Source of the DNA: an uncultured archaeon
Lineage (GTDB): Archaea > Iainarchaeota > Iainarchaeia > Iainarchaeales > GCA-2688035
DNA: 56,198 nt
NCBI GenBank assembly: GCA_964569815.1
Contig: CAZMUN010000003.1
Location: forward strand, 1 to 56,198
Reading direction: 5' to 3'
Part shown: in pieces, positions 1 through 56,198 of the stretch
How the letters are laid out: each line of letters begins with the position of its first letter
How positions within the stretch are numbered: the stretch's first letter is position 1
Made by a program: the position numbers and the translations under genes
The notes under the pieces: model-generated
What the model was told of the DNA's origin: nothing
What the model saw: only the letters and a program-made list of their open reading frames with translations
Databases searched by the model: none

Positions 1-2
1 CA

Positions 3-704
3 GGGCCTTTTTCTTCAACCCTTACAGCCTCTTTCCAGAATGTTGCAGACGGCACAAACATTGATTTTGACTGCGGCAACGGCCAGACAGGCGTTGGCAC
101 AGTTGTAAGCAATTTGGCTTCCTTTGCCTGCAATTATGGGCCAGTTGGCTCTTTGACTACTTACACTGCCACTGCTGATGACGGCGCTTCCATTGTTTGC
201 CCCCAAGAAACCGTTGCAAACAACTCTGGCGGGCCAGGCCCTGGCCCGGGCACAGGCTTTTTGAAAATAGTTCAATTAACTGCAGAGCCAGCTTTTTTTG
301 AAAGCTCTGCCCAAAAGCAGTTTTCAAACGTGAAGGTAGCCTTGAAAAATACTGGCACTGCTGCCATCAGCCCTGCCGAGGTAAAGCTTTTTGCAAAGGT
401 TGCTGAAACAAACCAGCCAATCGGTTTAGGGCTTCTTGGAAGCAACCAGGCTCCAATTAATGCAGGCGCCGCCCGTGAGTTTACTTTTTCCAATGTTGAC
501 ATTGTTGCAGCAGGCAATGATTTGGCTTCCGGGAGCTACAAGCTTGTAGCAGAAGCCTATGATTCCGGCACAAAAACAGACTCAAAAAGCGTTTACTTCA
601 CTGTCGGCAGCCAAATCCCTGTTCCTGAAACCCCGCTTTTCCTTGCTGCCCTAATAGCGCTTTCAGTTGTTTTAATAGCCCTCTTTTCCCGCAAGAAAAG
701 CTGA
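3..704 (+). CDS. Secreted CARDB-like surface protein, 5' end cut by the window edge, with a PEF-CTERM-like C-terminal sorting signal
   Basis: The frame stays open from nt 3 to the TGA at 702-704; the track start at 114 is only a TTG. A Pro/Gly linker (GGPGPGPGTG) is followed by a CARDB-like segment (VKVALKNTGTAAISPAEVKLF). The C-terminus PVPETP + LFLAALIALSVVLIALF + SRKKS reads as motif, TM helix and basic tail. Confidence 0.6.
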   Translation, partial: GPFSSTLTASFQNVADGTNIDFDCGNGQTGVGTVVSNLASFACNYGPVGSLTTYTATADDGASIVCPQETVANNSGGPGPGPGTGFLKIVQLTAEPAFFESSAQKQFSNVKVALKNTGTAAISPAEVKLFAKVAETNQPIGLGLLGSNQAPINAGAAREFTFSNVDIVAAGNDLASGSYKLVAEAYDSGTKTDSKSVYFTVGSQIPVPETPLFLAALIALSVVLIALFSRKKS

Positions 705-746
705 AAGGCTAAACTATTTATTTAACCAAACACTATTATTTAGCGA

Positions 747-1271
747 ATGGACTCAACAGAATTCCTGGCATTTCTTGCCATTTTCCTGGTTCTTGCCTCT
801 TTAGGGCTTTGGATACTGTTCTTTCCACCTGAACCTGTTCAAGAGCCCCCTTTACAACCTGAGCCCCCGGAACAGCCTCCGCAGCAGCCCCCTGCCCAGA
901 CCCGGAAACCAATTGATACGCCTTACCAGCCGGAACCAGAGCCTGTTCAAACATGCCCTTCCACTGCCCAGGAAATAGAGGAATGCGAAGCACTGTTTGA
1001 AGAAAGAATGGATAACATTGAATACCTTTTTGAGCTGAACAACCCAATAAGGCCTTTTTCATCTCCCGAATACCAGAAATCCTTATCTGCAGGCAATGCA
1101 AGGCAGGCATACTCTTCATTCATTAAAGAATACAAGTCCTGCAGCCAGAGTGTTTCTTCATCCTATGCAGCCCTTATTCAGGAGCTGAGGGCCATTGACT
1201 CGGAACTGGGCTTCGTGAACTGGAACAACACTGACTTGGAAAAAATCGTCTGCGTTGAGGTGAATGCATGA
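747..1271 (+). CDS. Membrane-anchored proline-rich protein (hypothetical)
   Basis: ATG at 747 lies 23 nt after the TATA-like TATTTATTTA (715-724). N-terminal TM helix (FLAFLAIFLVLASLGLWILFF), then a PPEPVQEPPLQPEPPEQPPQQPP linker and a Cys-containing C-terminal domain. The stop overlaps the next start (ATGA at 1268-1271). Confidence 0.55.
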   Translation: MDSTEFLAFLAIFLVLASLGLWILFFPPEPVQEPPLQPEPPEQPPQQPPAQTRKPIDTPYQPEPEPVQTCPSTAQEIEECEALFEERMDNIEYLFELNNPIRPFSSPEYQKSLSAGNARQAYSSFIKEYKSCSQSVSSSYAALIQELRAIDSELGFVNWNNTDLEKIVCVEVNA

Positions 1272-3463
1272 AAAGCCCCCTTGTTTTGCTTCTGCTAATG
1301 GCTTTTTTGGTTTCGGCAAGCGCTGGCCCAACAGGTGCCGGAAACGAAACATGTGAAGACGGGGAAATAGCCTGGATAAAGGTTGGCCCTGTGACAGACT
1401 CTGACAGCGATGGCGTGCCAGACTGGGCTGAACAGCCAAACGGCAGCACATACAACGATTCTGCTTTTGTGGCAGAAACAGGCCAGCAGTTCGCAATTGT
1501 TACAAAGGTTTCAAACAACGGCTGCCACAATCCAGGAGACTGCCCTGCTGGCTGCCCGCAAGACGTTCCAATAATAGGCTTTGTTTGGCGCCATGGCCTT
1601 GGCTCGCACTGCAATACCTTGCCCTGCCTTTACAAGTGGATTGGAATAGAAGACCATTCAGCAGACCAAGTAAAAGTTTTTTGGGAAAACCCAACAGAAT
1701 ACACTGACACAGGCCTTACAAGCCTTGAAGCCGACATGTTCCAGCCATTCGACCTTAGCTCTGGAGACAGCGCTTTAATGGTTGAATACTGGACAATGCC
1801 TGAAAGGGCCTGTGGCGCCATTGCTCTTCCAACAAACAACCTAGGCTGTGTTGACGACTTTGGATGGTCCGCTGACCGCGATTACGTGAACTGGGCTAGT
1901 GGAGGCAACCAAAAGATTGCATTGGATTACCCAACAAACTGGTTTTCTGTCAACAATACAACAGGACAGCATGTTTTTTATACCACTAACTTTGTGGTGG
2001 AAGACGAGATTGGCAATGAACTGCCTACAGGCGGAGACGGAGAATACGATTTGGTTAACAGCAAAACCTATACCCTTAACTATGAAATCACCAACAACGG
2101 GACGGCAAACCAGGAAACAGACTTCGTTGAAAACATTTACATCGATGTTGCTCCCGGCTTGTGTGAATCGCTTTGGAATAGAATAAGCCAGACTGAAACC
2201 CTGAACCAGGGCCAAACTAGGGCATTTGTGGATAGCTACAACCCGAATGCAGATGACCCTGGGAACGACTGCACTGCTTCAAGCAACGGAGTTTTTTCGT
2301 TTACCTCAACGGCTTCTGGACAAGGCCTTGTTTCTTCCCACTACATGCACTTTGACATACTTGGGCCCTCAATTGACATACAGAGCGTGACCCCGACAGG
2401 CTTTTACTATGAGGCAGCAACCGCCGAAGTCGATGTCCTGGTGCAGGTTGAAAACACTGGCTCTGACGAGTTTCCTGCAGGTTCAGTGCTTGAACTGGTC
2501 TTCACCTCCTTTGATCCAAGTTTTGCCCAAGAATACACCGAGACAAGGGTCTTGGCAACGCCTCTTGCTTCAGGCGAAACCCGTTCAGAAACATTCTCTT
2601 TTGCAATGTCCGAAAACTCTTTTGGGATACACAACGTGGCTTTGGAGATATACGACGGCGGCACCTTGATTGAAAACGGGCCCTCCTTTTTTATCCATCC
2701 TCACATTCTTACCCTTTCGCCTGACGAGGTCACAACAGACATTGGCACAACGGTTACAGCTTCTCTTAACATAAAAAACGACTACTCTGCGCCAAAGCAC
2801 GTTGACATAAGCTCTTCAAGGCCTGGCTGGATTTCATTCGACCGCATTGAAGAGACAATTCCTGCAAGAAGCAATACTTCCACCATGCCTGCCGGCGACC
2901 TAACAGTTTCCGTAACACCGCAATGCCCTGCTTCTGCCACGCAGCCCATTGACATAATTGCATCAGATGAGCTTGAAGACTCTGTCCAGCTGCGTGTAAA
3001 CGTGAACAATCCTGAGGCCTGCAACACCGGCTCTTTGAAAATCTCTTCCTTTGAGTTTCAGCCAAACCCTGTTTCAGGGCCAAGCGTTGTAAGCGCTGTT
3101 GTTGCAGTGGAAAACCAAAGTTCGGGTGGTTTGTTGAGCCATGTTGACTTGTCCCTAAAGGATTTGGTTGGCCAAAACATGTTTTCTGGAAGCTCTGGAG
3201 CAGACGTTTTGATTGCTGCAGGGGCAACCATGGTTTTTTCAATCCCTTTTTCGGTTGACTCTTCCTGGGAAGAGGGAAACTATGAGGGAAAGGCTTCAGC
3301 CCTGCGCCAGGGTGAAACAACCCCTGATTCAGAGGCCATAGAATACCTTTCTGTTGGAAGCCCTTCAAGGCAGCCTGTTCCGGAAATGCCTTTCTTGCTT
3401 GTTTTTGCGGTTGCCTTTGCCGTGCTTGCAGTTGCACTGGCTTCGGGAAAAAAGCTTGCGTAA
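1268..3463 (+). CDS. Large secreted surface protein (731 aa) with Sec signal peptide, CARDB-like beta-sandwich repeats and a PEF-CTERM-like tail
   Basis: Signal peptide MKSPLVLLLLMAFLVSASA. Repeated segments of the type VDVLVQVENTGSDEF and VSAVVAVENQSSGG. The C-terminus PVPEMP + FLLVFAVAFAVLAVALA + SGKKLA mirrors the tail of the first ORF. Confidence 0.7.
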   Translation: MKSPLVLLLLMAFLVSASAGPTGAGNETCEDGEIAWIKVGPVTDSDSDGVPDWAEQPNGSTYNDSAFVAETGQQFAIVTKVSNNGCHNPGDCPAGCPQDVPIIGFVWRHGLGSHCNTLPCLYKWIGIEDHSADQVKVFWENPTEYTDTGLTSLEADMFQPFDLSSGDSALMVEYWTMPERACGAIALPTNNLGCVDDFGWSADRDYVNWASGGNQKIALDYPTNWFSVNNTTGQHVFYTTNFVVEDEIGNELPTGGDGEYDLVNSKTYTLNYEITNNGTANQETDFVENIYIDVAPGLCESLWNRISQTETLNQGQTRAFVDSYNPNADDPGNDCTASSNGVFSFTSTASGQGLVSSHYMHFDILGPSIDIQSVTPTGFYYEAATAEVDVLVQVENTGSDEFPAGSVLELVFTSFDPSFAQEYTETRVLATPLASGETRSETFSFAMSENSFGIHNVALEIYDGGTLIENGPSFFIHPHILTLSPDEVTTDIGTTVTASLNIKNDYSAPKHVDISSSRPGWISFDRIEETIPARSNTSTMPAGDLTVSVTPQCPASATQPIDIIASDELEDSVQLRVNVNNPEACNTGSLKISSFEFQPNPVSGPSVVSAVVAVENQSSGGLLSHVDLSLKDLVGQNMFSGSSGADVLIAAGATMVFSIPFSVDSSWEEGNYEGKASALRQGETTPDSEAIEYLSVGSPSRQPVPEMPFLLVFAVAFAVLAVALASGKKLA

Positions 3464-3550
3464 TAGGCTTTTCCCTAAGCAATGGATTAACTTCTTATTC
3501 TTTTGCCTGCTAAACTTTTTCCTAAAAGGAGGTCTTGTTTTTTGGAGGGA

Positions 3551-4867
3551 ATGCAGTGGTTTTCTTTGGTTATTGCCGTTCTAATGGTTGGCTCAATAGT
3601 TGGCTTCACAGCCTTTTACAATTTTCCTGACCAAGACCAAAACAATGACCCTGGCCCAGGCCCTGAAAAAACTGCTACAGCAATTGATTACACTGCTGAA
3701 AGCGTTGAAGCAAGAGTTGCAGGCATGCTTCCCACCCTAACGATTTGGGGCGAAACAACCGGAACAGATGTCGTGGCAATTGATGGCAGCATCCTTGAGC
3801 TTGAAGACATTACCCGTGTTAGGGGCAAATTCGTTGAAGCCCAGTCTTCGCTTGGAACAGGCTACCTTTATTCAGCTGAAATAGGCTTTTCTTCAGGCTT
3901 GGAAGCGGAAGCTGTTGCAGAAATGGTTGAAGAGCAAACCGTGCTTGAAAACGTTTTGGGTGCAGCCTATGCCTTGGTTGAACTGCCTGAAACCATCAAG
4001 CTCAAAACAGCTGATGAAAGCCTAGGCCTTACTAGGGACTACAACTTTTCTGAGGGCATAACTGAAGCAATTGTAGAGCTTTGGACAAGGGAAGGCGACG
4101 AACTCAAAGTAAGCGTTGATGTTACAATCGTTGGAAACCAGGCTTCAAATATTATGGTTGTGGAAGAGGAAAACCTTTCCGCAAAACCTGTTTACAAAAC
4201 AACTGCATTAGAGGCCCCGATAGAATCCCTTGAACCAGAGCTTCTTTTTTCCGCTTACTTTTCTTACAGCTTGCTTGATTCACTGCAGGGGCTTGAAGCA
4301 GACATTAATGCCCTTGAAGGTTTTTTCGGTTCCGAGGTTTCAATTCCTGGCGTGCTGCCAAAGGTTTCTTTCAGCGGGGACAGCGTTCAAAAACCAGCCT
4401 TTGCAGAACTAGAGTCTTTTTTGAAGGACCTGAATGCCGCGGTTTCCCTGGAAAACGACCCTTTGGGTGGGTACGCTGCCTTTCAGTCAAAAACAAACAG
4501 CTCCAAATTTGACGAATTCGTTTCATTGATTGAATCAAAGTTGTCTGACCTTAACATTGAGGCAGAAGTTTTCAAGGAGTCAGGGCAGCTTTCCGGAACA
4601 GCAGGCCTTGCTTCTGCTGATTCAACCCAGGCAGGCACTGCCTTGAACCAGCTTTTAGGGAAAAAAGGCCTTGAATTTGAGGTCTGGCAGCCTGGCCTTG
4701 TTTCTTTAACCGAAATATCTGACCAGAACACTGTTTACAATGTGGAAGTGCCTGTTTCAGGTTTTTTCAAAACCGGCCACTTTCCCGGAGAACAGGTTTC
4801 TTTGGAAGTCGAATATTCTTTGGTTAGGGGCGGGGTTTCTTCAATTCAGGCCACTGAACAAAACTAG
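3551..4867 (+). CDS. N-terminally anchored extracellular protein (hypothetical)
   Basis: Long ORF. First ATG is at 3551 (MQWFSLVIAVLMVGSIVGFTAF = TM helix). An in-frame TTG at 3542 lies 10 nt after AAGGAGG and is an alternative start; the track start is 3503. The NDPGPGPEK linker resembles those of neighbouring surface proteins. No family recognised. Confidence 0.55.
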   Translation: MQWFSLVIAVLMVGSIVGFTAFYNFPDQDQNNDPGPGPEKTATAIDYTAESVEARVAGMLPTLTIWGETTGTDVVAIDGSILELEDITRVRGKFVEAQSSLGTGYLYSAEIGFSSGLEAEAVAEMVEEQTVLENVLGAAYALVELPETIKLKTADESLGLTRDYNFSEGITEAIVELWTREGDELKVSVDVTIVGNQASNIMVVEEENLSAKPVYKTTALEAPIESLEPELLFSAYFSYSLLDSLQGLEADINALEGFFGSEVSIPGVLPKVSFSGDSVQKPAFAELESFLKDLNAAVSLENDPLGGYAAFQSKTNSSKFDEFVSLIESKLSDLNIEAEVFKESGQLSGTAGLASADSTQAGTALNQLLGKKGLEFEVWQPGLVSLTEISDQNTVYNVEVPVSGFFKTGHFPGEQVSLEVEYSLVRGGVSSIQATEQN

Positions 4868-5205
4868 TTTTCGCCTTTGAGTTCCAAAATCGCGGCAGCT
4901 ATGTCGCCCTCGTTTTTCTTCAAAGCCGCTTCGGCCTTTTTTTCGCCAACGTTTGCCTGCTTCATGACCATTTCAATATCTTCCTTGCTTATTCCTTTTT
5001 CTTCCTCTTTTTCTTCACCCATCACTGTGTAGGTTTTTTTCCCCTGCATTTCTATTACGCTTACGCTTGGCTCTTCTATTACAATCTTTTTGGTTTTTCC
5101 CTCTATTATGACGCGTTCTGCGTCAATTTCCTCGTTTTTTATTCCCATCTGGCGCATCATTCTCTGCATGGCTTTTGGGTCAAGGCCCTTGAGTCCTGGC
5201 ATCAT
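4864..5205 (-). CDS. nac: Nascent polypeptide-associated complex protein (archaeal NAC)
   Basis: 113 aa. NAC barrel segment (VIIEGKTKKIVIEEPSVSVIEMQGKKTYTVMGE) plus a C-terminal UBA-like segment (EDIEMVMKQANVGEKKAEAALKKNEGDIAAAILEL). Confidence 0.9.
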   Translation of the reverse strand: MMPGLKGLDPKAMQRMMRQMGIKNEEIDAERVIIEGKTKKIVIEEPSVSVIEMQGKKTYTVMGEEKEEEKGISKEDIEMVMKQANVGEKKAEAALKKNEGDIAAAILELKGEN

Positions 5206-5282
5206 TTTTCAAAAAACAACTCCTTTTTTCAAGATTTTCTGCTGGAAAAAGCTTTTTAAGCTTGCATTGGATTAATTCTTTT

Positions 5283-5936
5283 ATGAGAAAGGACATAATA
5301 AGCAATTTTGTCCAAATCAAAAAAATGCTTCCGGAAAACTTCAACGTGGAAAAAGAGGGGGCAAGAGTAGCTGCCTTAAAGCACTACTTGTCAAAGGGCG
5401 GCGTTCTTCATGTTTCTCCAAGCGAAAGCGACTGGCCAAAGCTTTTGTATCCTACAAAAAGCCATTTGCGAAAAAAAATAGAGGAACTTCGAGAAATAAA
5501 AGAGCAATACGACCAGAGGCTTGGAAGCTGGAAAAAAAAGTTCAAGGATGCTGAATCATACCATTCTGTCCACAACCTGAAAAAGCTAAAGGAACCGTTG
5601 TTTTGGAAACATGTTGCCAAATGCGCTGTTGACTCGGACTACAGGGCTGACTCCGAAAAAGTAAAGCTTCCAGTGCATCTTGTCGGAGACAGGCGATGGA
5701 AGCCAATGGTAAAAACCTTTTTTACCGACATCGAGTACAGGAAACAGCTTGTTCAAACCATTGGCGAAAGCATTGTTTACAGGAACGACAAGCGTGTCGC
5801 CCAGTATGCTGACTTGCTGCAGGAATTCAGGATGGAGCAAAGCAACCGCAAAATAGATGAATTGAAGCAAAAGGTTGCTGCCCTGGAAGCAGACATAAAC
5901 GCAATGCAAGAGCTTGCCAAATGGACCAGCTTTTAA
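5283..5936 (+). CDS. Hypothetical Lys/Glu-rich protein with C-terminal coiled coil
   Basis: The track ORF begins at TTG 5262. ATG 5283 lies 22 nt after the TATA-like TTTTTAAG (5253-5260), so a leaderless start is preferred. Coiled-coil-like IDELKQKVAALEADINAMQEL. No family recognised. Confidence 0.5.
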   Translation: MRKDIISNFVQIKKMLPENFNVEKEGARVAALKHYLSKGGVLHVSPSESDWPKLLYPTKSHLRKKIEELREIKEQYDQRLGSWKKKFKDAESYHSVHNLKKLKEPLFWKHVAKCAVDSDYRADSEKVKLPVHLVGDRRWKPMVKTFFTDIEYRKQLVQTIGESIVYRNDKRVAQYADLLQEFRMEQSNRKIDELKQKVAALEADINAMQELAKWTSF

Positions 5937-5962
5937 TCACCGGCAACCCGGCTTGCAAGCTC

Positions 5963-5970
5963 TTTTTATA
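5963..5970 (+). promoter_or_regulatory. TATA-box-like element of hel308
   Basis: TTTTTATA ends 22 nt before ATG 5993. The same 22-26 nt TATA-to-ATG spacing recurs at several first genes in the window. Confidence 0.45.
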
Positions 5971-5992
5971 CTTTCTTTAAACAATTGTTTTC

Positions 5993-8095
5993 ATGGATGC
6001 CCAAAAACAGGTCTTGAGGCTTTCAGGCCTTGAAGCCTTTAACCCAATGCAGGCCAAGGCCCTGAAAAAGGGCTTTTTGGAAAAAAGCGCGGTTGTTTCC
6101 TCGCCAACCGCTTCCGGAAAAACCCTTTTGGCTGAAATGGCTTCTTTGGAGTCGGTGGCAAACAGGAAGCAGAAAGTCATTTACACCTGCCCTCTAAGGG
6201 CCTTGGCGGCAGAGCATTTCTCTGAATTCAGGAAAAGGTATTCCAAAAGCCTTAACATTCGCGCTGCCTTAAGCACTGGAGACCTTGACAGCACCAGCAA
6301 GTACCTGCAAAACTATGACGTAATTTTCACGACCTATGAAAAGCTTGACTCCCTTTTAAGGCACAGGGCAGACTGGCTTGCCTCTGTAGGCTTGCTTGTA
6401 ATAGATGAAGTGCACATGCTTTCATCAGACCGGGGGCCAACCATAGAAATGGCTGTAACCAAGCTAAGGAGCCTAAACCAGTCCCTGAAAATTCTTGCCT
6501 TGAGTGCAACAATTCCAAACGCTTCCGAGTTGTCGGAATGGCTGGAAGCAGAGCTGGTTGAAAGCGACTACAGGCCGATTCCGTTAAGAGAGGGAATTTT
6601 TTTCAACGGCGAAGTGGAATATGAAGGCGGAACCCAGGAGAAGCTTGAGTTAAAGGAGCCAATAAAGTCTTTGGCTAAGGACACGCTTTTCAAAAAGGGA
6701 AAGCAGGTCCTTGTTTTTGCCAACACAAGGCGCAGGGCTGCCTCGATTGCTTCAACGCTTTCGGATTTCGTAAGCCAGGGCCTTTCAGAAAAAGAAAAAA
6801 GCCGGCTAAATAAGGCTTCACAACTTGTTTTGAATGCCTTGGAGCAGCCCACTGAACAATGCCGTTCTCTTTCAAACCTTGTTTCAAAGGGCGTTGCCTT
6901 TCACCATGCCGGCCTGCTTTCAAAACAGCGCACAGTTATAGAGGACTTGTTTCGCGACAACAAAATAAAGCTCATTTCTGCAACGCCGACATTGGCTGCA
7001 GGCGTGAATTTGCCAAGCCACACTGTCATAATCCCTTCCCTTTACAGGTACACTTCTGCTGGAATGGCCCGCATTCCTGTTTCCGAATACAAGCAGCAGG
7101 TTGGCCGTGCCGGCCGCCCAAAGTATGACAAAGAGGGCCGCGGCATAGTTGTCGCAAGGTCTGAATCCGAAAGAGAGGAATTAATGGACTTATACCTTAA
7201 AGGCTCTTTGGAGGCAGTTGAATCAAAGCTTGGCTTTGAGCCTGTATTAAGAATGCATATTCTTGCATTGGTTTCATCAGGCTTTGTTTTTGATTTGGAA
7301 AGCCTTGAGCAATTCTTCCAAAAAACCTTTTATGCAAAACAGTTCGGCAACCTGCAAGAGCTTTTTGAAAAGCTTCAGTCCGTGCTTGAACAGCTTGAGG
7401 AAATGGGTTTTTTGGAGGCTGATTCCGAAAAGATTGCCGCCACGCCTTTGGGAAAGCGTGTCTCAGAGCTTTACCTTGACCCGCAGAGCGCTTTTGAAAT
7501 GGTTTCAAGCCTTAAAAAGGCTTCAAAATTCACGCCCTTCTCATACTTTTTCATTTTGTCCAACTGTTCGGAAATGATGCCCTGGCTTTCTGTTTCCAAA
7601 AAAAGGGAGCCTGGATTATGGGAACAGTTGCAGATGAGAAAGCTGGAGATGCCAATCGACCTTGAAAGGGAAATGTTTTTTGACCTGAACCTTTTGAAAA
7701 AATTCAATACGTCCCTAATGTTCGAGCAATGGGTTCGGGAATCCAGGGAGCAGATTTTGATGGACGAATTCAGGACCCAGCCGGGCATTTTGCACGCAAA
7801 GCTAAACATTTGCGACTGGCTGTGCTATTCTTGCCTTGAAATTGCAAAGCTTCTTGGAATGCAAAACCATTTCATGCCCTTGTCAAAGCTCAGGAAAAGA
7901 TTGAAGCACGGGGTCAAAGAAGAGCTCCTGATGCTTACAGAGGTAAGGCATATTGGCAGGGTGAGGGCAAGGCGCTTGTGGAGAAGCAATATAAGGTCAA
8001 TCGCTGAGCTGAAAAAGGCCGATGAAAAGGATCTTGCCAAAATATTGGGCCAGGGGAATGCAAAGCAGGTCAAGTCAGCGCTTGGCCAGGGCTAG
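5993..8095 (+). CDS. hel308: Hel308 / Ski2-like SF2 DNA helicase
   Basis: 700 aa. Helicase motifs SPTASGKT, DEVH, SAT and QQVGRAGR. C-terminal helix-hairpin-helix-like region (IGRVRARRLWRSNIRSIAEL). TATA-like TTTTTATA (5963-5970) lies 22 nt before the ATG. Confidence 0.9.
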   Translation: MDAQKQVLRLSGLEAFNPMQAKALKKGFLEKSAVVSSPTASGKTLLAEMASLESVANRKQKVIYTCPLRALAAEHFSEFRKRYSKSLNIRAALSTGDLDSTSKYLQNYDVIFTTYEKLDSLLRHRADWLASVGLLVIDEVHMLSSDRGPTIEMAVTKLRSLNQSLKILALSATIPNASELSEWLEAELVESDYRPIPLREGIFFNGEVEYEGGTQEKLELKEPIKSLAKDTLFKKGKQVLVFANTRRRAASIASTLSDFVSQGLSEKEKSRLNKASQLVLNALEQPTEQCRSLSNLVSKGVAFHHAGLLSKQRTVIEDLFRDNKIKLISATPTLAAGVNLPSHTVIIPSLYRYTSAGMARIPVSEYKQQVGRAGRPKYDKEGRGIVVARSESEREELMDLYLKGSLEAVESKLGFEPVLRMHILALVSSGFVFDLESLEQFFQKTFYAKQFGNLQELFEKLQSVLEQLEEMGFLEADSEKIAATPLGKRVSELYLDPQSAFEMVSSLKKASKFTPFSYFFILSNCSEMMPWLSVSKKREPGLWEQLQMRKLEMPIDLEREMFFDLNLLKKFNTSLMFEQWVRESREQILMDEFRTQPGILHAKLNICDWLCYSCLEIAKLLGMQNHFMPLSKLRKRLKHGVKEELLMLTEVRHIGRVRARRLWRSNIRSIAELKKADEKDLAKILGQGNAKQVKSALGQG

Positions 8096-9021
8096 CATTG
8101 CATCTCTTTTAAGCTTTTGATTTTTTTTCCCGGCACTGGCTCGAATCCTGAAAAGCCTTTTTTTGCAGGGTATTCTTTCCAGGGGCCTTCGCAGACCAAG
8201 TTATACCTGCACGCAGAACACTTTTTTGATTTTGCTTTGGCTTCCTCTTTTCTAACCCTAGAAAAGTTATGTATAACATTTGCCGGCTCTCTGATTTCTG
8301 TTTCTGGAATAAATGTTTCGCTTACAAACCTTTCATAGCCCTGCATAACGCAGTACGGTGCTGCCTCTATCATAAAAGGCAGCCTGGCCTGCTTTGCAAT
8401 CTCAATCGACTTGTAAACAAAGGGCATGGCCTCTTCATAGCTTGGCACAACTTTTTCAAAATTTTTCCACGCGTTTCCCATGGGGTGCACAAAAGCCAGC
8501 TGGGAATAGTTGACTTTCAACGAAACAAGCAGTCCGGTAAGCTCTGGAAGAAGCCTAAAATTCTGCTTTGTTATAACGCTGTTTGTAACAACGTGTTGTT
8601 CCAATAAAACAAGGTTTTTTATTCCCTGCAGGGTTTGCCCAAAGCTTCCCTGTTTTGTTGTCAAAAAGTCATGTATTCCTGCAGTTGGACCGTGCAGGGA
8701 GGGGCAGAACTCTGTAACGCCTGCCTTCACAAGCCTTTTGCAAACCCCTTTGTCAGAAAATCGCCTTCCGTTTGACTGAACCAAAATTGCCTTGTAGCCA
8801 AGGTCTTTTGCATGCTTTACCAAACCAACAAGCTCTTTTCTAAGCGTGGGCTCTCCGCCTGTGAAAACCACTTCATCGGCCTTGTTTTTTCTTCCTGCTT
8901 CAAGGTCGCGCCTAAGCTCTTTTTCAGACTTGTCTGGAAGAAGCTTCCTTTTCTCGCCAACCGCGCAAAAAAGGCAGCTGTTGTTGCAGCTGTAGCCAAG
9001 TTTCAAATCAAGCCTTTTCAC
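8092..9021 (-). CDS. Radical SAM protein with C-terminal SPASM/twitch-like Cys cluster
   Basis: CNNSCLFC (CxxxCxxC), the GGEPTL motif, and a C-terminal CSACRYNLVCEG. A start at GTG 9021 gives the typical N-terminus (M)KRLDLKLGYSCNNSC. GTG 9051 and the track start 9114 are alternatives, but they run into the promoter of the divergent giant gene. Confidence 0.8.
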   Translation of the reverse strand: MKRLDLKLGYSCNNSCLFCAVGEKRKLLPDKSEKELRRDLEAGRKNKADEVVFTGGEPTLRKELVGLVKHAKDLGYKAILVQSNGRRFSDKGVCKRLVKAGVTEFCPSLHGPTAGIHDFLTTKQGSFGQTLQGIKNLVLLEQHVVTNSVITKQNFRLLPELTGLLVSLKVNYSQLAFVHPMGNAWKNFEKVVPSYEEAMPFVYKSIEIAKQARLPFMIEAAPYCVMQGYERFVSETFIPETEIREPANVIHNFSRVRKEEAKAKSKKCSACRYNLVCEGPWKEYPAKKGFSGFEPVPGKKIKSLKEMQC

Positions 9022-9055
9022 AAAAAATGCGCCCCAAAATGTTTCTTGCACAAAA

Positions 9056-9090
9056 TTTATTAAATAGGAAACTATTCTATTAATCAAAAA
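9056..9090 (+). promoter_or_regulatory. Promoter block of giant gene 1 (copy 1 of a duplicated upstream element)
   Basis: TTTATTAAATAGGAAACTATTCTATTAATCAAAAA. It shares TTTATTAA and an identical 16-mer, GAAACTATTCTATTAA (9068-9083), with the region upstream of giant gene 2. The 16-mer ends 32 nt before ATG 9116. Confidence 0.5.
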
Positions 9091-9115
9091 TAACCTTAAT
9101 ACAGGATTGAACAAA

Positions 9116-12100
9116 ATGGACCTTGGTCTTGGCAGAAGCCTTTTTGAAAACCTTGTTGAAAAAGCAAAACAAGGCTATTTTTTCTTTGAGGACCGCTACT
9201 ATGGCATCCTTGACAAGATAAACGAGCATGTTCCTGTATACAAAGCAGTTGACCCAATTGACCGCGTTGTTCCCTCTTTTATAGTCTTTATTGCACTCCT
9301 TCTCACAGTTTTCGTTTTTTTTCTTTTACTGGCAATGCCTCAGGCAGCCCTTCTTTCCACGATTCGTGCGGTAAACGAAAGAGGCAACCCTTTGGAAAGC
9401 GTAAAAGTATCTGTCCTTTTGGAAGGCCAAAAGCTTGAACTTGAAACAGATGCCTTTGGCGAAACAGCGCTAAGCCTTCCGACAAGCGAGGTTTCTGCAG
9501 ACGTTGTTCTCTCCAAAGAAGATTTTCTGGAATTGTCAAAAACAGTTACCCTTAAGGCAAACGAGGTAACCGAATTCGTGCTTTCAAAAAGGGCCCTTTC
9601 CCTTCAGCCGAAAACATACTCCATTTACTTGGTTGACAGCGTTTCACAGCAGCTGGTAAAAAGGCCAGCTGAAATAAGGTTTTCCTGCTCAACAGGGGCA
9701 ACCCCCCCTTCAAAGGTTGCAGGCTCAAGCGGCGAATTCAAAAACATTGGGATATCAAGCGTTTGCGGAACCCTGGTTGCAAACATTTCAGCCGAAGGCT
9801 ACGAACCAGTGTCAAGCCATCCAATCAAAAAAGACCCCACCTACGTAAAGCTTGACCCCCTTAACAAAACCACGGAAATAAATGTTTTGGTAAAAGACCA
9901 TCTTGGCTTAGGGGTTGCAGGTTCAAGCGTAAAGCTCTTTGAAGATGACCTGCTGTCGGACCAGCTTGTTACAGACGGAAGCGGTACAGGCCTTTTTGAA
10001 AACGTCGGTCCTGGAACCTATTCCATTACTGCGTCACACTCAGACGGCAGGTATGCAGAAAGAACAGGCATTGTTGTAAGGCCTGGAATGCCACAGTCAA
10101 TCATCCTTAGTTTTGAAGAACTGGTTGAAGGAAGCAAAATATTCATGCATTTGCTTGATGTCTCAACCAAAGGAAATGTTTCAGATGCATCCATTTTCAT
10201 TTATTCAAACGACAAGCTTCTTTATTCAACTTCCAGCGATTTTTACGGCAAGGCTGAGCAGCCAGTAGACGGAAACCTTTCATTCATGGCAGTCATAAGG
10301 CACCCTGATTATTTGACGAAAATAGTTCCAGAGGTATGGGTCTTGGACGCATCCCAGGAAACACCGCAGAGCATTAACATGGCCCGTTCCACTGCAAGCA
10401 ACAACGGAAAGGCTTACGTTAGCGTAACAGACTTTGAGGCCCAGGAGCCGGTGGAAGATGCAACAGTTTTCCTTTTCGATTCCGAATTCCCAAAACTAGT
10501 CTTGAATTACCCTTCCGGCAGCACAAACGCAGACGGAAACCTTTTCATTGAAAACCTTCCGGCCTCAACCTATTTTGCAAAAGCAAAGAAAGGCGACACC
10601 GAAGGGCAAAGCGATGAAAAACAGCTGAGTGAAGGCGGCCTGATTTCCCTGCCTGTTGTGTTGGTTTTATCTGAAGGGGGCGTTGAAGTCACGGTTTTGG
10701 AAAAAAGCACAGGCCTTCCCATAGCTGGCGCAGAAGCAAAAATATTTGACTTTTCAAATGACGAATTGCTTGAATCGGGCCAAACGGATATGGATGGTGT
10801 TTTTGTTTCAAGAAAATTCAAGTCAAACAAAACCGTTTACGTAAAGGCTTCCAAGGAAAGCTACCTGAGTGAAGTAAGCGTGCCTGTCCCAATAATTGGC
10901 AAGGCGACGCAGGAAATCTCAATGCATTTAGCCAGCAAAAGCGACATAGACCCTGAAAAAAATATTGCCCTTTCCCTTGAAGGGGTTTATGAAGACCTTG
11001 AAACAGAAAGGCCTGCCTCAACAATTGAATCAGGGCAGCGCTACTACCTGAAATTTGGAATCGCGCTTCCAAAAGACGCAAACTACTCAAATTTAGGCCA
11101 TCATTTGCGCGTAGGCCCGGAAAGCCAGGCCCAATACCCTGAAACTTTGGGGCACGAGCTTTTCCTTGCAAGGCTTTTGGCAGACCAAAGCAGGGCCTCG
11201 CCCCAAGCCTCAACCATCTTCAGCGCCTGCTACGGCCCCCTGGACCTTTTCTCAAATCCATGTGTTTCAGATTCAGCTTCAAAGCAGGCCAACACACTCT
11301 GGCAGTTCCCTGACCCAGAGTCAAGCTACACCCTGGTCTTAAAGCTTGAAACCGAGCAATTCCTTGACGACGGAACAGAAATAGAGCTTAGATACAAAGG
11401 CAAGGCCGTTGTAGACGGACAGGCCTTTGAAACAGAAGAATTCCTGAAGAAATTCAAAATAGGGGAAACCATCTGCACGCCAAAGGTAGACTGCCCGCCA
11501 ATCGTTTGGCGGTTCTGGCTTCAAGGCCTGGAAGAAGAAAAGCAGCCGATTACAAACTTTGCTGAAGACGAAAAAATAGCCCTTCTTGAAAACACCACTT
11601 ACACGCTTTTCTATGAAGCCAGAAACACAAGCGGCTTTGACCTGACAGCAACTCTCGGCATCTCAAACAAAGGCCCTGAAGGCCCTGTTGAAATAAGCCC
11701 TGGCACAGGCTTTTCAGAAAAGAGCTTTTCAGCAGACACCGTTACAGAAACAGGTTCACCCGCAGCCCTGAAAGCAGTCAAAGAAGCAACCCTTACAAAA
11801 ATAGTTTTCCTGCTTAGCTCAACAAGAGGCATTTCGTCCGAGAAAGAGCTTTTCTTTGCAGTTGAGCCAGCCCAAGAGCTCATACTGGAAGTGGTTCCAA
11901 GCCGGCTCAACCCAGGGGACGCCACACAGGTAATAACCGGAACCGTTAAGGCTCCGGACGGAACCCCTTTGCAGGGAGCAAACGTCAACATTTACCTGCC
12001 TACTTCAGACCCGGGCCAGCCCAGGAGGCTTTTCCAAAGCATTGCCACGGATGAAGAAGGGTTTTTCAAAACCGCTGAAAACTTCAACCTTCGCGCCGGG

Positions 12101-13582
12101 CTTCGCGTCAAAGTCGAAGCAACAGCGCCAAGCTTCAAAAAGAAAACTGTTTCGATTCCGGTAAAAGCAGGAAGCTTCTTTGACCCAAGGTATGAATGCA
12201 TTGAAGTTCCATCCGAAGACGGCGGCATTCCCATATTTGAAGACGTAAGGCCGAATGAAACAAGGGCGTTCGTGGTTGAAAACAACTGTGATTTGGATGC
12301 TGAAATCAGGTTCAACACAAAGCTCAAAACCGAGCCCTCTTCCCTAACCATTGCTGCAGGAGGCAAAGCAAATGTTACGGTTACAGCCCAAGAGCCAGAA
12401 GGCGGAGAAAAGGTTTACCTGGGGCAGTACCCTGTTTTCCTAAAAGCAAAGCTTGCAGGCGATGTCAGATTCGTAAGCGCCTTAAAGGCTATGATGATTA
12501 TCACAGACCCTGACGGAAGCTGCTTCAGCATAAACAAAACCAGCTTCAACCTTGCAGACAGCCCTGAAGACTCCGGCATTATAACAAATTCGTGCGCTGT
12601 AGAATTCAATGACGCCTGGTCTCCAGAGCTAGCCCTGGATTCTTTCAAGGCAATAATTGAAAGAAACGACATTGAAATTCCAGACCTTGTTTATTTCCCC
12701 TGGGGGGTAAAAGCCGACATTGAATCAGGAACGCCTGTAGCTGCTTCCGGCCAGCAGCCAACAAGCGAAGGATGGCTTGAACTCAACATTCCAACAGGCA
12801 CCCAAACCGGGACCACAATAGATGAATACATAACCCTTGACTTCGGCTTCGAAGACCTGAAAAACGCGGATTCACTGCAATTCGAGGCCATAATCCATGA
12901 CCGCAACTGCCTTCCCTCAGAACACTTTAGGGACTCTTACGTTAATTCAAACTCGATAACCATTGCCTCAGGCGGTTCAAAGCAACAGGTAAGCATACCC
13001 TGTTCAGAGCAAAGGTGCACTTGGGAGGAAAGCGGCTGCACTTATAGCGTTGAGCGATGCAAAAGCCTCCACCCCTGCTGGCGGGGAACCTTTGAGGCAA
13101 GCATAAGCCCGGCTGCAGAATCCATAGAAAGCATAACCATTCCTGTTTACAACAAAGACAATGAAGGATTCCTTTTCCTCAACCTTCACGGCGAAATCAT
13201 TAACCAGAACATGCAGTTTGACATAGGCTACGAGCACACACAATTAGAGCTTGGGCCCCAGCCGAATGGAAGATTCAATTCCGCCATTTTTCCGGTAAGA
13301 AACTTTGGCTTTGTTTTAGGGGAAATAAACAAGTCGCTCACAGAAAAGCTTGGAGAAAGCGTCCGCGGAATAATAGATGTCAATTACACGGTCTACAGCG
13401 ACAACCCGGACGTGGAAGTATGGCTGGTTGATGACACAGTGTATGGAAAATATGTAGGCATTGACACAGACGAAAATCCAAGTGAAACGCCTTTCACGAT
13501 AAGAAACCTTTTCCTAAACACAACAGAATACAACTTAATCCTTGTCGACGATTACGTAAACCATTTGAAAGGAGGCTCTTGA
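9116..13582 (+). CDS. Giant membrane-anchored surface protein 1 (1488 aa from ATG 9116): N-terminal cytoplasmic module, one TM helix, CarboxypepD_reg/Ig-like repeats
   Basis: ATG 9116 aligns with the start of the paralogue at 17790. Conserved GYFFFEDRYYGILDKINEHVPVYKAVDPIDRVVPSF is followed by the TM helix FIVFIALLLTVFVFFLLLA. Repeats of the type GSSVKLFEDDLLSDQLVTDGSGTGLFENVGPGTYSITASHSDGRY match the carboxypeptidase-regulatory-like fold pattern. Confidence 0.8.
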   Translation: MDLGLGRSLFENLVEKAKQGYFFFEDRYYGILDKINEHVPVYKAVDPIDRVVPSFIVFIALLLTVFVFFLLLAMPQAALLSTIRAVNERGNPLESVKVSVLLEGQKLELETDAFGETALSLPTSEVSADVVLSKEDFLELSKTVTLKANEVTEFVLSKRALSLQPKTYSIYLVDSVSQQLVKRPAEIRFSCSTGATPPSKVAGSSGEFKNIGISSVCGTLVANISAEGYEPVSSHPIKKDPTYVKLDPLNKTTEINVLVKDHLGLGVAGSSVKLFEDDLLSDQLVTDGSGTGLFENVGPGTYSITASHSDGRYAERTGIVVRPGMPQSIILSFEELVEGSKIFMHLLDVSTKGNVSDASIFIYSNDKLLYSTSSDFYGKAEQPVDGNLSFMAVIRHPDYLTKIVPEVWVLDASQETPQSINMARSTASNNGKAYVSVTDFEAQEPVEDATVFLFDSEFPKLVLNYPSGSTNADGNLFIENLPASTYFAKAKKGDTEGQSDEKQLSEGGLISLPVVLVLSEGGVEVTVLEKSTGLPIAGAEAKIFDFSNDELLESGQTDMDGVFVSRKFKSNKTVYVKASKESYLSEVSVPVPIIGKATQEISMHLASKSDIDPEKNIALSLEGVYEDLETERPASTIESGQRYYLKFGIALPKDANYSNLGHHLRVGPESQAQYPETLGHELFLARLLADQSRASPQASTIFSACYGPLDLFSNPCVSDSASKQANTLWQFPDPESSYTLVLKLETEQFLDDGTEIELRYKGKAVVDGQAFETEEFLKKFKIGETICTPKVDCPPIVWRFWLQGLEEEKQPITNFAEDEKIALLENTTYTLFYEARNTSGFDLTATLGISNKGPEGPVEISPGTGFSEKSFSADTVTETGSPAALKAVKEATLTKIVFLLSSTRGISSEKELFFAVEPAQELILEVVPSRLNPGDATQVITGTVKAPDGTPLQGANVNIYLPTSDPGQPRRLFQSIATDEEGFFKTAENFNLRAGLRVKVEATAPSFKKKTVSIPVKAGSFFDPRYECIEVPSEDGGIPIFEDVRPNETRAFVVENNCDLDAEIRFNTKLKTEPSSLTIAAGGKANVTVTAQEPEGGEKVYLGQYPVFLKAKLAGDVRFVSALKAMMIITDPDGSCFSINKTSFNLADSPEDSGIITNSCAVEFNDAWSPELALDSFKAIIERNDIEIPDLVYFPWGVKADIESGTPVAASGQQPTSEGWLELNIPTGTQTGTTIDEYITLDFGFEDLKNADSLQFEAIIHDRNCLPSEHFRDSYVNSNSITIASGGSKQQVSIPCSEQRCTWEESGCTYSVERCKSLHPCWRGTFEASISPAAESIESITIPVYNKDNEGFLFLNLHGEIINQNMQFDIGYEHTQLELGPQPNGRFNSAIFPVRNFGFVLGEINKSLTEKLGESVRGIIDVNYTVYSDNPDVEVWLVDDTVYGKYVGIDTDENPSETPFTIRNLFLNTTEYNLILVDDYVNHLKGGS

Positions 13583-15334
13583 ATGAAAAAAGTCAACGCA
13601 TTTTTGGTGTTTTTCACACTGGCAATGCTTCCTTTTGCAGCTGCGGAAAGCAACCTTTTCTACAAAGGCAGCCTCTACCTCGGCCTTGAAGACGAAAGCC
13701 TTTCCCAGGGCGAGACCCTGAAAGCAAACGTAACACTGGTAAGCCTGGAAGAATTCCCGATAGCGGAAGCATACCTTGTCTTTGAAGTGGTACAAGGAAA
13801 AGACTATTACTACCCGACACAGCATTCTGATTCAGACAACATTATTTGGGAAGAAAAAGTTTCAGGGCTAAACCTGGCCCCCAACGGAAAAACATCAAGA
13901 GAGTTTTCATTCAATCTGCCAGAAAACCTTAAGCCAGGGGACTACAGGCTTGACGTTTACGCAAAAACAAAAAAGACCCAGATTGTGGGTGCACCACACA
14001 TATTTGCTTCGCCTACATCTGCAAACTTCACTGTAACAGGAAGCCAGGGAAGCTTTCCTGAAGCCAAAATATTGAGGACAAAAACAATGTTCCACCAATT
14101 CTTGGGGCCTGTTGGGCCAGGCATAGGGCCTGGCGAGGAAATTGAAAACGAGGTCTTCCTGCTCAACGAGTCGGGAAAAAGCCTTTCAAATGCGGAACTT
14201 TTTGTAGGCTTGTGCGAATGGGATGACACCGCTTGTGGCAAATGGCTTTCAACAGCCGCCGAAAAACTTTCTCTTAAGGCAGGTGAAGAAAAAAGCCTTA
14301 ACGTAAAACTTGTTGCGCCTGAAATGCCTGACGCATACGCAATAAGAATAGAACTAAGAAACAGCTCTGGAGAGCTTTTATCGCTTTACAGGAACAGAAG
14401 CATAGTCTATGGGCCCACTGCCAAAATACACCAGCTCAACGTCAACGACTACAAGTTTGAAGAAGCCGACGAAATAGAGCTTTCCATGCTTTTGGGGCCA
14501 AGCCCTGACCACTACAAATGGCCTGTCTTTGAAGCCTTTAAAATAAAAGCATGGGTTGAAGACATGACAGACAAAAACAAAGTGCTTGTTTCGGAAGAAA
14601 AAACCATTGAATCAATTTCAGCCCCAGAATTCCCAATGCATTCCTTCAGCTTCCAGGCCCCAAAAGAGCTCACCCTGTTCAAAGTCTGCGGCCTTGTTGA
14701 AAAGCAAAACCAAGAGCACGAAAAATACTGCTATGTGGTTGACGCAAGCAAGTTCCCTGAAAAGGAAGCCGGTGAAGAAATTGAAGTCAAATGGGATTAC
14801 GATTCCGAGGAAAAAGCCCTTAACCTGGCTTTCTCAACACAGCCTCAAGGCTTGGAAATAGATGCCGCTTTCCTCTTAATGGACTTCTCAGCAGGCGTTC
14901 TTGTAGAACACCAGAACCTTAAAGGCAAAAGCCCGCAAAACGCTGTTTTAAGGGTGCCGGCAAAAAACTATTTGCTGCTTTTAAACAACTTTTCCACAGG
15001 CAGGCAAACAAAAATAAGCATTTCCCTTGACTCGGCAGGCCTTGCCCCAACCCTAAGGCCCTGTTCCAAGATGTCAGGCCAAAAATGCACAGAAGAACAG
15101 GTCTGCGACAACCCAGTGCCAAGCTCCGATTCCCCACTATGCTGCCTGACAAAATGCCGCGACCGCATTTCAAACCAGCCAAAACCAAATCCAATGGCTT
15201 TCCTTTACCATTACCTTATTCCTGCAATAGCCGCAATTCTCATTATCGTACTTGTTGCAGCCCTTTTAAACGCAAGGCCCAGAAGAAGAGAAAAAAAAGT
15301 GGTAGGTGAAATAGTTGACAAATACTTCAAGTAA
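13583..15334 (+). CDS. Secreted, C-terminally anchored protein (583 aa) with CARDB-like repeats and a Cys-rich stalk
   Basis: ATG immediately follows the upstream TGA (13580-13582), with GGAGG 7 nt upstream. Signal peptide MKKVNAFLVFFTLAMLPFAAA. Cys-rich stretch CSKMSGQKCTEEQVCDNPVPSSDSPLCCLTKC, then the TM helix LIPAIAAILIIVLVAALL and a basic tail. Confidence 0.7.
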   Translation: MKKVNAFLVFFTLAMLPFAAAESNLFYKGSLYLGLEDESLSQGETLKANVTLVSLEEFPIAEAYLVFEVVQGKDYYYPTQHSDSDNIIWEEKVSGLNLAPNGKTSREFSFNLPENLKPGDYRLDVYAKTKKTQIVGAPHIFASPTSANFTVTGSQGSFPEAKILRTKTMFHQFLGPVGPGIGPGEEIENEVFLLNESGKSLSNAELFVGLCEWDDTACGKWLSTAAEKLSLKAGEEKSLNVKLVAPEMPDAYAIRIELRNSSGELLSLYRNRSIVYGPTAKIHQLNVNDYKFEEADEIELSMLLGPSPDHYKWPVFEAFKIKAWVEDMTDKNKVLVSEEKTIESISAPEFPMHSFSFQAPKELTLFKVCGLVEKQNQEHEKYCYVVDASKFPEKEAGEEIEVKWDYDSEEKALNLAFSTQPQGLEIDAAFLLMDFSAGVLVEHQNLKGKSPQNAVLRVPAKNYLLLLNNFSTGRQTKISISLDSAGLAPTLRPCSKMSGQKCTEEQVCDNPVPSSDSPLCCLTKCRDRISNQPKPNPMAFLYHYLIPAIAAILIIVLVAALLNARPRRREKKVVGEIVDKYFK

Positions 15335-17678
15335 AATCCCTGTTGCGGCAATTACAGCGCTTGCGCTTGTTTTCCTAATCCAAAGCTGCCTTGCACAACA
15401 AATCAACACAGACCCTGGTTCATGCGGCGGATTTGGCGGAGGAGACCACTGCTTTTACAACGCTGACTACGAAACCCTAAGGCAGGACCCAACATCCTTT
15501 ACCTACAGCCTAAGCTTTGACAATCCATTTGCTTCAACCCAAGGAGAAGACGGGAAAACAACTTACATCGTCCCCTTGATGACCACGCTTTCGCTAAGCA
15601 ATTTTTCGACCTATGTAAATGTCTGCATTGACGGCGAGCATTCGACAGGAGTGCATGCAATAGACCTGTTTGTAGACGATGAAAAAGTCGGAGACAACTA
15701 CCGCATTGTCCCAGGCGACAGCTGTTTTGGCGGAGGAAGGTTTTATTCAGGAAACCAAAATCCGGTAGAGTACCTCTTCCAAATTCCAGGCATACACCAT
15801 GTGAAAATTGTTCTTGCAACCAGGAACAACGGAACCTGCGGCGTAATAAGGGAAGAATTCGACGTCATAGTTGTCCAGCCATTGCTTTCAATAAACGGCT
15901 CCTCTTCCCAGCTTGTTTCCTTTGACAAAACCGAAGCCGAAAAAAAGTTTTACATTACGTGGACGGTTTCAAACGTAGGCGGCGTTAGGGCAATAGTTAC
16001 AGGCGCACAAACAACAGGCTGTGAGGCAGCAGGCCTTGAATGCAGCCTGCCGGGCTTTGGCAGAATGGTTGTGGATCCAGGCGAAACACTGCTGATAGTG
16101 GAGGAAGTGAAAGCAACAAGGCCCCCCTCAATGCCTGCTTCAATTCCCCTAAACAAGCTCGGCCTCAAACTGACTTACACAGACGAGTTTGAAGCAAACA
16201 CCCTGCATAAACATTCCCACATTCCTGTTGAAAACGCGCTGCTTTGGAACGAAGAGCAGCGCTTCCACGCGGAGCTCTTCGGCGGCACGCAAAACCATTG
16301 CATTGGCAAAGACGGCCGAATGGGCGGAACAGGCCCTGGCCAAAAGCCCAAAGTCCTGCTCAACTGGGACTGGGACAGAATAGGCTTTGACACCTGCAGC
16401 AAAAAGCAGGAGCAGGGCCTTGATTTCGTGTACTGCGACCCAACACAGTTCAGCATAGCGCTTTTGGAAAGGCTTAATGAAATAAGGGAATACGGAAGCC
16501 AGGGAAAGGTTTCTGACGCAAAAGCCCTTGAAAGCTTCCAGGCCTACCTGATTGGAGACACAATAAACCAGGACTTCAGAAACGACTTCGATTACTATTA
16601 CAGAAACGTTTCGTTCCTAACCCCAACATGGTACTCAAGCCAGGAAAGCCCGTGGTACCTTTACTTCACAGACCCAAACAGGCTTTCATTCCCAAAAGAG
16701 GAAATAACAACAGGGCTTTACGACGTGAAACTGGAATTCGATTTCGAGCAAGACCAGTACGAGTTCTTTTACTCGGAAACAGAGCCAACCGCAACCATAA
16801 AAGTAAGGCTCGCAAAAATCAGGGACCCGCTTACTCCAAACCCTTTCTACTACCTGCCTTTTAACGGCGAAGTTGGCCTAAATGAAGCAAGGGAAATCGA
16901 CAGGCAGGGCTACGGCCTTGGTTTTTCAGGGCCAGAGCTTGCATTAACCTCTTCCGGCGAGGCAATTTCGGCAAAAGGCTCCGGCAAAAAAACCGTTTCC
17001 ACTTCAATTGAAGAGTCTTTTGAAGAAGTAAACATGCTCAACAGGGGCATCGTTCTTTCAGTTTCAAAAGAAGCCGATTCCATAACAATGTCGCCCTCCT
17101 ATGCCACGCCAATAATACTGAAAGCCAATGCTTCAGGCCAGACGGCAGACGCATACTACTCTGTAAGTGACGGGCAAAACATTATTGGTTCGCCTGTCGG
17201 CTATATGGGTCTCTGGACAGGCTTTGCATCCCAGCCAATGGCCTGCGCCAACTTTGACGACACCCCGCTCTATTACAGGATGAATGACAGCAAGGCCTCG
17301 GCAATGCCTGGCATGAGCGAAAACTCTTACGGCTTTAGCTGGGAAGACATTCCTGAGGAAAACCAGGAAGGCGAGGTTTTCATGCAATCCGTGTTTTACG
17401 CGCCATTGCAAAAGGACATGGCTTTAAGAAAGGAAACAGGAATTGACTTGCTTGACCCAAACGGCGGCTCTGACAGCATTTCATTGAATTATTCTTCCAT
17501 GAGCCCGGCCATAGACGCGGTATTCGGCTTGGTTTCTGAGGAAAGGCTCTGCGTGAACTTTGAAGAGAACTCTTTGGACTTCTGGTGGAACGAGCAAAAG
17601 CTTATCGAAGAGCTTGAAACAGTAAAAGAAGCAAACGTTCCAGGGCAAGCAACCTGTTCTGTTGAAGGGCGAACCTAA
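15315..17678 (+). CDS. Secreted protein (787 aa) homologous to the C-terminal module of giant protein 2
   Basis: TTG start 5 nt after AGGTGA, overlapping the upstream gene by 20 nt. Signal peptide IPVAAITALALVFLIQSCLA. Residues from about 320 onward align with the giant-2 C-terminus (KVLLNWDWDRIGFDTC / RVLLDWDWGAITTETC; NPFYYLPFNGEVG / NPFYYLPFNGDVG). Confidence 0.7.
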   Translation: MTNTSSKIPVAAITALALVFLIQSCLAQQINTDPGSCGGFGGGDHCFYNADYETLRQDPTSFTYSLSFDNPFASTQGEDGKTTYIVPLMTTLSLSNFSTYVNVCIDGEHSTGVHAIDLFVDDEKVGDNYRIVPGDSCFGGGRFYSGNQNPVEYLFQIPGIHHVKIVLATRNNGTCGVIREEFDVIVVQPLLSINGSSSQLVSFDKTEAEKKFYITWTVSNVGGVRAIVTGAQTTGCEAAGLECSLPGFGRMVVDPGETLLIVEEVKATRPPSMPASIPLNKLGLKLTYTDEFEANTLHKHSHIPVENALLWNEEQRFHAELFGGTQNHCIGKDGRMGGTGPGQKPKVLLNWDWDRIGFDTCSKKQEQGLDFVYCDPTQFSIALLERLNEIREYGSQGKVSDAKALESFQAYLIGDTINQDFRNDFDYYYRNVSFLTPTWYSSQESPWYLYFTDPNRLSFPKEEITTGLYDVKLEFDFEQDQYEFFYSETEPTATIKVRLAKIRDPLTPNPFYYLPFNGEVGLNEAREIDRQGYGLGFSGPELALTSSGEAISAKGSGKKTVSTSIEESFEEVNMLNRGIVLSVSKEADSITMSPSYATPIILKANASGQTADAYYSVSDGQNIIGSPVGYMGLWTGFASQPMACANFDDTPLYYRMNDSKASAMPGMSENSYGFSWEDIPEENQEGEVFMQSVFYAPLQKDMALRKETGIDLLDPNGGSDSISLNYSSMSPAIDAVFGLVSEERLCVNFEENSLDFWWNEQKLIEELETVKEANVPGQATCSVEGRT

Positions 17679-17723
17679 CCAAAAAGAAGCCTTTTCAAGC
17701 ATCCAAGAAACACCTGCGCAAGC

Positions 17724-17760
17724 TTTATTAATAAAGAAACTATTCTATTAAATGAAAAAA
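17724..17760 (+). promoter_or_regulatory. Promoter block of giant gene 2 (copy 2)
   Basis: TTTATTAATAAAGAAACTATTCTATTAAATGAAAAAA. The identical 16-mer lies at 17736-17751 and ends 38 nt before ATG 17790. Confidence 0.5.
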
Positions 17761-17789
17761 AAACACTTAGTCTAAAAAAGGGTATTTGC

Positions 17790-20700
17790 ATGGAATCGCC
17801 TTTGATAGAGAAGGTCGTGGAAAAAATAAAATCAGGCTACTTTTTCCTAGAAGACCGCTACTACGCAGTTTTAGACAAAATAAACAAGCAGGTTCCAATC
17901 TACAAAGTTGTGGACCCCGTTGACAAGGTTGTTCCGTCTTTTTTGGTCCTGGCTGCAATAATCCTGCTTCTTGCACTATTTTTCGTTTTTATTGCCCAAG
18001 CCGCTGTTCCAATGTCTGCCACTTTAAGAGTTGTTGACAGCAAAGGCGAGTATGTTCCAGGCGTATCAATAGAGCTTTCATCAGAAAGCTTTGATTTTGA
18101 CAGCTTTGAAACAGACGAATTCGGCGAAACAATTGTAAGCCTGCCTAGCCCTAAAATAGATGCTGAAGGCACGTTTACCAAAGAAGGATACCTTGACCTC
18201 AAGAGAACGGTTACCTTAAAAGCCAACAAGTCATCTGAGGTAACGCTGCAGCTAAAGCCATCAGATATAGACCTGCAGCCCAAAGACCTCACCATACGCG
18301 TTTACGACAGCAGAACAAACCAGCCAATAACAAAAAAAGTTATTCTGACATTTGAGTGCAGCAGCGGCGCATTCCCACCGGAAAAACAGGAGGGCACAAC
18401 TGGCCAGTTTGAAGTTGTGAAGCCTGCAAACTGCTCTTCCCTTAGCGCGACAGCGGAAGCAGAAGGCTATGCGAAAAGAAGCAAAACCCTTTCATCTACG
18501 ATAAACACCCTTTACCTTTCCTCTGATTCGGCTCCAACTGAAACAACTGGCAGACTAAATGTTCTTGTAAAAGATTCAGGAAACAACCCCGAGCCAGATG
18601 CAACTGTGCGCGTGATAGACGAAACCACGGACTTGGAAACAGACAGCTCAAGCACCGGCGCCAGCGGAAACGCGCTTATATCAAGCCTTCAACCAGGGCT
18701 TTACACCGTTTCAGTGATAACGCCTGACGGCAGAACAGGCCGCGAAACAGGCATTTATGTGAGAGCAGGCCAAACAGAAACCGTTACCATAACGCTGATA
18801 AGCGCTGCCGATGCACTAAGCAAAAAAATATTTCTGGAAGTAAAGGAAGAAGGGCCTCTGGCTGTGATTTCTGAAGTGCAGGTTTTCATTTACGAAAACG
18901 GTGTGATGCTTGACAGCACTTCCTCTGACAGCTCTGGCATAATAAACAAGAGGATAGTTGAACCAGCTGATGGAGCCACTTACCTAGTGGTTTTGGCACA
19001 TCCTGAGTTCATAACAAAAATCGTTGACGACGTTCCATTAAAAGAGCTCTCAGATGACATCCCAATAGCCATTACCATGACCCGCGCCTCGATGGAGGAC
19101 CCGGCAACGAGCAGCGAAATACTCATAACAGTTGTAGATGAAGAAAGGCTGCCTGTTGAAGACGCCCTTGTAACAGTATATGACTCGGAATACCCTGAAA
19201 TTCCCCTCAAAACGCCTCCTGGCAGAACACTGGAAGACGGAACCTATCTTTTAACAAACCTTGCCCCCGACCGCGAGTATTTTGCAAAAGCAAAGGACCA
19301 GGACGGAACATCAGAAGGGCAGTCAGATACAGGCACGACAACAGCAGGCGAAACCCTAAACCTTGAAGTAATGGTAGTATTGGGACAGGGGGACATAGAA
19401 GTGCTTGTCTTTGACGCGGAAACCGAAAACAAGGCGCCAATACCAAATGCCGAAGTGGAGTTCATTGACGCATACGACTTTCCAACCGTTGTAGCAACCT
19501 GCACAACAGGTCCGGAAGGGTCATGCACTTCAGAGCCGATTCCTGCAGACAAATACGTTGTGGTAAAAGCAAAAGCAACAGGCTTTATGCCCGCTTACTC
19601 GGTTTCAAGGGTTGACATAATAAACCGCAACACGGCAGATGTTGAAATAGGCTTGGAGCACGAGTCAAGCATTCCGCCAGGCATAGGCAAAATGGATATA
19701 AGGTTCAGAAGCTTTTGCCAGGACAGGAAATGTGAAAATTCAGCAGACAAAATCGAATCAGACGAAGCAGGAACCTTAACCTATTATGCTAAATTCGAAC
19801 TCATCTTTGCAGAAGATGCATCATATGAAAACACGGTCCAGCACATAAGAGCAGGCCCTGATTCGGAAATAAGCCTGCCTGCGCCAACAGGCTACAAAAT
19901 CAAGCTAATGAACGCCCACGGCCCTCTCTTTACCTCTGCACCCTTATCAAGCTGCTGGAACAACGATCCAGTGGACCCTTTCACGGACCCGGAGGAATGC
20001 GCAACCCAGCTTGACGCAAAGCAGGTAAACATCTACTACCCTGACCTTGAAGGAAAGCAAATCATTCCAGTTGTAGTGGAATTCTCTGTTGAAGCAGGCT
20101 TGGAAGACGGTGAAGAGCTGGAAATGCACTACAAGGCAAAAACAAGCGTTTCGCAAGAAGACTTCTTCACAGAAAACAAGGTCAAATACTTTTTAATTGA
20201 CGAATTCCTTTGCGAGGGCCAAGACATTGCCTGGAGCTTTTCTTTGATAAACCCGGACGAAAGCGAAGCAGTGCTTGAAACAGGGGAAGATGCCGCCAAT
20301 GAATTGGAGGTGAACCAGGGCCACGCCCTTGCATTTGAACTCTACAACTGCAGCAACCAGGACTTTTCATCAGCTGCCTTAAAAGCAGAGGTCCCTGGAA
20401 CAGACCCTGAAGCCATTTCATTCACTGCAGCAGAGCCATACAGCAAGGGGCCAGTAAACGCTTCAGGAGAAGAAACCTTTTCATTTGCAGCAGACACAAT
20501 ACTGGCAGGCCAGCTCCCGTTTTACACAGTGGCCGAAGCCGACTTAACAAACATAGTTTTCAACTTTTCTGGTGCGGGCCGCGCCTCAACCAAAACAATT
20601 CCATTCAGCATAGAAAGCAACCTAAGGCTACGCGTGCCATTTGTTCCAAGCAAGCTTGCCCCCTACAGGCCGGAAAACCTTTGGGGCGAAGTGCAAGATG

Positions 20701-23700
20701 CTTCCCTGAGGACACCTATAGAAAACGCCCACGTCAAATTGGAAATAGACGGCCAGGACCCACGCGATTTCACAACAGGGGCAGACGGCCAGTTTTCGTT
20801 TGAAAGCATCACAGGCCTTGAAGGCCTAAGCGAAGTAACTCTTACGGTAAGAAAAGCAGGCTACAAGACCTTTGAAGAGACAATTCCGATTGGAACAGAT
20901 TCCGGTGCATTCAACCCGGATTTGGAATGCGTTGGCATAGAAAAAAACACGCAACAGGAGTTTTCACTGCACTTTGTAAGAAACAGTACAGTCCAGTCCC
21001 AAATTAAAGACACTTTTGAAGTAGTAAACGGCTGCGATTCCCCGGTCTTAATACGCATAAACTCCGAGCTCAAAACAGACAAGGCAAACGATTTCGCCTT
21101 GGACCCTGACGAAAAAGAAACAGTAACTGTTTATGCAGAAGCCTGGGAAAACCATCCTGACATGACAATAGGGGAATACGGCGTAATGGTGACAGCCAAG
21201 TACACTGCAGACCCTCCTGCAGCGCCATTCTTTGGGCCTCTGGCAACAGCCACGGTTTATGTAACAGACCCGACAAGCTGCTTCAGGCTAGCAGACCCTG
21301 CAAGCCCAGACAACCCTGATTTGATGAAATCAACCTTCAACATCGTTGAGGGGTCAGATGAAGGGCTGATAGTAAACGAATGCTTTGCCTACTTTGAAGA
21401 CCTGAAAATGCCCCGCCTTGACACAGTCCGCGGATATCTTGCAGTGGAAGACATATTCAAGCTAATATTCAACCCGCCGACCAAGCCAGCCGAAACCATC
21501 GGCAAGCAAAAGATTTTTGACCCAAGCAACCCAGGCTTTGGCGGCTCAGGAATGCTTTCATTCAATGCCATTGACAGCGGAGGCTATGTTTTCGTTGAAT
21601 GGGTTGACTTCCTTATGACAGACGGCGCCCACGATTCCGGCGCCAAACACAGGGTTTGGGCACAAACAAACAGGAGCGTTTGGTCAAATGTAACGTCACA
21701 GCTTCCATTCACAGACGCTCACCGCGGTCCAGCTGCGCCATCAAGCCTGCCTCATCCTGTAATAGACAACGAGGGCTGGGTTGACGTTGACACCTACTAC
21801 AAGTACACGCCAGGAGAGCACCCTTATTCTGATTTGCTTACAAACAACCCAATGTGGCAGGGCCAGCACAATGTATGCAACATAAACCTTACAGGCTTTG
21901 AACCAGGGCTCTCAGAATGCTCTGTGCCAAGCTACTTCCAGGGAAATCCAACCGTGCCATACAAAGTTGGTATGAATGCAAGCAAAATAAGGCTTGAGTC
22001 AAGCCAGCCTGCCACAACCAATGTTTCTGCCGCAAGATGGCAGTATATAAGTACCGATGCAGACCACGATGGCATAATAGACTTCACAATGCAGAACCGC
22101 GGCCTGATGGGCGAAACCTACGCGCTTATCGAAGTTGAGGACACCACCGATGTTCAATTTGTGGTTTCAGGCGAGGAACCCTCAAGCGGCATAACCGTCG
22201 CTTGGGCCTTGAGCAAAAGCTGTAACGTTAAGGGCGAAGGGACGGTAAGCCCTATGCCAGGCCCGCTTGTCGCAACACCGGGCCAGGTAATAGCAATGTC
22301 TGTTGATGAAGCCGTTGGCATTGGGTCGCCAGCAGGCGTATTTGATTCTTTGGAAGCAGTGCCTGTAAATGACTTGCTTCCCGAAAATCCAAAAAACATC
22401 TCTGAGGTTACCCTTGTTCTTAACGAAAACCAGGAGCAATTTAAAATAGAGGACCTTTCGCCAGATTCTACAGAAGAAATGGTTTTAATGGTCTACAGCG
22501 GCGGCGCCTGGGAAAGGGTAGGCCGCTTTGATGCTGAAAATACAGGTGCCAAAACCCTGCAATACACAGACATCCTTTCAGCAGAGCTCATCGCACTCGT
22601 AAACAGCACTAATGCCACCGATATGATGGTCGATGACATATTCATGAACTATTTTATAATAAACACTGAAGAAGCGCAGGTAGGTCAAGGCTCGCTTGCC
22701 ATACCCATAGGCGAAATTTCTGCAGAATCCGACATGCCTCCAGACAACACCGGCCTTGAATGCATTCCAGGCACTTCCCTTTACACTTTGTCCACCGACT
22801 CAACAGAAGCAGTGGTTTACTTCAGCGAAAGCAAGAGCCCGACACATTCAGACCCTTACGGCATTTCAGGAGAACAGCAAAGGATTGTCGCAGCAACCTC
22901 TTCACCTGAACAGGCAGGAAACACCCAAACAGAGCGCTTCCATGTAAGGGTTGTGGGGGAAGCGGCAACCCAGTGCATTTCAGAAAGCGGCATGGTTGGA
23001 AGCACGGGCATTGGCTCAAAGCCCCGCGTTCTCTTAGACTGGGACTGGGGTGCAATAACGACAGAAACCTGCAACGAAGCCAATGAAAGCTTTGTTTACT
23101 GTGACCCTGCGCAATTCACTGCCTCTTTAATAAAAAGGCTTGAAGAAATAAGAACGCTTGCAGCGGATGACATTACAGGCAACCTCATGGAAATCAGGCA
23201 AAAACAGCTCTTCAAAGCCTACCTTATAGAAGATGCTTACACCCCTGACTTCAGGAACGACTTTGTTGAGTTCTATGCAAACCAGTTCCTTGTGGATGAA
23301 ATGGCCAACGAAAAGCATCCTTGGGGCAACTACCTTTTAGACCAGGAAAAGCTTGTCTTAAACACCGAGGCAGCCCGCTCTGAGTCAGACCCGCAAGAGC
23401 CTGACATGGTTGGCGCAGGCCTGCATGAAATATACATAGACTTTGACTTTTCAGGCGACCAGTTTGACTTTTTCTACGTAGAGCCCCAGCCAGACGGCTC
23501 AAACCAAGTTGACTTGCTTGCAAACATCACCGTATACATCACCAAGTTTTCCGATCCAGTAATACAAAACCCATTTTACTACCTGCCCTTCAACGGCGAT
23601 GTAGGCAGGGAAGATGGCGTTCTCCAAAGGGAGGGCTATGGCCTTTCATTTGAAAACGATTCCCAGCCATTGATGGTTGTAGGCGACTTAGCCCAAGGGT

Positions 23701-24473
23701 ATACAACTGTTTCGCCAGAGGGAAGCACTGCAAGGAAAACAGTCCTTACTGAAAACATTTCCGACTTCCTTTTCACCAACCTAGAGGAAAAGGGAATGCT
23801 GTTAAAGGTCGAAAACAACCAGAACGAAATAAAGTTCTCGCCTTCGATTGCAACGCCTGTCTTGGCTGAAACCGTTTCCTCTGAAAACAAGGCAGAGGCA
23901 TTCTACAATTTAAGGGACGGCTCAACAGTTGTTTCAGGGCCTGGCACGCTTGCATCCTGGAGCGGTTCCGGCTCTTCAATGAGAATGGACGGCATCTGCA
24001 CCGACTTCCACGACAACAAGCTCAGGAAAAGCATTGCAGACATGCCTGGAAGCGGCTGTGCCTCAAGCGTTGAAGGCTCTTATGGCTTTTCATATGAGCC
24101 AGCACCAAACGACGAAAAGCTTTACCTTGAAACAGTGTTCTATACGCCGGCATCAAGCGCAGTTCACTTGCGAAAATCCTGTGAAAACGAAAGCAACTTT
24201 TATGCGCCTGACGTTGACGGCATACAAAAAACAACCCAGTTGAGCACGCCTATTTCATTAAGCCTTGAAAACTTTGAAACAAGGGTTGTTTCCTTGGATG
24301 ACCTTGTAAGGCTTGTTGGAGACAGCTATATCTGTGTTTCACAGTCCGAAGACAGCCAATACTTTACCTTCTGGTGGAACCCGCAAAGGGTTCAGGAAAA
24401 TCTTGGCCAGGTAAAAGCAGCAATTTCGAACTGGCCTGAACTCGACTGTTCGGGTGCGCTTTCAAGCGAATAG
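17790..24473 (+). CDS. Giant membrane-anchored surface protein 2 (2227 aa), a fused paralogue of the 9116 and 15315 gene products
   Basis: Uninterrupted 6.7-kb ORF. N-terminus MESPLIEKVVEKIKSGYFFLEDRYYAVLDKINKQVPIYKVVDPVDKVVPSF plus the TM helix LVLAAIILLLALFFVFIA. CarboxypepD_reg-like repeats (ATVRVIDETTDLETDSSSTGASGNALISSLQPGLYTVSVITPDGR). C-terminal module shared with the 787-aa protein. Confidence 0.85.
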   Translation: MESPLIEKVVEKIKSGYFFLEDRYYAVLDKINKQVPIYKVVDPVDKVVPSFLVLAAIILLLALFFVFIAQAAVPMSATLRVVDSKGEYVPGVSIELSSESFDFDSFETDEFGETIVSLPSPKIDAEGTFTKEGYLDLKRTVTLKANKSSEVTLQLKPSDIDLQPKDLTIRVYDSRTNQPITKKVILTFECSSGAFPPEKQEGTTGQFEVVKPANCSSLSATAEAEGYAKRSKTLSSTINTLYLSSDSAPTETTGRLNVLVKDSGNNPEPDATVRVIDETTDLETDSSSTGASGNALISSLQPGLYTVSVITPDGRTGRETGIYVRAGQTETVTITLISAADALSKKIFLEVKEEGPLAVISEVQVFIYENGVMLDSTSSDSSGIINKRIVEPADGATYLVVLAHPEFITKIVDDVPLKELSDDIPIAITMTRASMEDPATSSEILITVVDEERLPVEDALVTVYDSEYPEIPLKTPPGRTLEDGTYLLTNLAPDREYFAKAKDQDGTSEGQSDTGTTTAGETLNLEVMVVLGQGDIEVLVFDAETENKAPIPNAEVEFIDAYDFPTVVATCTTGPEGSCTSEPIPADKYVVVKAKATGFMPAYSVSRVDIINRNTADVEIGLEHESSIPPGIGKMDIRFRSFCQDRKCENSADKIESDEAGTLTYYAKFELIFAEDASYENTVQHIRAGPDSEISLPAPTGYKIKLMNAHGPLFTSAPLSSCWNNDPVDPFTDPEECATQLDAKQVNIYYPDLEGKQIIPVVVEFSVEAGLEDGEELEMHYKAKTSVSQEDFFTENKVKYFLIDEFLCEGQDIAWSFSLINPDESEAVLETGEDAANELEVNQGHALAFELYNCSNQDFSSAALKAEVPGTDPEAISFTAAEPYSKGPVNASGEETFSFAADTILAGQLPFYTVAEADLTNIVFNFSGAGRASTKTIPFSIESNLRLRVPFVPSKLAPYRPENLWGEVQDASLRTPIENAHVKLEIDGQDPRDFTTGADGQFSFESITGLEGLSEVTLTVRKAGYKTFEETIPIGTDSGAFNPDLECVGIEKNTQQEFSLHFVRNSTVQSQIKDTFEVVNGCDSPVLIRINSELKTDKANDFALDPDEKETVTVYAEAWENHPDMTIGEYGVMVTAKYTADPPAAPFFGPLATATVYVTDPTSCFRLADPASPDNPDLMKSTFNIVEGSDEGLIVNECFAYFEDLKMPRLDTVRGYLAVEDIFKLIFNPPTKPAETIGKQKIFDPSNPGFGGSGMLSFNAIDSGGYVFVEWVDFLMTDGAHDSGAKHRVWAQTNRSVWSNVTSQLPFTDAHRGPAAPSSLPHPVIDNEGWVDVDTYYKYTPGEHPYSDLLTNNPMWQGQHNVCNINLTGFEPGLSECSVPSYFQGNPTVPYKVGMNASKIRLESSQPATTNVSAARWQYISTDADHDGIIDFTMQNRGLMGETYALIEVEDTTDVQFVVSGEEPSSGITVAWALSKSCNVKGEGTVSPMPGPLVATPGQVIAMSVDEAVGIGSPAGVFDSLEAVPVNDLLPENPKNISEVTLVLNENQEQFKIEDLSPDSTEEMVLMVYSGGAWERVGRFDAENTGAKTLQYTDILSAELIALVNSTNATDMMVDDIFMNYFIINTEEAQVGQGSLAIPIGEISAESDMPPDNTGLECIPGTSLYTLSTDSTEAVVYFSESKSPTHSDPYGISGEQQRIVAATSSPEQAGNTQTERFHVRVVGEAATQCISESGMVGSTGIGSKPRVLLDWDWGAITTETCNEANESFVYCDPAQFTASLIKRLEEIRTLAADDITGNLMEIRQKQLFKAYLIEDAYTPDFRNDFVEFYANQFLVDEMANEKHPWGNYLLDQEKLVLNTEAARSESDPQEPDMVGAGLHEIYIDFDFSGDQFDFFYVEPQPDGSNQVDLLANITVYITKFSDPVIQNPFYYLPFNGDVGREDGVLQREGYGLSFENDSQPLMVVGDLAQGYTTVSPEGSTARKTVLTENISDFLFTNLEEKGMLLKVENNQNEIKFSPSIATPVLAETVSSENKAEAFYNLRDGSTVVSGPGTLASWSGSGSSMRMDGICTDFHDNKLRKSIADMPGSGCASSVEGSYGFSYEPAPNDEKLYLETVFYTPASSAVHLRKSCENESNFYAPDVDGIQKTTQLSTPISLSLENFETRVVSLDDLVRLVGDSYICVSQSEDSQYFTFWWNPQRVQENLGQVKAAISNWPELDCSGALSSE

Positions 24474-24496
24474 TTTCATTTAAGCAGAGGCTTTCC

Positions 24497-25549
24497 ATGT
24501 TTCCCTTTTTTTATCTAAACATTCTGGCAGTATGCCTTCTTGGATTTTTCACATCCTACACAGACCTCAAAAAAGGCATTATAAAAAACAAGGCCGTTTT
24601 TCCTGCAATCGCGTTTGCTTTTCTGCTCACTATCCTAAACGGCTTCAGCTTTTACGCCTTTCTATTAAACGGATTGCTTGCATTTGCTTTGGGTTTGGTT
24701 CTGTGGCTTGCTGGCCTTTGGAGTGCCGGAGACGCAAAGCTTTTCCTTGCCTTTGCCCTGCTTTTTCCCTTGAACATGAATCTTTCTTCCCTTTTTCCAT
24801 CTTTTGGAATATTCATTTATTCCTTTGTCCCAGCCTTTGCCCTGCTTTTAGTGCTTGTTCTCCTCAAAACAAGCTCGAAACAAAAGCTTGATGCCTTGAA
24901 AGAGGCCTTTAAGCCAGGCCTTGTGCTGTCAGTGGCAGTTTTTCTTTTCGCTTTCTACTGGATTCTGGAAAATATGCTGGTCTTTTTTGCAATTCAACTG
25001 GATTTTCTATCCCTTTCATTGCTTTTGTTCCTAATTGTGTCGTTTGTTGAATTCATTCTTCCCAAAAAGTCTGTTTACTTCTTTGCCCTAGTTTCAGCGG
25101 CCTTTGCCTTCATAGAATTTGAGGAAATCCTGACGCCTTTCTTCATTGGCTTTTTTCTCTCATTCCTGCTCATAGTTCTGGTCGTGCTTTTTTTTGTCCT
25201 AAGGCTTGGCTTTGCCTGCTTTGGAAAAGAAAAAAGGCTTTCAGATTTAAGGCCTGGAATGGTTTTGCTTGATTCCATTGTTTTCCGGGGAAAAAGGCTT
25301 GAAAAAAAAGAAGTTCTTCTTCCGTCCTTTGTAAACATTTTTTCGAAAATAAGGGAAAAAAAGGCAGTGGAAACAGGCCCAAAAGGCCTAAGCCAAAAAG
25401 ACATCTCTTTCCTAAAAAAACAGCAAAAGAAAGGCCTTCTTGCATTTGAAACAGTTTCAGTGCAGGAAACACTGCCCTTTGCCCCCATAATTTTTATTGG
25501 AACCCTTCTTTTACTTCTCTCCTACCTGCTTCCATTCTCTCTGTTTTAA
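24497..25549 (+). CDS. A24-family aspartyl peptidase (prepilin/preflagellin peptidase-like) with a C-terminal extension
   Basis: Polytopic membrane protein. First catalytic Asp lies in SYTDLKKGIIKN (D23, codon 24563-24565). Second lies in the GxGD-type motif WSAGDAKLF (D79, codon 24731-24733). An extra Lys-rich soluble segment and a terminal TM helix follow from about residue 240. GAGG lies 6 nt upstream of the ATG, and the gene starts 23 nt after the giant gene stop. Confidence 0.8.
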   Translation: MFPFFYLNILAVCLLGFFTSYTDLKKGIIKNKAVFPAIAFAFLLTILNGFSFYAFLLNGLLAFALGLVLWLAGLWSAGDAKLFLAFALLFPLNMNLSSLFPSFGIFIYSFVPAFALLLVLVLLKTSSKQKLDALKEAFKPGLVLSVAVFLFAFYWILENMLVFFAIQLDFLSLSLLLFLIVSFVEFILPKKSVYFFALVSAAFAFIEFEEILTPFFIGFFLSFLLIVLVVLFFVLRLGFACFGKEKRLSDLRPGMVLLDSIVFRGKRLEKKEVLLPSFVNIFSKIREKKAVETGPKGLSQKDISFLKKQQKKGLLAFETVSVQETLPFAPIIFIGTLLLLLSYLLPFSLF

Positions 25550-25583
25550 AAAATCTTCCCCCCTTGCTTTTTTTGAGCCTATC

Positions 25584-25907
25584 ATGGGAGAAAAAGACAA
25601 CTTTGAAACAGATGAAAAGCAAAGCCTTGTGCTTGTTTCAGTCAACCCCAAAATATTCTCCCTGCCAGTCATTTTTTCGGCAGCCTACTGGATGATGGAC
25701 AAGGCGTTTGTAGTAATAGACGGCAGCCCGGAAACACAAGTTGTGGTTTCATTAAGGCCGAGAAAAAACCAAAAGCTTGAAGAGCTTGCAAGGCTTTTCA
25801 ACGACGAACTCTTAAACTATGCTGTCAACGCAGAAGAAACCAAAAAAACGGAATCCCTGAGAAACGAGCTCATAAAACAGGCCTTTGCAGGCCACTCAGG
25901 CAAATGA
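25584..25907 (+). CDS. HxsD-like small protein (His-Xaa-Ser system accessory protein family)
   Basis: 107 aa from ATG 25584. Pattern VLVSVNPKIFSLPVIFSAAYWMMDKAFVVID ... LFNDELLNYAVNAEE resembles the HxsD family, whose model name I recall as chp_LLNDYxLRE. Located next to the radical SAM pair and the HxS-repeat peptide. Confidence 0.6.
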   Translation: MGEKDNFETDEKQSLVLVSVNPKIFSLPVIFSAAYWMMDKAFVVIDGSPETQVVVSLRPRKNQKLEELARLFNDELLNYAVNAEETKKTESLRNELIKQAFAGHSGK

Positions 25908-26164
25908 TTAAAATGAGGCAAATAACCCTTGACAAAAAGAAAAACACCGCATTCCTAGACCTCAACAGCTTTTTCTACCCCAGGCATCTTCTTCAGTTTG
26001 CCAAAGCCGAGTTTTCAAAAAACGCGCAAATATCCTTTTCACAGGAAAACGGCCGCACAAAAGTTGAAATCAAACCCAAAGGGAAAGCCAGCGCAGAGGA
26101 AACAGCACTGTACTTCTGCAACTATGCTCTGGGCTTGAAGCAGGAGTTTGGAGACCATGCCTGA
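25904..26164 (+). CDS. Second, shorter HxsD-like small protein (tandem paralogue)
   Basis: 86 aa, with an ATGA overlap on the upstream gene. Same layout as the previous protein (FLDLNSFFYPRHLLQFAKAEF ... VEIKPK ... ALYFCNYALGLKQE). Confidence 0.5.
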   Translation: MIKMRQITLDKKKNTAFLDLNSFFYPRHLLQFAKAEFSKNAQISFSQENGRTKVEIKPKGKASAEETALYFCNYALGLKQEFGDHA

Positions 26165-27551
26165 AACCAAAGCCAAACAAATGCCAAAATTCCAAAAAAA
26201 CAAGTTTTTTTTGCACAAGCTGGCAAACGGAAAAAATCTGCTTATAACAGAACTCGGCAGGTTCACAGCCCTGACAGGCCAGGAATTCCAGCAATTCCAA
26301 AAAGGAAGCCTTTCCAAAGAGCTGTTCAAAAAACTTGAGGAAAGCCACCTCATTGCAACAGAAAAGAACAAGCCAAAAATGGTTTCAGATTATAGGACAA
26401 GGTATGGCCATGCAGGGGAAGGAATTTCCCTTCATATAGTTAACCCGAGCATGAAATGCAACCAAAACTGCCTTTACTGCTATGCAAACGCACAACCTTT
26501 GGAAAGAAAAGGCTTTGACCTAGACCAAAAGACTGCAAAAAAAATAGTTGACTTCATATGGCAGACCCCCAGAAAAAACCTTGTAATAGAATTCCAGGGA
26601 GGCGAGCCCCTGGCAAACTTTCCTGCAATAGAATACATCGTAAACTATGCAAAAACAAAGAAGGGAAAAAAAGTGCACTGGCGCATTGTCTCCAATCTTT
26701 CCCTAATGGACGACACAATTGCATCCTTCTTCAAAAAAAACAAGGTCCTTGACATCTGCACCTCCCTAGACGGCCCAAAAAACGTCCATGACAAAAACCG
26801 GCTCCTAAAAGGGGGCAGTAGCTTTGACAAAACAGTTGAATGGATTAAAAGGCTAAAACAGGACCACGACTTTGAATACGTTGGAGCGCTTTGCACCGTA
26901 ACCAAACACAGCCTCCCCTATGCAAAAGAAATCGTTGACCAATACCTTGAATTGGGGCTGCCTGACATAACGCCTGTTCCACTGAGAAAAATAGGCCGTG
27001 CCGCCAAAAACTGGGAAAAAATCGGCTACCAAGGCCATGAATACCTTAGCTTTTGGAAACAAGCATTGGAATACTGCCTTCAAAAAACCAGGGAAGGCAA
27101 AAAAATAAGCGAGCAGTTTTCAGTCATGATGCTGGACAAAATGAACAAAGTGAGGCCAAGCTACCACACCTGCTTTTCAAAGCCATGTGGAGCAGCATTA
27201 ATGCAGTGCAGCTATCAGCCCAACGGCGACATATACACATGTGATGAAGCAAAAGCAGAGCCAATCTTCAAAATCGGGGACATTGAGCAGAGCTATGAAC
27301 AGGTGTTCACCTCGCCAGAAGCCCTGAACATGGTTTCCATTTCCTCCTCTTTGGGCTTTGCATGCAACGAATGCCCCTTCACAGGCTTTTGCAGGATATG
27401 CCCTGTAATGCTTTACTGCACTCAAGGAAACCTTGTTCCAAAGCTTTCATTTGATGAAGACTGTAAAACCAAAAAAGCCCAGTTTTCTTACCTGCTTGAA
27501 AAGCTTTTCGGGCCAGACAAAGACATTTTAAGGGAATGGCAAGGCAAATAA
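26157..27551 (+). CDS. Radical SAM / SPASM-domain peptide maturase, HxsB-like
   Basis: ATG 26157, with GGAG 10 nt upstream and an 8-nt overlap on the upstream gene. CNQNCLYC cluster, GGEPL, and a SPASM-like CSYQPNGDIYTC ... CNECPFTGFCRIC. An N-terminal extension of about 90 aa (FFLHKLANGKNLLITELGRFTALTGQEFQQF) is the kind of element seen in peptide-binding maturases. Confidence 0.8.
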   Translation: MPETKAKQMPKFQKNKFFLHKLANGKNLLITELGRFTALTGQEFQQFQKGSLSKELFKKLEESHLIATEKNKPKMVSDYRTRYGHAGEGISLHIVNPSMKCNQNCLYCYANAQPLERKGFDLDQKTAKKIVDFIWQTPRKNLVIEFQGGEPLANFPAIEYIVNYAKTKKGKKVHWRIVSNLSLMDDTIASFFKKNKVLDICTSLDGPKNVHDKNRLLKGGSSFDKTVEWIKRLKQDHDFEYVGALCTVTKHSLPYAKEIVDQYLELGLPDITPVPLRKIGRAAKNWEKIGYQGHEYLSFWKQALEYCLQKTREGKKISEQFSVMMLDKMNKVRPSYHTCFSKPCGAALMQCSYQPNGDIYTCDEAKAEPIFKIGDIEQSYEQVFTSPEALNMVSISSSLGFACNECPFTGFCRICPVMLYCTQGNLVPKLSFDEDCKTKKAQFSYLLEKLFGPDKDILREWQGK

Positions 27552-27586
27552 TTAAAAACAAGAAAAAGCTATTATATGCTGTTATT

Positions 27587-27814
27587 ATGCCAAAAATGCC
27601 TGAAGTAAAAAAAACCATTTCTTCCTACCTCTCGGAGGAAAACGGCCGAATCACAAAACACACTGTTTTAACACTTGGCGCGATAATGGCCGCATCGGCC
27701 CTGGCCTCAATACACTTCAGGAACGCGGCAGCTCAAACCAAGCACAAGCACACCCACATGTCTACCAGGCCGCCTCCGCCCCATGCCTCACACGGCTCAC
27801 ACGGCTCATACTAA
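27587..27814 (+). CDS. His-Xaa-Ser repeat precursor-like peptide (HxsA-like), 75 aa
   Basis: MPKMPEVKKTISSYLSEENGRITKH, then the hydrophobic helix TVLTLGAIMAASALASI, then a His-rich tail KHKHTHMSTRPPPPHASHGSHGSY containing HMS, HAS, HGS and HGS. The 9-nt unit cacggctca occurs twice in tandem (27791-27808). ATG 27596 and the track start 27536 are alternative starts. Confidence 0.6.
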   Translation: MPKMPEVKKTISSYLSEENGRITKHTVLTLGAIMAASALASIHFRNAAAQTKHKHTHMSTRPPPPHASHGSHGSY

Positions 27815-27865
27815 TTTGTGGCAATCCCTATTCATTTTTATTGACTTCAACCAACTATCCTAGTT

Positions 27866-28846
27866 ATGGCCCTCAAAAAGCCGCTTGAAATAAAAATACA
27901 GTTAACGGAAAAATGCAACTTTGACTGCGGCTTCTGCTTCAACAAGCAAGGCTATCAAAAAGCAGGCGAAATGGCTTCAAGCACGGCCAAAAAGGCAATA
28001 GAGAAAACAGCTGAAGAGGGAATTGAAGCAATCCGCTTAACAGGCGGTGAGCCATTGCTCCACCCAAATTTAGTCAAGCTTTTGGCCCTTGCAAGAAGAA
28101 AAGGCCTCTACACCATGCTAAACACAAACGCCTCAATGGTGAATGAAAAGAATGCCAAAGAGATAGCTGAAAACAGCGACAACATCCTTATCTCAATGCA
28201 TTCCCTGGAGCCAAACAAAAGCACCCTTAAAGCCATAAAACTTTTCTCAAAGCACGGAAGCTTTCTTAGGGCAGCCACAATTCTCACAAAAGAAAACATT
28301 GAAAACCTGGAAAAATTCCATTCAGCTGTTTCCAAAACGCCTTTCAGCCAATGGGTTTTGCTAAGGCAAATACCCAATGCCCTCAACAAAAAACCCGTAA
28401 CAGCAGAAGAAATGGCCAAAGCTGTTGAAAAAATAAATTCATTCAACAAAGGCAGGGCAAAAAAAGACCGCTTTCTTATTGAAAACGCTTTGCCCTTCTG
28501 CTGCCACAAGCCAAAGCTTGTGGAAAAAGCCTGTTTGGGGGGAATGCATGAAGACGGCCACAGCAGCCTTTTTGCAAGCCCAAGCGGGAAAATAAAGCCA
28601 AGCTATTTTTTTGATATTCCGCTTGGCACGGTTGAAAAAAGCGCCTTTTTGGAAGCCTGGGAATCCGATTTTATGAAAAGGATGAACAGCCTTGAATTCA
28701 TTCCTGAAACCTGCCACGAATGCAAACATGTCCTGAAATGCATGGCAGGAAGCCGTTTCTCTGCCTTTTTTTCAAAAAACACTCTCTATGCCTTGGACCC
28801 TCTGGCCAAACCCCTTGAATTTGAAAAAGAGCTTGGCCTCGCATAA
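27866..28846 (+). CDS. Radical SAM protein with C-terminal Cys-rich (SPASM/twitch-like) region; second maturase of the cassette (HxsC-like role proposed)
   Basis: CNFDCGFC cluster, TGGEPLL, and C-terminal CCHKPKLVEKAC ... CHECKHVLKC. TATA-like TTTTTATT (27835-27842) lies 23 nt before the ATG. Confidence 0.8.
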   Translation: MALKKPLEIKIQLTEKCNFDCGFCFNKQGYQKAGEMASSTAKKAIEKTAEEGIEAIRLTGGEPLLHPNLVKLLALARRKGLYTMLNTNASMVNEKNAKEIAENSDNILISMHSLEPNKSTLKAIKLFSKHGSFLRAATILTKENIENLEKFHSAVSKTPFSQWVLLRQIPNALNKKPVTAEEMAKAVEKINSFNKGRAKKDRFLIENALPFCCHKPKLVEKACLGGMHEDGHSSLFASPSGKIKPSYFFDIPLGTVEKSAFLEAWESDFMKRMNSLEFIPETCHECKHVLKCMAGSRFSAFFSKNTLYALDPLAKPLEFEKELGLA

Positions 28847-28854
28847 TAAAGAAC

Positions 28855-29550
28855 TCATTCAAAAAAGAAAAGGCAGTGGTATTCCTCGTTTTCATTTTTT
28901 GCAATGCAGCCGTTCACATAAACAGGCACTGCAGCAAAACAGTGCTCTGAGCAGTGCTCAACGCATGCCCCCAAATTCTGGGAAACGGCCCTTTTCGCTG
29001 CCTCCAAATCTGTCTCTGCGGGCTCCATTCCGCAGAACTGCTTTGCCTCAGTAAAATGCCCTATGTCGCAGCTGTCATTCCAGTTAACTTCCGCTTCCAA
29101 GGCACCAAGGCTCTGGCAAATGTTCGCGTTAACATTTTCAGCACCGGCTTCGCAAACCGAGCCAAGCTCATCCAAACCATTTATGCCAAGCTTGTATTTC
29201 AAAACATTGAGCTGGGTGTCGGCTTCCTCTAGGGAAGCTGTCTGAAAAATGCTTGCCTTTTCCACAAACCCTTGCCTTTGCCCAAAACTCATGTAGCTCT
29301 CCCTGAAAAAATCCTTCTTTATCCACAAAAGCTTTTGGAGCCTTTCAAGGCCAGCCATATCCAAATCCTGGCCCTGAAGCTTTTCTATTTCCGCGTCAAG
29401 AATTGCCTGGTTTGCAGGCTGCAAAAAGCCAGGGTAAGGCCTTGAAAGCCGCTCTTCCAGAAAAACCCTCTCCAGGTTAACTGAAAGCCAGACAAGGCCG
29501 GCAATAAACACGATCAAGGCCGCTGAAACCATTGCATTCTTTGCCTTCAT
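28855..29550 (-). CDS. N-terminally anchored Cys/His-rich protein (hypothetical)
   Basis: TM helix MVSAALIVFIAGLVWLSV. Nine Cys in the last ~100 residues, including CVEHCSEHC. No family recognised. Confidence 0.55.
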   Translation of the reverse strand: MKAKNAMVSAALIVFIAGLVWLSVNLERVFLEERLSRPYPGFLQPANQAILDAEIEKLQGQDLDMAGLERLQKLLWIKKDFFRESYMSFGQRQGFVEKASIFQTASLEEADTQLNVLKYKLGINGLDELGSVCEAGAENVNANICQSLGALEAEVNWNDSCDIGHFTEAKQFCGMEPAETDLEAAKRAVSQNLGACVEHCSEHCFAAVPVYVNGCIAKNENEEYHCLFFFE

Positions 29551-29745
29551 ATCAAGCTAAAATAAGGCTTAAACCACTTTATTACTTTTTGCCAAAAATG
29601 CAAGCGAAATAAATGGCTAGTGAGATTCCCTTGCTATACTGAATTTATTGGAGTGTTCCTTGCCCTGAACCGGAACCAAAATTGGAAAACCGCGCAGTCA
29701 GGGTGCTGGACTTGGAGGGCAACCTGGTAAAAACAGTCAACGAAT

Positions 29746-31035
29746 TCAACCTTGGCTAAAAAATTTTCTTGCAACCGCGTCGTAGAACAAAATCCCTTTG
29801 CTGCCAAGCTTGACCTGCCTTGAATTTACTTCAATAAGGCCAAGCCTTTCAAGCAAAGCCATTTTTTCGCCAAAGGCTTCCTCAAGCCCCAAGCCAAACT
29901 CTTTCCTGAACCAGGCCTTTTCAACACCGGAAGCGTTCTTAAGGCCCAAAGCCATTGCTCTTTTCATCCTCTCCCTCAAAGAAAGTTTTTTTCCGTTTAC
30001 CACTGCAAAGCCTTTTTCTTCAAGCTGCCTGAAGTAATCGCTTGTTGGAAAATCGTTGTTGTAGTCCCATTCCAAAAAATAGGAGCAGCTGCTTGCTCCA
30101 AAGCCAAGAATTTCTCCGTTGTGCCACTGGTTTTCCAAAAAAGCCATCCTAAAACCGGGCTTGACAAACTGGTAGGGAAAGGACATCTCATAGCCCAAAG
30201 AAAGCATTTTTTCAACGAACATTGAATGCATTTCAACCAATTCAGATTCAGAGGCAAAGCTTTCCCTCGGCATTGAAAAAAACCCAGTGCCCTTCTGTAC
30301 CCGCAAATCCGAAGCGGTAACAGATTCAGGCTGCAGCTCTTCAACAGCATCCAAAGTTTTATTCCAGCCGCCAAGGCCCTGCTTTGGCAGGCCGTAAATC
30401 AAATCTATGTTGACATTGTCAAAGCCGGCATTCCCTGCATCTTCTACAGCCTGAAAAGCCTGCTTCCTGCTGTGGTTCCTGTTGCACGCCTTCAAAACAA
30501 TGTCGTTAAAATCCTGTATGCCAATGCTGAGCCTGTTGAACTCCTGCCTCAGCATGCTCATCTTTTTCACATTCAGTGTTTCAGGGCTTGACTCAATTGT
30601 GGCCTCACACTTTCCCAAAGAAAAAACCTGCTTCAAAAAGCCCATAAGGCCATTCAGCTGCCCTGCTTCCAAAAAGGTAGGCGTGCCGCCTCCAAAAAGC
30701 ACGCTGCCAGCAGCAAGCTTTGGCTTCAAAACCTGGCTGTATGAAACCATTTCCTTCTGCAAGGCCCTAAGGTAAGCCTCGGTTTCCTTTTCTGATGCAG
30801 GAAGCTGCTTGAAGTAATGGCAATAGCTGCAGATGCTTGTGCAGTAAGGCAAGTGCAGGTAAAAAGCGGTTTTTGCCTCTTTTCTTGAATCCTTTTTCAG
30901 GTCGGCCAAAAAGGAATCAAAGTCAAGTGAAGGCATGCTGTCAGATTCAGGGAACCGGTAAACAAACCTGTGGTCAACGCTTTTCTCAATGCCTGCCTTG
31001 TGAAGCCTTTTCATCCCCTTTTCATCTAAACCCAT
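29746..31035 (-). CDS. HemN/HemW-like radical SAM protein (oxygen-independent coproporphyrinogen oxidase family)
   Basis: 429 aa. HLPYCTSICSYCHYF cluster, the family-typical GGGTPTFL, and a C-terminal HemN_C-like region. Confidence 0.85.
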   Translation of the reverse strand: MGLDEKGMKRLHKAGIEKSVDHRFVYRFPESDSMPSLDFDSFLADLKKDSRKEAKTAFYLHLPYCTSICSYCHYFKQLPASEKETEAYLRALQKEMVSYSQVLKPKLAAGSVLFGGGTPTFLEAGQLNGLMGFLKQVFSLGKCEATIESSPETLNVKKMSMLRQEFNRLSIGIQDFNDIVLKACNRNHSRKQAFQAVEDAGNAGFDNVNIDLIYGLPKQGLGGWNKTLDAVEELQPESVTASDLRVQKGTGFFSMPRESFASESELVEMHSMFVEKMLSLGYEMSFPYQFVKPGFRMAFLENQWHNGEILGFGASSCSYFLEWDYNNDFPTSDYFRQLEEKGFAVVNGKKLSLRERMKRAMALGLKNASGVEKAWFRKEFGLGLEEAFGEKMALLERLGLIEVNSRQVKLGSKGILFYDAVARKFFSQG

Positions 31036-31095
31036 TTACAGATTTTTCTGCAAAAAACATTATAAGAACTTCCAGGGAAAGCTTTTACTGGTTCC

Positions 31096-32058
31096 ATGAA
31101 GATTCTTTCGCCTCTCTGCAAAACAGAAGAAGTGAAGCCTTTGGCAGAGGCAGGGGCAGACGAATTCTACTGTGGCATTGTGGCAAAAGAATGGGAGAAG
31201 CGCTTTTCCTACATTGCCTCAATAAACCTAAGGCATGACAGGGTTGCAAACTTTCAAAGCCATGAAGAGCTCTCCAAAGCAGTTCAGACAGCCTCTGACT
31301 TGAAAAAGCCAGTTTTCTGCGTATTCAATGCGCCCTTCTATTCTGAGAAACAGCTGCCGCTGGCCCAAAAAGAGGTTTCCAAGGCAGTGGAAGCAGGCGT
31401 TTCCAAAATCATTGTTTCAGACATTGGCCTGATTTCAATGCTGAAAGAACAGGGCTTTGAAAAAGAAATCGCTTTGAGCACGGCTTTTCCTGCCTTCAAT
31501 TCGGCTGCCTTCCCTTTCTTCAAAAGCCTTGGAGTAAAAAGAATCGTGCTTCCAAGGCACCTTTCAGTGCAAGAAATTGTGGGCCTTGCCTCAAAAGCAA
31601 AAGAGCAAGGCCTTGAGCTTGAGGCCTTTGCACTTAACGCCTTGTGCCCTTACATTGACGGCCTTTGCACACTGCAGCACGTTGGAAAAAGCCAGCAAAG
31701 CCTTTCAACAAAAGAGCTTGCATGCAGGATGCCCTTTGAAACAAAAACATTCCCAAAAAACCAAGTGGCTTCTGCCCTAAGGGCCAAAATATGGCAAGAA
31801 ACTTTGACCACAAGCTGTGGCCTTTGCGCACTGCCCTTTTTTGAAAAAGCCGGCATACATTCTCTCAAAATTGCTGGACGTGCAAACCATTTGGAAAAAA
31901 AGCTCTCAGACGTTAAGGCAGTAAAAAAAGCCCTTGCGCTGATACCAAAGCTTTCAGAGCAAGATTTCAAGGAAGAAATGAAGAGGCTTTTCTTCAAAGA
32001 AAACCACCAAAGGTGCGATTTCAAAAGCTGCTACTACCCTGAGGAGGGCATGCAATGA
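31096..32058 (+). CDS. U32-family protein (peptidase U32 / UbiU-RlhA-TrhP-type Fe-S hydroxylase family)
   Basis: N-terminus MKILSPLCKTEEVKPLAEAGADEFYCG is typical of U32. LEAFALNALCPYIDGLCTLQ is close to the U32 signature ExFxxG[SA][LIVM]CxxxxGxCx[LIVM]S as I recall it. Confidence 0.8.
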   Translation: MKILSPLCKTEEVKPLAEAGADEFYCGIVAKEWEKRFSYIASINLRHDRVANFQSHEELSKAVQTASDLKKPVFCVFNAPFYSEKQLPLAQKEVSKAVEAGVSKIIVSDIGLISMLKEQGFEKEIALSTAFPAFNSAAFPFFKSLGVKRIVLPRHLSVQEIVGLASKAKEQGLELEAFALNALCPYIDGLCTLQHVGKSQQSLSTKELACRMPFETKTFPKNQVASALRAKIWQETLTTSCGLCALPFFEKAGIHSLKIAGRANHLEKKLSDVKAVKKALALIPKLSEQDFKEEMKRLFFKENHQRCDFKSCYYPEEGMQ

Positions 32059-32843
32059 CCAAAAAGGCAGTAGCGGTTGAAACACTTTCAGGCCTTGAAA
32101 AAATTTCCCAAAAAGGGCTTTCAAGGCTCTACTTTGGGCCTGAAACCTGTGAAAGAAAGCTTCCCTCTCTCCAAGAATTGGAAAAGGCAAAGGCCGCCTG
32201 CAAAAAAAACGACCTGGCTTTTTCTTTGATGACGCCTTTTGCAACAGACGCAGGCATAGAAAGAATAAAGCCCCTGCTAAAAGCCCTTTCCCCGGAAGAC
32301 GAACTAATTGTAAACGACTTCGGGGTCTTGCAGCTTGCTTCCCAAACAAAGGCAGAGCCTGTCTGCGGCCGGCTTTTGAACAAGCAGTTCCGCGACCCAA
32401 GAATTGCTTCCTTTCAAGCTTCCAATGAAATGCTTGAACACCTTTCACTCAGCCAGGCTTCAACCAAAGGGTTTAGGAAAACCCTTTCAGAATTTGGGGT
32501 CAAAAGAGTTGAGCTTGACAACCTGCTTCAAGGCATTGCCACAAGCCTTTCCCAAACAGGGTTTTCTGCTTCGCTTTATACGCCTTTTGTGTTTATTTCC
32601 GCTACCAGAATGTGCCTTGCATGCAATTCAAAAAAGCTTTCAGACTACAAGAAGATAGGGGTATTGAATTGCGGCAAAGAATGCCTTTCAACACATTTTG
32701 AGCAGACCAACAAGGCCTTTCCAAGGCCATTGCTTGTCTTTGGAAACGCGCTCTTTTTCGAAAACCCTTCCTTGCCAAACCAGGAAAGCCTCGAAGAAAA
32801 GGGAATAAACAGGCTTGTCTGCAACAATTCGCTAAAGCTTTAA
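32055..32843 (+). CDS. Second U32-like subunit (UbiV-like partner), translationally coupled
   Basis: ATGA overlap with the upstream gene, and GAGGAGGG 6 nt upstream. An N-proximal Cys (PETCERK) plus a C-proximal cluster CLAC-x15-CGKEC. TIM-barrel-like U32 N-terminal pattern (LYFGPETCE). Confidence 0.6.
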   Translation: MTKKAVAVETLSGLEKISQKGLSRLYFGPETCERKLPSLQELEKAKAACKKNDLAFSLMTPFATDAGIERIKPLLKALSPEDELIVNDFGVLQLASQTKAEPVCGRLLNKQFRDPRIASFQASNEMLEHLSLSQASTKGFRKTLSEFGVKRVELDNLLQGIATSLSQTGFSASLYTPFVFISATRMCLACNSKKLSDYKKIGVLNCGKECLSTHFEQTNKAFPRPLLVFGNALFFENPSLPNQESLEEKGINRLVCNNSLKL

Positions 32844-32870
32844 ATTTGCCTGATAAAAGCCCAGGCCCTG

Positions 32871-33614
32871 CTACAAAAAAAGTATTAATGCAATCAGTAC
32901 TGCAAGCAGAACCAGGCTTAGCCAAAAGCCAGGCCTTCTCATGATCTCGGGAAGCCGGCTTTTGCTTTCCTTGTGTGTTGAAAGCTTTTCCCCTGCAATT
33001 GCAGCAATCTCCTTGCTGTACTTCAGCCAAGCCCCAGGCTGCTTCAGTTCCTCCAACGTTTCCCTAGTTATTTCAACAAAGCCTTTCTCTCTTTCAGGAA
33101 CCTTTTCCTCGCCAAACACATCCCCGGAAACAGCGCTTATTTGCAACTGGTAGGTCTGCTTTGCAACGGTTACAAAAGCAATCCACATAGGGTAATAAAT
33201 CATTTCGAAGCCGGTTAAAACAATGTCTTCCCTGCCAACGGAAAGCATTGAAGCTGCCTTAAGCAAGGCAATCTTTTTTGCTTCCGGTTCCGAAAAAAGC
33301 GGTTTTCTCGCAATCAAGGGGTATTTGTCCGGAAGCTCTCTTACAAGCTTTGCATCGTCAGGAATCGAGTCAGCAAGCTCTTTGCCCAATTCAGCGGTTT
33401 CCCCGTTCAGGGCCAGCCTTCCCCTCTCGGTTTTCCCCTTTTCTTTGCCCTGCAATGCTGCGTCATAGTAAAAGAGGTAAAATGGCGTAAGAACAAGCTT
33501 TATTTCCCCTTTTTCAAACTTGCTCCATTTCCTTTCCCTGAGAGCCTTTTCAATTATTTCAGCCGCCTTTTCAAGCTGGACAGAAATCGGGAAAACAGGC
33601 TTGGCTACAAACAT
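32871..33614 (-). CDS. Tail-anchored hypothetical protein with two internal beta-rich repeats
   Basis: Repeat 1 is IKLVLTPFYLFYYDAAL...RGRLALNGETAEL. Repeat 2 is FEMIYYPMWIAFVTVAKQTYQLQISAVSGDVFGE. C-terminal TM helix FWLSLVLLAVLIALILFL. Confidence 0.5.
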   Translation of the reverse strand: MFVAKPVFPISVQLEKAAEIIEKALRERKWSKFEKGEIKLVLTPFYLFYYDAALQGKEKGKTERGRLALNGETAELGKELADSIPDDAKLVRELPDKYPLIARKPLFSEPEAKKIALLKAASMLSVGREDIVLTGFEMIYYPMWIAFVTVAKQTYQLQISAVSGDVFGEEKVPEREKGFVEITRETLEELKQPGAWLKYSKEIAAIAGEKLSTHKESKSRLPEIMRRPGFWLSLVLLAVLIALILFL

Positions 33615-33695
33615 GGTATAATTATAAGATGCAAGCCAAAATAAATAACTTTCCTCGAATGAAAGGCAAAAAAGAGCCCCTTTGGCTTAAAGAAT

Positions 33696-34055
33696 TCAGT
33701 GGGCCTCTTTCTTTTTGATGATTTTGACCTTGCTGGGCGTCACCAAGACATGGTCCTGGCTTATTCTTGCAATATCGCCGTCAATGCCGTCAATATTTGC
33801 CTTGATTTTTGTGACAAGCTCTTTCAGCTTTATTGCGTTTCTCCTGCTTAAGTCGCCAATGTTAAGCAAAACAATGTTGCCTGCCTTTGCTTCCTGCACC
33901 ACGACCTGGGTATCGGCTTCTGTTGCAAGCGTAACAGGCTTTACAAAGGCATCTGCTTCCTCGTAAACTGTTTCGTCTTCGGCGTCAAGGTTGTTCAAAA
34001 AGTCCTCTATATCAATTCCTTCCTCTTTCTTAAGCACTTTTTCCAAAAAAGCCAT
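33696..34055 (-). CDS. sepF: Cell division protein SepF (archaeal type)
   Basis: 119 aa. Short N-terminal amphipathic segment MAFLEKVLKK. Core VKPVTLATEADTQVVVQEAKAGNIVLLNIGDLSRRNAIKLKELV...GDIARISQDHVLVTP fits the SepF/DUF552 pattern. Confidence 0.75.
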   Translation of the reverse strand: MAFLEKVLKKEEGIDIEDFLNNLDAEDETVYEEADAFVKPVTLATEADTQVVVQEAKAGNIVLLNIGDLSRRNAIKLKELVTKIKANIDGIDGDIARISQDHVLVTPSKVKIIKKKEAH

Positions 34056-34310
34056 TTGTTCTGCACCCCCAAATTCGGATTATAACTAAATTTCCTACAA
34101 ATGTTCTTTAAAAGACTTCGCCCAAGTTAGAATACATAACATTCTTAGCCAAGGCGTTTGCAAAAAAGTAAGAAAACACTTGGCCCCCTGTCCAGGATGG
34201 TTTGCTTTTCAAATAAAGAATCTATTTTAATTTTCAGGACGTAATAGTTACACTCCCAATTTTTTTTAAAAATCTGATCAAATCGCAAGGCAAAGGAAGG
34301 TGGGTTTTTT
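34056..34310. other. Candidate replication origin (oriC) in the AT-rich spacer between sepF and orc1/cdc6
   Basis: The 255-bp non-coding spacer is long for this window and lies directly upstream of orc1. It holds a twice-repeated CCCCC-N6-GGAT element (34066-34080 and 34184-34198). The second copy contains the dyad CCAGGATGG, reminiscent of the ORB C-string plus dyad. T8 runs occur at 34260-34267 and 34305-34312. Confidence 0.35.
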
Positions 34311-35534
34311 TTGGCAGAGCAAAGCTTTCAGCAGAACATTTTTCAAAGGCAGCTTGAAAAAAGCACTGTTTTTCGCGACAGGAGCGCGATAACACCGCAT
34401 TACACTCCGGAAAAGCTGCCCTTCAGGGAAAAACAAATAGAGGAAATAACGCAGGTTCTTTCCTCGGCTTTGCAGGCCGCAAAGCCGGACAACTTGTTTA
34501 TTTACGGCAAGGTCGGCACAGGAAAAACGGTTACAGTAAACCATGTCTTGGGCCAGCTCAAGGAATTCATTTCCCAGAACAACAGCAAAACAGTGGACTT
34601 TGCTTACGTGAACTGCCGAAATCATAACACGAAATACAAGTCCATTATCAAGTCCTTGGCGAAATTTTTTCCAAAAGAGGACTTCATTGGCTACAGCTCT
34701 GCTTTTGTCTACGAAAAGCTTTTGTCTCATGCAGAGAAAGGAAAGCAGGTTTTGCTTGTATTGGATGAAATAGACAAGGTCAAGGATTTGGATGAGCTAA
34801 TATATGCTTTGACTAGGGCAAACGACGAGCTGCAGCATGGCGGCATCTCAATAATCGGCATAAGCAACAACCTTTTCTTCAAGGACAAGCTGGATGCAAG
34901 AACAAAAAGCGCTTTGCTTCAGCGGGAAATGGTTTTTCCGCCGTACAATGCCTCTGAATTGAAAGAGATTTTGAAAGGCCGTGTTGAGATGGCTTTCAAG
35001 CCCCATGTTGTGGAGGAGTCTGCAATAAGCCTTGCTTCTGCTGTTGCAGCCCAGGAGTCAGGGGACGCAAGGGCTGCAGTAATGCTTCTTTTAAGGGCTG
35101 GTGAGGAAGCCGACAAAAAGTCTTTGGAAAAGGTTTCAGATGTTCTGGTTAGGGTTGCCAAAACCCGCGTTGAGGAAGAGGTAACCTTGAGCATGGTTGA
35201 AACCCTGCCCAAACAGCAGCAGCTCGTGCTTTACAGCATTTCTTTGATGACATTGCAGGGCCATGGATATGGAAGATTAAACGGCCAAAAGGAAAAAGGA
35301 GTCTTTTTCTCAGGGGACGCCTACCGCGAATACGAGCGCGTTGCTTTAGGCATCGGCGAGCAGGCTGTTTCAAGCAGATGGTTTAGGGAATATGTGAATG
35401 AACTGGAAACATATGGCCTGCTTTTGACAACTGCCTCTGGAAAAGGAGTCCGCGGCACCACGACTCTGATAAGATTGGGCTTTGATGCCAAAAAGCTTTT
35501 GCAGGCCCTTGAAAAAGAGCTAATGGTTGGCTAA
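34311..35534 (+). CDS. orc1: Orc1/Cdc6 replication initiator
   Basis: AAA+ Walker A (IYGKVGTGKT) and Walker B (LVLDEID), with a C-terminal winged-helix region. TTG start 7 nt after AGGTGG; there is no nearby in-frame ATG. Confidence 0.92.
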   Translation: MAEQSFQQNIFQRQLEKSTVFRDRSAITPHYTPEKLPFREKQIEEITQVLSSALQAAKPDNLFIYGKVGTGKTVTVNHVLGQLKEFISQNNSKTVDFAYVNCRNHNTKYKSIIKSLAKFFPKEDFIGYSSAFVYEKLLSHAEKGKQVLLVLDEIDKVKDLDELIYALTRANDELQHGGISIIGISNNLFFKDKLDARTKSALLQREMVFPPYNASELKEILKGRVEMAFKPHVVEESAISLASAVAAQESGDARAAVMLLLRAGEEADKKSLEKVSDVLVRVAKTRVEEEVTLSMVETLPKQQQLVLYSISLMTLQGHGYGRLNGQKEKGVFFSGDAYREYERVALGIGEQAVSSRWFREYVNELETYGLLLTTASGKGVRGTTTLIRLGFDAKKLLQALEKELMVG

Positions 35535-35536
35535 GC

Positions 35537-38500
35537 TTACACAAACTCTGCGAGCTTTTTTTGTTCCGGCTTTTCGTTGTGGAACACGCTGTCAATTTCC
35601 TGGCTTATTAGCTCTAACCTTTGCCTCAGGTAAGGGCTTAATTCGAATTCGGCTGCAAGCGTCTTTGCGATATCCAAGTACTTGCGCACGCCGCCCTCGT
35701 TTACTGTAAGAATGATTTTGCTTTTTTTGCATTTTGGACAGCGCCCGTCCAAAGGAGGCCTCCTGATTCTGGCATTGCAGTTTGTGCAGCGAAAGCTTTG
35801 CCTGCTGAAGGCCCGCGTGTTTCCAATGATGTCCGGCATTAAATGTGTTAGCATGACGCGTTCCAATGCGTCTTTTTCGTCGACTGCTACAATTTTTCCC
35901 TGGATTTTGGCTTGCGCTCTTAGCTTTTCCTCCATGGTTTTCAACTGCACGTATTTTGAAAAAGTTGGCCCTTCGTCAAACTGCCTTGTGTCATGTGTAA
36001 AGCCAAAGCCTGAGTACTGGCCTTCTTTTCCCAAAATGTTTTTCACTAGAGTCAGGCCCTCTACTTCTGGCTGTGTTACTTTTGAAGCATTTGCATAGAG
36101 CTGCAAAGGGTATTCCCAAACAGTTTCCATTTCATAGCATTCATCATCTATTTCTGTGGGCCTTAATGCAACCGTGAAAACAAGGGGCGCATCCATTCTT
36201 CCGCCGCGGGAAGCCGGCAGGTAACTGTGTGAAAAGTTCAAGAGGTTGTCCATTAAGAGCATGAGGCTGTCTTGGTCGCCGTCAATGTTTCTTCTTTTTG
36301 TCTGGTGAAAGTAGGGGTGTCCAAAGCAAGCGCGGGCCTTGGTATAGCCTATTATGCGGCCTACGACTGCTGCTGATGTGTGCGGCGCCAAACCCAAAAC
36401 AAGCTGTCCAATCAAGTCTTCTTTTTTCTTTGCATTGAAGTAGGGCCTTGTTTTGTAGAATCTTTCAAGAAGCTCGTCCAAAAACTGGGAAACCTTTACA
36501 AAAAAGTCGCCGGCCTTTTCGTCCACTACAATGTCTTGAACCATGATTTCAATCATTTGGCCAGGGTTTTCAATCGGCTTCCCTTTTACGTCCTTTTCAT
36601 ATCCAAGCTTTTTCACTTGGTCCACTGTCAAGCCTATTTCTTCCGGCCTGAAATGGCTTAATGGCGCGTTTATGGCCTCATACCTTATGGTTCCGTCCCT
36701 GAAAATATGCAGGTCGTATTTTGCCCTAAGCAGGCCTTTTTCCAGCGGCTCTGCAACCTTTCCTGCGTTTATCATTCCCTTTACGCCTTTCACAATTGTT
36801 GGAATCTTCATGCCCAGGTTTTGGGATGCGTCATGCATTAGTTCTCCCAGGTCCACGCTTCTTTTGCTGAATGTTTCTGTTTCTGTGCCGCATTTCTGGC
36901 AGTTTTTTTCCTTTCCCAAGGTTCCGCAGTTTGGGCAAATGTTCATCTTTTCGGTTCTCAGGTCGCACTTTTCGCAGAATGGCTGCTCTTTTATGGAATC
37001 GCATTTTTGGCATTTGTACAAGGCAATCTCAACTAGAACAGAGCCCTCTTTTCCCTGCTTGTTTGAAACCATTGCCTTGTTGATTGACCTTGTGGCTCCG
37101 CCTGCTTGTGCTATTGGGAAGAGCACGTGTGGGTTGCCTGCCATCTTCCTTGGCTTGCTTGCCTCCGGCCTGCCCATTCTTGCCCCAATCCAGGTTCCTG
37201 CAAGGTCTTTTACAGGGAAGCCTGCAACCATGCTTAATGCTGAAACAATGTCAACAGATTTTTCAAGCGCGGTTTCAAGCCTTTTGCTTCCTAGTGCAAG
37301 AACTTTTTCCAGCGCAAGGAATTCTTCTTCTTTTACGAGAATTTTTCCTTCCTTTACCTCGTGGCATAGCCCAATGCGTTCAATCAATTCCTTTTCAGGG
37401 CCTTTTTCAAGCTCTCTCTGTTGGGAAACTTTTTTCCCCTTTTCCAGAAAGGCTTTGAGTTCCAAAAGCTTTTTCTTGTCAAGGCCTTTGTAGTAAAACA
37501 AGGCATTTGGATGCAATGGCAGATGGTATTTGGAGCTAAGCTCCAAAGCCCTTTCTATGCCTACGCCTGCGTGGTTTTTCAAGTCCTGTGAGATTTCCTT
37601 TGCTTTTTCGCCAAGCTGGCTTTTTGCTTCCAGTGCCCACCATTCAGAGCAATAGCCTACTGGCACCAGCGGGTGAGCAGAATGCCTGAAGTCGCCAATG
37701 CTTACAAGCAGGTCTCCCAAAAAAAGTATTTTGTCAAGGCGGTTCTTTACCTTTACTGCTTCCCCAAGGCTTTTCACTTTCACAACCGAGCCATTGAGAA
37801 GCCTTACAATCGGCCCCTCAATGGAATCCACTGGAGCCATTCCCGCTGCCTTTCCCGGCCTTTCAACCTTCATTTGTGTGGCGTTTGCGATGAACCCGTT
37901 CAAGAGGTGCATTGTTGCGGGGTGAATCCCTTTTCCCATTATGCCCGTGTTTCTTGAACGCCCGTACCTTAGCCTGAAGCCGCCAAACCTTGAGGGGTAG
38001 GCAATGATTGGCCTGCCTGCTGCCGCACCCTTGAGGTATTTTTCGCTTGGCTTGATTTTTATTTCCCCTGAGTCGGCCTTGTCAACCTTTATTATGTCTT
38101 CAAGCCAGATCCAGTCCAGGTTTAATTTTTTTGCAAATTTGAGAATTTTTGCTGCTTTCAATGCAACGCCTTCGCTTAAAACAAGGCACATTCCTCCTCT
38201 GACACGGTTGCTTTTTATTCTGGGAAGGTTTCTGTTCAATGAGACTTCGCGTTCTTCTGTTGGCTCGCCGTTTATGCATACAGTGCAGCCTCTTACAATC
38301 TTTCTGACTTCATCATCGCTTGGCTTGTACTGCCTTGTCACAATCTCATCGTATATCTGGCATTCTTCAACATATCTTTCCACTTCATCGTCAGTCGGCT
38401 TGTACTTGTCCAATCCAAGGATTTTTCTCCCATAGTCGCCTAAAATTAGGGGCAGAACCTGGCTTGTTCCTCCTGCTGCACGAATTGGCCCTGCGTAGTA

Positions 38501-38941
38501 TATATCAATGTATTCTGTGCCATCCGGGTTTTTGCTTATTTTTATCTCGGGAACGCCGTCCAAGGGTGCAACAACAACCCCCTCGGTGTTCAAAACAAGC
38601 GATGTTTTTATGGCTTGTTCGACCCTTTTCCCAGGGTCCCCTATTTTGCACCATTTTTGTTCAATTATTTCCCTGAAAATTTGGAATATGGCTTCAAGCC
38701 TGTCGCCTTTTTTTTCTTCAAAGACCTGCCGGTATCTTGCCGCTATACCCACAGGCCCTATAATTGTTTCGGTTCTGTCTGCAAGGTCTGCCACTGGCTT
38801 TGACTCTATTTTTGGGCTTACGTCAAACCCTTTTGCTTTGGCTTTTTCTGCCAAATCAAGCTGTTTTTCGGTTTCTTCAACAAGCTTTTGGTAGTATGCT
38901 TTTACATGCGGCTTTGCGTCAACATGTATTTTGACCTTCAT
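35537..38941 (-). CDS. polC: DNA polymerase D (Pol II) large subunit DP2
   Basis: 1134 aa. Cys4 zinc modules CQKCDSIKEQPFCEKC, CPNCGTLGKEKNCQKCG and CTNCNARIRRPPLDGRCPKCK. Overlaps the DP1 gene by 4 nt. The length leaves no room for an intein. Confidence 0.95.
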   Translation of the reverse strand: MKVKIHVDAKPHVKAYYQKLVEETEKQLDLAEKAKAKGFDVSPKIESKPVADLADRTETIIGPVGIAARYRQVFEEKKGDRLEAIFQIFREIIEQKWCKIGDPGKRVEQAIKTSLVLNTEGVVVAPLDGVPEIKISKNPDGTEYIDIYYAGPIRAAGGTSQVLPLILGDYGRKILGLDKYKPTDDEVERYVEECQIYDEIVTRQYKPSDDEVRKIVRGCTVCINGEPTEEREVSLNRNLPRIKSNRVRGGMCLVLSEGVALKAAKILKFAKKLNLDWIWLEDIIKVDKADSGEIKIKPSEKYLKGAAAGRPIIAYPSRFGGFRLRYGRSRNTGIMGKGIHPATMHLLNGFIANATQMKVERPGKAAGMAPVDSIEGPIVRLLNGSVVKVKSLGEAVKVKNRLDKILFLGDLLVSIGDFRHSAHPLVPVGYCSEWWALEAKSQLGEKAKEISQDLKNHAGVGIERALELSSKYHLPLHPNALFYYKGLDKKKLLELKAFLEKGKKVSQQRELEKGPEKELIERIGLCHEVKEGKILVKEEEFLALEKVLALGSKRLETALEKSVDIVSALSMVAGFPVKDLAGTWIGARMGRPEASKPRKMAGNPHVLFPIAQAGGATRSINKAMVSNKQGKEGSVLVEIALYKCQKCDSIKEQPFCEKCDLRTEKMNICPNCGTLGKEKNCQKCGTETETFSKRSVDLGELMHDASQNLGMKIPTIVKGVKGMINAGKVAEPLEKGLLRAKYDLHIFRDGTIRYEAINAPLSHFRPEEIGLTVDQVKKLGYEKDVKGKPIENPGQMIEIMVQDIVVDEKAGDFFVKVSQFLDELLERFYKTRPYFNAKKKEDLIGQLVLGLAPHTSAAVVGRIIGYTKARACFGHPYFHQTKRRNIDGDQDSLMLLMDNLLNFSHSYLPASRGGRMDAPLVFTVALRPTEIDDECYEMETVWEYPLQLYANASKVTQPEVEGLTLVKNILGKEGQYSGFGFTHDTRQFDEGPTFSKYVQLKTMEEKLRAQAKIQGKIVAVDEKDALERVMLTHLMPDIIGNTRAFSRQSFRCTNCNARIRRPPLDGRCPKCKKSKIILTVNEGGVRKYLDIAKTLAAEFELSPYLRQRLELISQEIDSVFHNEKPEQKKLAEFV

Positions 38942-40455
38942 TTAAAGGCCTCCTGCTGCATGAACCTTTTTTCGCCTATTTTTCCTGTTGCTATTTCAAA
39001 GACCGGCACTATTCCTGGCGTTGGAACATGCCCTAGCCTAACTTGGTAGTCTGTTCTGCTTTGCCATGTTCCGGAATTTATTACTGTTGTCCCGCGGTAG
39101 TTTCCGTAAGCGTTGTGGTGCATGTCTCCAATGTAGACAATGTCTGGCTGGTCCTGTATAACCAAGTAGTCCTCTTTTTCCGGCACATAAGGCTGTTTCA
39201 GGCCATAGGTTGACATTATGTCTCTTTTTTTCAAAGCCTCTATCATGGCCTGTTCAGGGTGCCCTGAGTTGAGAAAGCTTACGCTTCCAATAAGGTCGTG
39301 CAATGCAGCGCCATGGTAAACCATTGTTTTCAGGCCTTCTATTTCAAACCAGCTTGGGCTTCCAACAAGGTGAACGTTTTTCATTTTGGAGAGCTCTGGC
39401 AAAAACTCTTTTGGGACCGCGGGCTGTGGGTCTGCCCAGCGGACTGCGTCGTGCTGGCCAGGGCATATGATTACTTCAACATATTCTGGGACCTGCATAA
39501 TCAAGTCAGAGAAGTGCTCGTACTGCTTGTAGATATCTTTTATTGCCAGTTCCTCGAACTGGTTTGGGTAAATGCCTACGCCGTCTACGTTGTCCCCGCT
39601 CATAACAAGGTATTTGACACAGCCTGCTTGTTCGCGTTCTTTTTCCGAGCCCGTTCGCCCGTTGAGCCAGCTCAGGAAGGAATGGCATTCTTTTTCAAGG
39701 AAGAGCTTGCTTCCAATATGGAAATCGCTTGTTGAAGCAATGAAGAACTCGGATTCAACAAGCGTTTTCTGCCTTATGGGCATGTCTGGCCAAAAAACCT
39801 CTTTTACTATGAGTAGGTCTTCGTTCCATTTGACCGCCTTTATTCCTATTACGCCGTCGACAAGAATTCTTTCAGAAACATTTACCAGGTTGATGTCGTC
39901 TTTCAAAATCAGTGCAATGCATTGCCCGTTCAAGTCTTCGAACTGCAGCCCAACATGGCCTTTTTTTGTAATCCATTTCCTGAAAACCATGCCTATTGCG
40001 TCAACAGGCCTGCCTTTTGGCAAGTCCTTTAAGCTGCTTATCGGCCTTGGGGAGAACCCCTGCCTCTGCCTCAGAATCTTTGAAAGCAGCTCGAACTTTC
40101 TTCGAAAGTAAGCCAAAAAGTTTTCGGATTTGCCTTCGCTTTTGCTTTGCCCTGTAACGTCCCGGTCTCTAAGAAAATTTATTTTTGGGTCCAATTCTTT
40201 TGCCAAGGGCCTGAAGCCCTTGTTTTGCACAATGCATGTTTTTTTGTTAGCGTCTGGCATTTGCCCTGCTAAAAGCTTTTTTTCAACATTTTCCTTGTTT
40301 ATGAAAAAGACGCCGTCTTCAAGAATGCTGTCAATCAGTTCGGAAAAGTCTTCCTGCTTTATCAACAGCTCAAGCGCGGTTTCGTCAACGAACGCGTTTT
40401 TTTTGCTTGCATACTCAACGATTTCTTTTTCCTTTTCTTCAACCTGCATCTGCAC
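38938..40455 (-). CDS. polB: DNA polymerase D small subunit DP1 (3'-5' exonuclease)
   Basis: 505 aa. Mre11/calcineurin-like phosphoesterase motifs SGDNVDGVGIYP, CPGQHD and GDMHHN. Directly upstream of DP2. Confidence 0.93.
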   Translation of the reverse strand: MQMQVEEKEKEIVEYASKKNAFVDETALELLIKQEDFSELIDSILEDGVFFINKENVEKKLLAGQMPDANKKTCIVQNKGFRPLAKELDPKINFLRDRDVTGQSKSEGKSENFLAYFRRKFELLSKILRQRQGFSPRPISSLKDLPKGRPVDAIGMVFRKWITKKGHVGLQFEDLNGQCIALILKDDINLVNVSERILVDGVIGIKAVKWNEDLLIVKEVFWPDMPIRQKTLVESEFFIASTSDFHIGSKLFLEKECHSFLSWLNGRTGSEKEREQAGCVKYLVMSGDNVDGVGIYPNQFEELAIKDIYKQYEHFSDLIMQVPEYVEVIICPGQHDAVRWADPQPAVPKEFLPELSKMKNVHLVGSPSWFEIEGLKTMVYHGAALHDLIGSVSFLNSGHPEQAMIEALKKRDIMSTYGLKQPYVPEKEDYLVIQDQPDIVYIGDMHHNAYGNYRGTTVINSGTWQSRTDYQVRLGHVPTPGIVPVFEIATGKIGEKRFMQQEAFK

Positions 40456-40460
40456 TGGGA

Positions 40461-40736
40461 TTACTCCTTCATCTTCTCCTTAATTGCTTCCATTCTGCTG
40501 ATCATTTCCCAGATGTCAGTTCTTGTATGCGAAGGAATGTTGAGGTCCTTGCTTATGTCGTCCATCATATACACTGCAGTGCTGATTTCCTCGACTTTTG
40601 CGTTTTTTGCAGAAACCTTCTGCATTGCTTCCTCTATTTTCGTTCGAATATTTCTTGGAACCGAGTGGTCTTCCAAAACATCTTCCATTAGTTCAAGAAG
40701 CTCCTGCAACTCTTTTTTCAATCCTGCGTCCGCCAT
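40461..40736 (-). CDS. UPF0147-family small archaeal protein
   Basis: ATG 40736 lies 5 nt after GGAGGTG. HSVPRNIRTKIEE and DDISKDLNIPSHTRTDIW match the conserved UPF0147 (COG1698-type) motifs. A 5-nt gap separates it from DP1. Confidence 0.7.
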   Translation of the reverse strand: MADAGLKKELQELLELMEDVLEDHSVPRNIRTKIEEAMQKVSAKNAKVEEISTAVYMMDDISKDLNIPSHTRTDIWEMISRMEAIKEKMKE

Positions 40737-40836
40737 TTCAGCACCTCCACAATCAGCGCCCAATGGAAAGCTAAATTAAGATCCACGTGGCTTTAAAACC
40801 AAAAATATTATTGAAAGAAAAGCCTTTAAATAGAGT

Positions 40837-41811
40837 CTAAAGCCTTTCCAGAACAGCTTCTCTAAGGCCTGTTGCAAGGCCTTTTCCGTCCAAGATTGCG
40901 CTCCCGAAAAGCTTTCTTGCTTCCATGGTTTGCTTTTCTTTGGCAACATCTGCCTTGTTCACAACTAAAAGAAACTCTGCTTTTTTGAACCGGTGCTTCA
41001 TTTCATTAAGCAGGGCTGCTTGCTTTTCCAAAGAAAACCCGCATTCCTCTGTCGGGTCAACAACAAAAACAATTACCTTTGCAAGGTGCCTTAATGCTGC
41101 AATGGCTTTTTTTTCAATCTTGTTCCTTTTCTCCAAAGGCCGGTCAAGCAACCCAGGGGTGTCAATAAGCTGAACCTTGTCATAATTATGCATAATATAC
41201 CCTATTTGTAGCTTCTGTGTTGTAAAAGGGTATGGCGCAACCTTTGGAGTGCTTTTGGTCAGCCTGTGCAGAATCGTGGACTTTCCTGTGTTTGGATAGC
41301 CTGCCAAAATAACTGTATCAAGATCCGGGCTTACGGCAGGCAGCTCCTTTAGCTTCCGTGCAGCTTCGTTGTAAACCTTTATGCTTTTATCAAGCTTTTT
41401 CACTAACCCGGACATTCGGCCATAAAACTCTTTCACTATAACGCTTGCCTCTTTCCAGTTTTCCTTTTCAAGCCCCTTTATCCTGCCAATATGCTGACCG
41501 CGAAGCCTTTCAATTATTCTTCTTTCAGCAGACATATGGCCCAAGGCCTTAAGCGTATTCTCGACATCTATCGTGCATTCAATGAGTTCCCTGTAAAAGG
41601 GCTTCAAAGAGGAAAAGGTTGGAAAGTTTTCAGCAGTCTGGTAAAGCAATTCCACGACATAGCCAGAAGCAACCTCTATCTGCCTGACAGCCCTTGACTT
41701 GGCATCCTTTATCCTTGCATTCTGCCTCTTCATGGCCTTGGCTTCCTTTCTGGCCCGCCTGAAAGCAATGTCAAGCATTTCCTTGGAACCAGGCAAAATT
41801 CTGAAACTCAT
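40837..41811 (-). CDS. NOG1-type GTP-binding protein
   Basis: G1 GYPNTGKST, G3 DTPGLLDRP and G4 NKAD, preceded by a helical N-terminal domain as in archaeal NOG1-family GTPases. Confidence 0.8.
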   Translation of the reverse strand: MSFRILPGSKEMLDIAFRRARKEAKAMKRQNARIKDAKSRAVRQIEVASGYVVELLYQTAENFPTFSSLKPFYRELIECTIDVENTLKALGHMSAERRIIERLRGQHIGRIKGLEKENWKEASVIVKEFYGRMSGLVKKLDKSIKVYNEAARKLKELPAVSPDLDTVILAGYPNTGKSTILHRLTKSTPKVAPYPFTTQKLQIGYIMHNYDKVQLIDTPGLLDRPLEKRNKIEKKAIAALRHLAKVIVFVVDPTEECGFSLEKQAALLNEMKHRFKKAEFLLVVNKADVAKEKQTMEARKLFGSAILDGKGLATGLREAVLERL

Positions 41812-41937
41812 ATCACACCACTGTTACCAAAATCACAGGCCTTTTACCAATATTTTTAATCATTTGGTTAGCCTATTGATATAGCTGTTTTTAAGCTTTT
41901 AAATAGTTATTTGGTTGGGAAAAAAGGGGTTTTTGAG

Positions 41938-43011
41938 TTGGATTTTACCGGATTTTATTCCAAAAAAAGCTACAAGCTCTACATGCTTGTTCCCGCACTG
42001 CTTTTCATAGCCTTCCTTTTCCTGATAACAATATGGCCAGGCATTCCGCGCGGCATCGACCTGCAAGGCGGAACACTGCTTGTTGCAAGGAGCGAAAAGC
42101 CAATTGATGCACTTGAACTGAAAAAACTCCTTAACCAGAACTTTGACCTTCTCGACCTAAAAGTAAACAGCATTTCTGGGCCAGCCGGAAACGGGGTAAA
42201 CATACAGTTTGCCGGAAACAATACACTGCTTGCAGCAGAAGCACAGCTTGCCCTTGCAAAACAAGCCCTTGAAACAAACCCTCAAGCAGCCAGGCAAAAC
42301 ATCGAGGAAGCAGTAAGCATTCTTGAGCCATTCCTTGAGTCCACCGCCCTTTCGCCAGACACAGAAGCCGCCTTAAACCAGGCCGAGCAACACTTCATTG
42401 AAGCAAACCAAGCCATCAACCAGGAAATGCAAAGCCTGATAACAAAGGAATTCAGCTTGGGGGAAAACGTTGCCTTCCAGAAAAAGGAAGTAAGCCCTAC
42501 CTTGGGAAGAAGCTTCTGGCAAACAGCGTTCAACGTTGCAATAATGGCTGGAATACTCATAATTGCGGTAATTTTCCTCTTCTTCCGAAAAATAATTCCA
42601 AGCCTTGCAGTGATTGCAGCAGCAGTCTTTGACGTTTCAGGCGCATTGGCCCTTATGACTGTTTTCGGAATACCTCTTTCTTTAAGTAGTATCCCTGCCT
42701 TGCTTATGCTTGTCGGATACAGTGTTGACACAGACATAATGCTTACTACCAGGATTTTGCACCGGAAAGAAAAAACGCCTGCCTCAAGGGCAGCAGATGC
42801 AATGGCAACAGGCCTCACGATGACCGGAACCACTATTGCAGCCCTTCTCTCAATGCTTGTAATAGCCTACCTTACCCAAATATTCGTGATATTTGAGATA
42901 GCGGCAGTAATTCTTTTTGGATTGCTTGCAGACATCGTTTCAACCTGGCTTATGAACGCAGAAATCCTGCTTTGGTACGCGCAAAGAAAAGAGCAAAAAG
43001 GTGTTTTGTGA
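41938..43011 (+). CDS. secF: Protein-export membrane protein SecF
   Basis: GIDLQGGT motif and a 6-TM core with the SecF-type LVGYSVDTDIMLTTRIL. The start is uncertain: the track TTG 41911 lies only 4 nt after the TATA-like TTTTAAATAG (41897-41906), so I prefer TTG 41938. ATG 41983 is also possible. Confidence 0.75.
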   Translation: MDFTGFYSKKSYKLYMLVPALLFIAFLFLITIWPGIPRGIDLQGGTLLVARSEKPIDALELKKLLNQNFDLLDLKVNSISGPAGNGVNIQFAGNNTLLAAEAQLALAKQALETNPQAARQNIEEAVSILEPFLESTALSPDTEAALNQAEQHFIEANQAINQEMQSLITKEFSLGENVAFQKKEVSPTLGRSFWQTAFNVAIMAGILIIAVIFLFFRKIIPSLAVIAAAVFDVSGALALMTVFGIPLSLSSIPALLMLVGYSVDTDIMLTTRILHRKEKTPASRAADAMATGLTMTGTTIAALLSMLVIAYLTQIFVIFEIAAVILFGLLADIVSTWLMNAEILLWYAQRKEQKGVL

Positions 43012-44616
43012 ATGGACTTGTACAAGAACTGGAAAATCCAGCTCTGGGTTGCGTTTCTCCTGCTTTCAATACTGATACTCGGCTTCAGGGGAATGCAGCT
43101 TGGAATAGACTTCAAAGGAGGAACCCTTTTCCAAATAGAGCTTGACGAGCCAATACAAAGCACGGATGAAAGGTCCCGCATTGTACAAACAATCCAGCAA
43201 AGGCTTGACTGGACCGGCCTAAGAGACATCAGCGTAAACTTCTTCGGAGAAGACTTTGTAATCGCACAAGTAGCAGAATCAGATCCCGATACAATTGAAA
43301 GAATAGAATCCCTGCTAAAAAAACAGGGTGTCTTCGAAGCCACGATAGACGGCAACGTAATCTTTTCAGGGGAAGACATTATCGAGATGCCAAAAGACCC
43401 AGCCCGCGGCTATTCCCTTTACCAGGAAAGCGGAGGCATTAGGTGGGTGCTGCCCTTTGTTCTAAAAAGCAAGGCCGCCCAGCGCTTCACAGAAATGACC
43501 TTCCACAAATGCGAACTCATATCCTACAGCCCGGAAACAGGCCGTGAATACGAGTGCCAGCAGACATACTTTTTCATAGACAGGCCAAAAGACGCCGTGC
43601 TTGTAATGCCAAAAGACCTATACTTTTCAGACGAACAAATCCTTCTTGAAGGGGTCTTTGGGCAGGGAATTCCGCAAGGAACCAAAATAGATGAAACCAT
43701 TCTCAATTCCCAAATGCCCTACATGCTTACAGAGGAAAGCTTTTCCCCTGAACAGGAATCACTCTTAAACCAGCTGGCTTCAGAGAAAAAAACAGCAGTA
43801 ATACCTGAAACCATGAACCAAAGCCTTAAAGGCCATCTTGTAGAAAAAGGCTTCGAATTGAGAGAGGTTCCTGTGAAAGAGGGAATGCCCTTTGTTTTTG
43901 ATGCCGTAGGCATGAGAAGCATTATTGGCCTAAGTGAAGGCGTGGCCCAAATGGATGTAGCAAGGCTTGAAGACGCAAAAACAATGGACAAGCTCCAGAT
44001 TTTTGGCTTTGCCCAGACAAGGGACGCAGCAATACAAAGGCGGGCGGATTTGGAAATTTTGCTTCAAAGCGGAAGCCTCAGCGTTTCAGTGAAAAGCATC
44101 AGCAAGGAAACAATCTCCCCCCTGTTGGGGAAAAACTTCCTTCAAAACGTGGCCTTCATTGGGCTGATAGCACTGCTCGTGGTCGCATTGGTCGTATTCC
44201 TAAGATACCGCATGCTAAGGCTAACAATTCCAATAGTCTGCATTGGAGTAAGTGAAGTCCTTATAACAACAGCCATTGCTTCTTTGATAAGCAAGTTTGA
44301 TTTGGGTGCGGTGGCAGGAATACTTGCAGCAGTGGGAACAGGTGTAGACCACCAGATAATAATAACAGACGAGTTAAGGCGCGGCATAAAAGACCAGGCC
44401 GGAAGCCTTGTGTCAAGGGCAAAAAGGGCCTTTTTCATAATAATGGCAGCAGCCTCAACAACCATTGCAGCAATGCTGCCAATAATAATCATAGGGTTTG
44501 GCTTGGGCCGCCTTGTAGGCTTTGCCATTACAACAACAATCGGTGTCCTCGTAGGCGTTCTAATAACAAGGCCTGCTTTTGGCGAAGTAGCCAAAAAAAT
44601 AATTGAAAAAAAATAG
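43012..44616 (+). CDS. secD: Protein-export membrane protein SecD
   Basis: ATG abuts the secF stop. GIDFKGGT motif, a large extracytoplasmic domain, and a 6-TM core with AVGTGVDHQIIITDE. Confidence 0.8.
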   Translation: MDLYKNWKIQLWVAFLLLSILILGFRGMQLGIDFKGGTLFQIELDEPIQSTDERSRIVQTIQQRLDWTGLRDISVNFFGEDFVIAQVAESDPDTIERIESLLKKQGVFEATIDGNVIFSGEDIIEMPKDPARGYSLYQESGGIRWVLPFVLKSKAAQRFTEMTFHKCELISYSPETGREYECQQTYFFIDRPKDAVLVMPKDLYFSDEQILLEGVFGQGIPQGTKIDETILNSQMPYMLTEESFSPEQESLLNQLASEKKTAVIPETMNQSLKGHLVEKGFELREVPVKEGMPFVFDAVGMRSIIGLSEGVAQMDVARLEDAKTMDKLQIFGFAQTRDAAIQRRADLEILLQSGSLSVSVKSISKETISPLLGKNFLQNVAFIGLIALLVVALVVFLRYRMLRLTIPIVCIGVSEVLITTAIASLISKFDLGAVAGILAAVGTGVDHQIIITDELRRGIKDQAGSLVSRAKRAFFIIMAAASTTIAAMLPIIIIGFGLGRLVGFAITTTIGVLVGVLITRPAFGEVAKKIIEKK

Positions 44617-45114
44617 CTACAAAAGGCTGCTGAAATCCTTTACAGAAGCAACCTTTTTGGTCAAATAATACCACAAGCCCAAAATCAAGCCAGCTGACAA
44701 AAACCATGTTAAGACATGGATTGCTTCACTAAATTGAATGCCAAAAGACAAGGCAGCCCAGATGACAAAATAAACCCGAACCAAGTTAAGTGGAAACAAA
44801 ACCATTGCCCCAAAAGCAAAAAGAACCGCCTTTCTCTTTAAATCAGGCTTTCGCAAAGCAAAAACTATTGCAGCCAAAACGCTTATTCCCATAAGGCCTG
44901 TGCAGTTTGCCACTATCTCAAAGCCATGGCCCTGAAACAACACCCTGTTTCCAACACTTTCCAATCCAAGGCCCTGCGCTTCAATAAAAGCAATCCATTC
45001 CTTTAGGCTCTCAATCGGCGCATTAAGAATAAGCAACTGCAAAACTGCGTAAATGGCAAAAAACTTGAGGAGAAAAAAAAGCGCTTTTCTTGAAAACTCG
45101 TTTTTCTCTTCCAT
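44617..45114 (-). CDS. Archaeosortase/exosortase-family transpeptidase, minimal 165-aa form
   Basis: Polytopic membrane protein with the family's ordered Cys-Arg-His residues: EIVANCTGLMG (C71), PLNLVRVYF (R113) and EAIHVLTW. The size resembles the small ArtE-type members. Confidence 0.7.
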   Translation of the reverse strand: MEEKNEFSRKALFFLLKFFAIYAVLQLLILNAPIESLKEWIAFIEAQGLGLESVGNRVLFQGHGFEIVANCTGLMGISVLAAIVFALRKPDLKRKAVLFAFGAMVLFPLNLVRVYFVIWAALSFGIQFSEAIHVLTWFLSAGLILGLWYYLTKKVASVKDFSSLL

Positions 45115-45115
45115 C

Positions 45116-45637
45116 TCACCACGGGTCTTTCTTCATTTTAACAAAAAAGGCAATCCAGTTCCCCAAAACATGGGCCAGCATAGTGAAAGCAAAAAGAAAA
45201 AGCATTTCCAAGGTTGAAGGGAACATCAAAAGACCCCCCAAAACAAAGCCGCCTAAAACAAAGTCAAGCTGGTCAAGCAAAAAAACGCTTTTCCCCCTCT
45301 CAATAGAAAGCCGCCTCTTAAGAAAGCTTCCTGCAAAATCTCCTAAAACCGCTCCAACGGCCAGCAAGGCGCCATAAGCCAAGTAACCTACAGACATTAT
45401 TGCATTAACCTGCGGAAAAACCAGCTGCAGAAGAAAAGCCCCCAAGACCGCGAAAAAAACCCCTGAAAAGGTTCCCCTAAAAGTTTTTCCCCGCCCCAAA
45501 ACAGGCTTTTCGTCAAAAAAATTTTTTCCAAAATCAATCGGGTGAATTCCGCCAAAAACAAGGGCAAGGCTATTGCACAAATAAAGCGGAATTGCTATCA
45601 GGCTCACTCTTATTACAAAAAAGACAAGTCCGGTCAT
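45116..45637 (-). CDS. carS: CDP-archaeol synthase
   Basis: 173 aa membrane protein. GRGKTFRGTFSG and GDFAGSFLKRRLSIERGKSVFLLDQLDFVLGG match the conserved CarS (DUF46) regions. TATA-like TTTAAATT lies about 30 nt upstream. Confidence 0.8.
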   Translation of the reverse strand: MTGLVFFVIRVSLIAIPLYLCNSLALVFGGIHPIDFGKNFFDEKPVLGRGKTFRGTFSGVFFAVLGAFLLQLVFPQVNAIMSVGYLAYGALLAVGAVLGDFAGSFLKRRLSIERGKSVFLLDQLDFVLGGFVLGGLLMFPSTLEMLFLFAFTMLAHVLGNWIAFFVKMKKDPW

Positions 45638-45696
45638 GAAACCACGATTTTTCTAATGATTTTTGCTTTAACCTAATTTAAATCTTTTCCTTTGCC

Positions 45697-46371
45697 TTAA
45701 AGAACAAAAAGCGCCCATGCCAAAACCGTTCCGCCAAAGCTTCCCAAAAAATTCACTTCGGTGTTGTTTAACATGCCCTGCCTTTCAAACAATGCTCCAA
45801 AAAAGCTGTCAACCACGGACCCAAAAAAACCGCTCAAAACCAAGACAAGGGCAAGAAAAAGGTTTCCAAAAAACGCGAAATGCAGTATGGCAATCAAGCC
45901 AGCTCCCAAAACAGATGCCGCCAAACCCAAAGCGGTTACCCCGCCGTCTGTTCCAGGCTCAACTGTTTTCAGGCTTGTTACAAGAACAGGCTTTTTTTTG
46001 GAAAGCAGTCCTATTTCGCTACTCAGCGTATCAGCCAAAGCGCTTGCAAATGCCGCAAAAAACCCTAAAGGAAAGCCGACTGCAAGGGCAAGTATCGCAG
46101 TGCCGCTGTTTCCCAAAATGTTTCCAGCAGTTCTTACCTCATGCTTTATTTTTCTCTTCCCTGAATAAATCGTTGCAATTTCTGCAGCTACAAAAAACAG
46201 GACAGTTACAAAAAAATAAACAAGATTCCATTCAGAAAAAAGAAAAATGGCTATTCCAACAATGTTTGCAATAAGAACGCCTTCAAAGTTTAGCATTTTC
46301 TTTCTGTAAGAAACCAGGCTGAAAGCAGCTAAAGTTAAAAGCAGAACTGCAACTTCAACCGGAAACGGCAT
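45697..46371 (-). CDS. DUF92/TMEM19-family integral membrane protein (VTE6 phytyl-phosphate-kinase-like)
   Basis: 224 aa polytopic protein. RTAGNILGNSGTA, ADTLSSEIG and EPGTDGGVTALG fit the DUF92 pattern. Confidence 0.7.
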   Translation of the reverse strand: MPFPVEVAVLLLTLAAFSLVSYRKKMLNFEGVLIANIVGIAIFLFSEWNLVYFFVTVLFFVAAEIATIYSGKRKIKHEVRTAGNILGNSGTAILALAVGFPLGFFAAFASALADTLSSEIGLLSKKKPVLVTSLKTVEPGTDGGVTALGLAASVLGAGLIAILHFAFFGNLFLALVLVLSGFFGSVVDSFFGALFERQGMLNNTEVNFLGSFGGTVLAWALFVL

Positions 46372-46372
46372 C

Positions 46373-46990
46373 TCAGTTACCTTCCATCAGCCTGCTTTTT
46401 ATCACTTCAACCCTTTTCAGTGGAGCGATTTTTGAGACCTGCTTGAAAAGCTTTGATGCAAGTGCCCCAAAAATAAGCTCTTGGGAGAACTGCTGAAAGC
46501 CTTTCTTTCCTGCGGCTCTTTCAATAAATTCGGACACGAATTTTCTTATGCTGCGTTCCTGCTTCCTGGTAAGCTTTCTTACTGAAAGAGCAACGGTCTT
46601 TACCCTCATTCTGGCTTTGTCCTCGGTTTCCACTGTCTGGACAACCTCAACCTTGCTTGTTCTTCTCCTCAAAAGCCTGTTCAAAAAAGAAAAGCTGACT
46701 TCATGCCCCGCGGTTTTGCAGTTTGCGTTGTTTCCTTCAACTTTTTCCACCTGGAAAACGACCTTTACGTAACGTTTTTGCCTTTGGCCTGTAAGCTGGC
46801 CCAAATCAGAAACAATTGTCCTCGACATCAGGTTCTTGGGTTTTTCTGCAACGGTTTCACCTAAAACCTTTCTGTCAAATTCAGCCGGAGCAACAAGAGT
46901 ATACCACTGTTTTCTCTTCCACTTGTCAATTGCCTTGCCTTTTTTGACAACCTTTTTTCCCGGCTTTGCAGCCTGTTTTTTTTCAGCCAT
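46373..46990 (-). CDS. rps3ae: 30S ribosomal protein eS1 (S3Ae)
   Basis: KWKRKQWYTLVAPAEFDRKVLGETVA is a typical eS1 N-terminus. ATG 46990 (MAEKKQ) is preferred over the track start 46999. Confidence 0.9.
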   Translation of the reverse strand: MAEKKQAAKPGKKVVKKGKAIDKWKRKQWYTLVAPAEFDRKVLGETVAEKPKNLMSRTIVSDLGQLTGQRQKRYVKVVFQVEKVEGNNANCKTAGHEVSFSFLNRLLRRRTSKVEVVQTVETEDKARMRVKTVALSVRKLTRKQERSIRKFVSEFIERAAGKKGFQQFSQELIFGALASKLFKQVSKIAPLKRVEVIKSRLMEGN

Positions 46991-46995
46991 AAAAA

Positions 46996-47112
46996 TCACT
47001 TCAACTTAACAACGATTGAATCAACCTTTTCAAGCAATTCCCCCAAAGCCAAATCGCCTTTCTCTTCTTCGATTCTTTCTCCGTTCCTCTCCAAAAAAAA
47101 CTCATATTTCAT
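46996..47112 (-). CDS. Possible unannotated 38-codon ORF between uS15 and eS1
   Basis: An ATG (47112) to TGA (46996-46998) frame encodes MKYEFFLERNGERIEEEKGDLALGELLEKVDSIVVKLK. It fills the gap almost exactly: 6 nt after the uS15 stop and 5 nt before the eS1 start. It is below the ORF-track cutoff and matches no family I recognise. Confidence 0.3.
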   Translation of the reverse strand: MKYEFFLERNGERIEEEKGDLALGELLEKVDSIVVKLK

Positions 47113-47118
47113 AAAAAA

Positions 47119-47757
47119 TCACTTTGCAAGCAAGGCAGCGGTCTCAGGGCTGTATCTCCAGGTCAAAGGAAGCTTTCCCTGCCTTTTGTAGTATTTCTCC
47201 AGGGCCCGAATTTTTGAAACCGTGAGCATCAAACCGCGCTTTGCACTCATATCCTTCTTGTTTTTTTCCAAGTGCTCCCGCAAGGCAACGCTTTTTCTAA
47301 TAAGGTTCATCAAGTCCTCTGGAACCTGGCCAACAAGCTTGTTTTCAGCTAAAATCCGGCCAACCTTTTTTCCAATCACCTTTGCGGTTTTTGGAATGCC
47401 GTACTGGTCGCGCAAAATCATTCCTATTTCAGAAGCAGTATGGCCCTCGTTTGCCAAATGAACTATTGCCTCTTCGACCTCTTTTGGCTTAAGCTCAACA
47501 AAATCCTTTACCGAAGCCTTTCCCCTCTTTGGCTTCTGCTTCCCTTTCTTGGCAGGCCTTTTTTCCTCTTTGGCCTGTTTCTTTTCCCTGTTTTTTTGGC
47601 TTTCCTCGGCTTCCAGGGCCTCTTTTTTGGCTTTTGGCTTTTCCTCTTTGGCCTGTTTTTCTTCAGCTTTTTCTTTTTCCTCTTTTTTGGCCTTAGGGCT
47701 AGCCTTTTCTTCTTTCTTTTCAGCCTTTTCTTCTTTCTTTTCAGCCTTTTTTGCCAT
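47119..47757 (-). CDS. rps15: 30S ribosomal protein uS15 (S15P/S13e) with a Lys/Glu-rich N-terminal extension
   Basis: The C-terminal ~146 aa are typical (HLANEGHTASEIGMILRDQYGIPK, PEDLMNLIRKSVALREHLEKNKKDMSAKRGL, LPLTWRY). The first ~66 aa are a KE-rich low-complexity stretch. GGTGA lies 7 nt upstream of the ATG. Confidence 0.9.
   Translation of the reverse strand: MAKKAEKKEEKAEKKEEKASPKAKKEEKEKAEEKQAKEEKPKAKKEALEAEESQKNREKKQAKEEKRPAKKGKQKPKRGKASVKDFVELKPKEVEEAIVHLANEGHTASEIGMILRDQYGIPKTAKVIGKKVGRILAENKLVGQVPEDLMNLIRKSVALREHLEKNKKDMSAKRGLMLTVSKIRALEKYYKRQGKLPLTWRYSPETAALLAK
47701..47742. repeat. Perfect 21-nt tandem repeat (2 copies plus a partial third) inside the uS15 5' extension
   Basis: agccttttcttctttcttttc occurs at 47701-47721 and again at 47722-47742. 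It encodes AEKKEEK twice on the minus strand. Confidence 0.9.
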
Positions 47758-47880
47758 AAAAAATCACCGCAAAAGCAATGCGGCTACCTTCCAGCCCTTT
47801 CCGGCACTGGAAAGACAAATCAAAAAATTTGTAAATAAATTCGCCATCAAAACCTTTAAAAAGCCTTCACGCAGCCCAAG

Positions 47881-48483
47881 CTAGTGGTACCTGGCCCTTT
47901 CCCTAACCTTTTCCATATGCCTTACAACTGTTTTGGAGCCGCCTTTTTCCAAATAGCCTTCCAAAACCAAGTTCCAGCCCTTTGGCATCAGCTCTACATG
48001 CGTGGCCTCAAAAGTCTTTTGGAAAACAAGCAGGTCAACGGCCTTGTCTTCCAGCCTTGCGGAACCGTAACCCAAGCCAAAGTCAATAAAATAAAGCTCT
48101 TTGCCTTTCACCAGAATGTTGCTTGTAGTAAGGTCGCCGTGAATCAGGTTAGAGGCATGCATTGCTGCAATTGCTTCTCCAACAGGCCTGCATAAGCCCA
48201 AATTCTTCTTGCTTAAAACATCCTTCAAGCGAGGGCCTTCCACAAACTCCATCAATATCTCCTTCTTTCCCCTGTCAACAGAGTAAACCGCAGGAGTCCT
48301 TACGCCCAAACCCCTTGCTTTCCTAAGCAAGCTTGCTTCACGGCTTGTCCTCGTTGCACGAAGCAAGTCGTCAAGCTGCCTGCACCTGTACTCCTTTGGA
48401 ATCCTTGCCTTAAGCAAAGCAGGCTTTCCCCCAAAAACAGTTTTGAAAAGCTTTGCTTCCGCACCCTGCCTAACCATTTCCAT
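47881..48483 (-). CDS. bud32: KEOPS-complex kinase Bud32 (Kae1-associated kinase)
   Basis: 200 aa atypical small kinase. GAEAKLF, REASLLRKARGLGVRTP, HGDLTTSNILV, FIDFGLG and EDKAVDL are all typical of Bud32. Confidence 0.85.
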   Translation of the reverse strand: MEMVRQGAEAKLFKTVFGGKPALLKARIPKEYRCRQLDDLLRATRTSREASLLRKARGLGVRTPAVYSVDRGKKEILMEFVEGPRLKDVLSKKNLGLCRPVGEAIAAMHASNLIHGDLTTSNILVKGKELYFIDFGLGYGSARLEDKAVDLLVFQKTFEATHVELMPKGWNLVLEGYLEKGGSKTVVRHMEKVRERARYH

Positions 48484-48494
48484 AAAAAACAGAC

Positions 48495-50876
48495 CTAAAA
48501 TTCCAGCTTTACTGACAGTTCTTTTCCTTTCTTAAGTTCAAGGCTTGCAATAGACATTGTCCTTTTTATCAAGCCCTCAAATCCCTTTAAATCCGCATTC
48601 AATTCAACAACGGCTTTTTTTACCGGCGTGTTCAATGGCTTTTTCTGCTGGCTTTTCTGCTTGCGCATTTCCGCTATCATCCTATTTGCATGCTCCCACC
48701 CTTTTTCAGCCTCTTCGTCAAAAAAGCTTTCGTCTGCTTCAGGCCATGACTCCAAATGAATGCTTTTCTCTTTGAGGAACTTCTTGAAGCTTGTCTGCGC
48801 TATTTCTTCTGTGGTGTGGGGAATAAATGGGGAAAGCATTAAAACCGTTTTCCAAACGGCTTCCTGCAAAACAGCTGCTGCAATTGGCCCTGTTTTGTCC
48901 TTTTCATTGTATACGCGTGTTTTAACTTCCTCTATGTAATAGTCTGCAAACTCCTGCCAGAAAAAGTTTCTCACCGGGTTCAAAACCTTGCTGAACTCGA
49001 ATTTGTCAAATGCCTCTGTTGACTCTTTTATCAAACGGTTAAGCTTGCTTAACACTGCTTTGTCCTCTGGCTGCAAGGCCTTTTTGTCAATCTTTGCAGG
49101 CTTGCTTTTTTTCAAAACCATTTCAACAAACCTTGAGGCATTGTGAAGCTTTGTAATGAATTTTTTTCCTGCAACCATTTCCTTTTCCATGAACGGCACA
49201 TCTTCTCCCAGAACAGGCAGCCCGGCCCAATACCTCAAGGCGTCAGCGCAGTACTTTTGAATCATTTCCTCCGGCCTTATCACATTCCCCAAGCTCTTTG
49301 ACATCTTTTTGCCCTTTGGGTCCAAAGCCCAGCCGTTTATCGTAATGGTTTTCCACGGCAGCTGCTTTTGGTGGAACAGGGCCTTTACAATCGTGTTGAA
49401 TGCCCACAAAGCGATTATGTCATGGCCCTGTGGCCTCAAATCCATGGGAAACATTTTCTCAAAAAACTCCCTGTCCAAAACCCATTTGCAGTTTATTTGC
49501 GGGGTCAAAGAGGAGGTAAACCAGGTATCCAACACATCCTCTTCTGGCCCAAATTCTGTGGAGCCGCACTTGCACTTGCCCTTTGGCTTGTCTTTCAAGG
49601 GGTCCACTGGCAACTCTTTTTCAGAAGCCAATTTTACTTCTCCGCATTTTTTGCAGTGCCATACAGGGAACGGAATCCCGTAATAGCGTTGCCTTGAAAT
49701 GCACCAGTCCCATTGCAGGCCTCGAATCCAGTTGTCATACCTTGCTTTCATGAAAGCCGGAACCCATTCAAGGGCCTCTGCTTTCACAATGTACTCTTCT
49801 TTCAAATCCAGGTATTTCACAAACCATTGCTTGCTTGGCAAAATCTCCATTTCGGTTTTGCAGCGCTCGTGCACATTCACGGCATGCCTTATCGGCTTCT
49901 GGCCCTTCAAAAGCCTTTCTTTCTTCAAATCCTCGATTATTGCCTTCCTTGCCTCAACCAATCCAAGGTCTTTATAGTTTCCGGCCAATTCATTCATTTT
50001 TCCGCCCCCTGTTATGGCAACCCTCAAAGGCAGGTTGTGGGCAAAGTACCATTCCATGTCTGTCTGGTCGCCGAAAGTGCAGCACATTACAATGCCTGTT
50101 CCTTTTTCAGGGTCTGCCCGCAAATCTTCTTTTACCGGAACCTCCAAATCGAACAACGGCACCTTTAGATTTTTTCCAACAAGTTGTTTGTAACGCTTGT
50201 CAGTTGGATGGACAAAAACTGCAACACATGCAGGCAAAAGCTCTGGCCTGGTTGTGGCAACGATTACCTCTTTTCCTTCCCTTGTTTTGAAAACAATGTC
50301 GTTGAAAGTGCTTTCAATCTCCCTATCCTCCAACTCGGCCTGTGCAACCGCGGTTTCGCAGCTAGGGCACCACATTGTCGGGGCCTCCTTTTGGTAAAGC
50401 CTTCCCTGCTTATGCAAGTCCAAAAAACTGTGCTGGGCGGTTTTTCTTGCCAAATCGTCAATTGTCCTGTAAAGCAAAGACCAGTCAAAGCTTATTCCAA
50501 TGCCTTCAAAGGCTGCTTTCATCTTTTTCTCTTCTTCTGCAGTTTCCTTAAGAACGAGTTCCGTAAATTCGTCCCTTGAAAAATGCTTCTGCTTTATTCC
50601 TTTCTTTTTTTCAACCATAAGGGCTGTTGCTAGTCCGTTGTTGTCAAAGCCTATTGGGTGAAAAACGTTGAAACCCCTCATTTTCTTGTATCTTGCAATA
50701 AAGTCCTGCTGGGAAAAGGCAAAGGCATGGCCCATGTGCATTGTCCCGGAAACAGTTGGCGGCGGGGTATCAATGCTGTAAACAGGTGCTTTGCTCTTTT
50801 CATCAAATTGGTATATGCCATTTTTTTGCCAGCATTTCTGCCATTTTTCCTCTTTTTTATGCAAATCCAAAGCCAT
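48495..50876 (-). CDS. valS: Valine--tRNA ligase
   Basis: Class I HIGH-type HMGHAF and KMSKS motifs. PPPTVSGTMHMGHA, TTRPELLPACVAVFVHPTDKRY and WCISRQRYYGIPFPVW are ValRS-type. 793 aa. Confidence 0.85.
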   Translation of the reverse strand: MALDLHKKEEKWQKCWQKNGIYQFDEKSKAPVYSIDTPPPTVSGTMHMGHAFAFSQQDFIARYKKMRGFNVFHPIGFDNNGLATALMVEKKKGIKQKHFSRDEFTELVLKETAEEEKKMKAAFEGIGISFDWSLLYRTIDDLARKTAQHSFLDLHKQGRLYQKEAPTMWCPSCETAVAQAELEDREIESTFNDIVFKTREGKEVIVATTRPELLPACVAVFVHPTDKRYKQLVGKNLKVPLFDLEVPVKEDLRADPEKGTGIVMCCTFGDQTDMEWYFAHNLPLRVAITGGGKMNELAGNYKDLGLVEARKAIIEDLKKERLLKGQKPIRHAVNVHERCKTEMEILPSKQWFVKYLDLKEEYIVKAEALEWVPAFMKARYDNWIRGLQWDWCISRQRYYGIPFPVWHCKKCGEVKLASEKELPVDPLKDKPKGKCKCGSTEFGPEEDVLDTWFTSSLTPQINCKWVLDREFFEKMFPMDLRPQGHDIIALWAFNTIVKALFHQKQLPWKTITINGWALDPKGKKMSKSLGNVIRPEEMIQKYCADALRYWAGLPVLGEDVPFMEKEMVAGKKFITKLHNASRFVEMVLKKSKPAKIDKKALQPEDKAVLSKLNRLIKESTEAFDKFEFSKVLNPVRNFFWQEFADYYIEEVKTRVYNEKDKTGPIAAAVLQEAVWKTVLMLSPFIPHTTEEIAQTSFKKFLKEKSIHLESWPEADESFFDEEAEKGWEHANRMIAEMRKQKSQQKKPLNTPVKKAVVELNADLKGFEGLIKRTMSIASLELKKGKELSVKLEF

Positions 50877-51254
50877 ATCTATGCACCAAACTTGTTTCCT
50901 TTAACTAAAAAAATCGAAGAAAAAGAATAAAACTCATTGCTTTTCCTTGAGAACGATAAAAGACACCTTACAAACCCATTTATGAAACTTTTTTTAAAGG
51001 CCAGCCTTTTATTCAAAGAAACCTATTTTTTGGTTGCGTAAAAAAAAAAGCTTTTTTTTCTGACCCCCGTAAAAACAGGTGGTTTTGAGAAGCTTTTTTC
51101 CTTCAAGGCCTCACATCCCTTCTAGGTTTTGCCAGACATTTCCAAACCTGCGGAACCCGCAATAAAAGCGGTTTTTGGCGAAGAAACTTTGCAGAAAAAA
51201 GGTTTCTTTGCCTTGAGCAAAGAAATAAAAGCAAGCAATGCTTACTATATTTTA

Positions 51255-51935
51255 ATGAAGAGGAAGCTTTTCAAGGCAGGCTGCCATGCGCTTGCAATCC
51301 TTGCAGTTTTGACTGCATTCCTTGCATACCCTGTTCTTCCATCCTCTGTTCCAATTCATTGGAATGCCCAAGGAATGGTTGACGGCTGCGGGCCAAAATG
51401 GGTTGGGGCCTTCCTGTTTCCAATTGTAATGGTTCTCTTCCTGTTTTTTCTTTTTCTTATTCCAAAAATAGCGGTCTTCAAAAAAAACCTGAAAGACTTT
51501 GAGGAAAGCTATTGGGCCTTGGGCTATGTGCTAGAGCTTTTCTTCCTTATCTTCTATGCCTTGACGCTTTTGCCCAACTTTGGCTATTCGTTCAACATGT
51601 CCCAGCTTTTGATGCTGCCTTTGGGAATGCTTTTCATTTCTTTGGGTATTCTAATGCCTTCCTTTAAGAGAAACTTTTTTGTTGGCATTAGAACGCCTTG
51701 GACTCTTGCAAACGACAGGGTTTGGGAGAAAACTCATCGTTTGGGCGGAAAGCTTTTTGTTTTGGCAGGCCTTGCCTCTCTGGTAAGCGTTCCTTTTTCT
51801 TCTGTTGCCATTTTCATATCCGTTTTTTCGGTTCTAGTTGCGGTTGCCATCACAATAGTTTACTCTTTTTTTGAGTTCAGGGCACAGAAAAAAGACGGCC
51901 TAAAGCCAAAAGGAAAGCGGAAAAAGAAGCGCTAG
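51255..51935 (+). CDS. DUF1648 + SdpI-family membrane protein
   Basis: ATG 51255 (MKRKLFKAG...). [18 protein letters not shown] (DUF1648-type) and [25 protein letters not shown] (SdpI/YhfL-type). The track TTG 51129 would add an unsupported soluble leader. Confidence 0.7.
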
Positions 51936-53074
51936 CTGAACTTTTTTTTGACGCTTTCAAAAAAGCTTTTTCTTTTCTTTTTGAGCTTTTCCTCTTTTGC
52001 AAGCTCTTCAAAAACCTGCTTCTGCTTTTTGCCAAGCTTTTCAGGGGTTTGCACAATGACTTTTACATACTGGTCGCCAAAGCTTTCTTCCCTTAAATCC
52101 TTTATGCCTTTTCCCTTTAGCCTGAACAGGGTTCCTGTCTGGGTTCCTGGAGGGACCTTTAACGAGGCTTTGCCCTTCAAAGTCGGGACATCTATTTTGG
52201 TTCCAAGGGCTGCCTCTGCAAAGCTTATTGGGACCTCGCAAAAAATGTCTGAGCCGTCCCTTTTGAAGACCTCGTGAGGCTCAACAAACACGATAACCAC
52301 AAAAAGGTCGCCTGCTGAACCGCCGTTTATTCCTGCATTTCCCTGGCCTTCCAGCCTTAAGTGGTCTCCGGCATCTATTCCGGCGGGAATCTTTACCTTT
52401 ACCTTTCTTACTGCCCTTACCCTGCCCTTTCCATTGCATTCATTGCAGGCTTTTTTCCATGTTTTTCCCAAACCAGCGCATTTTGGGCAGGGCCTTTGCG
52501 TTGAAAACATTCCAAAAGGGGTTTTCTTTGTTTGCCTTAAAACTCCTGAGCCATGGCACTGGCTGCATGTCTCCTCTTCAAAGCCGCCTTTTCCTCTGCA
52601 TTTTTTGCATGCTTCCACCCGAGAAATGGAAATGCTTTTTTCTGTTCCAAAAGCGGTTTCTTCAAAGCTGAGGCTTATGTCTGCACGCAGGTTAGCGCCT
52701 TTTGCAGGCCCTGATGTTGAGCGGCCTCCAAAGGCTTCCCTGAAAATGTCGTTTATTCCGGAGCCAAATCCAAAGCCCCCGAAAATGTCCCCAAAATCGA
52801 AGTCGAAATCGCGGGCATTGAAGCCGCGGAATCCTTGAAAGCCCTGAAAGCCTTGGGCTGCATGCCCAAACTGGTCATAGTTCTGCTTTTTCTGCGGGTC
52901 TGACAAAACCTGGTAGGCTTCAAGTATTTCCTTAAACCGGTCTTCTGCGCCTTCTTCTTTGTTCAGGTCAGGGTGGTATTTTTTGGCAAGGCTTTTGTAG
53001 GCCTTTTTTGCCTCTTCAATGGAAGCGCCTTTCTTTAGGCCCAAAATTTCATAGTAATCGCGCTTCTCTGCCAT
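51932..53074 (-). CDS. dnaJ: Chaperone DnaJ
   Basis: J domain (DYYEILG ... KYHPDLN), a Gly/Phe-rich linker, and four CxxCxGxG motifs ([32 protein letters not shown]). Confidence 0.95.
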
Positions 53075-53147
53075 GGCAACCAGTTAAATAATTTGAAAAA
53101 AGAAATTAAAAATGCAGGCTTTTTTTTTGGCCTGCTTTTTATGCAGC

Positions 53148-55049
53148 TTATTTCTTTTCTTCCTTGTCGTCTTTCACTTCATAGTCTGCATCCACTACAT
53201 TGTCTTCAGGGCCTTTTTTTCCGGCTTTCTGTTGGCTTTGGCCCTGCGGCTGCCCTTGACCCTGCTGGCCCTGCTGTTTTTTGGCCTGCTCTTCAGCAGC
53301 CTTCTTGTATATTTCTGAGCCAATTTGCTGCATTTCCTTGTTCAGGGCATCCATTTTGGACTTTATTGCCCCTGTATCTTTTGGCTCTTTTCCCAAAAGC
53401 TCTTTCAGTCCATCGTTGAGCTTTTTCACTGAGTCAAGCTTTTCTTTAGAAACCTTGTCCTTTGACTCTTCCACTACTTTATCGGTTGAATAAGTCAAAG
53501 CATCTGCTTGGTTGACTGTTTCAATTTCCTCTTTTCTTTTCTTGTCTTCTTCGGCAAACTTTTCGGCTTCCTTTTTCATTTTCTCGATTTCCTCGTCCTT
53601 GAGCTTCTGCGAGGCCACTATTTTGATGCTTTGCTCTTTTCCTGTTCCCAGGTCCTTTGCTTTCACATGCACTATTCCGTTTGCGTCTATGTCGAAAGTT
53701 ACCTCTATTTGGGGAACGCCTCTTGGCGCAGGCGGTATTCCCACCAACTGGAACCGGCCCAAGGTCTTGTTGTCTTTGGCCATTTCTCTTTCACCTTGCA
53801 GCACATGTATGTCTACTGCAGGCTGGTTGTCTGCTGCCGTGGAAAAAATCTGGCTTTTTTTGGTCGGAATGGTTGTATTGCGGGAAATTAGCGGCGTTCT
53901 TATTCCACCCAGGGTTTCAATGCCCAAAGTCAAGGGCGTGACATCAAGCAGCAGAACGTCCTTGACTTCTCCGGACAAGACGCCGCCTTGGATTGCTGCT
54001 CCCATTGCCACGCATTCCATTGGGTCTACGCCTCTTTCAACTTTTGTTCCAACGACCTTTTCCACAAATTTTTGCACAGAAGGCATTCTTGTCGGCCCGC
54101 CGACAAGAATTATCCTGTTTATGTCGGCCGGCTGAAGGTTTGCGTCTGCAAGCGCTTGCTGGATTGGCTTTTCGCATTTCTTGATTATTGGGTCAACCAA
54201 TTGCTCGAGCTTGCTTCTGCTGAGCTTCGTTGTGAGGTGTTTTGGGCCGGCCTTGTCGGCGCTAATGTAAGGCAGGTTTATTTCTGTCTCAAAGACAGTG
54301 CTAAGCTCTATTTTGGCTTTTTCTGCTGCTTCACGGAGCCTTTGCATTGCCATGTTGTCTTTGTTCAAATCAACGCCTTGCTCTTTTTTGAATTCGGAAA
54401 CAATGTGGCCTACCAATACCTGGTCCATGTCTGTTCCGCCTAGTTCTGTGTCTCCCGAGGTTGATTTGACTTCAAAGACACCGTCTCCGAATTCCATTAT
54501 GGTAACGTCAAGTGTTCCGCCGCCGAAGTCAAAAACAAGTATTCTCTGGTCTTTTTCCTTTTTGTCCAAGCCGTATGCAAGCGATGCAGCTGTGGGCTCG
54601 TTTACTATTCTTACCACTTCAAGCCCTGCAATCTGGCCTGCGTCCTTGGTGGCTTGCCTTTGGTTGTCGTCAAAGTATGCCGGCACTGTAATGACTGCTT
54701 TTTCGACCTTCTCTCCCAAAAACTCTTCTGCGTCCTTTTTTATTTTCTGCAAGACAAATGCGGAAAGCTGCTGTGGCGTGTATTCCTTTTCGGCTGCCTT
54801 GTATTTAAACCCAGAGCCCATTTTTCTTTTAAATGCCGTAAAGGTGTTTTCTGAGTTGCTTACAGCCTGCCTTTTGGCTGGCTCGCCGACAAGAACCTGG
54901 CCGTCTTTGGTAAATGCAACATAGCTTGGGAACGCCTTTCCGTAAAGGCTTGCTCCCTCAGCGCTTGGAACTATTCTTGGCTTTCCTGCTTCCAAAAAAG
55001 CCGCTGCACTGTTTGATGTCCCTAAATCGATTCCGATTATTTTTGCCAT
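53148..55049 (-). CDS. dnaK: Chaperone DnaK (Hsp70)
   Basis: [22 protein letters not shown] and [13 protein letters not shown] 55049 is preceded by GGAGTGAT. Confidence 0.97.
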
Positions 55050-55131
55050 TAAAATCACTCCTTTTTTTTGTTTCCTGTGTAAGGCTGTTCCGGTGCCAGG
55101 TCTTCCGGCAATTCCAAGGGGGTTGGGCTTC

Positions 55132-55620
55132 TCATAACTTGTTCACCTTGACTTTTGCATGCCTTAAAACCATGCCGTTAAACAAATACCCTTTTTGAAA
55201 TTCCTCCAAAACGATTTCGTCCTCTTTTTCTGGTTCCTTGCCCTGCATAACGCATTCATGCAGCATTGGGTCAAACTTTTGCCCAAAGCTTTTTATTTCG
55301 CCCAGGCCGTGCTTTTCAAGCACTGCCAAAAGCTGCTTTTTGATCATTGGAATCCCTTCGTCGTCTTTTGCAGAACCAATGCTGTCCAGTACAGGCAAAA
55401 GCTCTTTTACAAGGCCTGCTTCTGCCACCTTTACAAAATCCTGCTTTTCCTTTTCAAGCCTTTTCCTGCTATTTTCAAATTCAGCCTGTGTCCTCTGCAG
55501 GGTTTCCTTGAGTTCAGCCATTTCCTTTTTCAGGCCTTCTTTTTCAAGGCCCTCTTTCTCCAGTTTCTGGCCTTTTTCAGGCCTTGGTTCCTGGTTTCCG
55601 TCTTTTTTGGCTTCCTTCAA
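55132..55620 (-). CDS. grpE: Nucleotide exchange factor GrpE
   Basis: [18 protein letters not shown] coiled coil and a C-terminal beta domain ([18 protein letters not shown] ... VLEEFQKGY). I prefer TTG 55620, which lies 5 nt after AGGTG. The track start 55671 would make the AT-rich promoter coding. ATG 55521 is an alternative. Confidence 0.85.
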
Positions 55621-55706
55621 AAAAACACCTTTGATTAAAACGTTTAAACTTTTAAATAAATCTTTAAACAAAACCTTTATATTCTTTTCCCAATCTTTTT
55701 CTTTTT
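55621..55706. promoter_or_regulatory. Bidirectional promoter region between grpE and the wHTH regulator gene
   Basis: 86-bp AT-rich spacer containing the palindrome GTTTAAAC (55642-55649), a second TTTAAAC (55663-55669), TTTAAATAAA (55651-55660) and TTTATATT (55676-55683). Confidence 0.4.
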
Positions 55707-56141
55707 ATGCGGGACAAACAAGGCAGGCGCGCCTCTTTTCAGATTGTCATAAGGCGTGTTGAAAGGCCTTTTTCAGATTCCTTGGAAAAGGAATTTGAAT
55801 GGCTTTGCCGTTCCCTGGGCTTTTTGGAACCGATTGACCGCGGCAAGACGGCCTCAAGCATTTTTCGCGAGATAGTGAAGGCAACTGAAAAAGGAATGCC
55901 TTTGACAAGCAGCCAAATTGCCGACAGAGTCAAAATGTCCCGCGGTTCTGTTGTAAACCATTTGAACAATTTGCAAAGGTCTGGCTTGGTTGTAAGGCAG
56001 GGCAGGCACTATTTTGCAAGAAGCCGTTCAATGTTTCGCACCATTGAAGAAATTGAGGAGGACATTGACCGAATATTTGCAAGAATGAAGAGAACTGCCC
56101 GTGAAATAGACCAGGACCTTGGAATAGCCTTGGAAGAGTAA
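55707..56141 (+). CDS. Winged helix-turn-helix transcription regulator, divergent from grpE-dnaK-dnaJ
   Basis: 144 aa. HTH-like LTSSQIADRVKMSRGSVVNHLNNLQRSGLVV. TATA-like TTTATATT (55676-55683) lies 24 nt before the ATG. Confidence 0.6.
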   Translation: MRDKQGRRASFQIVIRRVERPFSDSLEKEFEWLCRSLGFLEPIDRGKTASSIFREIVKATEKGMPLTSSQIADRVKMSRGSVVNHLNNLQRSGLVVRQGRHYFARSRSMFRTIEEIEEDIDRIFARMKRTAREIDQDLGIALEE

Positions 56142-56198
56142 AACTTGTGAGGCTCAAATTTTTATACCTGAAAGCTCTTCTTATTTGCTGAATGGCTC

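Follow-up and report, generated by a model that had tools for sequence, protein, structure and literature searches.

The closest described relatives of the locus analysed here are the bacterial HXS systems (HxsA/B/C/D; TIGR03976-03979), which are now characterised as antiphage systems that block phage DNA entry (Li et al., Nat Commun 2026, PMC13128918), so that the statement of an earlier sequence-only reading of this DNA, according to which the function of Hxs genes is unknown, is outdated. In E. coli, bacterial HxsA undergoes a non-canonical N-terminal cleavage that requires HxsB, HxsC, and HxsD, and no protease was identified for this cleavage (PMC13128918). The same study assigned 99.7% of HXS systems to Pseudomonadota, and archaea and peptidases go unmentioned in it (PMC13128918).

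The stretch of DNA that was analysed (56,198 nucleotides, hereafter the window) stems from a DPANN archaeon, a small, symbiotic-type host. Between 9107 and 28846, the + strand of the window carries an array of ten genes, whose ORF layout agrees with the coordinates of the sequence-only reading. All nine junctions given there were reproduced (0, -20, 111, 23, 34, -4, -8, 35, and 51 nt), and since nine junctions make ten genes, the array itself stood, while the count of eleven consecutive + strand genes is reached only by including a divergent radical SAM gene. The 111-nt junction does carry a second copy of the promoter block, as had been claimed: the AT-rich, promoter-like element TTTATTAA-N4-GAAACTATTCTATTAA is repeated exactly on the + strand at 9056-9083, 32 nt 5' of the giant 1 ATG, and at 17724-17751, 38 nt 5' of the giant 2 ATG (n = 2 exact occurrences in the window, with an expectation of 0 in shuffled sequence). 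The region has two separable parts, an Hxs cassette (24497-28846 together with 8092-9021) and two units of giant surface-protein genes (9116-24473), and it is probably best read as a composite, in which a conserved peptide-maturation cassette stands beside lineage-specific giant genes.

At its core, the cassette is best regarded as a His-Xaa-Ser peptide-maturation system of a variant DPANN/CPR type. Its probable radical SAM/SPASM maturase HxsB (26157-27551, + strand), with the cluster motif CNQNCLYC (CxxxCxxC), matched TIGR03978 over model positions 4-465 of 466 with 362 bits (cut-off 370) and the next family with 127 bits, and homologues with 40-75% identity in DPANN metagenome-assembled genomes are named HxsB by both NCBI and JGI. 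Two small genes precede it on the same strand: a probable HxsD (25584-25907; TIGR03976, 48.6 bits against a cut-off of 50), whose orthologues in loci L001 and L002 carry the Pfam HxsD domain (PF27806), and an HxsD-like small protein (25904-26164), which matched HxsD_rel (NF038315) with 41.7 bits (cut-off 41). The A24, HxsD, and HxsB assignments of the sequence-only reading were mostly backed by profile HMMs, with several scores at or just below the curated cut-offs.

The second radical SAM gene of the cassette (27866-28846, + strand; 326 aa with a SPASM-like C-terminus) is not HxsC-like by profile: the best matches were generic NirJ2 and MoaA types, and HxsC was absent from the top families. 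Genes of this type come after HxsA in many DPANN loci. The HxsC-like gene is instead the one at 8092-9021 (- strand), which diverges from giant 1, carries the cluster motif CNNSCLFC, and has HxsC4 (NF038332; 148.7 bits, cut-off 500) and HxsC (TIGR03977; 106.7 bits, cut-off 267.9) as its top two profile matches. This HxsC-like type is found directly beside the protease gene in other DPANN loci, e.g. as its immediate divergent neighbour in L022 and L054, and in the window, L001, and L087 giants are interposed between the two genes. Downstream, the genes at 28855-32058 encode a 231-aa Cys-rich membrane protein (- strand), a HemN-like radical SAM (- strand), and a U32-family protein (+ strand); all three are also found around the cassette of the distant locus L027, in a different order, which is no more than suggestive of an extended cassette.

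The HxsA-type precursor (27587-27814, + strand; 75 aa) has three parts, the conserved leader PEVKKTISSYLSEENGRITK, a hydrophobic stretch rich in Ala, and a core that ends in HMS..HASHGSHGSY, with four H-x-S motifs (HMS, HAS, HGS, HGS) within the last 20 residues. It scored below the cut-off of HxsA3 (NF038309; 34.3 against 65 bits), and its relatives bear long (HxS)n arrays. A common leader was found in 51 distinct HxsA-type peptides, with a Gly before K/R-I-S-K and a second Gly 11 residues on, and their cores vary in length and composition. Leader-bearing peptides of this kind adjoin HxsB in most loci and are named 'hypothetical protein' in NCBI records; those ending in GQW (L075, L077, L067, and L025) exceed the HxsA4 cut-off (61-87 bits against 55). 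The precursor has the make-up of a RiPP-type peptide: it is short, its leader is conserved while the core varies, and it is encoded beside a maturase.

Directly upstream of HxsD, the gene at 24497-25549 (+ strand) encodes a 350-aa polytopic membrane aspartyl protease of the A24 family (GxGD type) with an archaeal PepC-like C-terminal domain. The support for the A24 assignment is thin: Pfam Peptidase_A24 (PF01478) was matched with 26.7 bits, 0.2 bits above the gathering cut-off of 26.5, a PDB sequence search with the protease found nothing, and Foldseek against the PDB ranked FlaK (3s0x) second without significance (E 2.1, TM-score 0.27/0.38). The match to Arc_PepC (PF06819) reached 22.6 bits, below the cut-off of 23.4, no NCBIfam model matched the protease, and the AlphaFold model has a pLDDT of 85.7. 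The prepilin-peptidase-like assignment made from the letters was upheld by this narrow PF01478 match together with the catalytic residues: both catalytic Asp are present in the protease, one of them (the second) within a G-x-G-D-type motif (alignments A1 and A2), and D23 and D79 (WSAGDAK) are invariant in 19-23 aligned sequences, including pilin-adjacent archaeal peptidases. Precomputed PF01478 and/or PF06819 matches are present in most homologues of the protease.

The protease belongs with the Hxs genes in a single conserved unit, a claim that held when tested both from the protease and from HxsB. In 12 of 13 Iainarchaeia-type loci and 31 of 38 other DPANN loci, HxsD, HxsB, or HxsA was located at most 5 kb from the protease, and HxsD lay immediately beside it in 24 of these 38. 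When loci were picked via HxsB alone (homologues of ~40% identity, selected only for the length of their contigs), the protease was inside the cluster in 4/4 cases, in four different arrangements. Loci L003 and L004 (protease identity of 30%) share none of the flanks and lack a giant. Adjacency of the protease and Hxs genes was observed in Undinarchaeota, Aenigmatarchaeota, Woesearchaeota, Nanoarchaeota, Pacearchaeota, and Micrarchaeota as well as in bacterial-labelled loci, with differing flanks and gene orders, and in 21 of 26 bacterial-labelled loci the protease was paired with arrays of HxsC4-like radical SAM genes. The A24-family protease is a component specific to the DPANN/CPR-type Hxs variant, a pairing that recurs widely and beyond Iainarchaeia. 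Literature searches found no paper describing a link between the protease and Hxs genes. The coupling to giants turned out to be lineage-specific.

An unlikely alternative is that the A24-like gene is simply the ordinary prepilin or pre-archaellin peptidase of the cell, with no dedicated role as a leader peptidase, and that HxsA is pilin-like or pilus-associated, or that the genes are only co-regulated. In the Woesearchaeota-type loci L004, L041, L051, and L055, three to five classical class III pilin-like genes (KRG|QAAMEF etc.) lie directly 5' of the protease gene, which may encode a plain prepilin peptidase there; the protease family can also be aligned from end to end with peptidases encoded beside pilins, e.g. 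P0042, and small DPANN genomes may hold a single A24 gene. However, there is no pilin-like ORF near the protease in most cassette loci, the window included, where the search for ORFs with a class III signal was negative, in agreement with the sequence-only reading, and where no Pfam match to a pilus ATPase or platform protein was found among 24 ORFs (a set with only a minority of those beyond 41.8 kb). Linkage to HxsD and HxsB moreover persists through at least four rearrangements, which is hard to account for without a shared function, and the joining of the protease to HxsC4-like arrays in bacterial-labelled loci likewise argues against an ordinary peptidase.

The giant genes are of a kind typical of Iainarchaeia (Diapherotrites). 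Giant surface protein 1 (9107/9116-13582, + strand; 1491/1488 aa) has an N-terminal module with the conserved pattern GYFFFEDRYY..LDKIN..PVYK..DPIDRVVPSF, one TM helix, and Ig-like domains, and lacks a C-terminal module. The split unit continues on the same strand with a secreted 583-aa protein (13583-15334), which has a signal peptide and is anchored by a TM helix at its C-terminus, and a secreted 787-aa protein (15315-17678), of which residues 313-773 are homologous to the 'WDWD' C-terminal module of giant 2 (34% identity, 509 aligned positions, E 1e-81). The order of N-module protein, 583-aa protein, and 787-aa protein was seen again in L101, L109, L125, L141, and L153-154. Giant surface protein 2 (17790-24473, + strand; 2227 aa) unites the N- and C-terminal modules in one protein, together with a TM helix and Ig-like domains, and so resembles a fused form of the first unit. 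Both giants are acidic, and their N-terminal anchor and Ig-like CarboxypepD_reg, Big_1, and SpaA-type domains bear out their earlier description as anchored surface proteins.

The sequence-only reading had taken the whole array for a single module that serves adhesion or builds a surface structure, with anchored giants that undergo maturation by the A24 protease and radical SAM chemistry; this now appears improbable. In its favour, a giant homologue adjoins the protease in 13/13 Iainarchaeia-type loci, as a same-strand neighbour with a gap of ~10-60 nt. In L021 the giant lies on the opposite strand, and the adjacency has outlasted an inversion and different flanks. In the window, L001/L007, and L087, the giant gene(s) directly follow an HxsC-like radical SAM gene; Hxs genes also stand downstream in the window and in L001/L007, while the L087 contig is 2.5 kb long and breaks off within its giant gene. 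The most conserved residues of the giants, D-P-I-D-K-V-V-P-S-F, are located exactly at the boundary between cytoplasm and TM helix, the place where A24 enzymes cut. A GAGG lies within the 23 nt that separate giant 2 from the protease gene, and given also the adjacency kept in L021, some functional or regulatory tie to the giants may exist. Against this, just one of the 38 other DPANN loci has a giant beside the protease, the remaining 37 cassettes having none, and a metagenome survey of the giant N-terminal module found protease and Hxs genes alongside in 2 of 78 loci, both from close relatives that share a Hel308 flank; ~20 of the 76 loci that lack them contain complete giants with at least 2 kb of downstream sequence. 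The Hel308, HemN, and U32 flanks are also common to the Iainarchaeia loci, so the giant adjacency may be inherited synteny there. In addition, no class III signal (Gly/Ala -1 motif), HxsA-type leader, or His-Xaa-Ser repeat array was found in the giants, and nothing in them points to substrates for either the protease or the radical SAM enzymes.

The expectation that giants neighbour A24 and Hxs genes in related genomes was borne out for Iainarchaeia-type loci and failed beyond them, and of the proposed surface module the protease-Hxs unit and the anchored giants stood, while maturation of the giants did not gain support. A functional tie between giants and Hxs genes is unproven and not general, and only in the Iainarchaeia lineage do giants separate the HxsC-like gene from the protease gene. 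Most likely, the giants, which have a duplicated promoter block of their own, are neighbours of the cassette, possibly co-transcribed with it, rather than its substrates. That protease, Hxs genes, and giants are all functionally unrelated and adjacent by accident of inherited synteny is very hard to believe: the segment from Hel308 to U32 is wholly syntenic within Iainarchaeia, but the spread of the protease-Hxs pair over several DPANN phyla and bacterial-labelled loci, with varied flanks and orders, already contradicts it for that pair.

The best explanation as a whole, which I consider reasonably probable, is an Hxs maturation cassette with a dedicated protease, beside which the giants are most likely neighbours. 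Gene content, conserved linkage, the retained Asp pair, and the leader motif are observed, and I infer that the conserved leader is cut off HxsA by the protease, for which the HxsB-, HxsC-, and HxsD-dependent cleavage of bacterial HxsA offers a parallel. The leader P-K-I-K-K-x-I-S-S-F-L-x-x-E-E-G-K-I-S-K would be recognised by the HxsD proteins and the radical SAM enzymes, with the HxsD-family pair probably binding or chaperoning the precursor, and the His-Xaa-Ser core would then be modified by the radical SAM enzymes. The Ala/Gly-rich hydrophobic segment of HxsA would subsequently enter the membrane, the protease would cut at the cytoplasmic face beside one of the two near-invariant glycines, and the modified peptide would be released or exposed at the cell surface. 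The residues around the conserved Gly (E-E-G-K-I-S-K) are unlike the class III pattern, which has K/R before the Gly and hydrophobic residues directly after it. Many HxsA hydrophobic segments end in AxA and resemble ordinary Sec signals, so the cutting could also be done by signal peptidase. By analogy with bacterial HXS, the cassette product probably acts in the envelope and possibly against virus DNA entry; PADLOC v2 (2023; no HXS models) returned generic viperin-core radical SAM matches only.

Compared with known systems, the window protease resembles the archaeal prepilin and preflagellin peptidases FlaK, PibD, and EppA (PF01478 with PF06819) in being polytopic, with an N-terminal A24 domain, two Asp, of which the second lies in a G-D motif, and an Arc_PepC-like C-terminal domain. 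Its family is 350-380 aa long and has more TM helices than FlaK, and, unlike all three peptidases, the window protease has radical SAM genes for peptide maturation as its partners instead of pilins, archaellins, or assembly ATPases. The canonical K/R-G with a hydrophobic stretch after it is missing from its presumed substrate. With radical SAM/SPASM RiPP pathways that have dedicated leader proteases (e.g. sactipeptides, ranthipeptides, SCIFF), the cassette shares a short precursor with conserved leader and variable core, a SPASM radical SAM maturase, small accessory proteins, and a cluster-encoded protease. The leader proteases known from RiPP pathways are typically of C39, S8, M16 or similar type, and literature searches found no paper on a GxGD intramembrane protease in this role. 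The leader-bearing peptides belong with the variant Hxs models of NCBIfam (HxsA3 NF038309, HxsA4 NF038313, HxsC4 NF038332, HxsD_rel NF038315), of which the window HxsD-like protein passes HxsD_rel, whereas its HxsA and HxsC-like proteins remain below the cut-offs. Bacterial HXS and the window cassette have in common an HxsB-type radical SAM/SPASM enzyme (by far the best profile match), HxsD-family small proteins, an HxsC-like radical SAM, and a precursor that contains His-Xaa-Ser motifs and has a hydrophobic, signal-like segment at its N-terminus. In contrast to the bacterial systems, the cassette resides in an archaeal (DPANN) host, its HxsA of 75 aa has a long conserved leader and no room for a peptidoglycan-binding domain, it contains two HxsD-type genes and a second in-line radical SAM that is not HxsC, and the bacterial order D-B-C-A is replaced by protease-D-D'-B-A-rSAM, with an A24-family protease as an integral part.

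The open reading frame map of the window reproduced the same-strand array at 9116-28846, including every coordinate and all nine junction distances given for it in the sequence-only reading. The co-orientation of the genes held, but their number is ten rather than eleven, as eleven is reached only by counting the divergent radical SAM (rSAM) gene at 8092-9021. The array consists of giant 1 (9116-13582), p583 (13583-15334) and p787 (15315-17678), which together form unit 1, then giant 2 (17790-24473, 2227 aa), and finally the Hxs cassette (24497-28846), which begins with the gene of an A24-like protease. The window is archaeal, because it carries genes for the large and small subunits of PolD, Cdc6/Orc1, Hel308 and NOG1, and the genomes most closely related to it, assembled from metagenomes, bear the label Candidatus Iainarchaeum or Diapherotrites. 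Rfam and tRNA scans found no RNA genes in the window. An AT-rich 28-nt block, TTTATTAA-N4-GAAACTATTCTATTAA, occurs in exactly two copies where zero are expected by chance, one 32 nt before giant 1 and the other 38 nt before giant 2; this promoter block was found in none of the 168 loci of relatives searched. A scan for promoters and terminators in the cassette, made with a bacterial consensus unsuited to archaea, gave nothing above shuffled controls. Upstream of Hel308 lie two further large genes with no assigned function (1268-3463 and 3503-4867), one encoding 731 aa with a weak CARDB match and the other 454 aa with a hydrophobic segment at the N-terminus, and these may be additional surface proteins.

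Pfam and NCBIfam profile searches backed the proposed cassette gene identities, though mostly at or slightly below the curated thresholds. The 350-aa protease (24497-25549, + strand) matched Peptidase_A24 at 26.7 bits (cut-off 26.5), and is followed by HxsD (25584-25907; 48.6 bits, cut-off 50), an HxsD-like protein that matched HxsD_rel (25904-26164; 41.7 bits, cut-off 41), HxsB (26157-27551; 362 bits against a cut-off of 370, with the second-best family at 127) and the 75-aa HxsA peptide (27587-27814), which scored 34.3 bits with the HxsA3 model against a cut-off of 65. The CxxxCxxC motif is present in HxsB as well as in the other two rSAM enzymes, encoded at 8092-9021 and 27866-28846. The in-line rSAM (27866-28846) was rejected as HxsC, its profile being that of a generic SPASM-type enzyme; the HxsC-like enzyme is instead the product of the divergent gene 8092-9021 (HxsC4 148.7 bits, HxsC 106.7, both sub-threshold). 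A viperin identity was ruled out (NCBIfam viperin 75 against a cut-off of 180), and PADLOC returned only generic viperin-core rSAM matches in the window. To the right of the cassette (28855-32058) are genes for a 231-aa Cys-rich membrane protein, a HemN-like rSAM and a U32-family protein; the same three gene types adjoin a distant cassette in L027 (8345-16048; protease 33% identical), in another order and without a giant. The cassette may extend past 28846 into this region.

The protease and the Hxs genes form a real and conserved unit. The protease has homologues at identities of 24-74%. One genome per GTDB species was scanned, yielding 80 loci whose open reading frames were classified by phmmer and hmmsearch using profiles made from the window proteins. 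Of the 13 Iainarchaeia-type loci, 12 had HxsD, HxsB or HxsA no more than 5 kb from the protease, as did 31 of 38 other DPANN loci spanning Undinarchaeota, Aenigmatarchaeota, Woesearchaeota, Nanoarchaeota, Pacearchaeota and Micrarchaeota; HxsD was the protease's direct neighbour in 24 of these 38. Among 26 weaker loci, mostly bacterial-labelled (Patescibacteria, Omnitrophota, Poribacteria), 21 had the protease beside arrays of HxsC4-like rSAM genes. Bacterial-labelled loci of Patescibacteria, Omnitrophota and others (L056, L058-L068, L076, L082-L086) show 3-8 consecutive HxsC4-like rSAM genes and then an A24-like gene, an unusually high rSAM density.

Two close relatives, L001 and L002, repeat the full window layout, and since they also share its Hel308 and HemN/U32 flanks they say little about function. 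More telling are the distant relatives L003 and L004 (30% protease identity), which lack a giant and whose flanks are unrelated, yet which retain the order protease, HxsD, HxsD-like, HxsB-like. The gene in the HxsB position of L004 (11695-12822) encodes 375 aa with no Radical_SAM Pfam match on record and 64 bits against the window HxsB, and may be a degenerate or pseudo-rSAM partner. In the reverse direction, four HxsB homologues of ~40% identity, chosen solely by length of assembled sequence, had the protease within the cluster in all four cases, in four different arrangements. In contrast, P0042, a classical archaeal prepilin peptidase, sits among pilins with class III signals and has no nearby Hxs genes. 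The protease family is large, comprising 533 clusters at 50% identity at E <= 1e-30, and 1849 at E <= 1e-10.

Alignments showed that D23, and D79 within W-S-A-G-D-A-K, are invariant throughout the Hxs-linked clade and the pilin-linked peptidases. The AlphaFold model of the protease is confident (pLDDT 85.7); Foldseek against the PDB found no significant match for it, with FlaK at E 2.1, and a PDB profile search with the protease was empty. Four Woesearchaeota-type loci (L004 at 8146-10029, L041, L051 and L055) have an operon immediately upstream of the Hxs-linked protease that encodes 3-5 classical pilin-like proteins of the archaeal type IV kind, with class III signals such as MKRG|QAAMEF, so the protease there may also be an ordinary prepilin peptidase.

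HxsA-type peptides of 51 loci share the leader P-K-I-K-K-x-I-S-S-F-L-x-x-E-E-G-K-I-S-K-x-S-L-L-x-L-G, which is followed by a hydrophobic Ala/Gly-rich stretch, frequently with an AxA end, and by a core of variable His-Xaa-Ser repeats that commonly ends in SY or GQW. A pair of near-invariant glycines flanks the start of the hydrophobic segment. A24 enzymes (FlaK, PibD, PilD) cut after Gly or Ala at the cytoplasmic face of the membrane, and if this specificity applies to HxsA, the protease would cut it at these glycines. A caveat to such cleavage is that the residues flanking the conserved Gly are acidic, not basic, and the AxA sites could be used by signal peptidase instead. Among the HxsA-type variants at L028 14713-15312, L044 6850-7422 and L035 5724-7031, some have their HxS repeats followed by a Peptidase_S74 'chaperone of endosialidase' domain, matched at 64.8 and 46.8 bits, which is a domain of trimer folding and self-cleavage; one other variant has Hint/intein domains. 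As (G-S-H)n is a Gly-X-Y repeat with weak matches to collagen-like adhesins, the long HxS cores might assemble into trimers resembling collagen.

The sequence-only reading had joined giants, protease and Hxs genes into one cell-surface system; it is partly supported, in its protease-Hxs unit but not in a general coupling to the giants. Both giants have a strongly conserved N-terminal module of ~45 residues (K-G-Y-F-F-x-E-D-R-Y-Y-x-x-L-D-K-I-N-x-x-V-P-I-Y-K-x-x-D-P-I-D-K-V-V-P-S-F) followed by one TM helix, with no Pfam or PDB match to the module, and a highly acidic remainder with CarboxypepD_reg, Big_1 and SpaA-like domains. The module heads a family of 1200-3000-aa proteins (L087-L164, e.g. 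L094, L103, L104, L129, L138, L146). Because the ~500-aa C-terminal module of giant 2 has its counterpart in the separate 787-aa gene of unit 1 (34% identity, E 1e-81), unit 1 is a split form of unit 2. A word-indexed protein search with p787 found four proteins only, itself included; by sequence, neither p583 nor p787 nor giant 2 had a meaningful match in the PDB, and the C-terminal module was modelled by AlphaFold at pLDDT 44.5 in a five-sequence run.

A giant adjoins the protease in 13/13 Iainarchaeia-type loci and in 1/38 other DPANN loci (L021), where it lies on the opposite strand with different flanks. A metagenome search with the N-terminal module returned 78 loci, in which two or three giants stand in tandem or the split form (N-module protein, p583 and p787) occurs. 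A general co-occurrence of giants with A24 and Hxs genes was not borne out, as these lay downstream in only two of the 78 (L088 and L090), both close relatives with Hel308 upstream; ~20 loci with complete giants followed by 2 kb or more of sequence had neither. The HxsC-like and protease genes are immediate divergent neighbours in L022 and L054, and the giants lie between them in the window and in L001/L007, which suggests that, in this lineage, giants were placed into an Hxs cluster that already existed. On the short contig L087, the HxsC-like gene diverges from a giant and the sequence then ends. That the giants are substrates of the class III or HxsA-leader type was rejected, as no class III motif, HxsA leader or HxS repeat array was found in them. 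What links giants and cassette is a shared neighbourhood specific to this lineage, and nothing found points to the giants as substrates. A GAGG lies 9 nt before the ATG of the protease gene, in the 23 nt that separate it from giant 2, which makes co-transcription of the two plausible.

I tentatively propose, as a possibility that I rate below even chances, that an intramembrane protease of the A24 (GxGD) family serves as leader peptidase dedicated to an rSAM-modified His-Xaa-Ser peptide pathway, which is widespread among DPANN archaea as well as CPR-like bacteria and would in Iainarchaeia also be wired to giants via co-transcription. If true, this would supply the processing step that is 'missing' from HXS-type systems, mark the first RiPP-like pathway in which an A24 enzyme does the maturation and give A24 peptidases a class of substrates other than pilins, and the wiring in Iainarchaeia could link an antiviral or adhesion role at the envelope to the main surface coat. 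A separate outcome is the delimitation of a giant Iainarchaeia surface-protein family with a strikingly conserved N-terminal module and split and fused architectures.

The Hxs genes themselves are of a known kind, defined by TIGRFAMs and NCBIfam, the latter with the variant models HxsA3, HxsA4, HxsC4 and HxsD_rel. Their presence in DPANN is already visible in databases, as the NCBI and JGI annotation pipelines name HxsB proteins there and some relatives from the compared loci pass the HxsA4 cut-off; HxsA-type peptides appear in NCBI records as 'hypothetical protein'. NCBIfam has no model matching the protease, and the literature searched yielded no description of an A24 component, in agreement with the initial claim of novelty, so that the protease-Hxs unit is apparently undescribed. 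The cassette extends the Hxs-type system to lineages of episymbionts with small genomes, about whose envelopes and viruses little is known. In bacteria, HXS has been proven to act against phages, and in 2026 it was shown to keep their DNA from entering (PMC13128918). In E. coli, HxsA undergoes non-canonical N-terminal processing that needs HxsB, HxsC and HxsD, by a protease that was not identified (PMC13128918), and the cassette-encoded protease of the archaeal/CPR variant would, by analogy, fit this gap. That paper mentions neither archaea nor peptidases. The A24-like protease in the archaeal/CPR cassette is an obvious candidate and makes the HxsA processing step directly testable.

Follow-up and report, generated by a model that had tools for sequence, protein, structure and literature searches.

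The window, which is the whole stretch of 56,198 nucleotides of contig CAZMUN010000003.1 that was analyzed, comes from the genome of an Iainarchaeota (DPANN) archaeon and carries a run of genes on its forward strand (+) that encode very large proteins and their neighbors. The split N-protein G1 (9107..13582, +) has 1491 aa when read from a TTG start and 1488 aa when read from the ATG at 9116. It consists of a conserved N-terminal segment of ~55 aa, a single N-terminal transmembrane (TM) helix (residues 58-76), beta-sandwich repeats of the CarboxypepD_reg type, a variable tail, and a terminal motif. Its N-module (9128..12631, +; residues 8-1175) is homologous to residues 1-1210 of the fused giant G2, and its terminal motif of ~80 residues (13325..13573, +; residues 1407-1489) is taken as the mark of a fission breakpoint. 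The intercalated gene M583 (13583..15334, +), characterized by its ORF call, a structure model, and Foldseek, is followed by C787 (15315..17678, +), an ORF for a split C-protein of 787 aa with homology to the C-terminus of G2. C787 comprises a signal-like N-terminus, a head domain restricted to split C proteins (15402..16250, +; residues ~30-312), and a C-module (16245..17672, +; residues 311-786) homologous to G2 residues 1711-2225 (HMM E 5e-194), and it has no membrane anchor.

G2 (17790..24473, +) is an ORF of 2227 aa with homology to both G1 and C787. It contains the same N-terminal segment as G1, a single N-terminal TM helix (residues 51-69), an N-module (1-1210), a variable middle (1211-1710), and a C-module (1711-2225), and the counterpart of the G1 terminal motif lies at residues ~1391-1454 (21960..22151, +). 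The next gene (24497..25549, +) encodes an A24 prepilin-peptidase-like membrane protein, assigned by Pfam (Peptidase_A24 and Arc_PepC) and by synteny. PF13620 (CarboxypepD_reg) was matched at 96.2 bits in G1 and 114.4 bits in G2 (cutoff 32.3), with three to four stretches per protein, and no PF13620 domains were found by Pfam in C787 and M583. The proteins of the locus contain numerous Cys residues and N-glycosylation sequons.

The junctions between G1, M583, and C787 abut or overlap and carry Shine-Dalgarno-like motifs. The ATG of M583 lies directly 3′ of the TGA of G1, with AGGAGG upstream, and the TTG start of C787 lies within a 20-nt overlap with the end of M583, with GGTGA upstream. A promoter-like element of 16 nt, GAAACTATTCTATTAA, is located upstream of G1 (9068..9083, +) and in a second copy upstream of G2 (17736..17751, +); exact copies were found only at these two places, with a chance expectation of 0.01 per window. 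Its 14-nt core was also found upstream of the G2-type giant of another locus, L014.

A previous sequence-only reading had proposed that the 1488-aa and 787-aa proteins are colinear with the 2227-aa paralogue, and formal alignment bore this out. In BLASTP comparisons, residues 12-1189 of G1 matched residues 5-1222 of G2 with 31.7% identity (E 1e-139 to 1e-151), and residues 313-773 of C787 matched residues 1713-2211 of G2 with 34.2% identity (E 1e-81); there were no further cross-matches among the proteins of the locus, and M583 matched nothing. Profile–profile alignment using hhalign placed G1 8-1175 on G2 1-1210 (E 3e-175, 32% identity) and C787 316-773 on G2 1716-2211 (E 1e-96, 34-36% identity). 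All ten of the motif pairs quoted in the sequence-only reading fall at colinear positions, for example, KVLLNWDW at residue 346 of C787 and RVLLDWDW at residue 1746 of G2. The N profile and the C profile are mutually unrelated (E 0.43). The idea that the similarity merely reflects generic Ig-like repeats was put to the test and is ruled out by a long, specific, colinear N-side diagonal, beside which the off-diagonal matches derived from repeats are far weaker (E 1e-9 at best), and by a C-module that has no Pfam match at all.

G1 and C787 are not homologous to each other and match non-overlapping, colinear segments of G2, as composite and split genes do. Together they cover 1210 + 515 = 1725 of the 2227 residues of G2 (~77%, or ~80% with the motif island of ~64 residues), which lies above the composite coverage of ≥60% quoted in an archaeal screen (PMC11237513). 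G1 had been said to align with roughly the first 1400 residues of G2; the homology stands, but the robust match stops at about G2 residue 1210. Colinearity of the G2 middle (~500 residues) with the G1 tail and the C787 head is not demonstrable except for one island of ~60 residues, and profile and HMM comparisons detected no counterpart of the C787 head in G2. The summed length of the two split proteins is indeed close to that of G2, but this agreement is partly coincidental because the G2 middle and the C787 head have no detectable homology, and it is conceivable that the head was acquired and not inherited. With ~32-34% identity, G1/C787 and G2 are ancient paralogues and not the products of a recent event within this genome; both have orthologues of their own throughout the phylum.

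The split arrangement is conserved among relatives. The N/M/C triplet occurs in at least eight independent assemblies with protein identities of 35-56% (loci L001/L002/L010, L003/L004/L009, L008, L005, L013, L084, L085, and L029), and the order N-M-C-G2-A24 is reproduced in the independent assembly L009. The giants show positional orthology at the Hel308...Cdc6/PolD locus. Between Hel308 and Cdc6 lies a variable island in which alternative sets of genes occur. M is absent from the two-gene split of the L019 type and decayed in L013 (244 aa); therefore, M is not essential to the split state.

The sequence-only reading had described the 583-aa protein between the halves as unrelated to the giants and membrane-anchored, and both points were confirmed. 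BLASTP and profile comparisons showed no similarity of M583 to the giants, and the protein comprises a signal peptide, ~4-5 macroglobulin-like (MG) beta-sandwich domains, a Cys-rich stalk, and a C-terminal TM helix (residues 537-563). Its AF2 model (pLDDT 86.9) is composed entirely of beta-sandwich, stalk, and TM elements. In Foldseek searches, M583 matched the MG-domain chains of complement and A2M proteins (C5, C4, C3, CD109, A2M, and TEP1) over ~500 columns (E ~1e-13, probability 1.0), and faint Pfam matches to MG2 and Arrestin_C were obtained. Like the MG chains of complement C3/C4/C5, CD109, TEP1, and bacterial alpha-2-macroglobulin, the predicted ectodomain is a string of MG-like beta-sandwiches. 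However, global TM-scores are ~0.2, and M583 differs from those proteins in having 583 residues, a Cys-rich stalk, and a C-terminal TM anchor. Assignment as an alpha-2-macroglobulin or complement thioester protein was rejected, as thioester, CUB, and bait region are absent (no Pfam A2M, TED, or CUB match). As modeled, M583 resembles MG proteins in domain type only.

The C-module of C787 was modeled by AF2 with a pLDDT of 83.3 and gave no significant Foldseek match in the PDB, no viral structural match, and no match in a PDB sequence search. Set against Pfam, the PDB, and viral structures, it is a cysteine-containing module of ~500 residues without a known fold. The C-module and the N-terminal segment preceding the TM helix are specific to Iainarchaeota.

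In every split N protein, those of the M-less L019 type among them, the terminal motif lies 0-3 residues from the stop codon (iE 1e-27 to 1e-35); an exception is L085, which lacks it. Within fused giants, the motif has weak, colinear matches. Comparison of split tails with the middles of the G2 clade by hhalign placed the match at G2 ~1391-1454, and the terminal-motif HMM matched L014, a member of the G2 clade (iE 0.0095). The pair TPFTIRNLF.../IDFTMQNRG... (G1 1461/G2 1430), previously offered as evidence of colinearity near the end of G1, is the top local match in this region, but it is not significant with shallow profiles (E 0.09) and no more than modest with deeper ones (E 2e-4, probability 46%). 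The break would accordingly be placed at about G2 residue 1455. An iterated HMM of the head domain matched, among the loci, split C proteins only; it was found in 22 of the 150 best family representatives and in 0 of the 88 fused ones. As had been suggested for the C-module, C787 and all its orthologues start with a hydrophobic, signal-like segment, which is probably a signal peptide of their own (signal peptides were called from hydropathy and alignment only).

Phylogenies of the N- and C-modules, which had been suggested for polarizing the event, were built by neighbor-joining with simple corrected distances and midpoint rooting. Across 76 GTDB loci, N and C are usually fused in one ORF, and the fused form accounts for 88 of the 150 best cluster representatives. 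In the N-module tree, a clade of 55 fused giants (bootstrap 100) lies outside clade A (bootstrap 90), which comprises the fused G2 clade (99), the fused L021 and L028, the N-M-C clade (82), and the two-gene-split clade (90). L085, whose N-M-C locus lies elsewhere in its genome, lacks the terminal motif and groups with the fused L028 (bootstrap 82); it may have split independently or sit on a misplaced long branch. The N-module tree favors fission, and the C-module tree is poorly resolved, with bootstraps of 6-49 on key nodes. As fused proteins predominate in the family and the split genes branch from within fused clades, the event was most likely a fission and not a fusion. It was probably single and ancient, as one terminal motif is found at the C-terminus of the split N proteins and the head is restricted to the split C proteins.

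Collectively, G1 + M583 + C787 and G2 are probably two ancient tandem paralogues of an Iainarchaeota family of giant surface proteins whose ancestor was fused and in which one gene broke once. The ancestor would have had the N-terminal segment of ~50 residues, one membrane helix, a prealbumin/CarboxypepD_reg-like stalk (the N-module), a variable middle, and the C-module at its far end. In one paralogue lineage, a single break probably occurred immediately after the conserved inter-module motif of ~80 residues; the upstream half would have kept the membrane anchor and now ends in the motif, and the downstream half would have gained a signal peptide and carries a lineage-specific head domain. 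With the gene for the C-terminally anchored macroglobulin-like chain M583 between the halves, G1, M583, and C787 would form one tightly coupled operon. Fused and split forms would both be displayed on the cell surface, and exported C787 may be held there non-covalently by the G1 terminal motif and/or M583. A physical interaction of the N- and C-modules is plausible by Rosetta-stone reasoning, strengthened by the conserved operon and the terminal motif. That the split form is a conserved three-component surface assembly, in which the terminal motif of N docks the head of C and M serves as a second tether, is a tentative and rather doubtful extension.

The opposite direction, in which the subfamily started from an N-M-C operon and G2-type giants were produced when M was deleted and N and C were joined in frame, is unlikely. 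It would draw on the diversity of the M family (37 clusters, down to 30% identity), on the occurrence of N-M-C loci at two places in the tree (the main clade and L085/L029), by which the triplet could be old within clade A, and on the report that fusions are about four times as frequent as fissions in prokaryotes (PMC11237513). However, every group outside clade A is fused, as are several lineages within it, so that repeated fusion, or a fusion predating the whole family, would be needed; moreover, none of the 88 fused representatives has the head that the split C proteins share, and the end motif of the N proteins is internal in the fused giants. Duplication followed by complementary truncation, in which one tandem copy lost its 3′ portion and a separate, incomplete copy of the C-module took on a foreign head and signal peptide, would suit a head without a counterpart in fused giants, a foreign M583, and the variability of the Hel308-Cdc6 island. 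It is nevertheless quite improbable, as the split N and C modules both have the G2 clade as their nearest fused subgroup, from which they have diverged to a similar extent (30-32% and 33-36%), and are always adjacent in constant order, and as the end of the N protein coincides exactly with an element internal to the fused proteins.

Assembly or frameshift errors at 13582/13583 and 15315/15334, or decay of a giant gene into a non-functional triplet, can hardly account for the locus. A published archaeal screen does caution that poor assemblies lie behind many apparent fissions (PMC11237513), and splits seen once at other loci (L034, L058, L076, and L063) resemble frameshifts or pseudogenes. The boundaries of G1, M583, and C787 are not such artefacts because they recur in related archaea at 35-56% identity, with three intact ORFs, the conserved terminal motif, the signal-like start, and the Shine-Dalgarno-like junctions; furthermore, C787 keeps all family-invariant residues of the C-module.

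The preferred history, an ancient fission, is not a new phenomenon in itself, as genes are well known to split and fuse, and archaeal families of this kind number in the thousands in existing catalogues. The present fission is clear-cut but rather commonplace and concerns an uncharacterized family. Several known systems invite comparison. The SlaA/SlaB proteins of Sulfolobales form a two-component archaeal S-layer, in which a C-terminally anchored beta-sandwich stalk protein is paired with an adjacently encoded, large, anchorless secreted protein. M583 and C787 are like a SlaB-/SlaA-type pair in anchoring and gene adjacency, by way of analogy only; in contrast to SlaA/SlaB, to which no sequence similarity was found, they have an extra N-terminally anchored partner, G1, and a fused paralogue, G2. 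Small-genome or symbiotic prokaryotes have giant surface proteins encoded in tandem, such as the SPEARE proteins of Nanohaloarchaeota. Giant1-5 of Apilactobacillus kunkeei are another example (PMC12863079). The Iainarchaeota giants resemble both in exceeding 2000 residues, in being anchored to membrane or wall, in having many beta-sandwich domains and tandem paralogues, and in occupying a large share of a small genome, but share no sequence or domain relationship with them beyond generic Ig-like folds. Like composite/split "Rosetta stone" families (PMC11237513), G1 and C787 are two non-homologous neighbors on the same strand whose colinear parts cover more than 60% of the composite. They differ in representing fission, the rarer direction, in enclosing a conserved, unrelated third gene, and in the presence of composite and split versions as tandem paralogues of the same genome. 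Moreover, the family consists of surface proteins without annotation from DPANN archaea, which were poorly represented in that screen.

The value of the case is therefore local: a well-polarized example of fission in DPANN archaea. It defines module boundaries for the Iainarchaeota giant family (N-module, inter-module motif, and C-module without known fold) and points to candidate segments of a non-covalent interface, namely, G1 1407-1489, the C787 head, and the M583 ectodomain. The giants fill several percent of genomes of ~1 Mb, and such an interface would be a first handle on their role at the cell surface, perhaps as envelope building block or adhesin. If the three-component assembly were true, interaction surfaces would be evolutionarily marked in a phylum-specific family of giant envelope or attachment proteins (884 clusters at 50% identity), and G1/M583/C787 and G2 in one genome would offer a ready comparison of non-covalent and covalent forms.

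Because of the adjacent A24 gene, G1 and G2 were also considered as substrates of A24 peptidases with class III (type IV pilin-like) signal peptides, in which a short basic leader would end in [KR]-[GA] immediately before the hydrophobic segment. By inspection of the sequence only, this was rejected: their leader consists of ~50 conserved residues ending in ...DK(V)VPSF before the helix, and a K/R-G/A site is lacking. The A24 peptidase-like gene lies directly downstream of G2-type giants in every case.

By sequence comparison, G1 (the split N-protein), C787 (the split C-protein) and G2, the fused 2227-aa paralogue, make up a classical Rosetta-stone (composite/split) family by the usual criteria. 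BLASTP returned only two strong matches among these proteins, colinear and non-overlapping: G1 12-1189 against G2 5-1222 (31.7% identity, E 1e-139 to 1e-151) and C787 313-773 against G2 1713-2211 (34.2% identity, E 1e-81). Profile–profile alignment, with profiles built from orthologues, paired G1 8-1175 with G2 1-1210 (the N-module; E 3e-175) and C787 316-773 with G2 1716-2211 (within the C-module; E 1e-96). These alignments bear out the colinearity claimed in the sequence-only reading, and every motif pair quoted there was found at its colinear position. The N and C profiles are not related to each other (E 0.43), and the profile of M583, the protein encoded between the two halves, is related to none of them. 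Similarity confined to generic Ig-like repeats, with no colinearity, would have counted against this reading, but the similarity is not of that kind. The off-diagonal repeat matches of the N-module are weak (E 1e-9 or worse) beside the much stronger main diagonal, and no Pfam domain was detected in the C-module of any of 13 diverse members.

The extent of the match is smaller than had been proposed. The G1 alignment, taken by eye to about residue 1400, is robust up to about G2 residue 1210 but not beyond. Between the G1 tail and the G2 middle, the late pair put forward for this region (G1 1461 TPFTIRNLF.../G2 1430 IDFTMQNRG...) aligns best, but its significance is modest: it is insignificant with shallow profiles (E 0.09), and deeper profiles aligned G1 ~1427-1485 with G2 ~1391-1454 at only E 2e-4 and a probability of 46%. 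Profile comparison detected no counterpart in G2 of the C787 head (residues ~30-312), and homology of the head to G2 1455-1715 was not supported (E 0.12-0.41). With the N side ending at about 1210 and the head unmatched, demonstrable homology covers ~77-80% of G2; the summed length of 1488 + 787 is indeed near 2227, but this closeness is partly coincidental.

The four genes lie on the same strand. G1 (9107-13582) encodes 1491 aa if a TTG start is taken, and 1488 aa if translation begins with the ATG at 9116; it is followed by M583 (13583-15334), C787 (15315-17678) and G2 (17790-24473). A Hel308-type helicase gene with archaeal domain 4 (5993-8095) lies on the upstream flank and an A24 prepilin-peptidase-like gene with an Arc_PepC domain (24497-25549, + strand) on the downstream flank; genes for PolD DP1/DP2 and Cdc6 are found further downstream in the window, and the gene context is archaeal. 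The M583 ATG directly follows the G1 TGA and is preceded by AGGAGG, while the TTG start of C787 overlaps the end of M583 by 20 nt and is preceded by GGTGA. Junctions that abut and overlap in this way mark a translationally coupled operon. G1 and G2 are each preceded, 24-39 nt before the start, by one and the same 16-nt element, GAAACTATTCTATTAA (9068-9083 and 17736-17751; chance expectation 0.01). The window contains no further copy, and neither M583 nor C787 is preceded by one. The 14-nt core of the element also precedes the G2-type giant of a homologous locus from another assembly (L014, 4640-4653), and the element is probably a common promoter element. The two modules exist both covalently joined, in G2, and as separate products, G1 and C787, of genes that this layout indicates to be co-transcribed.

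The same arrangement recurs in other assemblies. C787 has few close relatives, and their contigs show the same gene order, namely an N protein (~1500 aa), an M protein (~590 aa) and a C protein (~800 aa). This N-M-C order was found in L001/L002/L010, L003/L004/L009, L008 and L084, in L085 (1240 + 610 + 1204 aa) and in L013 (1678 aa, a decayed 244-aa M and 677 aa), and is visible in part in L005 and L029; L009 repeats the entire window arrangement, N-M-C-G2-A24. The proteins of these loci are only 35-56% identical to those of the window, so they represent independent genomes with intact reading frames, and an origin of the G1/M583/C787 boundaries as assembly or frameshift artefacts can be dismissed. 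Giants split into two or three ORFs without an M gene, apparently independently, were also observed in L034, L035, L058, L063 and L076. Several of these were seen only once and have overlapping frames, and they may be pseudogenes or the result of frameshift errors; the single-instance splits L034, L058, L076 and L063 were left out as evidence.

The direction of the change was assessed from the distribution of the two states and from distance-based, midpoint-rooted trees. Of the 150 best family representatives, 88 carry the N- and C-modules fused; the split-type head is found in another 22, all C proteins, and in none of the 88. The distant giants P0017-P0022 have the N-module N-terminal and the C-module C-terminal. 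A neighbor-joining tree of the N-module (HMM-guided alignments, 990 columns, 100 bootstraps) groups 55 fused giants together (bootstrap 100). These fall outside a second group, clade A (bootstrap 90), which includes the fused G2 clade (99), the N-M-C clade (82), an M-less two-gene-split clade (L019, L020, L022 and L025; 90) and the fused L021 and L028. Split C proteins stand beside the G2 clade in the C-module tree, with weak support. Since fused sequences occur within clade A as well as beyond it, the fused state appears ancestral and the split derived, and fission is the likely polarity.

The position of the break points to a single event. An HMM built from the C-terminal ~85 residues of the split N proteins (the terminal motif, in G1 residues 1407-1489) matches every split N protein 0-3 residues from the stop codon (iE 1e-27 to 1e-35), including the M-less L019-type proteins. 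Inside fused giants the motif is weak and always lies between the N- and C-modules, as in L021 (1.3e-4), L045 (1.7e-4, directly before the C-module), L014 of the G2 clade (0.0095) and L038 (0.036); G2 and L028 are 50% identical over 38 residues of it. The C787 head is common to all split C proteins, including those of the L019 type and of L085, L029, L011 and L012, and is present in no fused giant. The shared motif and the split-only head favor a single ancient break directly behind a conserved element between the modules, near G2 residue 1455, after which M was lost or decayed in some split lineages. L085 is the exception: it shares the gene order and the head, but its N protein has no terminal motif, it is located at another place in its genome, and the N tree joins it to the fused L028 (bootstrap 82). 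It may represent a second split event or a tree artefact. The split form, with its break at the conserved element, has persisted across deep divergence.

The age of the pair is also apparent from its genomic slot. The Hel308-Cdc6/PolD interval (5993-40455), compared with L001, L008, L013, L014, L017-L027 and L084, is a variable island across Iainarchaeota with four contents: the triplet only (L001, L008, L013, L084); only a G2-type giant, together with genes for the A24 peptidase and radical-SAM proteins (L014, L018, L023, L024, L026, L027, L017); both (the window and L009); and the two-gene split (L019, L020, L022, L025). G1/M583/C787 and G2 are thus old tandem paralogues subject to differential loss, and do not stem from a recent event within one genome.

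The predicted M583 structure (pLDDT 86.9) consists of a signal peptide followed by a chain of four to five beta-sandwich domains, then a Cys-rich stalk and a transmembrane helix (537-563), in agreement with the earlier description of an anchored protein unrelated to the giants. In structure searches M583 comes closest to the chains of macroglobulin domains in complement C5, C4, C3, CD109, A2M and TEP1 (E ~1e-13, probability 1.0), with a global TM of only ~0.2. Unlike complement and A2M, M583 is without thioester, CUB and bait elements, and is therefore macroglobulin-like in domain type only. A three-way fission, in which M583 would be a diverged piece of the ancestral giant, was rejected: M profiles of 3 and 32 sequences, run against the G2 family, G2-clade middles, N tails and C heads, gave E >= 0.012 throughout, and the M HMM matched no giant. 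Fusion of M into the long C proteins that L019-type loci, which have no M gene, encode was likewise rejected, as the M HMM gave no match there. The M family has 37 clusters, all from Diapherotrites/Iainarchaeota sources, and its gene lies between N and C in the contexts examined, with one exception. In L086 (10001-13890, MAG ARS1307) a 559-aa M-family gene, with no N gene upstream, precedes the gene of a 737-aa protein. This protein has a signal peptide and a C-terminal transmembrane helix, no C-module and at best a marginal head match (E 4e-4). The M family is thus not strictly tied to split giants.

The ~50-residue segment with which G1 (residues 1-57; 9107-9280) and G2 (1-50; 17790-17940) open, GYFFxEDRYYxxLDKINxxVPIYKxIDPIDKVxPSF, is strongly conserved throughout the family, including the most distant giants (P0017, P0021, P0022). 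Such length and conservation are unusual in a signal anchor. A single transmembrane helix follows, and then CarboxypepD_reg/prealbumin-like beta-sandwich repeats. Processing of this N-terminus by the A24 peptidase was considered, as its gene lies nearby, but inspection revealed no class III cleavage motif. As had been noted, C787 has its own signal-like start, a hydrophobic N-terminal segment that is also present in orthologues, and no other membrane segment. Hydropathy and alignment were the basis for all signal-peptide assignments. The C-module, with invariant cysteines, was modeled as a mixed alpha/beta unit (pLDDT 83.3, pTM 0.83). A function for it could not be assigned from known folds: Foldseek searches of PDB and BFVD and sequence searches of PDB and Pfam gave no significant match, and NCBIfam had nothing for G1, M583, C787 or G2.

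An extracellular location of the family proteins is quite probable, and all four would be surface proteins, perhaps serving as envelope components or adhesins. In G2, the N-terminal helix would anchor a stalk with the C-module exposed at its tip; as a separate protein, C787 would be exported alone and would have to be held non-covalently. Candidates for its retention are the G1 terminal motif, the split-specific C787 head and the membrane-anchored M583. The interaction of the modules proposed earlier is plausible, and direct contact of C787 with G1 or M583 is an evenly balanced possibility. An archaeal screen listed 2183 composite/split families, noted that fusions are reported to be about fourfold more numerous than fissions, and described DPANN as poorly represented (PMC11237513). 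The present case is unusual in its fission direction, its conserved intercalated gene, the tandem presence of both forms and its uncharacterized family, none of which makes it a new kind of phenomenon.

A C-module alignment scan of GTDB species genomes gave 177 loci, almost all from Candidatus Iainarchaeum, Diapherotrites or AR10 (phylum Iainarchaeota, DPANN), and an exhaustive profile search gave 884 clusters (50% identity) at E <= 1e-3 and 558 at E <= 1e-30. A literature search found nothing specific on Iainarchaeota giant or surface proteins. The usual state, in 76 GTDB loci and the other loci examined, is one 2200-3000-aa ORF with both modules, and most Iainarchaeota loci hold two to four such giants in tandem (L006/L007, L030-L032, L037, L040, L043, L044, L051-L053, L055, L059, L060, L066, L067 and L081); the C-module of this group has a ~150-residue insertion after profile position ~85. 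Clear Iainarchaeota-type giants with Hel308...PolD synteny were also seen in MAGs titled Chloroflexi/Chloroflexota bacterium or Thaumarchaeota archaeon (L008, L009, L015, L053, L064), titles that probably reflect binning contamination or mislabeling.

A His-Xaa-Ser (Hxs) radical-SAM system flanks the giants (8092-9114, - strand; 24497-28846, + strand). It includes an HxsC4/HxsC-like gene (8092-9114, -; E 2e-43, below cutoff) and, all on the + strand, an HxsD-like ORF (~25497-25907; the L003 orthologue carries PF27806), an HxsB-like gene (26148-27551; 362 bits vs a cutoff of 370), a candidate HxsA precursor ending in ...HKHTHMSTRPPPPHASHGSHGSY (27536-27814) and a further radical-SAM gene (27866-28846). 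In related genomes, the A24 peptidase and Hxs cassette always follow G2-type giants. An Rfam scan found no RNA genes in the window, and the upstream proteins (114-5936) show no relation to M, the head or either module. Two upstream secreted proteins (114-704 and 1268-3463), of which the 731-aa one has a weak CARDB match, end with ...PVPE(T/M)P(L/F), a hydrophobic helix and a basic tail, a sequence pattern that resembles a PEF/PGF-CTERM-type archaeosortase sorting signal.

Follow-up and report, generated by a model that had tools for sequence, protein, structure and literature searches.

Gene content of the cassette

The window (the whole stretch of 56,198 nucleotides analysed here) comes from an uncultured Iainarchaeota (DPANN) archaeon, a tiny organism of symbiotic type. 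An ORF check of the window confirmed five cassette ORFs on the plus strand, which are listed here with the neighbouring features.

8092–9114, minus strand: HxsC4-like radical SAM protein, 340 aa (NF038332, 148.7 bits, cut-off 500; TIGR03977 HxsC, 106.7 bits, cut-off 268)
24497–25549, plus strand: A24-family (type IV prepilin-peptidase-like) polytopic aspartyl protease, 350 aa (Peptidase_A24, 26.7 bits, cut-off 26.5)
25544–25553, plus strand: TATA-like box TTTTAAAAAA, read from the sequence, some 35 nt before the HxsD start codon
25584–25907, plus strand: HxsD, 107 aa (TIGR03976, 49.6 bits, cut-off 50)
25904–26164, plus strand: HxsD', an HxsD-like paralog with a shortened C-terminal helix, 86 aa (NF038315 HxsD_rel, 41.7 bits, cut-off 41)
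26157–27551, plus strand: HxsB-family radical SAM/SPASM maturase, 464 aa (TIGR03978, 362.1 bits, cut-off 370)
27587–27814, plus strand: precursor peptide, 75 aa (HxsA3 NF038309, 34.6 bits, cut-off 65; HxsA4, 23.3 bits, below cut-off)
27755–27811, plus strand: core HxS array HMS...HASHGSHGSY, the sole HxS cluster in the window in six frames
27835–27842, plus strand: conserved TTTTTATT element between the peptide and second radical SAM genes
27866–28846, plus strand: second radical SAM enzyme, 326 aa (Pfam Radical_SAM, 74 bits; SPASM, 18.6 bits, cut-off 21.5)

The original prediction of five tightly packed genes forming an Hxs-type radical SAM peptide cassette in an archaeon, with the precursor between two radical SAM enzymes, was borne out. 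All five genes are co-directional: an ATGA overlap joins HxsD and HxsD', HxsD' and HxsB have 8 nt in common (HxsB could also start from a TTG at 26148), and gaps of 35 and 51 nt separate the peptide gene from HxsB on one side and from the 326-aa radical SAM gene on the other. NCBIfam family scores support the Hxs assignment. Scoring against the Hxs HMMs, proposed as a check, gave a mixed outcome in that HxsD' passed the HxsD_rel cut-off, HxsD and HxsB fell just short of theirs (by 0.4 and 8 bits), and the peptide scored well under (34.6 versus 65 bits).

The 107-aa protein has a precomputed Pfam match to HxsD (PF27806), and its motifs AYW and LFNDELLNY resemble LYW and LLNDYxLRE of bacterial HxsD (PMC13128918). 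Judging by their profiles, which align over 76 columns (hhalign, probability 97.7%, E 1.8e-12), HxsD and HxsD' are true paralogs, in agreement with the predicted diverged tandem duplicate. The AF2 models of HxsD (pLDDT 88.5) and HxsD' (pLDDT 85.5, biased towards the HxsD fold because its alignment was borrowed from HxsD) share a beta-beta-alpha-beta-beta-long alpha topology. The top PDB folds for the HxsD model were Rpb11/Rpo11-type dimerisation subunits (Foldseek, TM 0.5–0.6, with weak E-values of about 3e-3 or higher). Both proteins are modelled with an Rpb11/Rpo11-like dimerisation fold, a predicted beta-beta-alpha-beta-beta-alpha sandwich, in contrast to the winged-helix recognition elements of PqqD type.

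The predicted HxsB-like identity of the 464-aa enzyme was supported by a TIGR03978 match spanning positions 4–465 of 466, with the runner-up family at 127 bits. The protein has an N-terminal extension of about 90 aa, a CX3CX2C motif and seven to eight conserved C-terminal cysteines that make up a full SPASM domain; C101/C105/C108 and the SPASM cysteines are invariant, and JGI and NCBI annotate its orthologs as HxsB (and those of HxsD as HxsD). Its closest solved relative is CteB, the SCIFF maturase (5wgg, E 1e-41). The alignment runs from residue 45 to 445 and therefore extends into part of the N-terminal peptide-binding domain of CteB. It falls with HxsB rather than the anaerobic sulfatase maturases (362 bits versus 114).

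The start of the 75-aa peptide is consistent with its orthologs (67–73 aa). A conserved basic leader (residues 1–26) is followed by Gly31, a hydrophobic segment (about residues 27–41), an AAA/Q junction and a His-rich core that ends in HMSTRPPPPHASHGSHGSY before the stop codon. At least three HxS within 30 residues occur at one place only in all six frames of the window, against a background of 0.00135 HxS per residue, and this array is the presumed modification site. Iainarchaeota orthologs keep the core as TLHxHxH(L/M)S...H(S/A)SH(G/S)SY. More than 50 archaeal and bacterial cassette peptides follow one plan, with (L/I)PxIKKxIxxFLxxEEGKISK in the leader, then the hydrophobic segment, a linker and, at the C terminus, an HxS array whose last residue is Y or W, and 29 of the 31 archaeal peptides in the alignment carry a Gly at the leader/hydrophobic junction. 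This order of basic leader, Gly and hydrophobic helix resembles a class III signal peptide, for which the canonical archaeal cleavage motif used by FlaFind is [KRDE][GA] followed by hydrophobic residues. The canonical motif is present in just 7 of 59 leaders, the window's peptide not among them, and a relaxed [KR]-x-[GAS] form in 45 of 59. The conserved AxA-type motif past the hydrophobic segment (AAA/Q in the window) fits signal peptidase I equally well.

Recurrence of the cassette and a linked peptidase gene

The cassette gene set recurs in at least eight independent Iainarchaeota contigs with HxsB identities of 51–75%, and is therefore a conserved set rather than a chance arrangement. Synteny is kept in contigs L001–L003, L007–L010, L171 and L172. 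Across Iainarchaeota genomes the cassette occupies a conserved core block flanked by Hel308 and Orc1/Cdc6. The locus had been put forward as an archaeal variant with its own gene order. The order does differ from that of bacterial Hxs, but it is neither archaeon-specific nor rare: of the 86 HxsB loci in the survey, 64 have the D-D' tandem, among them loci from CPR, Elusimicrobia and Myxococcota, and D-D'-B-A is the usual layout in these groups and in DPANN archaea. We found no paper describing this layout in the literature searched. NCBIfam already models parts of the variant (HxsD_rel, HxsA3/A4, HxsC4), as annotation rules only that go unmentioned in the same literature. The peptide and its orthologs match HxsA3 and HxsA4 (NF038313) over their full length and the protein at 8092–9114 matches HxsC4 best, with the peptide and the latter far under the curated cut-offs; the models cover neither the A24 peptidase nor the 326-aa enzyme.

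The predicted extent of five genes stood, except that it had left out the A24 peptidase gene directly upstream, which ends 34 nt before HxsD. The A24 protein carries both Asp motifs, invariant in 18 homologs, at D23 (SYTDLKKGIIKN) and D79 (WSAGDAKL), which we take to be the catalytic positions of the archaeal enzymes. It also has a C-terminal archaeal PepC-type domain (Arc_PepC, 22.6 bits, cut-off 23.4) and gave no match in NCBIfam. An A24 homolog lies in or next to the Hxs cassette at 32 of 37 assessable archaeal loci versus 4 of 35 bacterial loci (Fisher p = 1e-10, a test that overstates independence because the counted loci are phylogenetically related). In the reverse direction, Hxs genes were present at 30 of 37 A24-homolog loci. 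The gene is thus statistically linked to Hxs cassettes in archaea, and we propose it as the sixth cassette gene, encoding the leader peptidase. At L157, A24 accompanies an HxsA-like peptide and HxsC4-like radical SAM proteins, with no HxsB or HxsD; five archaeal cassettes and most bacterial ones have no nearby A24 gene.

L171, L172 and L002 have a TTTAAAT-type box at an equal distance upstream of HxsD, and TTTTAAAAAA may serve D-D'-B-A as an archaeal promoter. With this conserved box between A24 and hxsD, separate transcription is possible. In L172 and L002 the TTTTTATT element recurs as ATTTTTA(T/A)T at the matching position; a role as TATA-like box, as oligo-T terminator or as both is possible.

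A proposed maturation pathway and the nature of the product

We interpret the locus as a six-gene Hxs-type radical-SAM peptide-maturation cassette comprising A24, HxsD, HxsD', HxsB, the 75-aa precursor and the second radical SAM enzyme, and give this explanation as a whole, cassette identity and mechanism together, a probability of about 0.6. In the cytoplasm, maturation machinery made up of HxsB and the two HxsD-fold proteins would bind the conserved leader. The HxsB extension that aligns with the CteB peptide-binding domain would belong to this machinery, and HxsD and HxsD' would probably form a hetero-dimeric adaptor for a radical SAM partner, on the model of E. coli, where HxsD plays this part for HxsC and the two form a complex (PMC13128918). 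HxsB, with two auxiliary clusters, and the 326-aa enzyme, with one, would then radically modify the C-terminal His/Ser/Tyr core. The hydrophobic segment would enter the membrane with its N terminus inside and its C terminus outside, and the A24 protease would cut off the cytoplasmic leader near Gly31, as prepilin peptidases do on class III signal peptides. Of the precursor, about 44 aa would remain as a modified, membrane-anchored or pilin-like peptide that displays its His-rich tail at the cell surface. Following the example of bacterial HXS, this product may act in the envelope as a barrier to viral DNA or in a metal-binding or surface function.

The leader–core logic of the precursor is shared with PqqE (working with PqqD), CteB and SuiB; unlike in SPASM RiPP systems, the precursor here has its own membrane segment and a transporter gene is absent. 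The basic leader, Gly and hydrophobic helix, with an adjacent A24 gene carrying both Asp motifs, are as in class III systems processed by PibD, FlaK, EppA or bacterial PilD. The leader differs in being 25–30 aa long and strongly conserved, and the window's peptide is missing the basic residue at -2. No pilus-assembly ATPase or platform gene was found near the cassette, and a radical-SAM-modified mini-peptide as an A24 substrate is unreported in the literature searched.

The bacterial Hxs families TIGR03976–03979 were described by Haft & Basu (2011), and bacterial HXS has since been reported as an anti-phage system in which SHRSS gains +8 Da by modification (Li et al., Nat Commun 2026, PMC13128918). 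The earlier statement that the chemistry on HxS repeats is not established is therefore partly outdated. In E. coli, HxsB, HxsC and HxsD are all required for N-terminal processing, export and +8 Da modification of HxsA, and the modified site lies in the last HxS repeat (PMC13128918). An archaeal counterpart of this defence system, in which the matured His-rich peptide blocks viral DNA entry outside the membrane, is a tentative reading that we regard as improbable. Both systems have homologous HxsB and HxsD proteins, a second radical SAM enzyme, co-directional, tightly packed genes and tandem HxS repeats behind an N-terminal hydrophobic export signal. DNA entry is blocked by basic repeats in bacterial HXS, and the window core QTKHKHTHMSTRPPPPHASHGSHGSY has no acidic residue. 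The ortholog cores, however, are neutral or acidic (ETLHTHAHMSAKPVYEHSSHGSY), and this makes electrostatic binding of DNA a weaker model. The gene order here is D-D'-B-A-rSAM versus D-B-C-A in 99.6% of bacterial HXS (PMC13128918), with an extra HxsD paralog, a second radical SAM enzyme other than HxsC and an attached A24 gene. The substrate has 75 aa (E. coli HxsA has 214), with the HxS array at its extreme C terminus and no peptidoglycan-binding domain, and the archaeal host itself lacks peptidoglycan. Bacterial HXS occurs patchily and on plasmids (340 plasmid matches, 270 of them conjugative), whereas the archaeal cassette stays in its core block across genomes even at the HxsB divergence given above, and no defence genes were found flanking it.

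The product could instead be a small, secreted, soluble modified His-rich peptide, a metal chelator or signal, released by Sec and signal peptidase I after AxA; here the leader and hydrophobic segment would be one long Sec signal peptide with A24 uninvolved. HxHxH and HxS arrays commonly act as metal ligands, which favours a chelator. A small-x-small motif stands just before the core in Iainarchaeota (VAA/D, VSA/Q, ASA/E and ANA/E, beside AAA/Q in the window), with similar motifs in many other members of the precursor family, and most bacterial cassettes do without A24. Yet a conserved n-region of 25–30 aa is not a feature of Sec signal peptides, the near-invariant Gly that starts the hydrophobic segment is foreign to them, and the A24–Hxs linkage stands in both directions, with A24 embedded within some cassettes. 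We consider such a secreted product possible but doubtful.

That A24 is a housekeeping prepilin or preflagellin peptidase, or serves the giant surface proteins encoded upstream, with its place beside Hxs merely inherited synteny, is an unlikely alternative to the six-gene cassette. In the window the gene follows a co-directional array of giant envelope-protein genes, 23 nt after a 2227-aa gene, and it directly follows giant surface-protein genes in Iainarchaeota; these proteins share some 48 conserved N-terminal residues, then ...VVPSF and a hydrophobic helix. The TATA-like box parts A24 from hxsD, and 7 of 37 A24-homolog loci had no Hxs gene nearby. Nevertheless, lineages with other flanks and without a giant protein, among them Aenigmatarchaeota, Woesearchaeota and Nanoarchaeota, keep the linkage. 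A24 sits between HxsB and HxsD in L142 and L147 and accompanies four bacterial cassettes, and none of the loci examined had pilin-assembly genes adjacent to A24.

The second radical SAM enzyme and a distal HxsC4-like gene

The 326-aa enzyme represents a family of its own, small in size and marked by one auxiliary cluster. Its C-terminus is a single auxiliary-cluster domain of truncated SPASM/twitch-like type, and C17/C21/C24 and C212/C283/C286/C292 are invariant. We rejected an assignment to HxsC, which is absent from its top 25 NCBIfam matches; the L001 ortholog scores 40 bits against the HxsC model (cut-off 268), and blastp against Aeromonas HxsC gave E 0.16. The enzyme is cassette-linked in Iainarchaeota only, other lineages having other second radical SAM enzymes.

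A role outside the peptide pathway, as a neighbouring cofactor- or nucleotide-modifying enzyme of NirJ, MoaA or viperin-like type, is distinctly unlikely: its top NCBIfam/PADLOC matches are NirJ2, a tungsten-cofactor maturase, MoaA and pVip, its gene has its own conserved TATA-like element upstream, a 263-aa gene is inserted before it in L171 after the peptide gene, and distant homologs also occur in non-Hxs contexts, but the NirJ/MoaA-type matches span the radical SAM core only and lie far under cut-offs (e.g. 87.6 versus 500), the full-length PDB relatives (PqqE, CteB, anSME, SuiB) are peptide-modifying SPASM enzymes, every Iainarchaeota locus of sufficient length has an ortholog after the peptide gene, and the family numbers 82 proteins in 5.8 billion, largely in Hxs cassettes and CPR multi-rSAM clusters.

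The HxsC4-like gene lies 16 kb upstream of the cassette. It is a possible distal component of the system, its membership being uncertain, with a positional ortholog in L171 (35% identity) and none in L172. At 34 of 85 loci a homolog scoring at least 80 bits is found no more than 5 kb from HxsB, and elsewhere such homologs adjoin A24 genes.

The cassette and the spread of its D-D'-B layout

All five plus-strand open reading frames (ORFs) that the original prediction placed at 25584-28846 were confirmed on reading the sequence, coordinates and sizes included.

Genes of the cassette
25584-25907, plus strand: HxsD, 107 aa
25904-26164, plus strand: HxsD', 86 aa, with an ATGA overlap with hxsD
26157-27551, plus strand: HxsB, 464 aa, with an 8-nt overlap with hxsD'
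27587-27814, plus strand: HxS precursor peptide, 75 aa
27866-28846, plus strand: p5, a second radical SAM (rSAM) enzyme, 326 aa

The 464-aa enzyme is HxsB-like, as had been proposed. It scored 362.1 bits against HxsB in NCBIfam (TIGR03978, 8 bits under the cut-off of 370, 4-465 of 466 matched), 235 bits ahead of the next-best family, PapB (127 bits), and its 114 bits for anaerobic sulfatase maturases exclude this or another non-peptide SPASM enzyme as its identity. Pfam found both Radical_SAM and SPASM, blastp aligned it to Aeromonas HxsB at 29% identity across 460 aa (E 6e-72), and its orthologs carry the name HxsB at JGI and NCBI. Both small proteins, assigned to HxsD in the original prediction, lay close to the cut-offs of their NCBIfam models. 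HxsD' passed NF038315, "HxsD-like protein" (41.7 bits, cut-off 41; two orthologs 46.2 and 46.7), while HxsD fell 0.4 bits under the HxsD cut-off (TIGR03976, 49.6 bits, cut-off 50). The precomputed Pfam match of HxsD is PF27806 HxsD, its motifs AYW and LFNDELLNY are degenerate forms of the HxsD motifs LYW and LLNDYxLRE, and hhalign shows the two small proteins to be true paralogs (probability 97.7%, E 1.8e-12). The peptide had no match to the HxsA model in NCBIfam, only sub-threshold, full-length matches to HxsA3 (NF038309, 34.6 bits, cut-off 65) and HxsA4 (NF038313, 23.3 bits, cut-off 55).

The AF2 model of HxsD (pLDDT 88.5) has the topology beta-beta-alpha-beta-beta-long alpha, and that of HxsD', built on an alignment borrowed from HxsD, shares this topology but for a shorter helix. 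Such a predicted fold does not support HxsD as a PqqD-type RiPP recognition element (RRE), and HxsD was not found in a 2025 RRE survey. Since the best PDB folds for both models were the Rpb11/AC19/Rpo11 dimerisation subunits (TM 0.5-0.64, with weak E-values) and E. coli HxsD binds HxsC (PMC13128918), it is a reasonable hypothesis that HxsD and HxsD' form a heterodimer that docks an rSAM partner.

We surveyed 85 loci around HxsB relatives (one genome per species, own ORF calling and HMMs), or 86 with the window. A D-D' tandem lay 5' of HxsB in 64 of these 86, and an HxsA-like peptide gene was present in 59, mostly 3' of HxsB. Hosts included DPANN archaea, Saccharibacteria, Parcubacteria, Elusimicrobia, Myxococcota and others. 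This spread of the tandem across phyla makes "duplicated HxsD, precursor after HxsB" the common form outside Pseudomonadota. The reading of the locus as an archaeal variant thus stands as to an Hxs cassette with a second HxsD and falls as to a layout specific to archaea, several bacterial phyla being among the 64. A published survey of bacterial HXS with E. coli HxsA as query found 99.6% D-B-C-A order and 99.7% Pseudomonadota (PMC13128918). Instead, D-D'-B plus a leader-bearing peptide form the core that archaea and many bacterial phyla conserve, in a variant widespread among DPANN and CPR organisms. NCBIfam already models its parts (HxsD_rel, HxsA3, HxsA4, HxsC4), of which we found no mention in the literature searched. 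The locus is therefore a member of a catalogued Hxs variant class without a published description in that literature, and is set apart by a second rSAM specific to its lineage and by a linkage to an A24 peptidase that had not been reported before.

The second rSAM and the genomic setting

The p5 family is tiny, with 82 proteins at E <= 1e-15 among 5.8 billion. Pfam found Radical_SAM with a sub-threshold SPASM, NCBIfam matches were to the generic rSAM core only, and p5 aligned at full length with PqqE, CteB, anSME and SuiB. Its invariant cysteines are C17/C21/C24 plus C212/C283/C286/C292, amounting to one auxiliary cluster. We excluded HxsC as its identity: HxsC was not within its top 25 NCBIfam matches, the p5 ortholog in comparison locus L001 scored 40 bits against HxsC (TIGR03977, cut-off 267.9), and blastp against Aeromonas and Methylobacter HxsC gave E of at least 0.16, in the rSAM core only. 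Viperin, NirJ and MoaA were also rejected, their matches being core-level and sub-threshold; p5 scored 75 bits against pVip (NF038283, cut-off 180), PADLOC pVip matches fell mainly in the rSAM core, and the C-terminal Cys cluster of p5 is extra relative to pVip. The peptide gene is followed by a p5 ortholog in every Iainarchaeota locus examined. Other lineages have different second rSAMs, often HxsC4-like, and the window encodes one such enzyme elsewhere.

HxsC4-like gene of the window
8092-9114, minus strand: HxsC4-like rSAM, 340 aa (HxsC4 148.7 bits, cut-off 500; HxsC 106.7 bits, cut-off 268)

This gene lies 16 kb from the cassette on the opposite strand, directly before the giant-protein genes, and has a positional ortholog in contig L171 and none in L172. 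Its membership of the Hxs system is uncertain. In many other lineages, its homologs are neighbours of A24 and Hxs genes.

The closest HxsB homologs (51-75% identity) came from Iainarchaeota/Diapherotrites MAGs and metagenomes, and the same gene block was found in eight independent Iainarchaeota contigs. It starts with a giant surface protein of ~2200 aa, the A24 peptidase, HxsD, HxsD' and HxsB, and continues with a peptide of ~70 aa, an rSAM of 326-336 aa, an NHL propeller (missing from the window), a HemN-like rSAM on the minus strand and a U32 peptidase. Its recurrence between Hel308 and Cdc6 places the cassette in a vertically inherited core region. The window also encodes a Hel308-type archaeal helicase and Orc1/Cdc6, and since these bracket the whole block, the region is conserved and probably near a replication origin.

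Genes around the cassette
5993-8095: Hel308-type helicase, one bracket of the block
28855-29550, minus strand: 231-aa ORF; membrane helix at the N terminus, Cys-rich at the C terminus, no family match
29746-31035, minus strand: HemN-like rSAM, nearest the STM4012 family and HemW, sub-threshold
31096-32058, plus strand: U32-family peptidase-like protein resembling UbiU and TrhP
32055-32843, plus strand: 262-aa ORF overlapping the U32 gene; no family match
34311-35534: Orc1/Cdc6, the other bracket

The trio of HemN-like rSAM, U32 protein and 262-aa ORF was syntenic with the cassette in every Iainarchaeota contig examined. The 231-aa ORF takes the place of a plus-strand NHL beta-propeller gene (663-682 aa) in L002, L171 and L172. 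The L172 helicase gene contains an intein with Intein_splicing and LAGLIDADG domains. A 3187-bp contig filed under a Chloroflexota MAG (L006, DAOWAC010000116.1) is, almost certainly, an Iainarchaeota contig binned wrongly; its HxsB shares 70% identity with that of the window, and it also encodes an Iainarchaeota-type peptide and second rSAM. A tRNA scan of the window found none.

The A24 peptidase and the precursor leader

A sixth gene, for a 350-aa polytopic aspartyl protease of the prepilin-peptidase-type A24 family (24497-25549, plus strand), ends 34 nt 5' of hxsD. The protein scored 26.7 bits against Pfam PF01478 (cut-off 26.5) and had no NCBIfam match and no PDB match by phmmer; its two catalytic Asp, D23 and D79 (xGDxKL), were invariant in 18 homologs. 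In about 25 archaeal loci, which span several phyla and differ in their other flanks, a homolog directly precedes HxsD and shares its strand, and in L142 and L147 the gene sits between HxsB and HxsD. By profile search, an A24 gene lay within 5 kb of the cassette in 32 of 37 archaeal versus 4 of 35 bacterial assessable loci (Fisher p = 1e-10, without phylogenetic correction). In the reverse test, a metagenome scan seeded with eight A24 sequences yielded 37 loci in which the homolog was full-length and the flank sufficient; 24 had HxsD or HxsB, six had just HxsC4-like rSAMs or an HxsA-like peptide, and seven had neither. Because the linkage holds in both directions, we regard A24 as a component of the archaeal Hxs system. 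Two observations pull the other way: a conserved TATA-like box separates the A24 gene from hxsD, and the Iainarchaeota A24 gene comes after giant envelope proteins as well, which have a conserved N-terminal segment.

Giant envelope proteins
9107-13582, plus strand: 1491 aa, and 17790-24473, plus strand: 2227 aa, with CarboxypepD_reg, Big_1 and SpaA-like domains

Their N-terminal ~48 aa are strongly conserved (GYFF(F/L)EDRYY..LDKIN..VP.YK..DP.D..VPSF, then a hydrophobic helix), and the same segment occurs in L171:2046-8843 and L172:2199-8882. It forms an atypically long "leader" on the cytoplasmic side and might be an A24 substrate too.

The A24 loci suggest that a wider class of A24, rSAM and peptide exists; L157, which lacks both HxsB and HxsD, combines an A24 gene with HxsC4-like rSAMs and an HxsA-like peptide. 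In the metagenomic loci L110, L117, L128, L094, L157 and L160-L163, A24 genes lie within tandem clusters of HxsC4-like rSAMs (~300 aa) without HxsB/HxsD.

The window peptide ends HMSTRPPPPHASHGSHGSY; nowhere else in the window, in any of the six frames, do 30 residues hold three or more HxS. Searched as a single sequence against 1.84 billion representatives, the peptide returned only 37 matches. More than 50 cassette peptides align gap-free across their first ~56 residues. The family leader is basic, with the motif (L/I)PxIKKxIxxFLxxEEGKISK, and 29 of 31 archaeal sequences have a Gly behind it. Next are a hydrophobic segment, 15-20 aa long, and a variable linker, often with small-x-small at its end. 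The C-terminal HxS array terminates in Tyr or Trp in 35 of 54 precursors; the Iainarchaeota core consensus is TLHxHxH(L/M)S...HxSHxSY, and the window peptide, with four HxS at its C terminus, is a minimal family member that has the leader motif, the hydrophobic segment and the final HxS-Tyr of the family.

The A24 peptidase is a concrete candidate for the N-terminal cleavage step of Hxs precursors: it would cut the leader off on the cytoplasmic side, close to the conserved Gly, like prepilin peptidases. In class III signal peptides (FlaFind-type motif) a short basic leader with [KR] at -2 and G/A/S at -1 precedes a hydrophobic helix. Against A24 cleavage, the window peptide lacks this canonical motif (the junction reads TLG/AIM), and of 59 family leaders 7 have it, for the most part where its position is irrelevant; a relaxed [KR]-x-[GAS] form is present in 45 of 59. 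Cleavage by signal peptidase I instead of A24 also fits, the precursor having an AxA site that suits it.

Comparison with bacterial HXS and candidate roles

HXS was shown in 2026 to be an anti-phage system that blocks phage DNA entry, in which HxsA is cleaved, exported and modified by +8 Da on an HxS repeat, all of which depends on HxsB, HxsC and HxsD (PMC13128918). Its D-B-C-A order, seen in Aeromonas plasmid 4, differs from the (A24)-D-D'-B-A-rSAM of the window, and where HxsC adjoins HxsB in HXS, the window has p5. Bacterial HxsA runs from a signal peptide through five basic HxS repeats to a peptidoglycan-binding domain at its C terminus, whereas the window peptide has four HxS and no further domain. 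Bacterial HXS is also patchy and often on conjugative plasmids, unlike the window cassette in its core syntenic region. A defence-island setting was rejected, PADLOC reporting rSAM-core similarity only and the flanks being housekeeping/envelope genes. An envelope role for the cassette is likely. Given that the locus is core and syntenic, that orthologous cores are not consistently basic and that there is no peptidoglycan-binding domain, anti-viral, metal-binding and surface/pilin-like roles all stay candidates.

We give a probability of roughly 0.3 to a tentative broader reading: a DPANN RiPP with a class III (pilin-type) signal peptide as its leader, and a dedicated A24 peptidase, integral to the rSAM pathway, that releases a "mini-pilin", this form being ancestral or general and proteobacterial HXS one derived branch. 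If so, an rSAM-modified, His/Ser-rich "mini-pilin" would reside in the membrane or be assembled on the surface of host-dependent ultra-small cells, coupling RiPP chemistry to envelope biogenesis in a new way.

The E. coli substrate, insoluble and 214 aa long, has resisted reconstitution (PMC13128918); the window variant offers a minimal 75-aa substrate with just four HxS units. Two members, at L011:4104-5741 and L038:7691-9256 (545 and 521 aa), have a leader, hydrophobic segment and His/Ser-rich repeat fused to a C-terminal domain of ~400 aa, so the substrate range extends from mini-peptides to proteins.

Follow-up and report, generated by a model that had tools for sequence, protein, structure and literature searches.

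The question raised by this locus is what is encoded by a short reading frame that lies between two radical-SAM genes and ends in a series of His-Xaa-Ser triplets, within a 56,198-nucleotide stretch of DNA (hereafter the window). The answer we favour, with a probability of roughly 0.7, is that the frame encodes the HxsA3-type ribosomal precursor of an archaeal His-Xaa-Ser maturation system, for which the individual steps of maturation given below are inferred. Among the proteins encoded in the window are PolD DP1/DP2, Cdc6 and a helicase of archaeal type, and the loci nearest to its cassette belong to Candidatus Iainarchaeum MAGs; a tRNA scan of the window yielded none. As judged by sequence, the host is a DPANN archaeon with Candidatus Iainarchaeum as a close relation.

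The genes of the cassette lie on the same strand in the order A24 peptidase, HxsD, small HxsD-like protein, HxsB, peptide and second radical-SAM enzyme. The features are as follows:

24497-25549, forward: FlaK-like A24 (prepilin-type, two-aspartate) membrane peptidase, 350 aa, first gene of the cassette; Pfam PF01478, 26.7 bits (cutoff 26.5)
25584-25907, forward: HxsD, 107 aa; NCBIfam TIGR03976, 48.6 bits (cutoff 50)
25904-26164, forward: small HxsD-like protein, 86 aa; NCBIfam NF038315 (HxsD_rel), 41.7 bits (cutoff 41), E 9.6e-11
26148-27551, forward: HxsB-type radical-SAM/SPASM peptide maturase, 467 aa; NCBIfam TIGR03978, E 4e-108 (4.3e-108), 362 bits
27552-27562, forward: conserved TTAAAAACAAG element, TATA-like, 25-35 nt 5' of the peptide ATG
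27587-27814, forward: HxsA3-like precursor peptide, 75 aa
27587-27661, forward: leader of the peptide, residues 1-25
27662-27712, forward: hydrophobic segment of the peptide, residues 26-42, with the invariant Gly31 inside it
Residues 43-75 of the peptide: His/Ser-rich core with C-terminal HGSY
27787-27808, forward: perfect period-9 tandem repeat of 2.4 copies, encoding S-HGS-HGS (Tandem Repeats Finder, 100% match)
27866-28846, forward: second radical-SAM enzyme, 326 aa, containing CNFDCGFC and an incomplete SPASM/twitch domain; Pfam Radical_SAM, 74 bits

Translation of 27587-27814 on the forward strand gave MPKMPEVKKTISSYLSEENGRITKHTVLTLGAIMAASALASIHFRNAAAQTKHKHTHMSTRPPPPHASHGSHGSY*, identical to that reported by the first-pass annotation, and the four H-x-S triplets (HMS, HAS, HGS and HGS), the charged leader of 25 residues and the 17-residue hydrophobic stretch upstream of the core were all found as described there. 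Two details of that description were in error: the spacer between HMS and HAS is six residues long (TRPPPP) rather than eight, and the His count for the last 24 residues is six instead of seven.

The neighbouring maturase was assigned to HxsB. Its score of 362 bits falls just below the TIGR03978 equivalog cutoff of 370, and the next family (1e-36) is 70 orders of magnitude worse. Pfam detected Radical_SAM and SPASM domains, alignment with an annotated HxsB of Methylobacter gave 31% identity over 448 aa (E 5e-73), and the closest solved structure was 5wgg, which we take to be CteB. Both this protein and the second radical-SAM enzyme were classified by BLASTP or phmmer against reference sequences, because their iterated HMMs drifted to generic radical-SAM proteins. 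The start of HxsD was set at ATG 25584, the start in the ORF list being TTG 25497. The Pfam family PF27806 (HxsD) is carried by the HxsD homologues of four related loci (L001, L003, L008 and L010), and the window protein contains AYW and LFNDELLNY, a partial match to the motifs LYW and LLNDYxLRE of E. coli HxsD (PMC13128918). The protein at 25904-26164 passes the HxsD_rel cutoff, and in nearly all cassettes its position is taken by an ORF of 66-113 aa with a match to the iterated HxsD profile.

The second radical-SAM enzyme is less constant. It was found directly 3' of the peptide, at 47-64% identity, only in Iainarchaeota-like loci and is unconserved outside the close clade; other cassettes have assorted different radical-SAM genes. 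Its SPASM domain scored 18.6 bits, under the Pfam cutoff. Identification as HxsC was rejected, as BLASTP against annotated HxsC gave E 0.043 with alignment of the Cys motif only and no HxsC model was present among its 25 best NCBIfam matches. Identification as viperin was likewise rejected: the PADLOC pVip matches were confined to the generic N-terminal half and the NCBIfam viperin model scored 75 bits where its cutoff is 180. The HXS system is not among the models of PADLOC 2023.

Peptide homologues were recovered in large numbers. Seventeen close homologues of 72-75 aa were found in metagenomes (E 1e-14 to 1e-32), and the family profile matched 1,074 cluster representatives at E<=1e-3 with alignments beginning at their N-termini. 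The metagenome scan was run with a leader-only alignment. The members of the superfamily of approximately 1,000 clusters, counted at 50% identity, have the leader in common. Residues G20-I33 are near-invariant in the 17 close homologues, and P5, G20, I22, G31 and H57 are invariant across the superfamily. Conservation of the peptide lies in its N-terminal 31 residues, with the leader best conserved, and variation in its C-terminal His/Ser tail; behind the shared leader the cores are hypervariable and include (HxS)n, (HxT)n, Cys-rich and Gly-rich forms. Of 188 relatives, 123 end in Tyr or Trp. Several peptides that carry the leader are orphans without a cassette, and a scan of viral contigs for the leader returned no copies.

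A Pfam search of the window peptide gave no match. The NCBIfam model HxsA3 (NF038309) aligned nearly end to end, with residues 4-74 of the peptide on model positions 2-75 of 81, at E 1.2e-8 and 34.6 bits. This score is under the curated cutoff of 65 and annotation pipelines would therefore leave the peptide unnamed. All 32 diverse relatives tested matched HxsA3 (best E 1.3e-31), whereas only two of the 32 matched TIGR03979 (HxsA), and these weakly. On these comparisons the window peptide is a divergent subfamily of the HxsA3 family, because every relative matches the model. In this Iainarchaeota-type subfamily the core is shortened relative to HxsA3, the H-[TS]-N...HHxSH spacer being missing and two to three tandem units left. 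The proposal that the frame encodes a precursor-type peptide, conserved beside homologous maturases, was borne out: the peptide lies directly 3' of the HxsB radical-SAM/SPASM maturase in 27 non-redundant loci, with its leader conserved and its core hypervariable. A conserved leader, a variable core and an adjacent modifying enzyme gene are the general attributes of RiPP precursors, all of which are seen here; modification of the peptide itself is a prediction.

The best characterised relative is the bacterial HXS system (HxsA/B/C/D; TIGR03976-03979), an anti-phage system of Pseudomonadota in which HxsA is exported, N-terminally processed and modified in a manner dependent upon HxsB, HxsC and HxsD (Li et al., Nat Commun 2026, PMC13128918). 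[quoted passage not shown] Shared with the window are an HxsB-family radical-SAM/SPASM enzyme, a probable HxsD-family small protein and a substrate whose N-terminal hydrophobic segment is of export type and whose tandem His-Xaa-Ser repeats lie near a C-terminal Tyr; the C-terminus of a small HxsA of Methylobacter, ...SHSSHSSHSSHVSSRY, is comparable to that of the window peptide. N-terminal processing, a further property of the bacterial system, would be expected here too. The differences are considerable. The window cassette has no HxsC, its second radical-SAM enzyme being unrelated (E 0.043), but has two HxsD paralogues and a putatively dedicated A24 peptidase, and its genes run A24, D, D', B, A, as against D, B, C, A in the bacterial system. 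The substrate of 75 aa with four HxS triplets lacks the peptidoglycan-binding domain and has a long conserved leader where the bacterial counterpart has a plain Sec signal, and the host is a DPANN archaeon rather than a member of the Pseudomonadota. From these sequence relationships the window system is an archaeal relative of the bacterial HXS anti-phage system without HxsC. HxsA3 (NF038309), HxsA4 (NF038313) and HxsD_rel (NF038315) are database-only families, and the literature searched contained no mention of HxsA3, HxsA4 or a link to A24.

The cassette order of the window recurs in five related loci (L001, L003, L006, L008 and L010) and approximately 20 metagenome loci, in which HxsB is 36-42% identical to that of the window. 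A same-strand A24 gene was present in 19 of 23 informative non-redundant loci, usually ending less than 190 bp from HxsD, and was not visible in four cassettes; in two loci (L013 and L032) it is directly 5' of the peptide. The PF01478 score of the window protein is a borderline pass and Arc_PepC (PF06819) scored 22.6 bits, below its cutoff of 23.4, while PF01478 was matched by 11 of 14 cassette homologues (best E 2.9e-9) and Arc_PepC by nine of 14. Membership of family A24 is indicated by the PF01478 domain together with two catalytic aspartates, of which the second belongs to a GxGD-like motif: D23, D79 (in AGDAKL) and PFA at 327-329 are invariant in 14-17 cassette-linked homologues. In the source databases the homologues are named preflagellin peptidase FlaK, CpaA or prepilin peptidase; a PDB sequence search with the A24 profile gave no meaningful match. 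In a reciprocal test, A24 homologues at 30% identity (P0252 and P0255) were also located upstream of HxsD, HxsD' and a radical-SAM gene, and a more distant one (P0258) was surrounded by Class_IIIsignal pilin genes.

The first-pass annotation considered the product membrane-inserted or exported, a fate made plausible by signal-peptide-like hydropathy, the co-conserved membrane A24 peptidase and the export of bacterial HxsA (PMC13128918). On the Kyte-Doolittle scale the hydrophobic stretch averages 1.67 in a 19-residue span and 1.91 in a 15-residue span, values on a par with the Sec signal peptide of a small HxsA from bacteria, and the net charge of the N-terminal region is positive. The locus resembles archaeal class III (type IV pilin-like) signal peptides, which are processed by the A24 peptidases FlaK, PibD and EppA, in that a peptidase of FlaK architecture (A24 domain and Arc_PepC) is encoded beside a small protein whose charged N-terminus precedes a hydrophobic stretch with an invariant Gly. 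Class III signals are used by archaea for non-pilin surface proteins too, and are described by the FlaFind-type motif [KRDE][GA][ALIFQMVED][ILMVTAS]x3, placed where the hydrophobic stretch begins. This pattern had no match in the window peptide or in 182 of 188 relatives, the other six having a match at some place in the N-terminal part, and a canonical class III signal peptide was rejected. Lys or Arg was never found at -2 of Gly31 and was found at -3 in 71 of 185 relatives. In contrast to class III signals, the leader is highly conserved over 25-31 residues and the hydrophobic stretch after Gly31 is just 11-14 residues or so. Any A24 cleavage would thus be non-canonical, since the motif is absent. 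The pilin-type control locus (L062) does not resemble the window cassette; Class_IIIsignal pilin genes are present there and none were seen in the cassettes. As suggested by these gene neighbourhoods, the peptide is possibly cut at its N-terminus by the A24 peptidase; no A24 peptidase was reported as the leader peptidase of radical-SAM peptides in the literature searched.

The strongest alternative is that the HxsB substrate is exported by an ordinary Sec-type signal, with the A24 protein serving pilins or giant surface proteins. Residues 47-49 form an A-x-A sequence, a possible signal peptidase I site, after which cleavage would release QTKHKHTHMSTRPPPPHASHGSHGSY. Almost all of the 17 close homologues retain a small -1 residue (Ala49) and a small or aliphatic -3 residue (for example NAAAQT, SASAET and EVSAQT), and in many distant members an A-x-A is located just N-terminal to a conserved H-[TS]-N motif. 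The classical Sec signal of the bacterial small HxsA and the absent class III motif are in keeping with this route, as are the giant surface proteins that flank the cassette at several loci, although their N-termini have no obvious class III site. We nevertheless consider it unlikely. The n-region of 25 residues is the most conserved part of the peptide, unlike that of generic Sec signals, and two basic residues separate the hydrophobic core from the A-x-A. Moreover, the A24 gene keeps its adjacent position even in lineages with HxsB diverged to 36-42% identity, adjoins the peptide itself in L013 and L032, and occurs in cassettes that, unlike the control locus, are without Class_IIIsignal pilin genes.

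Metal binding by the seven His was also proposed in the first-pass annotation. In its fullest form this would mean an uncleaved, membrane-anchored peptide (N-terminus inside, C-terminus outside) for capture or delivery of Ni, Zn or Cu at the surface, with radical-SAM enzymes that tune the metal ligands or are unrelated. The six His of the last 24 residues do occur as H-x-H-x-H and H-x-x-H, which are classical metal-binding spacings, and hydropathy is at the Kyte-Doolittle transmembrane threshold. An AlphaFold2 model of low confidence (mean pLDDT 63) consists of helices at 5-17 and 24-49 with a disordered tail, and the second helix is of sufficient length for a membrane span. However, conservation extends beyond the His to the Ser of H-x-S and the terminal aromatic residue, which simple metal binding leaves unexplained. 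The cores of sister precursors that share the leader are Cys-rich, Gly-rich or of H-x-T type, as fits a family of maturase substrates better than a single metal site. No metal transporter genes were found in the cassette using Pfam and NCBIfam. In E. coli the HxS repeats are required for phage defence and DNA binding; this sole experimental precedent for such repeats points away from metal binding and towards a DNA-binding role in defence against phage (PMC13128918). Surface metal capture is on this evidence very improbable.

The mechanical ORF list begins the peptide ORF at ATG 27536 (92 aa), overlapping the stop of the upstream gene. This start was rejected, as the extension is missing from 15 of the 17 close homologues. 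Since those 15 begin with MPKFPE or MAKFPE, and since TTAAAAACAAG (27552-27562) lies downstream of ATG 27536, position 27587 is the likely start. The apparent conservation of the extension results from the conserved DNA motif TTAAAAACAAG. Across seven related loci TTAAAAACAA is invariant amid variable intergenic sequence, which makes TTAAAAACAAG a candidate archaeal TATA box that would direct a separate, nearly leaderless precursor transcript. A scan of the cassette for bacterial-type promoters and terminators, a type of scan inapplicable to archaea, found none beyond shuffled expectation. That the frame is a chance, untranslated one in the spacer between two radical-SAM genes is barely credible, for although it is short (75 aa), without a Pfam match, and its copies in NCBI genomes have no accession or name in the collection, its residues are kept while codons differ across loci of diverged DNA, it belongs to a large homologous superfamily, its position and strand after HxsB are fixed, it matches NCBIfam HxsA3 and a conserved promoter-like element precedes it. 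By these comparisons the peptide gene is real and conserved.

For the HxsA3-type precursor the following pathway is proposed. The precursor would be transcribed from its own TATA-like element, and its leader (PEIKKTISSYxSEExGRITK) would be bound in the cytoplasm by HxsB, by the two HxsD-type proteins, or by both. HxsB would then modify the H-x-S tail covalently, the most likely site being close to the near-invariant C-terminal H-x-S-Tyr/Trp, much as the last HxS repeat of HxsA is modified in E. coli, and in the lineage of the window the second radical-SAM enzyme may also act. The moderately hydrophobic segment would take the peptide to the membrane with its N-terminus inside and C-terminus outside, where the co-encoded A24 aspartyl peptidase could cut off the leader at a non-canonical site, for which the best candidate is the invariant Gly31. 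What is released or exposed at the cell surface would be a short peptide of approximately 26-44 residues, basic and rich in His.

Mycofactocin (MftA/B/C), PQQ (PqqA/D/E) and SCIFF/CteB are also radical-SAM/SPASM peptide systems, of which mycofactocin and PQQ target an aromatic residue at the C-terminus and employ a small chaperone. Like the mycofactocin and PQQ systems, the window has a short precursor (its last residue near-invariantly Tyr or Trp), a SPASM-type maturase and small accessory proteins, and its second radical-SAM enzyme gave weak full-length alignments to PqqE and MftC (58-65 bits against cutoffs of 265-381). No RRE protein of MftB/PqqD type was detected in the window cassette, and the product is predicted to be exported, whereas those of mycofactocin and PQQ are cytoplasmic cofactors.

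The leading guess as to the role of the mature peptide, by analogy with HXS, is a surface barrier against incoming viral DNA. To our knowledge, archaea lack the peptidoglycan and periplasm that the bacterial HXS mechanism requires, which counts against the analogy. A wider generalisation is offered tentatively and is somewhat more apt to fail than to hold: DPANN archaea would possess a large, hypervariable family of exported, radical-SAM-modified peptides, the leader of which is removed by a dedicated A24 (GxGD) intramembrane aspartyl peptidase in place of a signal peptidase or a classical RiPP protease, with HxsB and HxsD as a minimal core without HxsC, and these peptides could constitute an antiviral surface defence. 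HXS was shown to be a bacterial anti-phage barrier only in 2026 and was reported to be nearly confined to Pseudomonadota; the window represents a sister system in DPANN archaea, with around a thousand diverse precursor clusters in metagenomes. Were the model true, the conserved catalytic core would be narrowed to HxsB and HxsD because HxsC is dispensable in the window system, and substrates of 75 aa would be far easier than the 214-aa HxsA of E. coli for working out the chemistry. A pilin-type A24 peptidase might then act as a leader peptidase, at once a new use of pilin-processing machinery and a new route of leader removal. A candidate surface or defence function would also be added for organisms of almost unknown cell biology.

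The exact tandem cacggctca was present as described, in two copies (27791-27799 and 27800-27808). Homologues depart from the 9-nt repeat by just one or two point changes, and its exactness is consequently weak evidence against chance. The suggestion that the unit could expand or contract by slippage was supported in part. Close homologues keep the same length and the same two to three tandem units, and a recent expansion in the window clade was rejected on that account. Across the superfamily, however, the tandem Hx[ST] run varies from 0 to 23 units, and within one sister clade a clean 18-nt duplication separates L035 and L038 from L022.

Translation of 27587-27814 (+) gives MPKMPEVKKTISSYLSEENGRITKHTVLTLGAIMAASALASIHFRNAAAQTKHKHTHMSTRPPPPHASHGSHGSY*, in exact agreement with the peptide read in the first-pass annotation. 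The interpretation of this ORF as a precursor was essentially right. The peptide belongs to a family modelled in NCBIfam. Two details of that description required correction: the spacer between HMS and HAS is six residues (TRPPPP) rather than eight, and six histidines, not seven, were counted in the last 24 residues. A mechanical ORF list opens the frame earlier, with an ATG at 27536; this longer version was rejected because it runs over the upstream gene's stop (27551) and homologues do not support it. The genes of the cassette were assigned using NCBIfam and Pfam.

Genes of the cassette, with scores against model cutoffs
24497-25549, +, A24 peptidase with archaeal C-terminal domain (PF01478, 26.7 against 26.5; Arc_PepC, 22.6 against 23.4)
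25584-25907, +, HxsD (TIGR03976; 48.6 against 50 bits)
25904-26164, +, HxsD-like protein (NF038315; 41.7 against 41 bits)
26148-27551, +, HxsB (TIGR03978; E 4e-108, 362 against 370 bits)
27587-27814, +, peptide, HxsA3 (NF038309; E 1.2e-8, 34.6 against 65 bits)
27866-28846, +, radical-SAM enzyme, not HxsC (generic best matches)

HxsB shares 31% identity over 448 residues with an annotated HxsB. The best matches of the 27866-28846 enzyme were NirJ2, PqqE, MftC and the N-terminal half of viperin; its identification as HxsC was rejected, BLASTP against annotated HxsC yielding only E 0.043.

A search of 5.8 billion proteins yielded 17 homologues of the peptide (E 1e-14 to 1e-32), nearly all of 72-75 amino acids with an MPKFPE... 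start; named relatives derive from Diapherotrites and Woesearchaeota MAGs. Conservation is highest across the N-terminal leader and the initial half of the hydrophobic stretch (G20, R21, I22, T23, K24, T26-L28 and L30-I33 invariant), followed by a second tier comprising H53, H55, H57, S59 and the terminal H-x-S-Y. Residues are kept between loci although codons differ. Judged from sequence, the ORF is a genuine and conserved gene. An exhaustive search of 1.84 billion cluster representatives with the family HMM gave 1,074 matches at E<=1e-3, of which 406 reached E<=1e-10, aligning from their own N-termini. Distant members recovered by family profile search have a common leader, PEIKKTISSFLxEEEGKI[TS]KQS..xG, ahead of very different cores that include (HxS)n arrays of up to ~11 units, one (Hx[ST]) array that reaches 23 units, extended (HxT)n arrays and Cys-rich or Gly-rich types, as well as fusions to a C-terminal Hint-like or an N-terminal HxsD domain. 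Since one leader precedes many core types, a single leader family serves several chemistries of the core. Among 188 retrieved members, defined by the motif G-x-I-x-K, Gly31 is present in 185, and the sequence ends in Tyr in 78 members and in Trp in 45.

Very long (H-[AS]-T)n arrays, Cys-rich or Gly-rich cores follow the leader in the related loci L023 (9974-10594), L048 (9914-10669), L025 and L058 and in the retrieved proteins P0047, P0060 and P0062, the last two with an HxsD domain N-terminal to the fused precursor. A Hint/intein-like C-terminal domain (CCFPAGT...HN) is fused to the leader and HxS region in L024 (9980-10837), L037 (348-1184), L044 (1867-2700) and P0064, an arrangement that points to release of the modified peptide by self-cleavage.

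Cassette conservation was assessed in 43 metagenome loci found by leader pattern and 16 by exact protein look-up, with genes mapped using our own ORF and HMM/BLAST pipeline. The leader-bearing peptide is adjoined by HxsB and HxsD in 27 non-redundant loci, bearing out its earlier placement beside an HxsB-like maturase. A same-strand A24 peptidase gene was found in 19 of the 23 loci having enough upstream DNA, ending no more than ~190 bp from HxsD in 17 of these 19. The association persists where HxsB identity to that of the window is only 36-42%, and the A24 gene of L013 and L032 is the peptide's immediate upstream neighbour. Reciprocally, A24 homologues of 30% identity (P0252, P0255) lie immediately upstream of HxsD, HxsD-like and a radical-SAM gene, and a leader peptide was found in locus L061; the more distant homologue P0258 has the classical arrangement, with Class_IIIsignal pilin genes around it. 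Both catalytic aspartates, D23 and D79 (the latter in AGDAKL), are retained by the cassette-linked peptidases, as is a PFA motif at the C-terminus; 11 of 14 match Pfam A24. In the literature searched, 'prepilin peptidase' was not found together with radical-SAM or RiPP terms, the term occurs zero times in a review of RiPP leader proteases (PMC10885120), and no mention of HxsA3 or HxsA4 was found. The link between cassette and A24 peptidase is robust and apparently unreported. The window's second radical-SAM enzyme is retained in the close, Iainarchaeota-like clade alone; elsewhere the additional radical-SAM genes are different ones, and there are often several of them.

Residues 1-25, the leader, carry a net positive charge, and Ala, Gly, Ser and Thr are abundant in the hydrophobic stretch. 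Kyte-Doolittle means of 1.67 (19 residues) and 1.91 (15 residues) place it at the transmembrane threshold; the Sec signal of a small bacterial HxsA is similar. An AlphaFold2 model built on the family alignment has low confidence (pLDDT 63) and shows two helices, residues 5-17 and 24-49, and a disordered tail. A pattern test found no classical class III signal motif in the window peptide.

The sequence TTAAAAACAAG, at 27552-27562 and 25-35 nt 5' of the peptide ATG, is invariant in seven related loci across which the flanking spacer is variable. Its position fits that of an archaeal TATA box, making it a candidate TATA/BRE element from which the precursor would receive its own nearly leaderless transcript. 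Conservation of this DNA explains why the extension to 27536 spuriously looks conserved at the amino-acid level.

In the proposed pathway, the precursor would be transcribed from its own promoter and its leader bound in the cytoplasm by HxsB, HxsD and the HxsD-like protein, whereupon a radical-SAM enzyme would modify the H-x-S tail, probably close to its invariant H-x-S-Tyr end. The peptide would then be inserted into the membrane with its N-terminus inside and C-terminus outside, and the A24 peptidase would remove the leader at a non-canonical site, for which Gly31 is the best candidate. The outcome would be a short, basic, His-rich modified peptide on the cell surface, for which metal binding, as previously suggested, is possible. 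Signal peptidase I represents an alternative processing route, which stays in play because an A-x-A at residues 47-49 is kept among close homologues.

The bacterial HxsA/B/C/D (HXS) system stops phage DNA entry; HxsA is processed at its N-terminus, carries an HxsB-, HxsC- and HxsD-dependent shift of +8 Da on its final repeat, and acts in the periplasm (Li et al., Nat Commun 2026, PMC13128918). Pseudomonadota hold 99.7% of HXS systems, with gene order D-B-C-A (PMC13128918). The archaeal system has HxsB, HxsD and a predicted exported HxS-repeat substrate in common with HXS, but lacks HxsC, differs in domain architecture and gene order, and adds the A24 peptidase and a second HxsD paralogue. It is not categorically new, because the family is already modelled in NCBIfam and the system is related to HXS, itself recently characterised; the archaeal variant is clearly distinct. 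By analogy, its role may be antiviral.

The 9-nt tandem repeat noted in the first-pass annotation (cacggctca twice, 27791-27808) was confirmed, Tandem Repeats Finder extending it to 27787-27808 (period 9, 2.4 copies, 100% match). Close homologues are of equal length with a constant 2-3 tandem units (HSS-HSS-HGS). Because only one or two point changes separate them from the exact repeat of the window, the latter is not an expansion; with length and unit number equal to those of homologues, a recent one was rejected for this clade. The suggestion of slippage is partly supported, as unit number does change in the wider family: an 18-nt duplication separates L035 and L038 from L022, and the tandem Hx[ST] run is anything from 0 to 23 units long.

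The window encodes PolD DP1/DP2, Cdc6/Orc1, a Hel308-type helicase and NOG1, a gene complement indicating that it is archaeal; the closest genome locus is from a Candidatus Iainarchaeum MAG of the DPANN group (Nanobdellati). At 34311-40455 Cdc6/Orc1 adjoins the genes for the small and large subunits of DNA polymerase D, which confirms an archaeal chromosome, and a replication origin may lie nearby. One more radical-SAM gene, standing alone (8092-9114, -, 340 aa), brings the window to at least four; many related loci have 5-9 each.

Directly upstream of the A24 gene, 17790-24473 (+) encodes a 2,227-aa membrane-anchored surface protein with two paralogue-like neighbours (9107-13582, 15315-17678). 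Its relatives bear CarboxypepD_reg repeats, and it is kept in L001, L003, L006, L018 and L022; the L008 and L013 cassettes have other giant proteins nearby. Downstream, the ORF at 28855-29550 (-; 231 aa) has a hydrophobic helix at its N-terminus and no homologue among the related loci, relatives having a 660-680-aa NHL-repeat protein in its place.

Genes downstream of the cassette
29746-31035, -, HemN/HemW-like radical-SAM enzyme
31096-32058, +, U32 (UbiU/TrhP-like) peptidase-family protein
32055-32843, +, and 32871-33614, -, two ~250-260-aa proteins with no family match

These four genes (29746-33614) are syntenic in all close relatives at ~55-67% identity. In many cassettes, the peptide is followed by a protein of 230-300 aa, usually single-pass membrane with a Cys-rich ectodomain (L001 8269-9060; L007 8426-9217 and 9833-10624; L008 8368-9132; L014 1696-2424; L015 5838-6536); it is absent from the window, and no similarity was detectable between copies. 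The Woesearchaeota locus L007 has two such peptide-plus-partner pairs in tandem, without a nearby HxsB. L005 (DAOWAC010000116.1) and L006 (JAFCCH010000004.1) share synteny with the Iainarchaeota cassette, their proteins being 60-70% identical, and their respective MAG labels, Chloroflexota and Thaumarchaeota, are probably binning errors.
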